Positions 1-64,000 of a DNA stretch of 64,000 nucleotides are shown here, piece by piece. The notes below the pieces were generated by a model. It did no database searches. It was given only the letters and a program-made list of their open reading frames with translations, and was not told the origin of the DNA. How positions within the stretch are numbered: the stretch's first letter is position 1; every line of letters begins with the position of its first letter. Source of the stretch: Trichoplax adhaerens (taxonomy: Eukaryota > Animalia > Placozoa); contig NW_002060947.1 in assembly GCF_000150275.1 (NCBI RefSeq), positions 6,773,648 through 6,837,647 of the forward strand, in the 5' to 3' direction. The position numbers and the translations under genes were made by a program.

Positions 1-39
1 TTACCTTACTAATTTAAATTAATATATCGCAATGAACAG

Positions 40-3000
40 GCTATCAAATTGGGCTCGCTCGAAGAAATACAGAATTTACTTACTCTCAACCGTTATGATT
101 GCAATAAAATCAACTCGGTAGATGAAGAAAATTTATTTACTTTTATGCATTTTGCTGCAAGATATGATCGATCCGATGCTGTTGGTTGCTTGATCGATTT
201 TGGCGCAGGTAAATTTTCAGATTTTTTAAGGTATTCTAGTATACTATTGTCTTATCTCCAAATTGATCGCCAAAAAAAAGCTTTTTAAAAATTCATACTT
301 TAATCTAATCCTGTACGATCTGATCAATATCATTTTACAAACATTTTTCGTTATTTAGATGTTAACAGTAAGGGGGGCAAAGATGGTATTACTCCTCTTC
401 ACATTACTGCCCAGTTTAACGGTACGAGTGCAGCTCAAACCTTAATTCAGTTTGGTGCAATTGTTTCTGCTAATTCTAAAACAAAAGAAAACCCTTTGCA
501 TTATTGCTGTAAATACGGAAATGATAAAGTGGCGGAGGTATTACGATATTATAATTACAATTGCTTAACATATGCAATATTAGTTTCTAGCACTTTAATG
601 TAGCTTAGTATGGGGATTGTAGACTAGCTATTAGCAATGTTTAGTACGATATACGGCTGCGTAATTTTCTATATTAACTTGAAGACATATTTAGTACAGT
701 AGCTTATAATCATAAGCTGTAGTGAAACATTCTATGCAAGTAAAGGCGACTATATACGGCAGAGTATCGAGGCAATATTAAAGTTAGAGGTTAAAATAGA
801 ACTGTAATTTATATATTTGGATGTGCTTAATTCATCGTACTCTTGACTAGTAGAAATAATACATCTACTTAAATACAGTAGTAGCTTCCATATTGGATTA
901 ACGATGATCCACTGTAAAGAGTTGTTACTAATAATAATCTTAATATTTGTAGAATACTGTAGAATGTTGCTATGCTGATTGTAGTTCTGAATGCTACGAA
1001 ATCTATAGTATATGGCATTTATTTTGCATATTTTATACCGTACTTAAAATTTACTTTTAAAGTTATTTCTCACTTCTTATCCTATCCTGAACCTTTTAAA
1101 ATTAATTTATTTGGAAATTGTATCTGAACTAGATCATTGTAAGAGAAGCTGAAAGACTTAATATGACTGGAAAGATTGTTAATCAGCCTGATAACGAGTC
1201 TCACTGTCCTATCCATCTCGCAGCTTTATATAATAATAATACGAAGATAATTAATATTTTAGTAAGCTTAAAATATGATTTAGCAAATGATTTGTAGCTG
1301 ACAATACAGTAGGTACAGGTAGTATATCATATGAACGATAATAGCCTTTCATAACCAATATCTCTTTCCATTTGACGTAATTGTCATATTTGTCATGAAG
1401 CTAAAGCATGGAGCAAGTATAGTAAAAAAGAACCTTACTGGTCGATTACCTTCTCATTTTGCGGCAGAACATATGGATACGGCTATTTTAGAGTATCTGC
1501 TTCAACACGGTAAGCTGGATTTATTCATACATACTGTGAGAAAATATACTACTCATTCATTGCTATTGATCGTGTATAATACAATGAACTCTCCGAAATT
1601 TTCATTTATAGCTAAAATTAAAGGTCTCAACGATTATGTAGTAATGTCTAATAGCGACCGAGGTACAGCTCTTCATATTGCCGCCGATGTTGGTTCCGTT
1701 GTCGTAAGTATTTATAGCATACCTTTGCCTGTTGTGGCTTAATGCAATGTAGTTATACAGTTAAATTTAAATAAAGTTTTGTACTATTAAAACGACATGT
1801 ATTTGATCAATTAGGCAGCAGAAATTTGTTTTAAGTACGGTGCGGAGATCGAAGCTCAAACTGTAAATTGAGTTATAATGCAACGTAATTATTTATTTTA
1901 GAAGAACTATTTAAAATTTAAATAATTACCTTATACCACTTCCTTCTGCATAAGATAATATTGATAGCTAATTAATGTATGGAATTCATGAGATAAAAAT
2001 TTCGACTACAGTGATAATGACACCTAAAATTTTGCTTATTGTATCAGTACGAGCTATTAACACCTTTGCACATTGCGGCTAAAAATGGCAACTACGAATT
2101 TGCTGAGTATCTTATAAACAAAGGTGCTAAAGTTAGCTCAAAAGATAACGAAGGAAGAACTTGCTTACACTATGCAGCTTTGTGCAATAATATTTCTTTA
2201 ACTGAACTTATGATTTATCAGGTATATTCATCAATATAATTTCTGCAGCTTATGTTAAATTGTCATACCATCGTAATTCTCGTCAATTTTATCTCAATAT
2301 TCAGGGAGCAGATATTGAAGCTCGCGATACCACAGGCCAGACACCATTACTTTTAGCTATTGGCAGAGGACATACATCAGTTTTTAAAATATTAGTTGAA
2401 TTAGGTGCTGATATTACGGCTACAGACTTCGATGGTCGGCACTGCATCCATTACATAATTGAGCAAAATGATATTAGCACCATACAGGCAGTCTTAGAAG
2501 TAAGCTTACTACGCCTAGCTTGAACACAATTGACATTAGAAATTAATTACAGATATTATTTTCGTAAATAATATTTCAAAACCGTTGTGGTCCTAAATAG
2601 AATGGAGGAAAAGAATTGGTAAATCGCCCTGATAACAAAGGTGTTGTTCCATCGCGCATTGCAGCCATGAAAGGAACCATTGCAGTAAGTTTCATGATAA
2701 TAAATCTCGATTTTCATACCCTTATAACAGTAAATCGGTTTACTCTTACTAGTCAATTATCCTAAATCTCATATGGCATATATTAAATGTAAACCTTTTA
2801 GCTACGCATGATCTAACTATTCGGGTAATAGTCATCACCGCAGCCACAGTCTACACACAGGGCATCGTTGACGTACGTGTGCAATAACTAAATGCTTAAA
2901 TTCGTTTTCTTAAAACCTTGCAGGCATTATATTATCTACATGAAAACGGTGCCTCTTTGAACTCTTTAGATGAAGAAGGAAATACGCTTTTGCACGTAGC

Positions 3001-6000
3001 AGCCAAAGGCAATCATCGCGATACCGTAAAATTAATCTTAGAAGCTACCAAAGCAAAAGATGTCAATACTAAAAATACATTTGGCCAAAAGCCTATCCAT
3101 ATTGCCGCTAAATACGGCCATAATCGTGTTATCCAGAATATGATTAGGAATGGTGCTGATATTAATAGCAGGTAAAAAGTTGATGATTAAAGTGATTAAT
3201 CGATTGATTGATTTTGGCTTATGATTTTGACTGATAACATTTTTAATAGTAGATTTCAGATAACGAAGATTTTTGATAAATTGTTAGAGACAACTATTTC
3301 TACTATCCTCTACACTATGCTGCTGAAGGTGGATTCACAGCAGCGATCCAGCTGTTGGTTGATAAGAATGCTAGAATTTGTGTCTTAGATCGTTCCAAAG
3401 TAAGTAAATTTTTCATGCTCATCAGCGAAATAGGTCAACTTCAGCAGATACTCAATTTAAATCTTTAAGAATCCTAGTTATACATAGAATAAAATCATTC
3501 ATTCATTTTAATTTCCTTCTTCGCTGAAAGAGATATCTTACATTTAATTGCAGAAACACAGAATCTGTATATGCGAATAATAATGCAGATTAAGATCTTT
3601 ATGTTAGTCAATTTTTTTATATGCGTAAGGGAGATAATAATTTAGACAACTTCCCTTACAAGTATGAAATTGATCTAAAATTTTATTTGTCATTACAATA
3701 TATTTTCTAATTCTTCCAACTTTATATTGTTATTCAAAATAATAATTGAAACTCCTAACAAAATTAGTTTTTAATCCGGTAGAATACAGCCCTTCACTTA
3801 GCATCAGCTAATGGACATCAAGAAGTAGTCAAAATATTGTTAGCAAATGGCGCCGACCCAACAGCAATCAACAGCCAGGGTCTAAATTGTTTAGATGTAG
3901 CCATCGAAAACGATCAAACAGAAATTGGACTACAAATTATCCGTAGTGAATAGTAAGAATCTAATTTGAAATATAATTCTTTACGGTTAATCTCCTATGT
4001 TTGACCTTATCATTTCTGGATTTACTGTAGCTGGTATAGCCAGAATATAGTTATCAAAATATTCATCTCAACATCTTATTTATTAATTCCATTTGTAGTT
4101 GGGAAAAAGCTCTAGAAAATAGAGAATTTGATGGACATACGCCAATGAAGAGGCTTATTAAGAAACTTCCTATTGTTGCTAGTGTAAGTATGAATTACGT
4201 TATGTTCATTTAATATACACATGAAAAAAGTAATAGCAAAATAATTTCTAGTAAAGTACATCGACATCCATAAAACATAATACCGACAGCAGCACTTTGG
4301 ATATTTATAGAAATACGGGAGTGCTGTTATATTATAAATTTTTCTGTATGCACTTGCGCTTTGAATATTACGTTGGGATATGTACTAATAATAGCATCAT
4401 TTACAATCTGAAGATATATCTAGTGATGATAAATTTTAGTTCTTAGCTATAAATCACATTGCAAATCTTAGTAACATCTAACCTATTGTAGGCTGTAATG
4501 GACCGATGCATAACGTATACTACTGATATTGGAGATTGCAATGAAGAACAGGTTAGTTAATTGTGTTCTTGGAGCGGCTATCTTCAATGCTAAATGCGTA
4601 TTAATCCAGATATCTAGATAATTAAATTTGCTTAGCTACAGCTAAATGCTATAGAAAATATCCTTGCAAGGTGTAGTGTAGTCTAGTATTTAAATTATTA
4701 TCGCAATAGGCCTGAGTTTAATTAACGTAGATCTAATAAATAATTCAAAATCATTTTGCTAATCTGTCTTCAGGTTATCTTTAACTTTAGTTATTTGGAA
4801 ACTCCGCCATGCCAAATTAGATATAAAAATGTTAAGGATGACTTTTTGGCAGTTTCGGTATGAATATTTAATGAATAGTTATAGGGAACTTACTAGTTAA
4901 AGCAATGAATATTTTTGTGATACATTTACTAGATTAATACTCTTTTTCAGACCATTCTCTCCTATAATAGAATAAAATTAATGAAACACCCACTCATTTG
5001 GGCTTATCGACACTATAAATGGTATTAGCGATGGGCTATAATCTATTGATACGACCCTTTCTAGAATTATATTCGGTACCTCATCGAAATAAGTTTCCTC
5101 TATTGCACTTATGACTGTATGATAATTCATCAATTTAGGAAATCAGTACTGCGATATTTCTATTATGGAGGATGTTTTATCAATCTTGTATTTCTGTTGG
5201 CTATTTGTATACCTATTGGCTTGAATATAAGCGATTATTATGAAGCACTACGTAATAAAACTGGAAATAACGCTGTCCTAACAGTAGCAGTAACGCAAGT
5301 ATATTATTCGGCAGTCTGCTAATCTTCGTCAATAATTTTATTATTTCTTAATGTAATAGATGTGAGTACTAAGATCATCTTTATAATTAAAACTTTATAC
5401 ATTTATAATCTGGTATATGCCTGTGTAATTGGATAAAAACGTTATTCGAATATAATCAGTATTCGGAAGCAATTCATACAAGAAACATCATCACATTTTC
5501 TGCGGTGGTATTTAATGTCTTCATTAATTTAATCAGATTACTCCTCACAGTAAGTATATATGAACAATACCCATCCTAAGCGATAGCATTTCTTTACTAT
5601 TTGACCTTTAAGGATATTTTAATTGCTTGAATTAATACTAAGTATAATACAATTTGCAATAATAATAATAAATGTAAATGACCATTCTACTCATATAACC
5701 TTTATTTAAGCCAAGAAAACTTATAGCAGAATTTGCAGCTTCAGCGCTAGAAATTGGAATCGAATTAATATCCCTAGTTTATTGCATCCCATTTCAAAGA
5801 CCAATAACAAATCTTTTAGTGCAGATTGGAGCACTCATTATGTTTCTTTCCATTATAAACTTTCTAGTATGGCTGAAAAGGTTAGATATAAATTGGAATT
5901 TCGATTTTGTTTAGACAAATTTAATCTTTATCACGGGTTAATTCTTAAGTTTTTTAAGAAACGAAGAATTTCGTGACTTGTGATTATAAAATTTCACTCT

Positions 6001-7305
6001 TAAGGTCATTATTAAGCTTGAATAGTCGTGATCTGCATCATTGCCTTCCATTACTTAATTTATATTGATAATATAGTAGTAAACTATAACCAATCTTTTA
6101 AAAATATGCCGATATTTGTAACAACTAAAAGAAACGTATAACTTTTTTGACAACTCTAATACAGAGCCTTTGGCATCGGAATATATTTAACCATGTTTTT
6201 CACCATCATGAAGACAATTATTAGAGCTTCACTAGTTATTATTCTATTTTTAATAGCCTTCGCTACTGCATGCTATATGGTTTTAAGACAACTTGTAAGT
6301 AGCAGTAAAATTTCAATATTTTACCATAACATCTTTCATTGAAATTTATTTACTTTTACAGCCAGAGTTCAGCGAATTTGGGTATGCATTTATACGCGTT
6401 CTAACCATGATGGTTGGTGATATCAGTTACCGCGAAGTATTCCTGCATTTACATGATACCAATCAATTGCAATACTCTGGTTTAGCTTTGACCATTATCG
6501 TCTTATTTGTTGTAGTTATTAATATTGCCTTTGCTAATTTATTGGTAAATGGACATCTAACTCTCTTTTATCATATCCCATTCCATTTTCTATTCTATTA
6601 TTGAAACAATTTATATTACTGTTGTTAAGGTCGGCTTGGCTGTAGGAGATATAAATGAAGTCAGATCGAATGCCGATATTAGTTTAATTAAAATGGATCT
6701 CTCTTACATAAACAATTTCAAAACATGTTATTGGCCAAAACGCTTACAAAAATATGTATATCAACCAGTCTTCATAATACGAAAACATCAGAAGATGAGC
6801 CTAAGAGAAAAGGTTGGCGATATTAACTGTTGCACACATCTAGTTTACTACTGTGAAACTTATCATATTTTAGATGACACTTTAAGGTATGGCACATTAT
6901 ATTATTTCTCTAGTTTATTTGGGAACAGCTAACTGCAGGTATTACTCTACAAGCTCCAGCAGAGAATACAGAGGAAATTTGTACAAATATAAGTATATTT
7001 CAAGAACTGAGACAGCAACACTTAGAGTAAGTAAAGTCATTGCTTCTGTTACCTCCACAGATACCATGAAAGATGAGCTATACCTTAAATTATTTATCGT
7101 AATACACTAAAATATTTTATAAAATCAGATTGTATATTGAACTGCTACCACAATCGCCTGGTAATTAAAATTTTTTCATTGCGATTATAGAATCAAAGAT
7201 CTCACAGATAAGTTTATTGACTTTCGATCGGATATCTTTTATCATCTAAGTGTAATAAAACGTTTACAAGAAAAAATGAACGCCGAAGATATTTCAAATG
7301 TATGA
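40..7305 (+). CDS. TRPA1: TRPA1-like ankyrin-repeat TRP channel, tandem copy 1 (5'-partial: exons 2-25; exon 1 lies upstream of the window)
   Basis: Exon 2 starts after the AG at 38-39. Ankyrin exons (TFMHFAA, TPLHIAAKNG, TLLHVAAKG, KPIHIAAKYG) are followed by the linker WEKALE..TPMKRLI..AVMDRC..FNFSYLE..HPLIWAYRHYKW, S1-S6, pore LTMMVGDISYRE (~6400-6440) and GLAVGDINEV (~6630). The last exon ends ...EDISNV* (TGA 7303-7305). No stops or frameshifts were seen in the exons checked. Confidence 0.93.
594..1000 (+). mobile_element. Truncated solo LTR, family A (U3 part only), intron 3 of copy 1
   Basis: Aligns to the reverse complement of 52022-52557 from its 5' end up to just before the TATA box. 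Absent from the same intron in copy 2 (~17640). Confidence 0.8.
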
Positions 7306-7734
7306 GATCTAAGTACATACAAGTTTAATTGATATCAGCGTACGGACAAGCATTTTTACATGTTTATGTATTTGTAGATTCCTTAAAATTTAAGTTAATC
7401 ATATTTAGTTTATGCTAAAAATCTTTATTTACTTAATATAGTTACGTCATTTAATATCGATTCTTTTTGTAAAGAGACTAGCATATACTTATATTTCTTT
7501 TGTGAGCAAGAAACCATCAAATACTTCACTTGAATCATACGTATGTGCACTATTTCCTGTAGTAATATTTATGATTTTAAAAGTTACATACCCAGATCTT
7601 AATCGCAAAGTATCACGGGAGCTTACAAAGTCGTATAGCGAAGGTTGAATTTTAAGAATTTTAATTTAAGATCTTGTACTGTTATTATTATTGTAGCTTT
7701 AATAAATAACTCCTTCGATTTGATTATATTAGAT

Positions 7735-8111
7735 TTTTCTTAGTATCTTATTACCACAACATCCCTTACGATACAAGAAACAGCGCTATTTCTAGTAAGT
7801 TTTATTTTAATCCGTATGAATACTTTCCTAGCCTAAGGTACAGTAACTGGATTCTTTACGAAGTACATACGCTTATGCGCAACACAATATAGCAGAACTC
7901 TTTTCCCTTTCGATCGGTCACTATTCCATTTATAGATACTCTATCATTTGTAGTAAACATATTTACGGCGCTATTAGCATATTTTCAAATAACAATCATG
8001 GTATTAAGTTATAAAATAAAAATATTTGAAGTAATAAACGATTTCCGAATAAAGTCTTTCTCGATTACGAGCTCAATCATATTTTTATATTTCAAATATC
8101 TACTTGAAACA
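7735..8111 (-). mobile_element. Degenerate LTR-like element, same family as 41715-42120
   Basis: Its reverse complement aligns to 41715-42100 (..aaatatgctaatagc..gtaaatatgttta..; ..cggattaaaataaa..). The left end is approximate. Confidence 0.6.
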
Positions 8112-8586
8112 TTTACTATTTCGTCATAATATCATAAGGATTTAACCATATCGATAACAAGAATAAATCTTAAAATAATACGTTATGTTTCCGAAAAGTT
8201 CAAAACAAAATGTTATTATAAGCTATAAATCTATTATATCTAAGTGATTTTTCATGACTACAATATAATACTTAGCATACTAAGAAACTGATTACTTATT
8301 TGGGTTACAATTTAAGAATAGTGGGTAATATAATTTCGTTAAGAATTACATAGTGTAAGATTTTAATTCGAAAGATATGTTTAGTTGGTTTAATATTCTT
8401 GCTTCTTTTGTAGTAAACTAGAAGCAAATTTTGATCACAAAATAAAGTAAAAGTTATGTTACTTCGTCAAGAAATACCCCAAAAGCCTGATATTGTTGAT
8501 CTAGATTCTAATTAAAGATTTTTAGCAATTCGCAGCAGATTTTTATAGTTGTATTCTGCATATAGTAGAAAGACATAATTTAGAAC

Positions 8587-9190
8587 TGTCACAAATATCT
8601 CCTGTTCGTGAGTGATTTTACTTTTCTAGTTACTATATTCTCATTATAAACTGACTACAACATTACTATCGAGAACGAACTACTTGAAAAATCTTAGTTT
8701 ATATTATATTTTATTAGTAAATATGTAAGAAAATCAGATGCAGGACTGTCAAATACAAATGAAATTAGGAACCGAGCAAGCTATTATAAGCTCACCCTTT
8801 TGTACCCTAGGGGCAGGCCGTTATGGCATTACAGCGAATTTAGTTCTACTTATTTTATTAGGACTTGTATTAGTATCTCTTTACAATTGACAACAGGACT
8901 CAGTATAGAAAAGTTTGTAAGCAGCATTAATTAAAATAAATCTATTAATTAATGAATTAGAATCGCGAGGCTCTACACTTAATTAATATATTTCAACAGG
9001 TGCAATAAACTACCATTAGATTACTTGATACTGAGCCAAGTAATTCTATCCTATGGTAGCTTTATAGACAGTGAATTTTACATCTAACATTTATAACCCG
9101 AACTTAATTAGCAATAATGAATTGCAATTAACAAAAATTGGTTAACAATTTTATAAGTAATTAGAACTATTAATTTAGCTTACGGCGACA
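8587..9190 (-). mobile_element. Solo-LTR-like element (604 bp)
   Basis: TGTCAC...GCGACA termini; minus-strand AATAAA (~8711) and a TATA-like site (~8800). The flanks AGAAC/GGCAC match only 3/5. Confidence 0.55.
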
Positions 9191-9689
9191 GGCACGGTAA
9201 CACTCCTCCACAACAAAAGATTTTTTAACAAAGTCTAGATAACGCATCGGTAGCGCAATTCTGGCTACCAGGCCGATGTTTGATTTTGAAGTTTAGTTTG
9301 AGTTTGAATTCAAAGTTGTTAGTATCAATAATTTAGCGTTTATTGTATAATTATTACTCTCGTATGCAGTACTGAAACAGAGATGAGATTTCATAGCCTT
9401 AGTTGCAATGTCATGTATTACCATATTTCACTATAGTCTATTCTTAACACAAACTCATTTTCTGTAATACTGTAGCATATTTCCATATATAGACGATATA
9501 TGTTTTACCATAAATTTTATGGTCTTCTAATAATAATCTAGATTGATTTTAATAAAGAGATATTGCAATTTATTAATGCACTTTAATTAAATTACTCCCT
9601 CATAAAAATAAAATTCTTTTCCGCTTAAGTATAATAATTTTACTAGTCGATCCCTTAAATTTAATCGGATATTGGCTCAGACTTTTAGT

Positions 9690-11130
9690 CAAAGTCGCTT
9701 CGCATAAGAATACCCAATTCTAACCTTATATGGAAAACTTTTCTTACATACCGTTCCATTATACTGCATGCGGTGACTTGCTATCAACGGCTAGACCATC
9801 AATTGTAAACGAGGCCAAAATTGATGTAACAGATAAAATTGAGTAAGTTTTGAATTAAAATCATCCATATTTTATCTCTGGATACTAGCTATTCCTACAT
9901 TTTCAGTAATTTTAATAGTAAAAATCCAGTTTAAAAATTTTAATGAATTGATACTAACTTATTTCTGATCTAGAATATTCCTTTGCGTCTTGCCTGTGCT
10001 AATAGCTTTACAAATTTTAGTAAATTTATTAGTTGATCAAAACGCTGATCCAACATAGACCAATTATCGTGTTTAAACCTATCTGGATATTTGCATTGAG
10101 ACCTATCAGTCTAAATTAGGGTCTGTTACTTTAAAAGGATAGTTTTATTTTATGTGCACCAGGAGTTTCTGACGAGACTATAAAAGGCTGGTGCCTGAAG
10201 ATCCCTTTTTAGTTAGTTAGTCGGTTAGATAGTTAACTAGTTTATCAATTGATATTTAATTGTAAAGATTATAATCTTGGGTGCCAAGATTTCTTCAGTA
10301 ATAAATGATAGTAAATCTCTGACTATCTCGTCTACACTATCTGTGACGCTATAATTATACCATAGTATTCGATTGTTGGAACTGAATTATTTGGTGATAT
10401 AACTAATCTCACCTCTTTAAGTTAGTAAGTGACGTTCTCCGCAAGCATTGGTGTGTGTAGACTACTTTGTCGCTATTGGTGTGTGACAGGGTCTAAAATT
10501 GTTAAGAGTAAATAGCAAGTTGCCTGTCAAAAGTATAGCTAACAGTTGTTTTACTCATGGCATAGATGCCTATAAATTTGATTATGAGTTGATTAACTCT
10601 ACCACCAAAAAAGTTTTGAAAAGTCGAGCTTATGATGGTTATTCCTCCATGGAAAGACTGATTGAAAATTACCAACTGTTGCTAAAGTCAGTAAATTCAC
10701 TAAAGAAAATTTTTGTTTCTTGTAAAATGAAATATCGATTATAACTCATAATCTCATTAAAGTTTTCGTTAAATTCTTGACTATTTAACAGGATGCTTCA
10801 GATAAATGTGCTATTCTTTCGAAAAATACTGTGGACGATTCCAAACAGGTCGATAAAAGAATTATGGTAGATTCTACTACAGTTGAAGCTAAAATTTAAG
10901 TACGAGAGATTTCTTTGAAAATTTAGGTAACATTTGATTTTCATTGCTTGGAAAGCTTCCCAGAATATAAGCAACTCTAGAAAGTTAAAGATAAATATTT
11001 AGCCGTAAAGATAAAGCTTTTGTCTTAAAAGACTTCGCTAATATTCCCTGTCTAAATTATCAATCTTTCTGAAAATCCAATATAGACCTCAAATTTAATA
11101 ATTGTGCATTCATTGTACACTGAATGATCA
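9690..11130 (+). pseudogene. Decayed, divergent TRPA paralog fragment (equivalents of exons ~12-17), interrupted by a solo LTR
   Basis: Collinear exon relics: ENFSYIPFHYTACG...AKIDVTDK (~9730-9842, exon 12); NIPLRLACAN...NADPT*...YLDICIE...KLG (~9975-10123, exon 13, resumes after the LTR); KKVLKSRAYDGYSSMERLIE (~10605-10670, exon 14); DASDKC..DDSKQ (~10792-10848, exon 15); VTFDFHCLESFP..*KVKDKYLAV (~10927-11007, exon 16). Contains stops and frameshifts. Confidence 0.8.
10124..10488 (+). mobile_element. Solo LTR (365 bp) inserted in a pseudogene exon
   Basis: TGTTAC...GTGACA; exact TSD GGGTC at 10119-10123 and 10489-10493; TATAAAA at 10179; AATAAA ~10300. Confidence 0.9.
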
Positions 11131-11459
11131 TATTGCAATTTCAGTATCTTTAGATTTATACCGTAAAAGCAATTTCAAATAGTGATTTAGTACAGTAAGA
11201 ATAATAATAAGATATACGTGGATTCAATGGATATAATAATTTTACAATTATACTTTATTCCAAAAGCTTCAACAATTATTAATACAAGAATCACATGAAG
11301 AGGATTCTTTAAAGCCTTTATATTACTTTACGTGATGCACGTACACCTATAAATTTTAAAACTATAGCTAATAAAACTATAGCCGAATTTTATCTGAGTT
11401 TTAGACAATTGGTGGACCGAGTTCGCATTATTTATTTAATGATAGTCGTTATAGCCTGT

Positions 11460-12105
11460 TATACACCTTCCTGAAGTTATCTTTTAAATAGATTTGATCT
11501 AATTATGATGTTAAATGTAAACCATTAATATTTAAATAGATAATATGCAGTAAAATACTTAGTTGCCGAGAATTTATTACTTAAATTATTACAGCCAGTA
11601 CTATACCGTAACTGGTTATAGTTGCCATACCTTATGCCGTATTAATTAATCTGACCCAAGCACAATAAATTTAATTGACTCTTTACTGAAGAATTGGACA
11701 TAGATTAGAAATGGTATGTTAATGTCTGGTAATAAATTGTACGATGCTAATTCCATTATTATATCATAACGCCAGTTACGCCCAGAACAAACTATTACTG
11801 GTAATATCAAGACTAATGTTTTGAAATGTTCGAAAATTAATTACTAGAGTCCAAATTTTATTTCATTTTCTCCTACAGTACATCAGAAATTTTTACAAGT
11901 CTTCATATTGTTGATACTCCTAGTTTAATTAATTCTATTGATATCTGTCCTCTTCAATAATGCAATTTATTTTTGAACTTGAAGTTTTTAGCCATGCTAC
12001 AATTTACTCTTTTATATGAAACAAAGGCAGTAACAAATTCAGGTAGCATCTGCATACGTAACAGCAGGAAGAGGAAATGAGCAAGAATGATACATTTAAA
12101 TGAAG
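11460..12105 (-). pseudogene. Possible GPCR relic, TM5 to helix 8 half, upstream of copy 2 exon 1 (homologs at ~26775-27640 and ~57885-58600)
   Basis: Minus strand: FLFLLLRMQMLPEFVTAFVSYKRV (TM5-like P..Y.R), KTLVLILPVI..FWA* (TM6-like), KDNFRKVY (11484-11461, helix-8-like). Highly degenerate. Confidence 0.3.
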
Positions 12106-13081
12106 TTGATAAACATAGTCTCATTATAATTATAAATGATGTAATGTTATTCTTGAAAGATTTAGAATCTAAATGAATAGCCCTTCATATAGCATAATTC
12201 GTAATTTATAATTCTCAAGCAAATAAACTTTGACAATACAAATAGTATGATAGACAAATATATAAAACTATCAACAGATTAAAAATTAATCCATATATGG
12301 ATTAAAGCTAAAAATTATTGTTTCTACAGAAATTATAAATTATGTTAGCATTGGAAAGTGTATCAAAAATTTCGACATATTAGCTGATGTATAACATACG
12401 TATTTCACATAGCTATTACATACCTTGTAGATCACTTTTATAGACGAGAGCATATAGTAATATCTAAAAGTGGAATTAACGATACACAAATTGATATTTT
12501 ATTCATAAATAAGAGCAACTACTCCGTCAATAGATTACACTTTAATCCACATGCGGATTAGACGAGAAATTAAAATTTCTGCAGATATTATAAAGTAGAG
12601 TAGTATTGGAAAGTATATCTGTAATTTCCGACACCTTCACTGATGTATATTTCACATAGTTACTACATACCATATCGATCGACTATAATTTATATTACAT
12701 AAAAATTTGGCGATCATCGCCATTCTTTTGAAGGTTGCACTTTCGTCGGTCTGGATCACAATAATTATAATTGAATTAATTACTAGACCGTTGAGCGTAT
12801 CTGGAGTGTAGAAAGTAGAAATTGAATTTCAAAGGAAGCATTTATATACGTCCAGCTATGCTAGTATAAGTATAAAAATTATCGTTCTGCTGATTAAAAT
12901 CTGATTAAACACAGAACCGCCTTCTTTTAATTTTGACTAATAAATTAGGAAATCGAAAAAAATAATTATACTTTCAAATTCACGAATGATTTTAATTACC
13001 TGTTAATCGTTTACAAAATTATAGGAATTTTAAAATTAAACTGACACGATTGCTTACGATCTGTTTGACGGAAATACCAAC

Positions 13082-16000
13082 ATGAGGAAAGGATCCAAAA
13101 TACAGACATTCGATCATAACAATAAAGACGAACCGAGTCGGCATGACATTGTCCGATCTAGTAGCAGTTGGTGGAAATTTCCAAGTTGGGAATCAAAGAA
13201 AAATCTGACTCGTTCTTCAACTATCGAAAATGGCATTAATGTTAATTTTATTAACGTGAGAGAACAGCAGAAAAAGTCAAAAGCGACAACTGATTGTGCA
13301 GTGGATAGCTCATTAGTAAGCCTTAGTTCTGCTGCGGCGAACACTAAAGCACATGATTTGTATAAGGTAAGAAATAAAAGTTCGTTCACTGGGACTTATT
13401 TATCGATTTTTATCTTACCGACGAGAATAGGTGAAGTGCTAATATTAATAAATTATAGATAGTAACGAATTTACTTCGTTGTTACAAGTGATAATCTGCT
13501 TTCATGAACGACTAGTTGCAATTGACTTGCGAAGTGTTTAAATTCATAATTATATTTTAATTTTAATCAATCCCAGGTAATAATTATCGACTAAGGAGGC
13601 ATGTTTAGATACTAAATTTAGATCTCCTTTTTTATTTTTTTCTACTAAGATGTCTTTGAGTTTATGAGAGGTAATAAAGAGCTATAGGTTTCTTTTCTGG
13701 GATGTATTAAAATGAATGCAACAAATAATGAATTCGACGTAACTATCTAACAATTTTAACCGAAACACTTTAACTTGTCCTACTCTTATCTCTTTCTATT
13801 TATTAAAATGCGCCAATATCTAGTCTGAAATAATCGAAGTGATATTTAAAACTATTTTACAGTATGTGTAATTATTTGTAGAATGAATGATATTAATATA
13901 TAACACTGGAATTGCCCGATTAAAACGTTTGCCATCAATTCTTATTCCCAAAATTATGAATTTAATCATTAATTTATAATGGTTTAATCAACTATAGTTT
14001 AGGCAAGGAAAAGCTAACTTCCTCTTGATGATGATTCTAATCCAGCAATTTTTTGACTGGAAAGATGAATTCGTCCATAAGTAAATAGTAGACTTTCAAC
14101 TAAATAGTAAGACTGATAATATTATATCGATAGCCACCATACGATTATATTTGCAGTTTATAAATAATACAAAAGTCCTTTTATAAACGAATGCACGTAG
14201 ATCGGCTGCTTTAGATCAGAGTTGAATTTTTCTCTTAACTGTATTTCATTCTACTTGGCATTTCTACTATGAGTACTATGCCTAATTAAACCATTGAGAT
14301 AATCAGATACCTTGTGCTTCCTGTTGCCTTTACAAATTTCGAAATAGTTGCTATAATCGTAGTTAATATTGACATACAGTATACAGTATATGATCTTGTA
14401 GGAAGATGTGCAAACAAAGAAATACATAATGATTGTATTGGAAATCCAAATTCTTTCCATATCATGCAAGAAACAGCAATCGTTAAGACTTATACGATGT
14501 TGTCTGCATTTATACGTTCGTTATTATTAGGAACATTTATAGTAGTATCGATAAATCGGTTTTACATATGGCCTTTGATATTATTCATGGACTAGACTTG
14601 ATAAAATGATTCAGCATCTATTTTCATACAGTATGAGAAAAATTATTTAAAGAAAGATTTATCCACACTAGTTAAGAAAATTTTTGACTTTAAAATTGAT
14701 AATAATTAATCAGCAAGGTAATCCAGCGGTATTATTAACAATACGGCAAGATCAGCAAAGTAGGAAAATATTTGTTTACTGTATTCGCATATAGCATACC
14801 AGGCTAATTTACCAGATGAGATTTAAAATTTTATGTGTGATGAAATTAAACATGATAACAATAGGCTAGGCAAAATTTGATCGTTATAGTCGGCAAGACC
14901 TTGTAAAGAAACATTCTCAAGAATGATATTTCCAACCCTCCTCAGAAACTGTAAGGAAATGTGCTTACACTTTACAGCTTAATTAAAATATTGCGATTAC
15001 TTTCTACAATTTTTATACACGAGCGCGAAAGATCAGCATTAAACGAAATATTTCCGACCGACATTTCATAAGGAAATGAATTATGAAATATCACAAAAAG
15101 AAATGATCTTAATAAACTGTAGTTAAATTTTCCTCATTCCGCTAACCCATCTCGTTTCTCTATTTTATAAAAACAGTTCTTAATAGCTATGGCTTAAAAT
15201 GTATAACAAAAATATATTTAAACGCTACAGTAAACCGCAATAAACCTTTCGCTAAATAATTATTGCGTCTATATAATTTCATATACAATTTTAAATTTAT
15301 TAAACGCTACGTAGACTGAAGATCTCATTTTGTTTTTACTGCCATGCCAGGTAGTACTTTCTATTAGTAGACATAATTATATCCCATTATTTTTATAGTT
15401 GTGGGAGGTGATAACTGTTAAGAGATAATAAGAGACCTTATTAAATGCTAATGTTATTAATTTTTGCAACAATGAATGCCTAAACTAATTACAATATCTT
15501 AGTAGATTTGTAGTATAACATTATAACAGTAGACTTAGCCGAAGTATCGCGATTAGCGTTCTTCCAATTAGTCAATGTTATAAATACTTGATATTTTCAA
15601 AATGAAGATGTTCGATTCCTAGTAATTAATTACGACTGGTAAAATACTGTTCTACACGTATATTCTAAGCTTCGATTATCAAACGAAATCAGTTAAAAAC
15701 CTTGAATCAAACTACCTTCATTATATGATGCTACTTGATCTAGCTGAGATAGGATGCATTTTAAAATTTGATTATATAATATGATTAAAGTTGCTTTGTT
15801 ACCTATACCAGCGAATTAGTAACTACTCCGCTCTAAATTTACTCCAGAACTATTACAACTATATCGTTTAAATATTATTAATGAACTTAACTAAAATTTG
15901 AATTCACTCAATATCGTGATGATCATGTTTTAATACTCAATTTCGACTTGATAGCTATAATTCACGTTTAAAATAATTGAGAAAACCTTTGCTCACTCCA

Positions 16001-19000
16001 ACTCAAACTATTTTATAGTAATTTATCTGTCTTTGCGCTAAACTAAAATACTAGTAATGCCTGAGTTTCAGCTACTTGACCAAATGAGAAATAGTAATTA
16101 CGTGATAGTCTTTTCTGAACAGAGAAGGGAGATTTGCAGGATAAATAATGTTTGATTTTCTGGATTGTTGGTTTAACAGGCTCCATATCTCTAAAATATA
16201 GAAATTATTGTTTAATTCTATTTGTGCTTATAACTAACTAAACAGTGACCTCTCCTTTATTTTGTATTCCACATTTTAACGCAGTTCAATTTTGTCTATT
16301 GATTCCAGATTCGTAATTGTAGCTAATAATTCTCCGAATTAAGCATCTCTTTATCTTTTTTATTTGCATAGCAGCTTTTCTCCTATCCGTAAATTTACCT
16401 CAAAGCGTGTCATCAAGAATAATTATATTGCTTCAGTCATCTAACATTCATAACTTTTCAGTAATTACATTTATTTTAAAACATCACTAGGAAAGATCTG
16501 TTCGTCTAGATAATAGGGATATATAAGTTAGCAAACCAAACCAGTATAGTTTACTATTCAATGTTTTAGTTATTGTAATTAGCTTATTTAGATTGCAATA
16601 GATTCGTGTTCCAAATTTTAATTTGTAATAAGAAATACGCTAAAACTATTACAAAAAACTACGCTATGAGACTACTGTCAGGTTTGTCCTCCATAATATT
16701 AACCTACAGTCGGATTCTAAATATTAACGATATCCCGTCGTCACATTAGATAGCTAAACTTAAAGACATTATGCTTAAGAGTAATTAATAATAATCTGAG
16801 TCACTGATATAGAAGAAGAGAATTTATGTTGTCATGTAATTAACTGATTGCTAACTTAACGTGCAATCTTCATAATGAAAGCACATATCTTTGGCATACG
16901 CTATTATTTGGAATCCAAATCAATTGGATATGATCAATTCCCATTTTTTAAGTTCTCATCATCAATGATATCTTTGTCGATTATAAATTAATTTCCACTG
17001 TAGAAGAGAGTTAAGAAAATTTTCCAAAGAAATTAAGTAGAATTAAAGCCATGTTGCCACGCTACATCTAATCCACATTAACAACTGATTTGATATAAGA
17101 TTATTACTATCATAGATTACAGAAGTTATACATTTGCCCTGCTAATGCAAACTACTATATTGCAATGACCAGGCTATCAAAACTGGCTCGTTGGAAGAAA
17201 TGCAAAATCTACTTACTCTCCACTATAATAATCGCAATAATCGCAATGAAATTAACTCAGCCGATAAAGAGAATTCATTTACTTTTATGCATTACGCTGC
17301 AAGATATAATCGATCCGATGCTATACGTTGCTTGATCGACGTTGGTGCAGGTAATTTTTCAGATTTTTAATCAATTTAATATCATTTCGTAAATATTTTT
17401 TTATTGTTTAGATGTTAACAGAAAGGGCGGCAAAGATTTCATTACTCCTCTCCATGTTGCTGCTCAGTTTAACTGTCCAAATGCAGCTCAAACTTTAATT
17501 CAGTTCGGTGCAACAATTTCTCAAAATTCTAAAACGAAAGAAAATCCTTTGCATTATTGCTGTAAATACGGAAATGAAAAAGTGGCTGAGGTATTTAAAT
17601 GTTATAATTATAACAGCTTCCCTTAATTGTAGTTTCTAGCACATATCTATATAAGGCTTTTTGCTTTGCATGTTTTCACGCTGCTTTTAATATTTGCTTT
17701 TGAAGAAATTTCTCGTTTCTTATCCTATTTTTAAACTTCCTAAAATCAATTTGCTTGAAATTTGAATCTAAACTAGGTCATTCTAAGAGAAGCTGAAAGG
17801 CTTAATATGACTGGAAAGATTGTTAATCAGCCTGATAGCGAATCTCACTGTCCTATTCATCTTGCAGCTTTGTATAATAATAAGAAAATGATTGCTATTT
17901 TGGTAAGCCTATAATATGATCAAGCAAATAATTTGTAGCTAAAGACAGATAAAGATAGTATCACATGAAAGTTAGTAGTCTTCTATAACCAATGCCTCTT
18001 TTTATTTGACATTCTATTCGTTATACAGCTAACGTATGCGGCAAGTATAGTTAGAAAGGATGTTAACGGTCAATTACCTTCTCATTTCGCGGCTGAACAT
18101 AAGGACACAGCTATTTTGGAGCACATACTCCAATACGGTAAGTTAAATTTATTCATACCTATTAGAAGAAATTATACTATCAGTTTAATGTTATTGATAG
18201 TATTAAATGCAAAGAATTTTCCAAACTATTCATTTATAGCCAAAATGAAAGGTCACAACGACTATGTGATAATATCTAATAATGAGGGAGGTACAGCTCT
18301 TCATATTGCCGCCGATGTTGGTTCTGTTGTAGTAAGTATATATGGTAATACCTTTGCCTGTTGTAATTTAATGCAATGTAGATGTACAGTTTAATCTAAA
18401 TAAAGCATTGCATTTTTAAAACGTCATGCATTTGATCGATTAGGCAGCAGAAGTTTGCTTCAAGTACGGTGCAGAGATCGAAGCTCAAAATGTAAATTGA
18501 ATTATAATTTTACGTAATTATTTATTTTAATTATGTAACTAGTTAAAAATTTGAACAATTATCTTAAATCAGATCTATTGGTAAAAGATAGTATTATACT
18601 GTATATTTGATTGGAGTATGGAATTTACTCATAAGATAAAAATTTCGACTACAATGATAACACATCAGATTTTTACTTGCTCGTTTATTCTACCAGCATG
18701 AACTATTAACACCTTTGCACATTGCGGCTGTAAATGGCAACTGCGAATTTGCCGAGTATCTCATCAGCAAAGGCGCCAAAGTTAACTCAAAAGACAATGA
18801 CGGAAGAACTTCCTTACATTACGCAGCTTTGAGCAATAATATTTCTTTAACCGAACTTTTAATCCACCAGGTACAGTCGTTAATGAAATTTCTTCAGTTA
18901 GTGTTAAATCGTTATACGATCGCCATTAATTCTAGTCCATTTTGACTCAATATTTAGGGAGCAGATATCGAAGCTCGCGATAACAGAGGCCAAACGCCAT

Positions 19001-22000
19001 TACTTTTAGCAGTTATCAATGGATATACACCTGTCATTAAGAAATTACTCGAATTAGGCGCCGATATTGCAACTACAGACTCTAATGGTCGACACTGTAT
19101 GCATTATTTAGCTGAGAAAAGTGATGTTAGCAACATATTAGCGGTCTTGAAAGTAAGCTAATGGCTGTATTGAATCCACTTGACTATAGAATTTAGTTGC
19201 AAATATTCTTTACGTTTATAATACTTCAAAACCATTATGGTTATAAATAGAATGGAGGGAAAGAATTGGTAAATCAGCCTGACAACGAAGGTATCATTCC
19301 ATCGCACATCGCAGCTATGAAAGGAACTATTACAGTAAGTTTTATGATAATCGAACTCGATATCCATTCCTATGTAATATATATGATCTAACCATTAAGA
19401 TATTAGTCATCATCGTAGCCACAATCCATACATTAGACATCATTTTTGTACGCTTGAATTCGTCTTCTTATATTAAACTAATACCTTGCAGACATTGTAT
19501 CAGTTATATGAAAATGGTACTTCTTTGGACACTGTAGACGAAGAAGGAAATACGCTTTTGCACATAGCAGCCAAAGGCAATCATCGCGATACTGTTAAAC
19601 TAATTTTACAAGCCACCAAAGCAAAAGATATTAATATTAGAAATGCATTTGGTCAAAAGCCTATCCATATTGCCGCTAAATATGGCCATAACCGTGTTGT
19701 TCATAATATGATTAGGAATGGTGCTGACATTAATAGCAAGTAAAAGTTTGTCAATTGAAATTATAGATTACCAGATTGATCTTAGCTAATGATTTTGACC
19801 GATAACACTTTTAGTAGATTTCAGATAACGAAGATTTTTGATAAATTGTTAGAGACATCTATTCCTATTATCCTTTGCACTATGCTGCTAAAGGTGGATT
19901 TACAGCAGCGGTCCAATTGTTGATCGATAAAAATGCTAAAGTTTGCGTGTTAGATCGCTTTAATGTAAGTACTCTTAGCACATTCCCAACATATTAGAAT
20001 AGTTTCAATAGACTGTTAAGGAGCAAAGCACCGTACTCGCTAATTAAATAGATTTTGTTAGTATTTAGCTAATGGATCATATCGGTAAGTAATAATTGAA
20101 ATTAAGAATATTAATAATGTCTAGATTGCCAGACAACAAAAGGCATAATTGTATTTTGCAATTAATTAGTAGAGCCTATATAGATATTAATAATGGCGAC
20201 ACGTTAGCACCCGCTACGAACGCGTGATTATCGTGCAGAGCCTCAAGGGTCTAACTTGATATTTATTAGTTATTGCTAATTAAAGTTGTTTACGTGCTTG
20301 TATCTATAGTAAACTATATAGTTTATTAAGGCTTGTCCTCTTATACAAATAATGTAAATCTTATATTGTCAAGTTACTATGTGTGCACCATAAATTTAGT
20401 GGAATGGTATAAAAGGACGAGCGAATGCTCAGTTCCTGAGTTCTTTATCAGTTCGTGTACGAGAAGGCACTCGGCTTCTCTACTAATAAAAGCTATACTA
20501 ATCTTTTAGAACAGTCTTATCCCTGTGACCGAAAGTAGTAAAGAACTACCATACAGTAGATCTCCAGGTGTAGTGGAGCAAAGCATAAGTAATCTATTAG
20601 TTTAGTGTAGTAGTTCGCAACATAAGTTTGTGACATAGACATTTAATTTAAATCTTTCTATGTTTTAGTTATGTATAGAATAAGATCATTCTTTCATATT
20701 AATTTTCTGCTACGTTATAAGAGATATCTTACTGTCACGAAGTGATTTTTAATAACTAATAGTGATCTTATTTTCATCAGATAACGTACTTGGTATTTGT
20801 TGAAAAAAACTTTATCAATGTCTTTATTCCTACTTATATAGATAGATAACTGCATAGTCTTACAATATTGTGTACGTAACGAAAATAATGTTTATGCAAA
20901 GTGATTATAAAACTGACTACTTTTTCAATAAGGTTTAGGTTTAGTTTGTCTAAGAAGTGACTTCTAGTGTTTCCGTTGCTCCTGATTAAAAGAGATCGTC
21001 AATATTAGAGTCGTACTGTGGGAAGATGTCTGAGAGGACAAATCTGACAGCAGACTCAGTCTTTAGTTTCTGTATAATAGCTATACTTATTTCCTTGTTA
21101 CTAATTTCGATATATAGCAAATACATTTTATTGTAGAAATACAATATGAGCATATGCATATGACAACGCAAATGAAGATATTTACATTAGCCGAATTGCT
21201 AAACTTGCGTGTATGAGAATCTAGAGAATTTCTTTTACAACTATGAAAATGATCTAAAATTGAACTTGTCTTTACAGCATATTTTCTGACCCTTTTAAAT
21301 TTATATATGCCGTTTAAAATAACTGAAACTCCAAATATAATTATTTTTTAATCTGAAAGAATACTCCCCTGCACTTAGCATCAGCTAATGGGCATCAAGA
21401 AGTAGTCAAAATATTGTTAGCAAATGGCGCCAAGCCAACAGCGATCAATAGTCAGGGTCTAAATTGTTTAGATTTAGCAATCGAAAATGATCGAACCGAA
21501 ATTGGATTACAAATTATCCGCAGTAAATTGTAAGTTTCTAAATTTGCGGTTATTCTTTCACCAACAATTTTCCTTCTTGGCCCCATCGTTTTCTGAATTT
21601 ACTATAGCTGGTGTAGTCAGAATATAGTTATCGAAATATTTATCCCAAAATCTTAATTAATTGCACTTGTAGTTGGGAAAAAGCTCTAGAAAATAGAGAA
21701 TTTGATGGACACACGCCAATGAAGAGACTTATTGAGAAACTCCCTATTGTTGCCAGTGTAAGTATAAATTGCGACAGGTTCATTTAATACTGTACATACA
21801 CATGTGAAGTAATAGAAGCAGAACAATTTCTGGTGAAGTACATCGATTCCATACGAAATAATATCGGCAAAAGCATAACAGATATTTATTAAATTTTATT
21901 AGCAGTACTATTGTATTATAAATTCTCTCTATGCACTTGTACTTTAAACATAACGATGAGATATGTACTGATTACATCACAATCTAGAATCTAAAGATAT

Positions 22001-25000
22001 TTTGTGATAGTACTGATATTTATAGTTCCTAAATATAACTTACATTCTAAGTCATAGTACTGTCTAGTCTATTGCATTATAGATTCTGTTGTATATACTT
22101 GCACTTCAATAAATAGAAAATAATAGATAGCTTAAACGTTTAGATATGTTCGAATCCATCATAATACAAAATCCGTGGATATTTAGTGATAAAAGATTGT
22201 AGTTCTTAACAAAATAGTGTTCTAAATCGCAATACTGTCTAACCTATTGCAGGCTGTAATGGACCGATGCATAACGTATACGGGTGACATTGGAGATTAT
22301 AACGAAGCACAGGTTGGTTAATTTCGTTTAAAGAGCGGCAATCTTAAATATTATATTAATACAAAATCCTAGATAACTAAATTTAGAAAGCTATGGATAA
22401 ATTTTTATAGAGTAATACTCTCACAATGTGCAGTAAAGTGTATTCTAAAAGTTATATTCGCCATAGACCTGAATTTAATCACCAGAGATTTGATAAATGA
22501 TCTCACTCATTTTATCCAATCTGTCTTCAGATTGTTTTCAACTTTAGTTATTTAGAAACCCCACCATGCCAAATTAGATATAAAGATCCTGGGAATGATT
22601 TTTTGGCAGCTTCGGTATGAATATTTAATAAGCAGTTATGGGATACTTAATTACTAGAGCAACGTGTAATTTGTACGTTTAATTGCTATATGGATAGTCT
22701 AATTTTATAAATACTGTATTCTTAATATCCTTCTTTGCAGAGCATTCTCTCCTATAATAGAATAAAATTAATGAAACACCCGCTCATTTGGGCTTATCGA
22801 TATCATAAATGGTATTAGCGATGGGGTTAAATCTATCGATATGGCCCTTTCTAGAATTATCTTCAGGATCTCATCAGCATAAGTTTTCTTTTATTATATT
22901 TCTGACTATCTGATAATCCATTAATTTAGGAGATCAATACTGCGATATTTCTATTACGGAGGATGTTTTATCAATCTTGTATTGCTGTTGACTATTTGCA
23001 TACCTGTTGGCTTAAATATAAGTGATTATTACGAGGCTCTACGTAATCAAACTGGAAATAGCGCTGCCCGAACGGTAGCAGTAACACAAGTATAATATTC
23101 GATAGTTAACTAATTTTCGTCAATATTTTTTTTTAGCTCTAATCGTAATAGATGTCGCTAATAAGATCATGTTAATAATTACAAATCCTTATATTTACAA
23201 TTTGGTTTATATCCGTACATATTGGATAAAAATGTTATTCGACGATAACCAGTATTCGGAAGCAGTTTATACAAGAAACATTATCACCTTTTCTGCTGTG
23301 ATATTTAATACCTTCATCAATTTAATCAAATTACTCCTCAAGGTTAGTGTATAAATATATATTTGATATACCTATCATATGCGATAGCATTTCATTACAA
23401 TTTGACCTTAATAGATATTTGAATTACTTCAAATATTGCTATGCGTAATATAATTTACTATGATAATAATACAAATGACAATTCTAATCTCATATTCTTT
23501 ATTTTAGCCGAGAAAAGTTATTGCGCAAATTACAACTTTTATATTAGAAAATGGAATCGAATTAATAGCCCTATTCTATTGCATTCCATTTCAACGACCA
23601 ACAACAAATTTTAAAGTGCAGTTAGGAGCACTGATCGTGTTCCTTTCTATTATAAACTTTCTGGCACGGTTGAAAAGGTAAGATATAGTAGAGAATTCTA
23701 CTTAAGTTAGGACATTTTTAATCTTCATCATCGATTAATTTATAAGTTTATAAAGAATTGGGGAATTTAAAGACTTGCGATTACAAAAATTTCAAATTTA
23801 AAGTCATTACTAAACATGAAAAGTTATGATTTCTTATTATATTACCTTCTATTAATTGATTTACTGTGATATGAATGTACCTTTGTCACAATTCTCTCTT
23901 GTGACAAAGGAAACGTAAATTAGCGAAGTAAAGAATCTCTTGTGTAACTATAATAACTTGGGTTACTTCTCCCAGTAACTCCACTTTCTATGTTAGTGAT
24001 ATGCGAGAACTCAATTTCTTGGTTGAACTCTACAGACAAGTGAAGATATTACACTATTCTTCACGATACGAGTCGTGTACCATTCTTGAGCAAATACTGA
24101 TTCATTCTACAAACACACGCGCTTAAATAGATCTCTACCATGAATTCCAGTGTTAACCAGTGAGAATTAAGTTAGCGTTATCACTATAATACATTACTAA
24201 ATATGTACATAGATTTTCTCATCCTTAGATACCTACAAGCTATCATATACGACTTATAGCCTTATTTGACCATTCATTAATTAACAGCTACTTATTTGGT
24301 AACCGTGCACCGTGACACACACATGACATGTAGTCTTATTTAACTATTCATTTACAGTTACTTATTTCCTGACAACCTTCCCAATTTGCTAACGCATACG
24401 CTAGGTCCCAGTTGTTCAGGTTATATAAACTGATGATGAGAGAACTTTTAAGGATGACACCCACAGGAACAACATCTTTGCGAAACACTGTTACCAACGC
24501 ACAATATTGGAATTGCATTTTATTCTTGAATTATGAAATATATTATTGCCCATTTTCCATAGCAATTTACTCTGATTTTTATTAGAAATTTAATTGAAAC
24601 GCTATTTTATGAGAGAGACAATCTTCGTAAAATTGAGTAGCTTAATAATTTCACTTAATTTAGAACTATTAAGACCTGAGCTTTTACGGAAAAATTAAAT
24701 TCGTATGATATTCAGTAGAATTTTTATCCATGTTTAAGTATAGTGAAGCTGATACAGATAAATTGAAATCGATTATCCCACTAACTAGTGCGGTGTCTAC
24801 CTAACGCCGAATTTACCATACCTAATGAACGCTAGTGTACGATATATTAGTACATTACTCGGCTGATTATAATTAGCAACTTCAACTAGTTGTGTTGGAA
24901 TTCTTAGATGAGTCTTTAAGTTAATAATATGATATATGCTGACGTTAATCCACTGTGCTTATAAAATTATTAGTTTTAGTTGCTAATTTCAGTCATTCAA

Positions 25001-26298
25001 TGTTAATCTGCAGTTAAATTCTTCTTTTAAAGAATATATTATATAACTAATCAAATATATGTAGTAATAATAAACTATAACCAATCTTATATAAATACAG
25101 CTATTTTAGTAGCAACTAAAAGAACTTTATGTTTTTTGATTACGCCAACAGAGCCTTCGGTATCGGATTATATTTGACCATGTTTCTCGCCATTATGAAG
25201 ACAATTATTAGAGCTTCACTGGTTATTATTTTATTCTTAATTGCTTTTGCTACTGTATGCTATATGGTTTTAAGACAACTGGTAAGTAGCGGTAAAATTT
25301 CCCTTTATTAGCGTAGCATCTTCTATTAAAATTTATTTTCCCTTACAGCCAGAGTTTAGCGAATTAAGGTATGCCTTTATACGTGTTCTAACCATGATGG
25401 TTGGAGATATCAGTTACCGCGAAACATTCCAGCATTTATATGATACCAATCAACTACAGTACTCTGGTTTAGCCTTGATCATTATTCTCCTCTTTGTTAT
25501 AGTTATCAATATTGCCTTTGCTAATTTATTGGTATACGAACATTAAGCTATTTTCTATTATATTTCATTGCCATTTTTTCCATTTTATTATTGTAACAAT
25601 TTATATTACTGTTGTTAAGGTCGGCTTGGCTGTAGGAGATATAAATGAAGTCAGATCAAATGCTGATACTAGTTTAATTAAAACGGATCTCTCTTACATT
25701 AGCACCTTTAAAACATGCTATATGCCAAAACGCTTGCAAGAATATGCATATCAACCAGCATTTGTAATACGAAAACATCAGAAGATGAGACTAAGAGAAA
25801 AGGTTGATGATATTAATTGTAGCATATATCTTGCTTTTTACTGTGAAAGCTACCACTGCTTATATGACCGTTGACTTTAAACACGGTATATTGCATCACT
25901 TTTCTAGCTTTTATGGGAAAGGTTAATTGCAGGCACTACGCTGCATGCTTCTACGAAGGATACGGAAGAAAGTTGTACGAATATCAGCATATTTCGAGAG
26001 TTAAGGCATCAGCACTTAGAGTAAGTAAAATAGTTTCTTCTACTACAGCTTTAGATACTATAAAAAATGAGCTATACCTAATGCCACCTATCAAATACAT
26101 TTAAATATTAATACAAAATTTTATTGTATATGAAACTGTTGCTATAATTGTCTTGTAATTGGAATTTTATATTGCGATTACAGCATCAAGGATCTCACAG
26201 ATAAGTTTATTGACTTTCGATCCGATATCTTCTTACAAATATCTATAATAAGTAACAAGCTGAAAAATAAGAATTACCAAGATACTTCGAATGTTTGA
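13082..26298 (+). CDS. TRPA1: TRPA1-like channel, tandem copy 2 (complete, 25 exons, 1147 aa)
   Basis: Exons: 13082-13366, 17173-17350, 17412-17590, 17777-17902, 18029-18137, 18240-18331, 18444-18491, 18697-18870, 18958-19152, 19251-19334, 19492-19739, 19853-19964, 21360-21529, 21673-21757, 22253-22312, 22531-22614, 22741-22811, 22930-23089, 23253-23342, 23508-23677, 25152-25281, 25349-25531, 25620-25802, 25908-26020, 26184-26298. All introns are GT-AG with compatible phases; the sum is 3444 nt. The pore/S6 region aligns to human TRPA1 SMMLGDINYRE...NLLIGLAVGDIAEV. Confidence 0.94.
14400..14940 (-). pseudogene. Possible decayed rhodopsin-class GPCR, TM1-TM4 half, antisense in intron 1 of copy 2
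   Basis: Minus-strand motifs in the expected order: VGNIIL (14936-14919), FADLAVLLIIP (14759-14727), HE*YQ/AICK/PIY (~14589-14551, frameshifted ERY..AIxKP) and IAVSCMIW..FGFP (~14480-14439). A partial homolog lies at ~44860-45010 in copy 4 intron 1. Confidence 0.45.
20014..20635 (+). mobile_element. Solo LTR (622 bp), intron 12 of copy 2
   Basis: TGTTA...TGACA; exact TSD TAGAC at 20009-20013 and 20636-20640; TATAAAA at 20408; AATAAA ~20485; absent from the paralogous introns. Confidence 0.92.
20733..21119 (-). mobile_element. Degenerate LTR-like insertion, intron 12 of copy 2
   Basis: Insertion relative to copy 1 (agagatatcttac|att..). Starts TGTCACG and ends ..GCA; minus-strand AATAAA and TATA present; TSD degenerate. 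Confidence 0.55.
23865..24564 (+). mobile_element. Short outer element (~204 bp net) hosting a nested solo LTR, intron 20 of copy 2
   Basis: TG...CA ends; ATTTAC repeated at 23859-23864 and 24565-24570; TATATAAA ~24422. Confidence 0.6.
23884..24374 (-). mobile_element. Solo LTR (491 bp), family B, nested
   Basis: TGTCA...TGACA; exact TSD ACCTT at 23879-23883 and 24375-24379; homologous to 56499-56770. Confidence 0.9.
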
Positions 26299-28335
26299 GC
26301 TACCAATACTTACAAACTTAATCGATATATGTGTCCTTACAAGAAGAGGGTTTCTTTCTTAATATATTCTTAGATTCCATAAGTATAAGTTAATCATCTG
26401 TAAGATCTCAAGCTAGTTCTATTTTAGTTTTATCATCAGCCTGCACGTTTAAATGGAATGATTCAAGCATAATAATAGTCAGTTCCTTAAGATTAATCGA
26501 GTATTAGTCCAGGTATACTTCGTCAAAGTCGTTACAACGCTGTTAATAGAGAATACCTGATTCTAAGGACTTCATTAATTTTTTAATTATAGATACAAAT
26601 TTACGTGATATGCTACTTTATAGCTAGTCGTCACTACTACAGCTACACCGAGTATTAGACATAATTTTTATATTCATGAAGTTGCAGTCGCATTGTATCA
26701 GAGCTATAGAAGGGATAACATTATATTATTAGGCTATATTAAATTTACATATCTACTTTATGGTATGTCTCATGTATTTCATAAGTTACCTTTTGAGTGA
26801 ATCGATCTAGGTATGCTATTATTTAATCTTTTAAATGTAACCAGGCATTATCGTAAACGATTAACTACTTAAGTGGGTAATTACCGGTAGTTAATAATCT
26901 ATAAATGTATTCTATAACCGTAGATGACATAGAAATCTCATGTCATTTATTATTTTATTAAGGTAGAAAAGTTAAACGCGTAGATATAAGCTAATTATGT
27001 TAAAGTTATCATATGCTTTATTAATAAGCCGATCGAAGAATATCCAATACTTTTAGTTGACTTTATGTAGCACAATTGGATATACTATAGAGATAATACA
27101 TTGGATCTTTGTAATAATTGATATCATGATTATTAATTTCCTATATTACATATACTACAGAGCAATCTGGTATATCAGGTGCATTAATTCTGTAGTGATT
27201 TTAGATAATTACAGTCTTAGTATATGTTGAAAGCGTAATAGTTTAAAGATGATATGAAGTAAAGTATTATGTGACGTAGAAAAGTCGATGTATTTGATAA
27301 AGTAATGGTAAATGGTAATTTAGGGCTTAAAACCCAACTATCACATTGCTGTTTCCATAGAACTCTAATAAAAATTTGCATAAATGCTTTCTTTATTGCT
27401 TATCGTCGTAGTAATTCTAGCCAAGGAGGTATGCCTTGTTATTATGGATAATCAAATCATATTTAATTCTGCTGATGTTCGTTTTTGTCGACAAGGCAGT
27501 TCATTGTTAGATTTGAACTTTTTAAAGCGCTTAACTGTTTATTCTTCTATATAAAATAAAGACGGTTACAATTTCGGCTAACTTCTGCATAAGCAACAAG
27601 AGAGAATAAGAAAGAATGATACATTCAAATAAAAGTAAAAAAATTGTATCTCGTAATAAATAAGTAATAGTCAGACGTTATTCTTTGTAAACAATCCAAG
27701 ATTAACTGTATAGCTGTTTATGTTACGGAAATTACAGTTTATGATTATTTCACAAGTTAAACCTGCCATAATCAATAGAATGATACAGAAACATTGAAAT
27801 CATAGTGCGATTTTGGATGAATAATCACTGATTGCTATAATTTTATCAATTAAATACAAGCTGTGTTTCTTAATTCTATAGACTATAGTATATCGTACAG
27901 TATATTAGTCTCTGAAGGTTTAATTAGGGATACAGCAACTAATTAATATTTTATTCATACAATGGCTACGTCGCTTTGTTTTTCGTTACGTCATAATTCA
28001 TATGTTGAATTAACTCGAAGATCTTTTTTCTATGGGTGATGCTATTAAGTAGTATCGGAAAGTATGATTTGCGATATATCCATTGCGGTCTTATCCATAT
28101 GTTTACTCTCTTTTCCATCGATAAAAAAATAATTGACAAATAGATTGAAACCTGAAGCAATTAGACACTGCTAGACCTATTCCGACTAATAAATTAGGAA
28201 CCTGAAAAAATAGACTCACTTTCAAAATCCAGGATTGATTTGGATGAATTGTAAACTATTCTTAACTTTATAACGCCCTTAAATTAAAAAATCAAAATTG
28301 GCACAATTACACTATAGATAAAGAAAAGATTAATT

Positions 28336-31300
28336 ATGAAGAACAGGTCTAAAATACAAGCCTTTGATCATAAGAGTGATGACCACCCGAACAGCAATGG
28401 CGTCCGATTTAGTGGTAAGTGGAAATTTCTCAGTTGGGGATCAAAGAAAAACATAAATCGCTCTTCGACGGTCGAAAATGGTATCAACACTATGTTGACT
28501 AACGCAAACGAACAGCCGAATAAACCGAAATCAGTAACTGACTGCACAGTTAATAATTCATTAGTTAGCCTCGGTTTTACTGTAGCGAATACTAAAGCAC
28601 GGGATTTATATCAGGTTAGAAATGCATTTATCGTGAGTTATTTATTGATTTTAATATTATCGTAGAGCAAAGATGTATTGATGATAGAAAATTAAGAATA
28701 ATAACCTATTTGTGCTGTTAATCAAACTATGGCGTAGAAGGATTACTTATCATTTAAATGTACCGTAGCTAAGAACGTCATGTTTCAAACGTGAATATTA
28801 TCCATCATCATAAACTATTCGTTATAATTGTACAGTGTAATGTACTCTTTGAGAGATACCTTTGACTATATATATGAACGTTCAGTTTGCAAAATGACCG
28901 ATTTCGCATACGGTCGCGTTCATATACACTGTGATGAAGAGCTACAAATATTATCGTAAAGGAGTAAAATGTCAATTAATTTTGATCTGACAAGATCTAA
29001 ACTTTCCTACTATTTCCATTTCCATTTTTTAAAATATGCCTATATCTAGGTCAGAAATAATATTTAAATTAAAACATTCTTCAGAGGAGATAATTACCCC
29101 AGGGTATGTATAGAGGGAAACGATATTCAAGTAAAACAGTGGATGTAACCGATCAACATGATTACAATCAAATCGTATTTCTAAGTTTATTAATTTAATC
29201 ATTACCGTAATTTATAATGGTTTAATAAAATATAACACAGCCCGAAAAAACTGATTTAGTTATTGATCGTGACACTAATCCTACAATTACTTAGCCGGCC
29301 ACTCAATATTAAAGCTATTCTATCAAATATTAAGATTGACACCCATTGCATTGGTATCCTCAGTCAGCTTACGTTAGTACTTTGTCATAATAATAGTTAC
29401 AATTTTCCTATTTTGATAATCCATCTAATTTCTATTAAATCAAAATTAGTAGCTTATAGCTGGAGTTCAAAAAGAATCACAGCAATATTTTTACGAATAA
29501 TACTTTAGTACGTAGTAATAAATCCTTCTCTGACTATTTTAATGGCGTAATTCGATATACATTTCTCCACCTATATTAATACGCTATAGCAAACTAAGAA
29601 TTGTATTCAGTAATCTCTGGTTTTAAGAAATAGATCATTCTACACTTTCCTTTTCCCCTATCCCACCTAAGAACTGGCATAATTGATTGCCCTGTCATTA
29701 CCACAGTTACGGGAAATCGTGACCTTTTAGAGATTTATAAAAGACTTTATTGAAAAGTTAACGTTGTAAGATTTCCTTTTATGATGAATGCTTAAGCAGA
29801 ATAAAACGTTATATTAGATTCTCAGTTAAGTACAATAACATTAGACTTATGCAAAGCCACACGAGTAGGCTTCCACTGATTGATTAAGCTTTAAATGCTC
29901 CTTGATATCGTCAGAATGAAGATATTCGATCTCCAGTATTCACACAGTGCTGCTCGATGAAAATCTGATTAATGGATATAATTCAGTTTCGTTATAACAC
30001 CTAGATAGCAGATTAGTAAAAGTTGGTTCATAAATTTTTTCCCTACTGTAAAACCAGTAATGTATCGTTAATTAATAAATTTAACTAAAACTTGAATTTA
30101 TAATTGTTCTTATCGTAGGGCTTACTTTCGATTTATTAACTCTAATCCAAGCTAAAAATAAGTCAATATTCATGACTCTACTAAACAGATTAAAATATAA
30201 AATTAATTATTACGCTATAATTAATGTTATATTCTAATTACTGATACGAAAACATCGATCCAATTAGAATATCAATGGAATGAACAGATGGGCTTTGATT
30301 ATAGTAGCTCTATCCATTTCATTAATTGATTCGTTTTGATCTCCATCATAATATTATAATAGTTATTTAGAGAGTTTATACGGTCTATGACTCGTATTGT
30401 TTTGAAGTAACTGATCTATATTTGCATTAGTCCAAAATAATAGTGTAGTGAAATGAAATGTATAGAAACCAAGCTACTAAATTTCTAACAAACTTTGATT
30501 TTACTTTCTTTGCACTCTGGTCCATTTAATAAAACTTTGACACCAAATAAAATTGGGGAAACAACCAATCAACAATTTATTGAGAAACGTGGGAGAGTCT
30601 AATCAAACCACCTTCCAAATACTTAATTCTAGGTATTTATAAATAACGAAATAAAAAAAGCGACAGAACTAAAACTGTTAACAAACAAACAACCTAACAA
30701 AAAGAAGAACGTTTTAACTTACTACAGTTCGACCCCGAAGGCCTTTAAAATTCAACAAGTTCATCAAAAGAATCTTATTTTACTTTCTACTCTAAATTTT
30801 CTGATTACACTATCATTTATAGGCTTCGCAAAGTGATAAAATATCTTCTTAAAAATATAACAAGGACTACAGTTTCTTGTGAATTTCACTTTATTACATA
30901 AGTTAGGTTCGCCTATCCTCTACCAAGGACTGTCGGACTATCTCGGGACTATCTAAATTATTATAGCAATATTTATGATTACGTAAAGTTCGTTACACAA
31001 TGATTTATTTTCCTACAAATACAATCAACTTTGCCAATTAAGTCGCAAGATCATATCTAAATTTTCTTTCGCGCTTCTAAATTAAATTCTCGGAGCGCCA
31101 AATGTGATAAAATCCGATCACGAAAATTTCAAAGTAGTAGAAAATTAGAACTTTATTAGATCTATGCAAAGACTAGCTACACAGCTCTACTCTAGCCGAA
31201 TGCAACTACTGAAAGACTTCTAAAAAGAACAACCAAGATAATATAATGCCTCCGGCTTTTATACTCTCCATAGCCTTCACAGCTATAATCAGTAAATCAG

Positions 31301-34300
31301 CATAGCAGTATTCTACCATATTCTACACATATTCAGCTTATTATTAGTCACAATATTTTATAGCGAACTATCATTAATTCCATATAGAAATGATTACAGC
31401 ATTTTTGTAGACATCATTCCTACCAATCAGAGTACAATGAACTAAGCATATCCTAATATATGATTTACAATTCTATTTCTACCTCGAACCTTATTAGTAG
31501 CTCAAGACCTTACTGTATATAGTCATCTGAACTCTAGCATAGAGTCTATCCTTACAGTCTATAATTATGGGCTAGTAAATATATTATAACATAAATATAG
31601 AAAAGACACTACCCTACATCATACTAAAGATGGCTAATAGTCTACAATCACAATACTAAGTTATTTTACAAATACGAACAGTAAAAGTCTTCCACGAATA
31701 GACACTTAATACAATCTTGCACTCTAGCGTACAATTTAAACTACTTTCGTACAATCTTGGGTCATAATTCAAGCTATTATGAATTACAAAAGTTATGCAT
31801 TTGCTATACTAATTTATACTAATTTGCCGAAATTAACAGGCTATCAAAAAAGGCTCACTGGAAGAAATACGGAATCTAGTTACTCTTAACTATTATCATG
31901 ATAAAATCAACTCACTCGATAAAGAGAATTTATTCACATTTATGCATTATGCTGCAAGATATAATCGATCCGATGTTATTGGTTGCTTGATCGATTTCGG
32001 TGCAGGTAATTTGTCATATTCGATGGCATATATTATTGTTACAGAAACAGATTTATCAAAAACAGTAAGCTTATTAACCTTTTTATACCTTTAATCTTGT
32101 CTGGTTCAACTTTATTACTTTACACAAAAACTGTTGATTATTTAGATGTTAACAGTAAGGGCGGCAAAGATAGTATTGCGCCTCTCCATGTTGCTGCCCA
32201 GCATAATTGTACGGAGGCAGCTCAAAGTCTAATTCGGTTTGGTGCAACAGTTCATGTTAATTCTAAAACGAAAAATAGTCCTTTGCATTATTGCTGTAAA
32301 TATGGAAGTGATGGGGTTGCGGAGGTATTACCATATCATAATCTCAAGTACGCTACTTAATTTAATTGCAGTTACTAGATCACAAATCTGCACAAGGTAT
32401 TATTTCGCCTATTTAGACTACAGTTGAAATCACTATTGAAGCAATATATAACTCTTCTTATACTGTTTTATATACATTTAAATTAATCCAATCGAAATTC
32501 GTATCTCAACCAGATTATTTTAAGAGAAACTGAAAGACTGAATATTACTGAAAAGATTATTAACCATCCTGATAACGAGTCTTACTATCCTATCCATTTT
32601 GCAGCTTTATATAATAATAAAGCGATGATTAATATTTTAGTAAGCCTAACTTTGATTCAGTAAATGATTGAATTTAAAATACAGCCAGTATTATCTCAAA
32701 ATTATTAGCCATCCCTAAATATCCCGATTTTTCATATACTATTCGTCATGCAGCTAAAATATGGAGCAAGTATAATAAAAAAGAACGTTAACGGTCGATT
32801 ACCCTCTCATTTTGCTGCTGAACACAAGGACACAGCTATTTTGGAGGATCTTCTACAATGCGGTACATTGAATTTATTCATACGTGTTATGAAAATACTC
32901 TACTAATCATCTGCTGTAAATTAATTATTAAGTACGGAATTGACCTTTCAAACTATTCATTTGCAGCTAAAGTTAAAGGACTCAAAGACTATGTAGCAAT
33001 ATCTAATAATGAGGGAGGTACGGCTCTTCATATAGCAGCCGATGTCGGTTCCGTTGTTGTAAGTATACAAATATATAGTATACTTTTGCTTATTGACGCT
33101 TGAAACGATGTAGATATACTGCAATATAAATTAAATCTAACTAAAATCACTGTATTATTGAAATAATATCCACTTAATCGATTAGGCAGCGGAAGCTTGC
33201 TTAAAGTACGGTGCGGAAATTGAAGCTCAAACTGTAAATTGAATCAACTTTACGTAATTTTTTTTATGACTCTAGTTAAATATTTTTGATTATCTTATAT
33301 TGTACATAATATCACATAGCTAATTAGCGAATAGAATTAATTTGCATGGCAAAATTTTAATTGCAATGATAAATAACGTCAAGGTAAAAAATTTTTGACA
33401 ATATTACATAGCATACATTGCTGTAAGATAGTATCATACAGTTAATTGCGCATGGAATTGACTAATAAGGCAAAATTCTGATTTCAGTAATAACATCTAG
33501 TCAAAAATTTTTAATTATCTCATATTACATACACCTCCATAAAATAGTACGTTATGATATGGCTAATGAACGCATGGAATTTATCAATAAGGCACAATTT
33601 TGATTACAGTGATGATATCTCGTCATAATTGTTTTGATTATTTTGAATTATATATATATATAACATATGTACAGTATATGCATCTTCATAAGACTGTATC
33701 ATTTGGTTCATTAGCGCATAAAATTTATTTATAAGGCAAAATTTTAATTGCAGCAATGACATACTGTAGATTTAATAATTACCTGATTGCGTATTTTATA
33801 CTAGTATGAACTATTAACACCGCTGCACGTTGCGGCCAAAAATGGTAACTGCGAATTTGCCGGGTATCTCATGAAGAAAGGTGCTAAAGTTAACTCAAAA
33901 GACAACGAAGAAAGAACTTGCTTACACTATGCAGCTTTGAGTAATAATATTTCTTTAACTGAACTTATGATTCAACAGGTACATTAGTTAATAAAAATTT
34001 TTCAGATAGTGCCAAATTCTTATGCAATCGTTATTAATTCTCGTCCATTTTATCCCTATACCTAGGGAGCAGACATCGAAGCTCGTGATATCAGAGGCCA
34101 TACACCTTTACATTTAGCTGTTAACAAAGGATGTACACCAGTTATTAAGAAATTAGTTGAATTAGGCGCCGATATTACGGCTACAGACTCTGATGGTCGA
34201 CATTGTGTCCATTACATAGCTGAGCAAACTGATTCTAGTACCATACAAGCAGTCTTAGAAGTAAGCTTAAAATGCTTATCTGAATTTTTTGAACTATAAA

Positions 34301-37300
34301 AGTTATTGACAGATATCATTTTCGTTTGTAATATTTTAAAATCTCTATAATCCTGAATAGAATGGAGGAAAAGAATTAGTTGATCATCCTGATAACGAAA
34401 ACCTCATGCCTTTACGTATTGCAGCTATGAAAGGAAACCTTACAGTGAGCTTTATAACGATAATAAGCGATTTCAATATTAATTTCCTTACAACAGTAAA
34501 TCACTTAACTAAAGTTGACATTACTCAGAACTAGATCTCGTTTGTTATTTATTAAATATGAAGCATTTAGCTACGTATGAGCTAACTACTAAAATACTCT
34601 TAGCACTTATCATCGTGACCACAATCCATACATAAATTGCCATTTGCTTTTGCTTACAGCTCCTAATATTATATATTTATTTATCTTCCTCTAAACTCGC
34701 AGGCACTGTATCATCTTTTTCGAAATGGAGCCTCGATAGACACTTTAGATGAAGAAGGCAATACGCTTTTGCATATAGCAGCCAAAGGCAATAATCGTGA
34801 TACAATTAAACAAATCTTAGCACATACCAGTATGAAAGACATCAACACCAGAAATACATCGGGTCAAAAGCCTATCCATATTGCAGCTATTTATGGCCAT
34901 AATCGAGTTATGCAGAATATGATTAAGAATGGCGCTGATATTAATAGCAAGTAAGAATGTTGAAAATTGAAATTAGAGCAATTAGTCGATTATTAATTAG
35001 GTTTATAATTTTTTATTAATAATACTTGTGGCAGTAGATTCTAGATAATGAATGTTTTTGATAAATTTCTAGAGATATCTATTCCTATTATCCTCTACAC
35101 TATACTGTTAAGGGTGGGTATACAGCAGCGGTCCAGCTATTGGTAGATAAAAATGCCAAAATCGATGTCTTAGATCGCTCCAACGTAAGCAATCTTAGCT
35201 TATCCATCAACATAATAAATCAGTTTTATTCGATATTGATTTTAACAAATCTTTCCCTATTCTAGTTTTCTATAGAATTAGATCATTCATTCGTTTTAAT
35301 TTTCATCTATGTTATAAGAGATATCTTACTTTTTACTACGAAAATATAAGCTTTTACATTCTTAATTAAAATAAATAAAGCTCCTAACACAATTAACTTT
35401 TAATCTGGAAGAATACGCCTATACATTTAGCATGTGCTAACGGACATCAAGAAGTAACCAAAATATTGTTAGCAAGTGGAGCTGACCCAACAACGATCAA
35501 TAATCAGGGCCTAAATTGCTTAGACTTAGCGATAGAAAACGATCAAACCGAAATTGGACTACAAATTATCCGTAGTAAATAGTAAGATTCTAATTTTGAA
35601 ATATTGTTCTTCAACGAGTAATCTTCCTGTTTGGCCTTTCTGTTTTTTTAATTTACGGTATGCAGCATAGTCAGAATATAGTTATCCCAATATTTATCTC
35701 AAGATATTCTTAATTCTGCTTGTAGCTGGGAAAAGGCTCTAGAAAATAAAGAATTTGATGGACACACGCCAATGAAGAGACTTATTGAAAAACTTCCTAT
35801 TGTCGCTAACGTAAGTATATATATTTTATATATACACGTGAGGTACATAATAACAAGACAATTTATCGTGTAATATATCGATACCTTTATAAAATACAAC
35901 ACCGGTAACAGTACTTACACGGTAACAGTATCATAGATTCTTCTTATCAACTTGTACTTTAAAAAGAAAATCATAGTCTGCGTAACGTCTAGATGTGTAC
36001 TAATTATATATCATAATTTAAAATCTGAAGATATTTTGCGATAATATATATTAGTTCCTAAATATAATAAGCTTTCCTAATCATTATGCTGTCTAAACTA
36101 ACGCAGGCCGTAATGGACCGATGTATAACGTATACAAGTGATATTGGAGATTCCAAAGAAAAGCAGGTTAGTTAATTGCGTTGCTCAAAGCTGCTATCTT
36201 AAATATTACATAATTAAAATTCTAGATGAATAAATTTGGGAATCCAAATATTTTTAATTCGAAATGTTTTAGATTGTTTTCAACTTTAGCTATCTGGAAG
36301 CCCCACCAAGCAAAACTAAAACTAAAAATACTGAGGACAATTATTCGGCGGCATCGGTACGAGTATTTAATTAATAAGCAATTTTAGAAATGTAATTTGT
36401 ACGGCAACAAGTAATTTATAGATGTATTTATCTACAACAGAGATAACATTGATCCTTTATACTATTAACATTCTTCATTTACAGAGTATTCTCTCGCATA
36501 ATAGGATCAAGTTAATGCAACATCCTCTCATTCGGGCTTATCGACATTATAAATGGTATTAGCGATAGGCTCAAACCTATTGATACTACCCTTTCTACAA
36601 TTAAATTCGATATCTTATGTAATTAATTTCTCTTTTATTACTGTACATTTATAACAGTACATTGTACAATAATTTATTAATTTAGGAATTCGCTATTACG
36701 ATATCACTACTACGGGCGATGTTTTATCAATCTAGTATTTCTGTTGGCTGTTTGTACACCTGTTAGCCTAAATATCAACAACTATTATAAAGCTGTCCGC
36801 AATCAAACTGGAAATAACGCTGCTGAACAGATAACAGTAACACAGGTATAATATTCGATAGTTTTAATAATCCTTGATAACATTTATTATTAGCATTTGA
36901 TAGGATTGATATGATCACTAATGTTATCTTTACGGTTTCGACTCTTACTCTTATATCCACAACTTGGTAACGTATGTATCGGTGCAATTTGGATGAAAAC
37001 GTTATTCGACGATTATCAGTATTCGGAAGAAGTTTATACAAGAAATATTGTTGCATTTTCAGCCGTGGTGTTTAATGTTTTCATTCAATTAACCAAACTA
37101 GTCTTCATGGTTAGTTTGCAAATTTGTACCTGATAACATATCTATTGTGCATAACGGTATTTGATTATACTTGTCCATAAGTTAAAAAACTTTATTATTG
37201 ACATTAACAGATATCTTAATCATTTGAATTAATGTTATATAATTTTCGTTTAATAATAATGTAAATGGTAATGCTATATCGTCTATTTAAGCCAAGCAAG

Positions 37301-39373
37301 TTTATGAAGGAAATTACAGCTTATACGAATATACTAGAAATTGGAATCGAATTAATGGCTCTACTATATTGCCTTCCATTTCAACAACAAACTACAATTC
37401 TTAAAGTACAAATAGGAGCCATGATTGTTTTTCTCTCCTTTATAAATTTTTTAATGCAGCTAAAAAGGTAAGAAACAAATAGAGTGTTGCTTAAATCTAG
37501 ACAATCTTGATTGTCGCTACCAGCTAACCCGTAAGTATTGTATATTAAGAAACGGGAAAATAAAGAACTTGTGATCGTAAAGTCTGATACTCAACATAAT
37601 CATTAAGCATGAAAAGCTGTGATCTCCTATCCTTCATTACCTTACGTTAAGAAAAGCATAGATAGATAAATTAAGATCAATTATCTCATCAGCTGTTACC
37701 GTATGCGGTCTATCTTATGTCGAATTTACCGTGCCTAATAAATCCTTGTATCTAACTCAGGAGTACTTTACTTAACTGATTAGCAATATCATCCTGGAAT
37801 TAATAGATCAGTGTTGAAATTAATATCATAGGGAACGTTATACTTAGTCCACAATGTCTGCAAATTAATAGCTTTAATAAACAATTGCATTCATTCAGTA
37901 GAGATAATAAATACCAGTATCTAATTTAGAATTAGTTGAATTAGCTGATTAGCTAAATCCTGCTGGAATTATTAGACCAGCGTTTAAATAGATAGCATAG
38001 TAAATGCTAGAGCTAGTCTACCATGTCCGCAAGTTGATAGCTTAAATAGCTGATTTCATTCAATCAGTCGAAACTTTTAATTATTAAATTCTTTAATTCA
38101 AGAATATACTATATTTTAAACTATTATGATATGTATTTTAATTATTTTGCAAAGTTAGCTTTTTATAAATACGCGTATTTTCGTAGCAATCAAAAGAGAA
38201 CTTGACGTATTTGTGCCTATATCAATATACTTTAGAGCCTTCGGCGTCGGATTATATTTGACCATGTTTCTCACCATCATGAAGACAATTATAAGAGCTT
38301 CACTAGTTATTATTCTATTTTTGATTGCCTTTGCTATCGCTTGCAATATGGTTTTAAGACAATTGGTAAGTAGTAGAAAGTTTTCATGTATTACAAATTA
38401 TATTTTCTATTAAAATTAATTCACGCTTACAGCCAGAGTTCAGCGAATTAGGGTACGCCTTTATACGTGTTCTAACGATGATGGTTGGAGATATCAGTTA
38501 CCGCGAAATATTTCAGCATTTATACGACACAAATCAACTACAGAACTCTGGTTTAGCTTTGATCATTATTGTCCTCTTTGTTGTAATTATTAACATTGCT
38601 TTTGCTAATTTATTGGTAAGCTGATGTTTAACCATATTCTATTATTTTTTATTACCAGTATTTTTAATTCTGTTAACCTAACAACTATGTATAATTGTTA
38701 AGGTTGGCTTGGCTGTAGGAGACATAAATGAAGTCAGATCAAATGCTGATATTAGTTTAATTCAGATGGATCTCTCCTACATAAGCAGTATCGGAACATG
38801 TCATATGCCGAAATGGCTACAAAAATATGCATATCAATCAGCATTAGTGCTACGAAATCATCACAAAATGAAGCTAAGAGAAAAGGTTCACGATACTAAC
38901 CCAAACTATTTCACATATCTAGTTTTTTTAAGTAAAAGCCATGATAATTTTAATGATACTTAAAGTACGATCTTTTAAAATATTTTCGTAGCATGTATGG
39001 AATAAGTTAACTGAAGATGTTAGGCTGCAGGCGCCTACAGAGAATGCTATGGAAAGATACAATGGTATCAATATAATTCGAGAAATGAGACAGCAGGACT
39101 TAAAGTAAGCAAAATAATACTATAAGACGTATAGGCATTATAAAGAAGAGCTATATCCTACAGTGTCTATCAAATGCACTAGAATACTTTTATAAAACAT
39201 TAATATATATCAAACAGTCATAACTGCTTATTGATTAGATATTTTATTACGATTACAGTATCAAGGATCTCGCAGATAAATTTACTGACTTCCGATCAGA
39301 TGTTTTTGAACGATTATTTGTGATGCAAAATATGCTAAAAAAATTAAGTAATGAAGATACAGTATTAATTTGA
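28336..39373 (+). CDS. TRPA1: TRPA1-like channel, tandem copy 3 (complete, 25 exons)
   Basis: Exon 1 is 28336-28614 and exon 2 starts at 31840. Intron positions and phases match copy 2. Pore TMMVGDISYRE at ~38475-38510. Ends ...EDTVLI* (TGA 39371-39373). Confidence 0.92.
30444..30726. mobile_element. LTR-like element (283 bp), intron 1 of copy 3
   Basis: TGTAGT...ACTACA terminal inverted repeat; begins where homology to the paralogous introns ends; no TSD of its own. Confidence 0.5.
31103..31670 (-). mobile_element. Family A LTR (568 bp) with an adjacent primer-binding site
   Basis: Full-length homology to 52022-52557. On the minus strand the LTR end ..ATCACA is followed by TT then TGGCGCTCCGAG (31100-31089), a PBS-like motif. 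Confidence 0.85.
33270..33765 (+). repeat. Four degenerate tandem copies of a ~120-140-bp intron segment (intron 7, copy 3)
   Basis: The GGCA(A/C)AATT..GATT.CAGT.AT anchor recurs at ~33348, 33469, 33592 and 33735; the paralogous introns have a single unit. Confidence 0.85.
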
Positions 39374-40399
39374 ACTACGTGTACTTACAAGCTTAATTAT
39401 TGTCTGCTTGCCGATAAGTGACTGCTTTGCTATTATTTAATACATTCACGTATTCCTTAAATATAAGTTGATTACACGTATATATTCAAGCAGGAAATCC
39501 TTATTTATTTATTTAATACAATCACGTCTCATAATATCGCTTATCATTGTAAAAAACTGGTATTCTGCAATTTAAAACTTATCAAGTTATTAATTTGATG
39601 CTGTATGGCAGTAAATTTCTCTAGTTATATTTATCATTCCTGCCTGCTATGCTTCGAACCTTATTCTTCGAACCTTAAGTTAATCCTATAAATAGTTGCG
39701 CGATTAAACTCAGTAATAATTGCACCTTATCGAGATCGCATGATCAAAATCTTAGCCTAACAGGATGAGTCCAGCTTGTTCACTCGTATACAGTACTAAA
39801 ACTGAGTTAAAATTTTGCAATTCTGGTAGTGGTGAAACTTACAATATTTCGGTATATTAAATTCTTAGCATAAACTAGCTTCCATTATAGTGTAGCATAC
39901 CTCTATGTAAACATGACTTGTATTTAATCGATTATTTTAAAATAATCTGTTAATGCTACGTTTTGATTGTTGCATAGAATTAAACTATTCTAATCAGTCT
40001 TCTTCGTTCATAAGTAACTATTTTACTGTGCTTTTTAACCGTTGCATTACTGGTAAGTAAGCGATATCTTTATCTTCTATTCAGCTAATTTTGCTCTCGT
40101 TACACCACAAAGCTGCACACTTAATTTATTCAATCTTACTGTAGCCATTCGACTATATTTTATCGTTCTCATTTGTAACAAAACCTGTTCTACTAACTTT
40201 AAGTAGAGTACAGATCACGTAAGTAATTTTATAATAGCAGATTTTATTACTGATTCTCTACCGATTGAGATACTGCATAATAGTACAACAAGCTCGGATA
40301 GACAAGGAATACTTCTTACAATAGTAGATCTTGGAAAAGAAGAACTAAGAACAATAATAACAAGAAAGTACAGCTGCTTAAATACGTTATCTAACATGC

Positions 40400-41002
40400 T
40401 GTGACGGAGTACATACTCCTTAAATTAATCGTAGCGTTTGTTTCAGTAATTAAGATTTTATTAGTTGTTAATAACCTTTATTTTTTAAATACTCGTTAAT
40501 TGTAATTTTATAGTAAACTAATCATACTTTTTGTAGACTCTGTACAGAATAGTGTACTTACAGAGGTGACAACTAATATTCACAGATAGTAATTTCTGTT
40601 ACTTTGTGCCGAGCCTTTGATTGTTAATTGGCTCTTAATTAATTAGTTCGTAACTCATTGGTCTTGTTTACGTCGTCTGCCATACTGAACCATATAGACA
40701 GCCGGCTATATAAACCTATATATTTTAAGGGTTATTGACCTAAGCTGTGCACCAAGAGTATCCGAGCTAGGGTATATAAAGCCTGGTGCACTCATTAGCT
40801 AGTTAGTTGACGATTGACCGTGTAATATACGCGTATAGTTAGAGTAGTTTTGGATGTCAAGACTACCTTGGTTTAATAAACTAATTTAAAAGCCTAAGTC
40901 TAGTCTACTCTTAGCCCGTTGGGGGCACATTTGGCTGTTATAGCCTTAGTAATTATACAGATTTAAAGACCCAGATTTCCTTGTCGTGAGCTGAACACGA
41001 CA
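40400..41002 (+). mobile_element. Solo LTR (603 bp), copy 3-4 spacer
   Basis: TGTGAC...ACGACA; exact TSD CATGC at 40395-40399 and 41003-41007; TATATAAA at 40773; AATAAA ~40875. Confidence 0.92.
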
Positions 41003-41714
41003 CATGCTTACAACATATCGATTGCGAAAAACATCTTACAGAACTTAGTATGAGAATATAATTTTATGATTAGTATTATATTCTACGAAGTTGAAATCAA
41101 CATACTTGAATTATCACATACATTGCTTATATATCCCTATTACTGTCAACGGCTCTAGATTTTCGTATTATTTCTTAGTTATATCTAATTTACTTCTACA
41201 TAACATGCTGATAAAAACGGCCTATCTAATAAGTTCACTACACATGCCACAAACTTAAAAGGCTTTCCTTAGCGCTGACTAGATGAAGACTATTAATTCG
41301 GTATACTGTTCTAGCCAGAATAATTCTTCGCTGTAACAATAATCCTACAATCACTAGAAATATCACAGTCCCATTACATATTGCTGGTAAATATCATAGC
41401 ATGAAGCCACTAAAGTTTCAATTTCAGTAGAAACTGATATCAATCTTGAACTAGAGACAAAGAAACTCCATGACTTTACTATGATGTGTAAATAAAACAC
41501 CTTTACAGCTTAATATTAGCTATAGAAACATCAACCAATATTAGTTGTCTTCAATTTAATGTGGCTGTCACAATCATCAAAATAACTTAGATATGGAAGT
41601 GTAGTTTACGATAACATTTTGTTTCGATCTTATTAGAAGTATGAGCTACTACTTTAGGAATTTTATTGTTAGTAATAACCTAAGTTATTATGATATTATG
41701 ATGATATAGTAATA

Positions 41715-42120
41715 TGTTACAAGTACGCATCGAGAACATAGGAGCATGACAGAGCTTACAGTCGAAGTAGATCTACGTATGAAATTGTTTATTACCTCGA
41801 ATGTCCGTATTTGATAATTCAATCGTAAAAGCATGTTTGTTATTGAAATATGTTAATAGCATAGTAAATATGTTTATAACTACTGCAAGAGTATATAAGA
41901 ACTGTGATCAATAAAAAATGATCCAAGTTAAGGCTAACTTGTGAGATAGCTTTATATCGTATATTTTTTTGAGCGAGTTAGTACGTCGCAAGGATTCCAG
42001 CTACAATACCGTTGGCTAAGAAAGTAGTTCTGCGGATTAAAATAAAGTTTATTATAAGTATTGTGTTGTTTTCTTGTGTCGCAAGAGTAGTTGTGGCAGT
42101 AGCTGATGATGATGACGACT
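41715..42120 (+). mobile_element. Degenerate solo LTR (~406 bp)
   Basis: Starts TGTTAC; TATATAA ~41892; AATAAA ~42041; flanks TAATA/TAATG (4/5); second copy at 7735-8111. Confidence 0.6.
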
Positions 42121-43702
42121 TAATGCTCGAAGTGAAATTTTAATAGTTACCATACTGCTGAAAATACTAATCTAATTGATTATCAAGTGTCAGATGATAT
42201 TATAGAAGCGAGAAGATAAAACGTACTGAATAGAATTATACAAAATCACATTGTAAACCCTACAACGCAACACATCTAGTTGGTTAGTTAAGTAAGCATG
42301 AAATAGGGCTCTAATAAGAAAGAAATCCCTTCATTTTATTTTCTTCCAACTTCTAAATCCAAATTTCCCGCTTCTATCGCCAATCTTTCTGAAATCGAGA
42401 AAAAATACAAAAAACGATACCGTCTTGCTCGTCTCATTTTATCATTTACAGATAAGGAGACTACAAATATTATATGCTTGATGAATAGTAATTTCAGCAA
42501 CATCATGTTAGGAATAATTTATATACGATATATCAAACTGTGAATAATGATTTAGTGTCATTATAGTACACTGATGTCGTGAAGCTAAAAAAATTTTTTT
42601 CTGAGGACTAAATTTTGAAGTAACACTACTGGCAGTAGCTGATTCTTTAGAATGCAGTTGGACATTACTTTAAGTAATGTATACAAATCTAAATTCATGT
42701 CGAGGAAAAATAGAACTATTACGGAAACTACACATTGTAAATCTACTTTCCGATTTGCCCTCCCTGACATTTACCTATGCTATGACTCTAAATAGAATAT
42801 CATCTGGAGGAACAATTAAACACTGCCAGTCTCTCGTAGGCATAACTGAGCCCAAGTTTTATGGAAAAGCGAGTCAATTTATAGAAAATCTATATAAAAA
42901 TTAATTATAATTAGCAGCTCATAGATAGCCTTGTACAAGTATACTGTACAGTTTATCTATTAAAATTATGTAAAGAGATATATATAGACAAATTAACATA
43001 AACATATTTCTAGATAAGTTATCTTATGGGATCTATGTGACGACGGCCTTGCAAAAGTTACTCCACAATAATGATATATTCCTAGGTGACCATATTTCAA
43101 CTTTATTGTTTTAGCTAAGTAAAGCTGCAGCCGACCATGTCCCAAAAGCTGATGGTAGACTTAATTAGCATTGTTGAAATTTCATAGCTTCTGTTATAGT
43201 TCGTTACTTCCAGATATTTCATAAGTTGTCTTTTAAATGAAAGCTGCATTTCTTAATTCTATCGATGGCAACATAAAGTATAGTAGCCTTGGAAGATTCA
43301 ATTAGCGATATATATAAATTAATTAATAATTTACTAGCACAATAGCTATAACGCGCTACTTATCGTTGTTACATTATAATCCATTTATGAAATCAATCTG
43401 GAGGTTCTTTGTTTCTATAGATGATGCTATTAAGTAATATTGGAAAGCTTAATTTTCGACATTTTCATTACTACCTTAGCTATAGATTAATAAATAATTG
43501 GTAACTAGAATGAAACCTGATCTAATCAGACACTATTCGATCTATGCCAGTTAAAAAACTAGGAAGCTGAAAAAATATTCCCACTTTCGAAATTCAAGTT
43601 TGCCTAAAATTAAGTTTCAATCAATTATTATTAACTTTATAACACTCTTAGAAACCAAAATTGGTGCAATAGCTCACATTATAGATAAAGAAAAGATTGA
43701 TT

Positions 43703-46700
43703 ATGAAAAAAAGATCGAGGATACATGCTCTTTATCGTAAGAATGATGACCACCCGAATGTCCATGGCGTCCGATTTTGGGATAAGTGGAAATTTCCTAG
43801 TTGGGGATCAAAGGAAAATATAAATCGCTCTTCAACTATCGAAAATGGTATCGACGGTATGTTTATTAACGCAAAAGAACAGCTGAAGAGGCCGAAATCA
43901 GTAACTGACTATACAGTTAATAATTCATTAGTTAGTCTTGGTTTTGCTGTAGCGAATACTAAGACATGGGATCTTTATCAGGTGAGAAATACTTCTAGGT
44001 AATATATTTATCGATTTTAATTTGTCAAATGAAGGACTGATGATGGAAAATTAGGATAGTAACATACCTGCTGTTAAGTGCAATCAGCAATTGCGTAGAG
44101 CGAATACCTACAGTATTATTTAAACATACCGTATCTAAGGTTGCTAGCCATTAGATGTGAAAATTATCTAACGTCATAAATTTTTTTTTGTAATCGCACT
44201 GTAGTTTGTTAAAAATGTAATCAGCCAGAAACAATGATTGCTAAGTAAAAAAGAATGAAAGTATCGCTAAATTCAAAACTGTCTTGTTCAATATCTTATT
44301 TTTGAAATATCTTTGACTGTATGAATAGTAATGCAGAGCTATAGATATTATCTCAATTAAATGGGTGCAATATCTAATAATTTTGATATAATAAGGCCTA
44401 AACATTCCTACTTCTACCCTCCCCCCATTTCCATTTATTAATATATGGGTAATGCCTAATAAGTAGCTCGGAAATAATCGAAATAATTTTAATTCCAAAT
44501 ATTTTACCGTATTCATGATTTTGTATAAGCTAAATTTTGTCTGATCGTGATTCTAATCCTGCAATCACACAACCGACTTTTCAATATTAAAATTTTTCAA
44601 TGAAATATTAAAACTGACACCAATACATTGATACCTACAGTTCACTTGTGTTGCAAGTTTATAGCAATGTTTAATAAATGTCATAAAAGTCCTTTAGTAA
44701 ACGAATAGATTGACAGCTATAGATTAGAGTTAAACTTTAATCTTCTTGCTATAGTTAACTCTACGTATACGACATCTTTGCGGATACAATAAGTACTTCT
44801 TGAATCATTTATTTGATCAAGAATATCGCATGTGTTACTACCTACATTAATTCTCGGGACGATTAATATTTGTTGGGCACATGGAAATAGTAAGATACAT
44901 CGCTAATAATCGAAGAAATGCAAATTCTTTCTACATAATATAAGAAACGGCAATCATTGGTACGCAAATGATATTGGCAGCTTTAACACATTCGTTATAA
45001 CTAGGGAAATTTAACTGGGGTAAGCTATCAGTATTTAACAAGGAAAAGTCCTATATTAAAGGATATGAATTTATTATAAATATTAATTTGCTATTAAGAT
45101 GAATGTTTACGTAGTATAGAATGCTGTATAAGATTCTTAGTGCAGCACTATAACCCCGGACTTATCCCAAATATCGCCGGTAGATTTCTGCTACTTGATC
45201 AATCTTTTAATACTCCTTGATAATTTTAAAATGAAGACATTCGATCTAAACTCAGTACGATAATTGATAGCGACGAACAGAATTGATCAATCTTTTAATT
45301 TTCCTTGACATTATTAAAATGAAGATATTCGATCTCAAGCATGGTAGGATAATTAATAATACGCCTCGATTATTACGTGAAATTGATTCGAACTTATTTG
45401 CCTTCTATATCACATTGCTACTCGATTAAAATCTGATTACTGCAAACGGTGTAACTCAGTTCCTAGTAAATCTAGATAGCAACTTAGTAAATGTCTTCCC
45501 ATAAGTTTTTGTCAACACTGTAGTAAAGATAAAGTGTCCTTGAGAAACTTGACTAAAACTTCAATTCGTGATTATCGTTACCTTAGAACTTAATTTCGAC
45601 TTATTAACAGCAATCCAAGCTAAAACATAAGAGAATTTTCACCATTTTAATATATAGACTTCAATGTTAAATTTATTATGACACTGTATTAATCTAATCA
45701 TTTCTACAAAAAATAAATCGATTAAAAAGGACGTCAATAAAAGGAATATGCGGCCTCTGATTATAACTAATAGCCCTATCTCATTTGTTAATTTATTTAT
45801 TTTGATCTCCAATTTAATATTGCAATAGTTATTCGAAGGGAGTTCATATGTAGTATGATTCGAATTATTTTGAAATAATTGATCGCTATTTGCATTAGTC
45901 TAAATATTGGTAATGACCGAGTTTTAGCTACCTAATGAACTGCTTAACAATGACTGTATAAGTATCTTTCCGTAGCACTCTCCTTTTAGCCGTGATGATA
46001 TTACGAAAAAATTTGCTTTTACTTTACATATTTCGATACTAATTCGGAAGGGTACATGGTTTTTTCTTTCCACTCTCCATTTAGTCTTGATAATTATTAC
46101 AAAAATCCGCTTTTATTTTAAATATAAAGATTAATGAAATTCAATTAAGCATATTGATTATAGGATCATAATTAACATTAATAATTCATTCAATTAAAGA
46201 TTCCGTTATCGTATTAACTTACATAACAACTTTTTTTCATCTATAATTTAAGTTCAAGCACTTCGTTAAGATTTACGATATTTCTGTAGTAAAGCTGCCC
46301 ATATTTGATTATAAAGATAACCATATTTGATTGTGTTGATAGCTGTACCTGATGTAGTTAGATCTTCAAGAATAGACACGTATTACTGTGATGTTAATAT
46401 TAGATGTTTGCTAACTATTATATTAGAAATTGTTAATTAATTACTAATATTAGCCAGTTAAACAATTACGGTATAAGATTTTATGAAACTTGATAAACTG
46501 TATTCGTGATGATTTACATGAAGAAAAAGTACGGTATTTTATTTGGTGACTCAATTCTGATTGTAGTTAATTATGTAGCGGCGAAAGGATTTTCGAAATT
46601 TGTTTAAGAGCTGCAGAGATAAGCTTGGATAAGACTTCACTTCACTTCATTTTGAGCTCGGAGTAGTTAGACTAAATTTAAGCTAGTAATTAATTATTTC

Positions 46701-49700
46701 TCTATTATTCTTAAACTTTGCAGTAAAAGCCTTTCTAAAATTCTCTCTTGATAAAAATAATTATTTTGAGAGACATTTTACTGTATACTATTCCTTAAGT
46801 GAGTTACAATTCATAAAGTTTTAGATATAGTTATTTATTCTTGATCATGTTGTAATTTTGAACGTATTGAATTATCGTGATCATATCTAGGTGCGAAACT
46901 ATAACCATTGTATGGTAGCCCCTTACCTTTACATTAGAGTTTTGAGTATAAGAGCAGCACTAAGGAACTGTTACTCAGTTTTAGGATAGTTCGCCTCGAA
47001 TAAGATACACTGCTAGCTTTTCATTCTGCAAGTCTAAATTATTAATAAAGAACATTCCTAAACTAACTACATTTGAGTATCAGTAATTATCAACAAGCAA
47101 GGAATCGTGACTAGAGCGCCTCTAGCTAAACGGCTACAAAGCGAATCCCTGCAGGTTGCAACACATCACTTGGCAAGATCTACGCATCAAGATAGACTTT
47201 AGATATTCCGACTAGCTACGACTTGATGAGTAGAAATAGCTTACAGTTTTATCTATCATTCATATGATAAAAATTCTATAAAACTAAAGGGCTAAACATA
47301 AAGGCATTGGTCTTAAAGCAGTTATAAAAATCTGATTTATCTTTTTAATAAAAGCACAAATCTTTGGTATATGCTACACTCTAGAGTTCAATCCAATTGG
47401 GAACAATCAAGTATGTCTTAAAATCCTCGGTATTAACGAGTGCTTTGTCAGTCATAAAATAACTTTACTTTAGGATAGAGTTTGTAAAATTCTCAATAAA
47501 GGATTAAAAAGGGTTCAAACCATATTAGACAAGCTACTGTGCAATCAACAGCATATATATGTCGTTTACCGTATAGATAACCGGTCATTTTGCAAAATGG
47601 TCATTGTGATATTAAATTATTGCTGTGATGAATTATAAAAGTTATGCATTTGCTATACTAATTTATATTATATCATCGAAATCAACAGGCTATCAAAAAA
47701 GGCTCACTGGAAGAAATACGGAATCTAGTTACTCTTAACTATTATCATGATAAAATCAACTCACTCGATAAAGAGAATTTATTTACATTTATGCATTATG
47801 CTGCAAGATATAATCGATCCGATGTTATTGGTTGCTTGATCGATTTTGGTGCAGGTAATTTGCCATAATGGAAGGCATATATTATTGTAATAGGAAAAAA
47901 TTTATTTTAAATAGCTAACTTATTAATATTTTTATATCTTTATTTAATCATGTGTGGTTAACTTTATATCATTTCGCAAAAATTATTGATTATTTAGATG
48001 TTAACAGTATGGGCGGCAAAGATAGTATTGCGCCTCTCCATGTTGCTGCCCAGCATAATTGTACGGAGGCAGCTCAAAGTCTAATTCGGTTTGGTGCAAC
48101 AGTTCATGTTAATTCTAAAACGAAAAATAGTCCTTTGCATTATTGCTGTAAATACGGAAGTGATGGAGTTGCGGAGGTATTACCATATCATAATCTTAAA
48201 TACGGTACTTTATTTAATTGCAGTTACTAGATCACAAATCTACACAAGGTATTATTTCGCATATTTAGACTACAGTTAAATCGCTATTGAGGCAATATAT
48301 AACTCTTCTTATCCTATTGTAAATACATTGAATATAGTTTATTTGAAATTTGTATCTTAACCAGATAATTTTAAAAGAAACTGAAAGACTGAATATTACT
48401 GGAAAGATTATTAATCATCCTGATAACGAATCTTACTATCCTATCCACTTTGCAGCTTTATATAATAATAAGGCGATGATTGATATTTTAGTAAGCCAGA
48501 TATTGATTTAGCAAAAGATTTGTATTTAAATACAGGCAGTGCTATCTTAAAATTGGTAACTATTTCTAAATTTCTCGATACTTTTTACATCCTATTCATT
48601 ATTTAGCTAAAGTTTGGGGCTAGTATAGTAAAAAAGAACGTTAACGGTCGATTACCCTCTCATTTTGCTGCTGAACATAAAGATACAGCTGTTCTGGAGG
48701 ATCTCCTGCAATGCGGTACATGGAATTTATTCATACGTGTTATGAGAAATATTCTACTAAATTTCCGCTATGAATGATATACGATTCAAATAACTTTTCA
48801 AACTATTTATTTGTAGCCAAAGTTAAAGGACTTAACGATTATATAATAATATCTAATAACGAGGGAGGTACGGCTCTTCATATAGCAGCCGATGTCGGTT
48901 CCATTATAGTAAGTATATAGTATACTCTTGTTTATTGATTTTTAATGCAATTTGAATATACTACTGCAATATAAATTTAATCTAACTAAAAGTGCTGTGA
49001 CTCAGTTTGATCTTTACGAAATTACGGAAGCGTGCGGAATTTCTGCTGAGCCAACAACAACAAATAAATTTCCTTTCTTTTCTATCGGTGGTTGAAATCG
49101 ACCTTTATTAACTACAACTAACCAACTTACTAACTCACACTCGAACCCACTCCCCAAGATAGTAAAAGCGCCTCATTTATATACTCTAACATTGGCATGA
49201 ATATGCATAACTTCTCTAACATTGCGATAACATTCTTGAGATATCATTTTTCAGTATAACACAACTGACTAATAAACATACTTGTACCGTACTGTCTGTC
49301 CGTACAACATTAATTTATCATTTACCGGTACAGCAATACAAGATAACGGTAACAACTATGCATAGTTAAGGATATTAATCCTTAAGAACAATATTATCTA
49401 GCGATGCTAGTCTAGCAGTCGCGACAAAAAGTACTGCATTATTATTAATCGACATACTGTACATTTAATCGATTAGGCAGCAGAAATATGCTTGAAGTAC
49501 GGTGCGGAAATCGAAGCTCAAACCGTAAATTAAATTATAATTTTACGTAATTATTCCTTTACACTAGTCAAAAATTTTAATATTATTTTATACTACATAC
49601 ATCTTCATAAGATAGTATCGTATGGCTAATTATCGCATACAATTGATTGATAAGGCCAAATTTTGATTGTAGTGATAAAATTTATTTCATATTTACTTAT

Positions 49701-52700
49701 TTTGTACAAGTATGAACTATTAACACCTCTGCACATTGCGGCCAAAAATGGTAACTACGAATTTGCCGAGTTTCTTATCAGCAGAGGTGCTAAAGTTAAT
49801 TCAAAAGACGATGCTGGAAGAACTTGCTTACACTATGCAGCTTTGAGTAATAGTATTTCTATAACGGAACTTATAATTCGAAAGGTACTTTCGTAAATGG
49901 TATTTCTTCAGGTAGTGCTATATTATTGTACGATCGTTATTAATTCTCATCCATTTTATCTCAATACCCAGGGAGCAGATATCGAAGATCGTGACACTGG
50001 AGGCCATACACCGTTACATTTAGCTGTTAAAAAAGGATGTACACAAGTTATTAAGAAACTATTTGAATTAGGCGCCGATATTACGGCTACAGACTCTGAT
50101 GGTCGGCACTGCGTTCATTACATAGCTGAGCAAACTGATATTAGCACCATACAGGCCGTCTTAGAAGTAAGCTTACTATGCCGATCTTGAATTTATTAAA
50201 CTATAAAATTAATTACGGATATCATTTCCGTTTGTAAAATTCGAAACTATCATGGCCCTAAATAGAATGGAGGAAAAGAATTAGTAGAATGTCCTGATAA
50301 CGAAGGCCTCGTACCATTACGTATGGTAGCTACAGAAGGGAACCTTCCAGTGAGCTTTATAATAATCGATCTCGAAATTAATTTCTTTAATTAAATAACA
50401 AATCGGTTTCTTAATAGTGGTAATTCTATAAAATCTCGATTAGCATCTTTTAAATATGAAGCCTTTAGCTACGTATGAGATAACTGCTAAAGTACCCTTA
50501 GAAGTCATCGTCGTGGCTACAAGCCATGCATGCAAAGTGTCCTATGTGTCTATCTGTTTCTTCTAATGGCATAAATCCATCTTCTTCTCAACTCGCAGGC
50601 ACTGTATTTTCTCGTTCAAAATGGTGCCTCGATGGGCACTTTAGATAAAGAAGGCAACACACTTTTGCATATTGCGGCCAAAGGCAATCATCGCGATACT
50701 ATTAAACAAATCTTAAAGCACACCAATGCAAAAGATATCAACACTAGAAATACATCAGGTCAAAAGCCCATCCATATTGCAGCTATTTACGGCCATAATC
50801 GAGTTATACAGAATATGATTAAGAATGGCGCTGACATTAATAGCAAGTAAGAATATTGAAAATTGAAATTAGAGCAATTAAACGATCATTTTAGCTTATA
50901 ACATTTGACTAATAATAGTTGTGGCAGTAGATTCTAGATAACGAATATTTTTCATAAATTGTTAGAGATATCCATTCTTATTACCCACTACACTATGTTG
51001 CAAAGGATGGATATACGGCAGCAGCCCAGCTGTTAGTGGATGAAAATGCTAAAATCGATGTCTTAGATCGCTCCGATGTAGATAGTCTTGGCTCATCTTT
51101 CTACATGATAAAACAGTTTTATTCGATATTTATTTTAACAAACTTTTGATATTCTAGTTATGCATAGAATTAGATCGTTCATTCATTTAGTCTTCTTCTA
51201 AGTTATAAGAGATATCTTACTTTTTTATTACGAAAATATGTTATACGCATATGAGTACGGTAATGAAAGTAAAGATCCTTTACGTTACTCGAATTGATAA
51301 ACTTTCGTACATAATAATCTAAATGTCGATTATGTACCTGTACCGTAACATATACAACTTCATTTACGAGTATTAAATTAATCTAATATTGCAATAGTCT
51401 CTACTATGTCTATTCTAGTCCTTCTAAGCTTTTACATTCTTAATTAAAATAACTAAAGCTCCTAACACAATTAACTTTTAATCTGGAAGAATACGCCTAT
51501 ACATTTAGCATGTGCTAACGGACATCAAGAAGTAACCAAAATATTGTTAGCAAGTGGAGCTGACCCAACAACGATCAATAATCAGGGCCTAAATTGCTTA
51601 GACTTAGCGATAGAAAACGATCAAACGGAAATTGGACTACAAATTATCCGTAGTAAATAGTAAGATTCTAATTTTGAAATATTATTCTTCAACGAGTAAT
51701 CTTCCTGTTTTGACCTTGCTGTTTTTTTTAATTTACGGTATGCAGCATAGTCAGAATATAGTTATCCCAATATTTATCTCAAGATATTCTTAATTCTACT
51801 TGTAGTTGGGAAAAGGCTCTAGAAAATAAAGAATTTGATGGACACACGCCAATGAGGAGACTTATTGAAAAACTTCCTATTGTCGCTTATGTAAGTATAT
51901 ATTTTACATACATGTGAGGTACATAATAACAAGACAATTTATCGTGTAATATATCGATACCTTTATAAAATACAACACCGGTAACAGTGCATTGGATATT
52001 TATTAAAGTACACTAACAGCTTGTGATATATACCAATCACGAAATTCCAAATTTTAGAAAAATAAGGGCTTTATTGAATCTTATACAAAGATTAACTACA
52101 CACAGCTCTACTCTAGCCGAATACTACTACTAAAGACTTCTAGAACGAACTAACAGAATAATCTAAAGTTGCATGCTTTTATACTTTTCGTAGCATTCGC
52201 AGCTACAATCCGCATGGCAACCTTTTACCTTATTTTACACATAGTTAAATTATTCTTAGTAACACTATTCTACTGCGGACCACCATTAGTCCGATATGGA
52301 TACGACTACAGTATTTACGTAGACATTATTGACACTAGCCAAAGTACAATGAATTAACCATATCCTAATATATGATTTACAGTTCTATTTTTACCTATAG
52401 CCTTATTAGTAACCAAAAACCTTACTGTATATAGTCATCTACTCTCTAACATAGAGTCTATACCACTACAGTCTAATAGTTATGGCTACCAAATATCTAC
52501 CGTACATTATACTAAACATGGCTAACAGCCTACAATCACAACACTAGTTACATTACACAGCTCTATTGTATCATAGATTCTTCTATCAACTTGTACTTTA
52601 AAAAGAAAATCATAGTCTGCGTAACGTCTAGATATGTACTAATTATATATCATAATTTAAAATCTGAAGATATTTTGCGATAATATATATTAGTTGCTAA

Positions 52701-55700
52701 ATATGATAAGCTTTCCTAATCATTATACTGTCTAAACTAACGCAGGCCGTAATGGACCGATGTATAACGTATACAAGTGATATTGGAGATTCCAAAGAAA
52801 AGCAGGTTAGTTAATTGCGTTGTTCAAAGCTGCTATCTTAAATATTACATAATTAAAATTCTAGATGAATAAATTTGGGAATCCAAATATTTTTAATTCG
52901 AAATGTTTCAGATTGTTTTTAACTTTAGCTATCTGGAAGCCCCACCAAGCAAAACTAAAACTAAAAATACTGAGGACAATTATTCGGCGGCATCGGTACG
53001 AGTATTTAATTAATAAGCAATTTTAGAAATGTAATTTGTACGGCAACAAGTAATTTGTAGATGTATTTATCTACAACAGAGATAACATTGATCCTTTATA
53101 CTATTAACATTCTTCATTTACAGAGTATTCTCTCGCATAATAGGATCAAGTTAATGCAACATCCTCTCATTCGGGCTTATCGACATTATAAATGGTATTA
53201 GCGATAGGCTCAAACCTATTGATACTACCCTTTCTACAATTAAATTCGATATCTTATGTAATTAATTTCTCTTTTATTACTGTACATTTATAACAGTACA
53301 TTGTACAATAATTTATTAATTTAGGAATTCGCTATTACGATATCACTACTACGGGCGATGTTTTATCAATCTAGTATTTCTGTTGGCTGTTTGTACACCT
53401 GTTAGCCTAAATATTGACGACTATTATAAAGCTGTCCGTAATCAAACTGGAAATAACGCTGTTGAACAGATAACAGTAACACAGGTATAATATTCGATAG
53501 TTTTAATAATCTTTGATAACATTTATTATTAGCATTTAATAGATAGGATTGATATGGTCACTAATGTTATCTTTACGGTTTCGACTCTTACTCTTATATC
53601 CACAACTTGGCAATGTATGTATCGGTGCAATTTGGATGAATACGTTATTCGACGATTATCAGTATTCGGAAGAAGTTTATACAAGAAATATTGTTGTATT
53701 TTCAGCCGTGGTGTTTAATGTTTTCATTCACGTAACCAGACTAGTCTTCGTGGTTAGTTTACAAATTTGTACCTGATAACATACCTATTGTGCATAACGG
53801 TATTTGATTATACTTGTCCATAAGTTAAAAAAAACTTTACTATTGACATTAACAGATATCTTAATCATTTGATTTAATATTAAGATTAACATAACTTTCG
53901 TTTAAAAATAATGTAAATGACAATTCTATATCGTCTATTTAAGCCAAGCAAGTTTATGAATGAAATTGCAGCTTCTATAGTAGAAATTGGGATCGAATTA
54001 ATGGCTCTATTATATTGCCTTCCATTTCAACAACCAACAACAATTCTAAAAGTACAAATAGGAGCCATGATTGTTTTTCTCTCCTTTATAAACTTTCTAA
54101 GGCAGCTAAAAAGGTAAGCCTCAAATAGGATTTTACTTAAAATTAGGCAATTTCGTTCGTCGCTATCGGTTAATTTATAAATATCGTCTATTAAGAAACG
54201 AGAAAATGAATAGCTTGTAATCGTAAAGTTTGATACTCAACTCAATCATTAAGCATGAAAAGTTATGATCTCCTATCCTTCATTACCTTACATTAAGAAA
54301 AGCTGAGATAGATAAATTAAGATCAATTATCTCACCAACTGTGTAATAGTTGAGTAATAGTCTCCTAGTATTATTGGTAATCCATGTGTCTAATTTTGGA
54401 GTACTCTATTTAATCAGCGTCTAAATAAATAAGATAGTGCAAGTTATAGTTAGCCCATGATGCCTATAAATTGATAGCTTTAATAATCAACTGCATCTAT
54501 TCCGCTGAAATTTATAATTATTAAATTTCTTTAATTCAAGAATGTAATATATTTTAAGCTAATCTGATAAACATTTTAATTATTACAGTATCTATAGTCA
54601 ATCTTAGGACTTTATGATTGTTGCATCACTAATATAGAGCCTTCGGTGTCGGATTATATTTGACCATGTTTCTCACCATCATGAAGACAATTATAAGAGC
54701 TTCACTAGTTATTATTCTATTTTTGATTGCCTTTGCTATCGCTTGCCATATGGTTTTAAGACAATTGGTAAGTAGTAGAAAGTTTTCATGTATTACAAAT
54801 TATATCTTCTATTAATATTAATTCACGCTTACAGCCAGAGTTCAGCGAATTAGGGTACGCCTTTATACGTGTTCTAACGATGATGGTTGGAGATATCAGT
54901 TACCGCGAAATATTTCAGCATTTATACGACACAAATCAACTACAGAACTCTGGTTTAGCTTTGATCATTATTGTCCTCTTTGTTGTAATTATTAACATTG
55001 CTTTTGCTAATTTATTGGTAAGCTGATGTTTAACCATATTATATTACATTTCATCATCAGTCTTTTTAAAATCTGTTGCTGTATTAACTGTACATTACTG
55101 TATTAAGGTTGGCTTGGCTGTAGGAGATATAAATAAAGTCAGATCAAATGCCGATATTAGTTTAATTCAAATGGATCTTTCTTATATAAGCAGTCTCAGA
55201 ACATATTTTATGCCAAAATTTTTGCAAAAGTATGCATATCAATCAGCATTAGTGCTACGAAATCATCACAAAATGAAGCTAAGAGAAAAGGTTCACGATA
55301 TTAACCCTAGCTATTTCACATATCTAGTTTTCTAAAGTGAAAATGGTCAAGATTTAAATGATAGTTACTGTACGATCTATTAAACTATTTTCTAGTTTAT
55401 ATGGAAAAAGTTAACTGAAGGTGTTAGACTACAAGCTCCTATAGAGAATACGCTGGAAAGATGCAAGGATATCAACATATTTCAAGAATTGAGACAACAA
55501 AACTTAAAGTAAGTAAAGAAATTGCTTCTGTTACGCCTATANNNNNNNNNNNNNNNNNNNNNNNNNNNNNNNNNNNNNNNNNNNNNNNNNNATATTTTTA
55601 TAAAGTATCAATATATATTGAACTGTTACAATTACTAATTGGATACTTTTATATTGCGATTACAGTAGCAAGGATTTCACAGATAATTTTGCTGATTTTC

Positions 55701-55780
55701 GATCAGATGTTCTCCATCATTTAATTACGATAGAAAGCTTACTGAAAAAAATAAGTAATGAAGATCCGGCATTAATTTGA
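43703..55780 (+). CDS. TRPA1: TRPA1-like channel, tandem copy 4 (complete, 25 exons; one weak donor, assembly gap in the last intron)
   Basis: ATG at 43703, exon 1 ends 43981, exon 2 starts 47689. Exon structure matches the paralogs. Pore at ~54875-54910. Ends ...EDPALI* (TGA 55778-55780). Confidence 0.9.
45196..45362 (+). repeat. Local tandem duplication, period ~87 bp, intron 1 of copy 4
   Basis: TTGATCAATCTTTTAAT..TCCTTGA...AAAATGAAGA.ATTCGATCT occurs twice. Confidence 0.85.
46387..46775 (+). mobile_element. Degenerate LTR-like element, intron 1 of copy 4
   Basis: TGTGATG...GAGACA; flanks TATTAC/TTTTAC; the 3' part resembles family A. Confidence 0.5.
46848..47163 (+). mobile_element. Solo LTR (316 bp), intron 1 of copy 4
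   Basis: TGTTGTAA...TTGCAACA (7/8 inverted repeat); flanks GATCA/CATCA (4/5); TATAAG ~46947; AATAAA ~47044. Confidence 0.75.
48996..49426 (-). mobile_element. Solo-LTR-like element (431 bp), intron 6 of copy 4
   Basis: TGTGAC...GCGACA; minus-strand TATATAAA (~49177) and AATAAA (~49103); flanked by AAAAGTGC/AAAAGTAC; absent from the paralogs. Confidence 0.8.
52022..52557 (-). mobile_element. Solo LTR (536 bp), family A, intron 14 of copy 4
   Basis: TGTGAT...ATTACA; exact TSD CAGCT at 52017-52021 and 52558-52562; minus-strand TATAAAA and AATAAA. Confidence 0.93.
55542..55591. other. Assembly gap (50 N) in the last intron of copy 4
   Basis: Run of N. The flanks match the paralogous ~165-bp intron, so the true gap is probably of similar size. 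Confidence 0.98.
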
Positions 55781-56498
55781 ACTGCGAGTACTTAAAAGCT
55801 TATTAATCAATTATCCGCTTAAGGATAGGTGGCCGCTTTGCTATTAGTTAATATATTTATGCACTCCTTAAATATTTGTTGATTTTACGTATAAAATTAT
55901 AATTTAAGTAGCAAATCCTCATTTATATAATATAGTTACGTCTCTTAAAGTCGATAATTATCATTGTAAAAAGACTAGTCTTCTGTAATCTAGAAGTTAT
56001 CCAAACGTTAATTTGTTTTTTCGTGAACGGTAATTTCTTGCGTTATGTTCATTATTACTGTATGTGTTATACTTTGAGCTATAGGTTAATTTAATATATA
56101 GTTGTTAACAGTTACACCACTAAGCTCAGTAATAATTACGTTTTTATGGAGATTGTGTACTCAGATCTTAATTAAACGGCGTCAGTGCAGTTTGTTAACT
56201 CGTACACAGTATTAAAGCAGAGTTAAGATTTTATATTCTTAGTAATGTGATATGTTGCCATATTTCATTACATACTTAACACAGATTAGCTTCCGTTACA
56301 GTATAGTATACTTCTACATAAAAATGATTTGCATTTAACAGCTTGTTCTTAAATATCCCATTAGTGCTTAGGCTCGATTTTTGCATATAAATAAACTAGC
56401 TTAATCGGTCTTTTTCGTTGACAAATAATTCTTTTATTGTGCTTTTCAAACATTACATTACTGGTATGTAAGTGACTTATTTATCCTCCATCCAGCTA

Positions 56499-56860
56499 TG
56501 TCATAACCGTCGCTTGTGGCAAAGCTTTGGTAAAGAACTCTAGAGTAAGTACAGTAACTCGGGCTGCTTCTCCAGTATTTTCCAGTCTCTATCCGAGCAA
56601 TATATGAGAAATCAATTTCTCAGCTGTACTCCACAAACAACTGATTTATAATTAAATTTTTCTTCACACTACGACTCCTGAACGCTTCTTAAGCAATTAG
56701 TACTTTAATTTTAAAACCACACACACTTAAATATATTTGTAACGTGAATTCTAACGTTATATACAATTACTAAATAGATACGAGTATGTAGATATTGTGG
56801 AACTTAGAGTGCTGAAACGCTCATTCGTCGTCCTTATATGACTTTTCTCAGATCTAACGA
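56499..56860 (-). mobile_element. Truncated family B LTR, fused to a piece resembling the 20014 LTR's TATA region
   Basis: 56499-56770 aligns to 23884-24170. The reverse complement of ~56800-56840 resembles 20405-20445. Host spacer homology resumes at ~56865. Confidence 0.7.
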
Positions 56861-56939
56861 CAATCAAGACTAACACTTTGGTATACTAATCTGAGTAATT
56901 TTTCACTGTGACAACAAACCCTCAATCTCTAGAAAGATC

Positions 56940-57560
56940 ACATTCACATTCCCATCACTTGCTACTGGCAAATATCATAACATAAAGCCACTAAGTTCTC
57001 AAATTCGCTAGAAACTGATATTAATGTTAAATTAGAGATAAAAAAATTCTACAACTTTATTATTACCGACCTTTCAGGCATAGAATTGTTAATGAAAATG
57101 AAACGTTTTACAGCTCAAAATTAGCTACAGAAGCGTTGACCGATGTAAGCTGTCTTGAATAGGATGTGGTTTATAATGACTGTAAAAAACTACTGAAATT
57201 AATAAAATCCGATAGTAAATACTGTTGATGCTTGAAATGAATTTGATTATTGTATTATCAAAATTACTAATCTAATAAATTAACTCGAGCCAGATGATAC
57301 TATTGAAGCAGGAAGACAAAATGCGCTGAATAGAATCGTTTAAAATCATGACGATAAATTTTACCATGTAGCACATTTAGTTGACTAATACAATGAATTG
57401 CGTACAATGGGGATCTGGTAAGAAGGAAATCTCTTCGTTACCCTACGCCTTTGCTTTTGAATCCAAATTCCCTGCTTCTATCGCTAATCTTTCTGAAATC
57501 AAGAAAAAATATAGAAAATAATACAGTCTAGCTCTTCTTCTAAATCATTTAAGGATAAGA
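56940..57560 (+). pseudogene. Duplicate of the decayed spacer coding relics (copy 4-5 spacer)
   Basis: Aligns by eye to 41360-41580 and 42160-42460: ..GKYHN..ETDINV, DDTIEAGRQNALNRIV*, GSGKKEI...SKFPASIANLSEIKKKYRK*. Confidence 0.45.
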
Positions 57561-59174
57561 CACTTTACCTATTGCCTGTTCAATCAATTTTAAGAAACTC
57601 ATGCTTATGTAAACCATTTAAAATGTGATATACCATGGTATTAACAATGATTTCATAACAGTATATTTCACTGATGTCGCGAAGCTAAAAAAATGCTTCA
57701 TTTGGAGGACTTTAGAATACGGATGCAGCTTGACATTGCTGTAAATGATTTGCTCCTATATAGCTATAATTTTAATTTTAATAATCTTAGCTAAGTAAAG
57801 CTATGGCCGTAGCGTGTTCTAAAGGCAGATGGTAACTCATTTAACATTACTAAAATTTCATAATGGTTGCTAAAATTAATGATACGCATTTCATAAATTA
57901 TTTTTTTAAATGATCTGATCCAAGCTTTGTTATAGTTGATTTTTTAAAATTTTAACCAAGTATTATTTTAAATGATAAACTATTAAATTGCCATCAATTA
58001 AAAATTATGTATAGCGCATTTGTATTCTGAGAATCGTGATGACGCAAAATGAAAATTTCGCTAGATATTCTTAAATGTACCGTAGCCATAGCCATAACTA
58101 TGTACTGTTATTGTATGCCTCAACTAATGAATCTGATCCAAATATAATGAATTTAGCTGATTCTTCAAAATAGAGTTAGATATATGAGAAACGACGCAAT
58201 AACGTCTAGCAATTAATTATACGATAGTTATTAACTATAACTATCTCACTAATCACACCCAAAGTGATCTGATAATATAACCCGTTAAGACTAACGTTTA
58301 TAATATATCAAACAATCATAGATATTATTTTACTGCCATCTTTTCGATAAGAAAGCAGCAATTTTATTCGTTATACATTATACTATGTTACTTGGGATGG
58401 GAAATAAATCAGAGCCTAATGATTTTTCTTTACGTCTGTTTTCATGAATAATAAATTATATTGTTAAGCTTTAATCTTTTCAAGGCACCTACTATTTATT
58501 CTTCTATATAAAGCAAAGGCAGTAACAATTTAGACAGGCATCTACATAAGTAGCGACTAGGAGAGAAGATGAATAAGAATGATAGATTCAAATAAAATTA
58601 ATATGAAAAGTATCTCATCGTGGTTAATAATCTAACATTATTCTATGAAACAATAGCAAGATAACTGAATAGCATTTCATACAATAGAAATTGCAAGTCA
58701 TGATTGCTTACTAGATTAAACATGATATAGTAGTATAATGATAGAAAGACATCAAAATTATGACGCAATGAAATCATGAATGCTGCCTATCTATTATATT
58801 TTAGTTCTAGCCAACTAAATCGTGGCTGTGTTACTTGTTTTTGTCAACGATTGCACACCGAAACTGGACTTGCCTGTTTCTATAGAACATGCTATAAAGT
58901 AGCCTTTAAAGGTTTGCTTGGCTGTAGCGCCATTACCATAACGCATTATTTATAGTTACTACCTTACCGATTGATTATAAAAATAATCTGTAAGCAGATC
59001 AAAATCAGGCTTAATCCCGCTTCCTATCTTATTTATTCTGACAAGTAAATTGGAAAAGTTGAAATAACGCAACTTCAGCCAAAATTCGAGATTGATTTTA
59101 ATTAAATCATTTTAACTGTATGAGTGCCGCATTGTTGTAAATTCTGCTACTTGTATACAGAAGAAGTATAAATC

Positions 59175-62100
59175 ATGAAAAAAACTTCCAAGATCAAGGC
59201 TTTTGATCAAAACGTCGATGACGAGCCGGATCGCCATAATGTTCGATTTATTAATAGGTGGAAATTTCCCAGTTGGGGATCAAAGAAAAACATGAATCGC
59301 TCTTCAACTATCGAACATGGTATTAATACTATGTTTGTTAAAGTTAGCGACCAGCAGAAAAGATCAAAATCTACAACAAGCAATGCCGTTAATAATTCAT
59401 TAGTTAGCCTTGGCTTTGCCGTGGCGAATACTAAGGCAAGGGATCTCTATGAGGTGAGAAATTTGTTTGCTATAACTTATTTATTAACTTTAATCTTACC
59501 AAGAAACATGATTGTAGAATTGATGATAGTAAATTAAAATGGTATGAAATTTATATAATTATACAGTTATGGTTTATAGGGACTTCTTTGTTTTTCAATA
59601 TAACTAATGCAGTCATATTGAAGAGATAAAGAATAACCTACCGCCATAAGCTATCAGTTGTATTTAATTTAAGAATAACGTGTTAAATCTATAACTGACA
59701 CCGAGCAATAATTATACGATGAGCAGCTTAAAAGCATCGCTAAATTCAAAGCTACATTTTACTAGATTCGTTCTGATTCGTCTTTGATATCATAAGCTTT
59801 CCTGATGAGTAATAGAATTCATATTTGAGATATTATAATTGATTAAGTAAAAGCTGAAGAATTTAGCGTGAAAGATTACTGTAACTTACGGATTTAATTC
59901 GAAAACTATCAAAACTTTCTTGCTTTTACTACTTTTTTTAATTTTAATTAAAGTATCTTATTAACTATCTAGCTATAGCTAACAAGAGTGAAAATATATA
60001 TTTAGAAAAATTCTTTTTCATACTTAACTCTAGCCCTAACCCTAGCCATAATATTTAAATAGGAACGATAATCTAATGTAGCACTGGATTTGATCAATTA
60101 AAACTACTAAAAGTAACTCTAATTACTAGAAATATAAATTTATTTATTAATTTAAAATGGGTTAAATAACTATAGTGTAAGCAGAAAAAAGTAAATTTCT
60201 ATTTGGCTACGAATCTAATCTTGCACTTTCCCAGTACGTAAATTTATCTATATCATAATTTTAACTCTTCTGTGGATCATTAATATTTCGTGCAACCATC
60301 TTTAACTTATTATTATATCGATAAATAAAATACGAGTCCTTTGTAAGCGATAGTTGATGTTAATTAACACTATAAATACTTCTTGATAATGATTAGACTG
60401 TCATCTTTAAGATACAGTTATTCAATTTCACGCTATTGATTCAATGAAAGACTACCATTATATAGTTTATGCTTCGATCGCCAAACGCAGTCAAAAATTT
60501 CAAACCTTTCTATCTTTCACTACGTCGTTATATTTGATCCGATTGAAAGGTGATATACAGTATTTAAATTCTGATTAAAGAGTTGAATGCAAGTACCTAG
60601 AGATTAATGAGCAAAGTAAATTTTTCAAGGATTGTAGTATCATTAGTTATCTTCATCAAACTAAACTAAACTCGAATTTATTTAAAATTTAGTAATTCAT
60701 TTTTCAAATACTATCATTATCTAATAACTTTATTTTGACTTTTTAGCTGTAATTTGAACTTAGAAATAAGACAATATTCATATTTCGACATCAATTAAAT
60801 TTTATAGGCTGAAGCACAAAGTTATGACATTTTAATAGCAGAACTGCTGCAACTGACCTATGTCTGGAAATGATGTCAATAAAAATAGACAGGTGGTCTA
60901 GATTAGTGGCGCTAACTAGTTGGCTAATTGTTTCTTTTCGGTCTCAATTATAATACTACAATAGTTATTTTAGAAAGAATGCAATGCAGCTATTACTCGT
61001 ATCATTTTAAAATAGCTGATTTATATTTAAAGTAGTTTAAAATTTGGGTAAAGATCAAGTTTTGCTGCCTGACGAAGTGATAGCAAATGATTGTGGGGGG
61101 GGCATCTTTCCCTAAAGAAATAGGCAAGTACGACATAACTTATGCTGTCTTAATGCTGTCTTTAGGGGTTGTTTAGTTTAAATTGACAATCTATTGAAGA
61201 CATAATGAGAATTGTTTGTGATACTGCTATCAGTAATTAGCTAATAATATAATGAACTTTCCATCCTATGCGTGAGGAAGCTAAATGTAGAGGATTGATC
61301 CTAAGACCGATATTATAAATATTGTTAATGATTCTCTAATTAATTATATTAGATTTATGAATTTGATCAATGTAAGTCTTGAATTTTTCCTTCCCCCAAA
61401 CCGTGCAGTAACATCATGATTTCATTACGAATAAGATTAAAAGTTAATTCATTTTTACTGTCTCCATATTCCTTTACTATATCTATTTATATTGTTGTCC
61501 TAATTCTTTTCGTAAATTTACTTCTAAAATACATAGTTGAAATCTGCCATATCGCTTAATTAATTAAGTGAGATACAGCGGTTAAAGCTTCATTTGTCCC
61601 ATTCGCGTTAAAAATTTAGTAATAGGTAAACCGATAAATAAAATTTATTAACAGGGAGAGAGTCATCACCAAGTGTATATTGTAATTTTGAATGGCTATT
61701 AATCTGGATAGTTAACTTTAAGATAGTTTAGCGAAATCTGCTTATCAGAGTATTCTAGACTACCCGTGCAAGTTAAGGAATAGGAATATTTCACGCTTCA
61801 ATCTTTAATTTTTTTGTCATTAGTTTGTTTATTTAATGATAAAGTCAGTCTGAGTTTTTTGCAAAGAGTTAAAAGCAAAGACATTAACCTTGCAAGGAAC
61901 TAAAATATCTGAGTTATCGATCTAAATTAACATGGTGTTTCAACTGCGTTATAATTAGCTTACTAAAGAGTTTCAAATCATATTTTCAAGCTACATCCAA
62001 TCCACGTTACTACTAAACTTGGTACCAGATCGTTACCATAACGAATTACAAAAGATATTAATTCATCGTACTAATTCATATAAATTTTACATAAATTAAC

Positions 62101-64000
62101 AGGCAATCAAAAAGAGCTCAATAGAAGAAATAGAAAATCTACTTGCTCTCAACTACTACCGTGATAAAATCAACTCAGTTGATAAAGAGAATTCATTTAC
62201 TTTTATGCATTATGCTGCAAGATATAATCGATCCGATGTTATTACTTGCTTGATTGGCTCCGGCGCAGGTAATTTTTCATATTTAATGGTATACATATTT
62301 TATAAATTACAATAGCTACAGATTTATCTCTAAGAGTAAGCTTATTAATATCTTTATCTAACCTTGTATGATTGTCATCCAGTTAATATTGCCTACAATT
62401 GTTTTTTTATTATTTAGATGTTAACAGTAAAAGTGGCAGAGATGGCATTGCTCCTCTCCATGTCGCCGCCCAGCATAATTGTACCAAGGCAGCTCAAACT
62501 CTAATTCAGTTTGGCGCAAAGCTTTGTGGTAATTCTAAAGCGAAAGAAGGTCCTTTGCATTTTTGCTGTAAATACGGAAGTGAGGGAGTCGCCGAGGTAT
62601 TACGATATTGTAATAATAATTATTCTCTTGAACTGCAATAACCAGCATAAATCTGTTCCAGGAATCACTTTTTTATTTTTAGACTACATTTAAAATCGCC
62701 ACTGAAGTAACATATCGCTATTATTGTCCTATTTTGCATATGTTAAAATTGATTTATTTGCATATCGTATATGAACTAGATCATTCTAAGAGAAGCTGAA
62801 AAACTCAATATTACTGGAAAGATAGTTAACCACCCTGATAATGAATCCTACTATCCTATCCATTTTGCTGCTTTATATAATAAGGAGAGGATGATTGATA
62901 TTTTGGTAAGCCTAAAAGTATTTGGTAACAGATTTGTAGTTAATTAGTATAGACAGTATCGCATTAAATTAACAGTCTTTCTTAGCTAAACATATTCAAC
63001 CCGTTTGACGAACTACTCGTCATGTAGCTAAAATATGGCGCAAGTATAGTAAAAAAGAACATTAACGGTCGATTGCCTTCTCATTTTGCGGCTGAACGTA
63101 AAGATACTTCTATTTTAGAGCATCTACTGCAATACGGTAAGTTGAATATATTCATAAATTTGATGAAAATATGCGTTATACGCAATAGTTTATGTACAAC
63201 TGGATTTTGGAACCATTTACTTATAGCCAAAATTAAGGGACAGAACGACTATATAATGATATCTAATAATGAGGGAGGCACAGCTCTTCATGTAGCAGCA
63301 GATGTTGGTTCTATCGCGGTAAGTTTACAAAGCATCTTATTGCATTTGATTTAATTCGAAGATAATGAAAATTTAACCTAAATGGAATATGGAACCGGAA
63401 TCAATATGAAAAATTGCATCTATTCATCTCGTTAGGCAGCAGAAGTTTGTTTGAAATATAACGCGGATATCGAAGCTCAAACAGTAAATCCAATCATAGT
63501 TTTTTGTTTATGGCGATATTGCTGATACGATGTATCGCATATTTTGTACGATAGTATAATATAGTTTGTTGGCGTTTATTGATAAACAAAGTTATCTTTG
63601 TAGTTCTTTCGCTATATATTGAATACTTGCTTATTTTATCTAGTATGAACTATTAACACCTTTTCACATTGCGGCTATGAATGGCAATTACGAATTTGCC
63701 GAGTTTCTCACAAATAGAGGAGCTAAAATCAACTCAAAAGACAATGAAGGAAAAACATGCCTGCACTATGCAGCTTTGAGTAATAATCTTCCTTTAATTG
63801 GGCTCATGATCCAGCAGGTATGTTCGCCGATGCTTGTTAAGAAGGTCTCAATTGCATGACTTTTGCTTCTTGTAGGGTCAATATCGTAAGATCATAATTA
63901 AACTTCATCAATTCATTTCATACAGGGAGCAGATATTGAAGTTCGCGATAACAAAGAACATACACCATTACTTTCAGCTGTTTATAAAGGGTGTTCATCT
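59175..64000 (+). CDS. TRPA1: TRPA1-like channel, tandem copy 5 (3'-partial: exons 1-9)
   Basis: Exon 1 is 59175-59453 (93 codons, WKFPSWGSKK motif) and exon 2 starts at 62103. The ankyrin exons are homologous to copies 1-4. Exon 9 starts at 63926 and is cut by the window edge. Confidence 0.88.

Follow-up and report, generated by a model that had tools for sequence, protein, structure and literature searches.

Does a stretch of the Trichoplax adhaerens v1 assembly with five TRPA1-like reading frames hold a set of real, working channel genes, and do these genes form a diversifying sensory receptor repertoire of an animal without neurons? A preliminary description, made from the sequence of this 64,000-nt stretch (the window in the following), had suggested both. 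We find five intact head-to-tail TRPA-type genes (A-E). We put a probability of roughly 85% on the reading that they are five members of a 13-gene array of TRPA-family cation channels which originated by duplication, is under purifying selection, has undergone gene conversion between C and D, and has a candidate sensory role.

Gene models and extent of the array

When public Trichoplax sp. H2 proteins serve as guides for spliced alignment, exon 2 starts at 40, 17173, 31840, 47689 and 62103, in agreement with the preliminary description, which had also assigned a common exon structure and open frames to the five paralogs. Each of the genes A-E consists of 25 exons with identical intron phases; all introns are GT-AG, the ORFs span 1141-1148 aa, and neither stops nor frameshifts occur. 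Genes of the array are 8-13 kb long (10-13 kb for A-E) and start with a long first intron that measures 2.6-4.2 kb for A-E and 0.6-4.2 kb over all array members. The arrangement is also visible in a self-comparison of the window, i.e., a direct repeat with a period of 15-17 kb and a DNA identity of 70-87%; protein identity among A-E is 69-88%. The pore motif TMMVGDISYRE is found on the + strand at 6404, 25391, 38475 and 54877, with the fifth copy (gene E) just past the window.

Gene A (+ strand, exons 2-25 at 40..7302) aligns without indels or stops and yields a complete ORF of 1148 aa ending in TGA; its exon 1 is located 4483-4190 b ahead of the window start and is intact when read from the genome. 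Its counterpart is the H2 protein P0015 (99% identical). Gene B (13082..26295, +; 1147 aa, TGA stop) has its exon 1 at 13082-13366, continues with exon 2 from 17173, carries the pore exon at 25349-25531 and is 78% identical to A on the protein level. Gene C (28336..39370, +; 1143 aa, TGA stop; pore exon 38433-38615) corresponds to RDD41720.1 (P0001) of Trichoplax sp. H2, and gene D (43703..55777, +; 1141 aa, TGA stop; pore exon 54835-55017) to H2 P0013, with D and C sharing 88% of their protein positions. For gene E (59175..64000, +; counterpart H2 P0014) the window includes all of exons 1-9 but breaks off early in exon 10; exons 10-25 lie past the window end, where the gene runs on for 5.2 kb to a TAA stop, giving a 25-exon model of 1145 aa that is intact in the genome. 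When used as guides, the H2 models P0013 and P0016 gave odd micro-exons since in these models an exon is missing or the pore is incomplete; we thus used the 25-exon solutions.

Two features of the window could be mistaken for defects or for additional genes. An assembly gap of 50 N (55542..55591) falls within intron 24 of D (55509-55665) and breaks neither exon nor frame: exons 24 (55396-55508) and 25 (55666-55777) remain in phase and match P0013 and P0001 in collinear order, the intron measures 157 b in gene D vs 154 b in gene C, and a DNA contig from an independent run extends 33 AT-rich letters into the gap. A disruption of gene D by the gap is thus ruled out. The small ORFs at 13040-13459, 28318-28662, 43685-43999 and 59172-59534 are not separate genes; each is exon 1 of the next TRPA gene, as follows from the H2 protein and the RNA joint 59454|62104. 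No Rfam match is found within the window.

The introns also carry copies of a dispersed repeat. Its 568-b instance resides in intron 1 of gene C (31103..31670, +), and further copies are located in intron 3 of gene A (601-1007, reverse) and intron 14 of gene D (52022-52557). As the three copies sit in different introns, the insertions postdate the gene duplications. From 693 genome-wide candidates, at least 40 copies were scored at 82-88% identity; a search for terminal inverted repeats within the 568-b repeat found none.

The array reaches beyond the window: on the 8.57-Mb scaffold, where the window spans 6773648-6837647, 13 pore exons follow each other consecutively, such that A-E are consecutive members of a head-to-tail array with 13 genes in about 180 kb. 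A profile search for the pore exon gives 39 TRPA-like matches genome-wide. Annotated proteins TRIADDRAFT_56806 and TRIADDRAFT_56791 are 100% identical to the array genes F and U6, with the former confirming the 3' part of our gene F model. Eight array genes (A, C, D, E, F, U1, U6, U7) have one-to-one H2 counterparts with 99% identity, those of A, C, D, E, F and U1 probably on one contig of 370,362 b, while for B, U3, U4 and U5 no counterpart was found among the H2 proteins retrieved. U2, located outside the window, looks damaged: its frame is cut by an early stop or frameshift, and exon 11 carries an insertion of 368 b. The tandem array is a real lineage-specific expansion, and its duplications predate the split of T. 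adhaerens and Trichoplax sp. H2.

TRPA identity of the encoded proteins

The proteins show the full TRPA1 architecture, i.e., 16-17 ankyrin repeats, a linker of helix-turn-helix and β-sheet, six transmembrane helices, a pore region of two helices and a G-D filter, and, after S6, a TRP-like helix and a C-terminal helix of 50 residues. Ankyrin repeats are supported by Pfam matches on the exon translations, and PF00520 is recorded for the H2 counterparts. The AF2 model of the gene C counterpart (mean pLDDT 81) contains 17 ankyrin helix pairs at residues 91-657, S1-S6, two pore helices and a helix at 1014-1039; for residues 1087-1137 a single C-terminal helix is predicted with a pLDDT of about 43-69 (mostly 57-69). 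Its best fold match by Foldseek is 7YKR (Drosophila TRPA1, 17 ankyrin repeats; E = 2.6e-38), and the TM scores to human TRPA1 structures are 0.63-0.67. This is also reflected on the sequence level: the gene C counterpart aligns with residues 55-1020 of human TRPA1 over 957 residues (E = 6e-109) and with Drosophila TRPA1 at 4e-96, while the match of NOMPC is restricted to the ankyrin repeats. The pore exon alone matches only TRPA1 among solved structures. The TRPA1 type assigned to the paralogs in the preliminary description is supported by these results.

When relating the proteins to the human and Drosophila structures (6V9V, 6PQQ, 7YKR), collinearity extends to the linker, the membrane helices and a near-identical motif at S6 and the TRP start, NLL(V/I)GLAVGDI. 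In contrast to this shared layout, the placozoan proteins are only 25-28% identical to TRPA1 and have about 90 additional N-terminal residues, encoded by an exon of their own (exon 1, ~93 residues) and predicted to be disordered. The pore filter (human G914-D915) reads MMVGDISYRE in A-E, MMIGDIGF in F and G-E in U3-U7. We also checked the residues of the electrophile sensor (C621/C665/K710) by alignment and found this set not to be conserved: the C621 position holds Thr in A-F, the C665 position Thr, Ala or Ser, and the K710 position Arg or Trp, while only C641 is kept (A-F and U1) and A and B show an extra Cys three residues past the C665 position. With neither C621 nor C665 present, activation by electrophiles as in mammals would not be expected for these channels. 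Most of the human Ca2+ site is not conserved either, i.e., only E808 of its four residues is kept throughout, given an uncertain alignment of S2. The C-terminal helix, which in human TRPA1 builds the coiled coil of the tetramer, is the most divergent part of the proteins with 49% identity among the copies.

The phylogeny called for by the preliminary description (LG+G4, on a set without arthropod-specific TRPA sequences) joins the placozoan TRPA genes in a clade of their own with 100% support. This clade is nested in neither TRPA1 clade; it branches at a fork with the clade of vertebrate and mollusc TRPA1 and a large clade of 'TRPA1 homologs', the order of which is not fixed by the tree. A single gene in the compared TRPA1 systems stands against many tandem placozoan copies in a separate clade.

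Gene conversion, selection and transcription

Genes C and D, which are neighbors, have exchanged sequence by gene conversion. Two tracts are visible when comparing C 35347..38615 (+) with D 51425-55017: identity is 94-100% over exons 13-20 plus introns 13 and 15-19, and 97-100% over exon 21, intron 21 and exon 22. The intervening intron 20 (37468-38235) shows only 70% identity, and intron 14 shows 79% with about 560 b extra in D. Outside of the tracts, identity is 76-99% for exons (mostly 76-94%) and 62-88% for introns, and dS rises from 0.00-0.09 within the tract to 0.26-0.47. The identical pore of C and D can thus be attributed to gene conversion since also the introns of this region are 94-100% identical. 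This pattern is concerted evolution and not pure birth-and-death. For the birth-and-death mode proposed for the family, the tandem growth to 13 genes and a damaged member (U2) would speak, C/D conversion and the one-to-one conservation of eight genes with H2 against it.

All copies A-E are under purifying selection. Pairwise Nei-Gojobori estimates on our spliced models, in which C-D values are distorted by gene conversion, give whole-gene dN/dS of 0.21-0.31 with every upper 95% bound at or below 0.40. Open frames over 1141-1148 codons and limits far below 1 rule out neutral decay, for which the preliminary description had named a dN/dS of about 1 as the signature. By domain, the estimates range from 0.08 for the pore and 0.08-0.09 for pore plus S5, i.e., the lowest values, up to 0.40 for the C-tail, with all non-pore domains at 0.17-0.40. 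Least constrained are the N-terminus, S1-S4, the TRP-like region and the C-tail (0.30-0.40). The picture of a fixed pore within a varying remainder is thus accurate for the pore and for most of the regions named, while the linker, listed among the variable parts, is not especially variable (76% identity, dN/dS 0.17). A conserved pore with a variable periphery is the usual pattern in any channel family. No 40-codon window exceeds 0.6 (maximum 0.57), such that neither a domain nor a window comes near 1 and the diversifying selection supposed to act on the sensing modules finds no support. 'Diversifying' here means relaxed constraint and not demonstrated positive selection.

Transcription, with splicing that follows the models, is shown for at least C and E, i.e., more than one copy is expressed. 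The RNA evidence comprises contigs from one study and covers these two genes: contigs of C join exons 18-19 and 20-21-22-23 at GT..AG joints with flanking letters that match C exactly, and the junction of exons 1 and 2 of gene E (59454|62104) is present in contigs of two runs. In two RNA runs no D-specific RNA was seen, and when exon 23 of gene B was used as a protein query for paralogue-specific transcript fragments, no candidates were returned. For A, B and D, it is the sequence constraint that suggests functionality. RNA contigs of gene E begin at 58937-58939, 236 b ahead of the ATG, downstream of a block (58417-58761) that matches 11926-12189 upstream of B and 27460-27803 upstream of C; we infer that 58417..58939 (+) comprises promoter and transcription start of gene E. 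On one such contig, 25 extra letters could suggest a spliced leader or an upstream exon; as they match exon 2 (of C, D or E) in reverse complement, both are rejected and the contig is probably chimeric.

Alternative readings and the role of the array

Could the copies be decaying pseudogenes or two alleles assembled side by side? The gap in gene D and the 94-100% identity of the C/D tracts might be taken as indications, but the gap is intronic, the five frames are open, and the copies differ by 12-31% on the protein level, in their intron lengths and by independent repeat insertions. Furthermore, the H2 assembly contains counterparts of A, C, D, E, F and U1, probably on one contig, and 13 of 20 runs with sequence from the D-E stretch, the 20 coming from 6 studies, cover at least half of it. 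The allelic artefact that the preliminary description had put up for checking is thereby ruled out, and we regard this reading as a whole as extremely improbable.

More serious is the proposal of a birth-and-death sensory repertoire with sensing modules under diversifying selection and heterotetramers through which an animal without neurons would extend its sensory range. The host is a nerveless placozoan, as supposed, and growth to 13 tandem genes with about 39 pore exons genome-wide, the weaker constraint on the periphery, the damaged U2, gene B without counterpart among the retrieved H2 proteins and the strong divergence of the C-terminal helix would all fit. On the other hand, dN/dS stays low in every window, the C/D conversion makes copies more alike and not more diverse, and the 99% one-to-one identity of eight genes across two Trichoplax lineages implies that turnover is slow. 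We thus treat this proposal as a tentative possibility. Still less probable is, in our assessment, that the copies are non-sensory or redundant channels, e.g., for epithelial ion handling, in organelles or as a matter of dosage, with differences mainly in the place and time of their expression. The fairly uniform purifying selection, the lost electrophile-sensor cysteines and the diverged regions upstream of exon 1 (~62-72% identity of intron 1 and flanks) are compatible with such a role, but TRPA members studied so far are polymodal sensors (PMC11526382), and a family size of dozens is found more typically in receptor repertoires than among housekeeping channels.

For the reading we prefer, i.e., a duplicated and constrained TRPA array, the array would have grown by repeated tandem duplication via unequal crossing-over. 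Every copy has since been retained by purifying selection, tightest on pore and S5 and more relaxed on the tails, S1-S4 and the TRP-like region. Each copy would form a tetrameric non-selective cation channel and act as a cellular sensor, and the copies probably differ in the stimuli they are tuned to or in the expressing cell type. A far-reaching extension, namely that a placozoan-only radiation of about 40 TRPA genes provides the main environmental sensor repertoire of this neuron-less animal, with paralogues tuned to thermal, chemical or mechanical cues, perhaps as heteromers, and with sensing independent of the cysteine-based electrophile sensor of bilaterian TRPA1, seems unlikely to us.

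With regard to the literature, the system had been called possibly undescribed. Our search found no paper describing this TRPA array, but the H2 annotation already names these proteins TRPA1, and the TrpA1 orthogroup of Najle et al. 2023 includes placozoan members (PMC10580291). A 2023 summary of published TRP surveys lists TRPM, TRPML, TRPP and TRPV for T. adhaerens and no TRPA (PMC10498350); the 2008 gene models of T. adhaerens split these genes into pieces, which is likely the reason for this absence. Expansions with multiple TRPA1-like paralogues within one lineage are known from molluscs (abalone, oysters) and cnidarians, and such invertebrate expansions have been described as candidate thermo- or chemosensors (PMC12980990). 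In contrast to these, the Trichoplax genes belong to an animal without neurons, are arranged in long head-to-tail arrays (13 genes, 180 kb) and form their own clade. Given the H2 names and the known mollusc and cnidarian expansions, the finding is not categorically new. A recent review suggests a low tendency of large TRP genes to duplicate in tandem (PMC11526382), to which the 13-gene array is a counter-example.

Trichoplax performs thermotaxis and chemotaxis without neurons, and we know of no sensors assigned to these behaviors. The TRPA family of Trichoplax comprises dozens of members that are intact, constrained and at least partly expressed, and these channels are thus an obvious set of candidate sensors.

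Gene models and extent of the array

The five head-to-tail TRPA-type genes, here called A to E, were modelled with a custom spliced protein-to-DNA aligner (GT/GC-AG introns, three phases, frameshifts permitted), using public proteins of Trichoplax sp. H2 as guides. On the + strand, the spliced alignments place gene A at 40-7302 (with its exon 1 at -4483 to -4190, i.e., before the window), B at 13082-26295, C at 28336-39370, D at 43703-55777 and E at 59175-69192, ending 5.2 kb past the window. Each gene has 25 exons with identical intron phases, GT-AG ends at all introns and neither stops nor frameshifts. The preliminary description had reported five head-to-tail genes with a common exon structure and open frames; this observation is confirmed and extended, and its exon 2 starts are exact for all five genes. 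Exon 1 is found as conserved ORFs about 3-4 kb 5' of every exon 2, matching the H2 annotation.

The same layout is visible in the AT-rich DNA (31% GC). Self-comparison of the window reveals a direct repeat of 15-17 kb (70-87% DNA identity) starting near 1, 17134, 31774, 47622 and 62043. TMMVGDISYRE, the pore motif, is found at four + strand positions (6404, 25391, 38475, 54877), and open stretches of this strand encode Pfam ankyrin repeats. For searches, folds and look-ups we used single exons or public H2 counterparts as queries rather than joined spliced models. A pore-exon search of the whole library returned the H2 protein RDD41720.1 (P0001, 1143 aa, annotated TRPA1) as well as the short T. 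adhaerens models TRIADDRAFT_56791 and TRIADDRAFT_56806, both 100% identical to C-terminal parts of two array genes. Among solved structures, the pore exon alone matches TRPA1 only.

The H2 models P0013, P0014 and P0016, the counterparts of D, E and the downstream gene F, do not follow the 25-exon layout. Exon 19 is missing from P0013, P0016 is incomplete in the pore, S6 and TRP region, and P0014 has an additional 76-nt exon and a lengthened exon 15, giving 48-50 aa more. The T. adhaerens DNA supports D and F as intact 25-exon genes, and for gene E the form would be either the 25-exon model or a P0014-like one. The sole N run of the window (50 N, 55542-55591) lies within intron 24 of D (55509-55665), which measures 157 b including the gap vs. 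154 b in C. The flanking exons 24 and 25 are in phase and collinear with P0013 and P0001, with no indels. A DNA contig from an independent run reads on into the gap for 33 AT-rich letters and a second one starts 22 b past it; no single contig among those listed bridges it, so that the true gap length may differ from 50 b.

Counting those of A-E, the scaffold C1410 (window at 6773648-6837647) carries 13 pore exons in a head-to-tail row (6,683,926 to 6,854,816), and 12 of the 13 modelled array genes are intact (1136-1151 aa). The only damaged-looking member is U2, 20-31 kb before the window (G000:C1410:6742363-6753347). Its exon 1 is interrupted at codon 6-15 by a stop or frameshift, and exon 11 contains a unique insertion of 368 b that is bounded by GT..AG and could thus serve as a new intron; exon 18 possibly holds an additional intron of 64 b. 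With U2 left out, A-E and F form one subfamily (50-88% identical), the upstream genes U3-U7 another, and U1 stands apart. U3-U7 (G000:C1410:6674605-6738430) have the filter G-E, not G-D, and a Ser at the equivalent of human C641; the filter acid of this second subfamily thus differs. Searching the genome (105,631,681 b, 1414 contigs) with a profile of 12 pore exons (E up to 0.001) yielded 39 open pore exons, with several further arrays on the contigs C1413 and C1399. One pore exon on a small unplaced contig (G000:C1286:1795-1977) scores 103 bits, equal to the upstream array genes, and may represent an unplaced copy or allele of one of these.

Channel identity and regional constraint

Alignment and fold comparison were done with P0001, the H2 counterpart of gene C (99% identical). 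It aligns to human TRPA1 over residues 55-1020 (E = 6e-109) and to Drosophila TRPA1 with E = 4e-96. In its AlphaFold2 model (mean pLDDT 81), a predicted disordered stretch of 88 residues comes first, then 17 pairs of ankyrin helices and a helix-turn-helix with two strands; S1-S6 include two pore helices and are followed by a TRP-like helix, a third strand and a C-terminal helix of 51 residues. Drosophila TRPA1 (17 repeats) is the top fold match, and human TRPA1 entries reach TM values of 0.63-0.67 over their resolved parts. Like TRPA1, genes A-E retain the filter G-D, the S6/TRP motif and human C641; unlike human TRPA1, they show Thr for C621, Thr or Ala for C665 and Arg or Trp for K710. Three residues past the position of human C665, A and B carry a cysteine (PPC; exons 14-16, 4099-4857 and 21673-22614), and A has one further cysteine there (IGDC), while C, D and E have none, such that the linker cysteine pattern varies between paralogues. 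The tree groups the placozoan genes in a separate clade (100% support), which is not placed firmly relative to the two other TRPA1 groups. We therefore class them as TRPA genes with TRPA1-type architecture and not as proven TRPA1 orthologues.

Among A-E, mean dN/dS is lowest for pore and S6 (0.08; mean protein identity 90%) and the S4-S5 linker with S5 (0.09; 91%). It rises over the linker/pre-S1 part (0.17; 76%), the ankyrin domain (0.22; 77%), S1-S4 (0.30; 69%), the TRP-like region (0.33; 74%) and the N-terminus (0.35; 61%) to the C-tail (0.40; 49%). The proposed fixed pore with a variable periphery is thus an apt description, but positive selection is not shown: over 40-codon windows among A-E, dN/dS peaks at 0.57. 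Such a contrast is also ordinary for channel families. The first interpretation is supported in part.

Sameness of the pore has two sources. For A, B and E, pore dS of 0.35-0.85 with dN of 0.04-0.07 indicates true purifying selection. Between C and D, identity reaches 94-100% in exons 13-20 and in introns 13 and 15-19, and 97-100% from exon 21 through intron 21 to the pore exon 22, vs. 76-99% (mostly 76-94%) for exons and 62-88% for introns outside these tracts. Given this identity of both exons and introns, and a dS within the conversion tract down to 0.00-0.09, the identical pores of C and D result from recent sequence exchange.

Copy status and expression

The copies might be allelic or an assembly artefact, or else decay neutrally. 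The former is ruled out by several observations. A-E are 69-88% identical in protein, their intron lengths are unlike, and a 568-b dispersed repeat has been inserted independently in different introns. At least half of the D-E stretch is present in 13 sequencing runs, and all 20 runs carrying part of it come from six studies. Furthermore, each of A, C, D, E, F, U1, U6 and U7 has a 99%-identical H2 partner in the tree. Since the partners of A, C, D, E, F and U1 are all recorded from contig(s) of 370,362 b, these counterparts are probably on one H2 contig. Neutral decay, with dN/dS of about 1 throughout, is likewise ruled out: pairwise whole-gene values among A-E are 0.21-0.31 with bootstrap upper limits of at most 0.40.

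The repeat itself has sharp ends and lies at 31103-31670 (+), 601-1007 (-) and 52022-52557 (+), in three different introns of C, A and D, respectively. At least 40 copies out of 693 genome candidates were scored (82-88% identity); neither terminal inverted repeats nor an Rfam match was found for it.

To assess expression, contigs of two runs recorded as RNA (one study) were compared with window positions 53600-59599. One contig joins 54636-54766, 54834-55016 and 55107-55143 across GT..AG joints of 67 and 90 b, and its letters before these are the end of exon 20; others join exons 18-19. Since their flanks are identical to gene C but show 1-3 mismatches to gene D, these contigs derive from C, and their placement on D is due to the conversion tract only. 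For gene E, contigs of both runs span 58937/58939-59454 and continue with 27 letters exactly equal to 62104-62130, which proves the exon 1-exon 2 splice across 2.65 kb. No contig in the two runs covers the D-specific exons 23-25, where contigs prove presence, not absence. In one E contig, position 58937 is preceded by 25 letters which match, as an exact reverse complement, a segment of exon 2 in C, D and E; a leader or upstream exon was rejected for them, and a strand-switch or assembly chimera is probable. Between D and E, an RNA-library contig of low depth (2.2) at 57059-57316 may stem from DNA carry-over or from intergenic transcription.

Relation to described TRP families

A 2023 paper on Trichoplax thermotaxis (PMC10498350), summarising Peng et al. 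2015 and Kadowaki 2015, gives TRPM1-4, TRPML, TRPP1-2 and TRPV1-2 for the species. It adds XP_002112601 as a new hit, the accession just before XP_002112602, a fragment that we map to the upstream array gene U6. A TrpA1 orthogroup with placozoan members is found in Najle et al. 2023 (PMC10580291). TRPA1-like expansions are described for molluscs (PMC12980990), and a review from 2024 (PMC11526382) suggests a low propensity of TRP genes for tandem duplication. Our literature search, with most subscription journals outside its scope, found no published description of these arrays. What the array channels do, which stimulus they may answer to and whether their subunits would mix is a matter of inference. 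The array itself is genuine: a placozoan TRPA subfamily has expanded in tandem, and its copies are under constraint and in part expressed.
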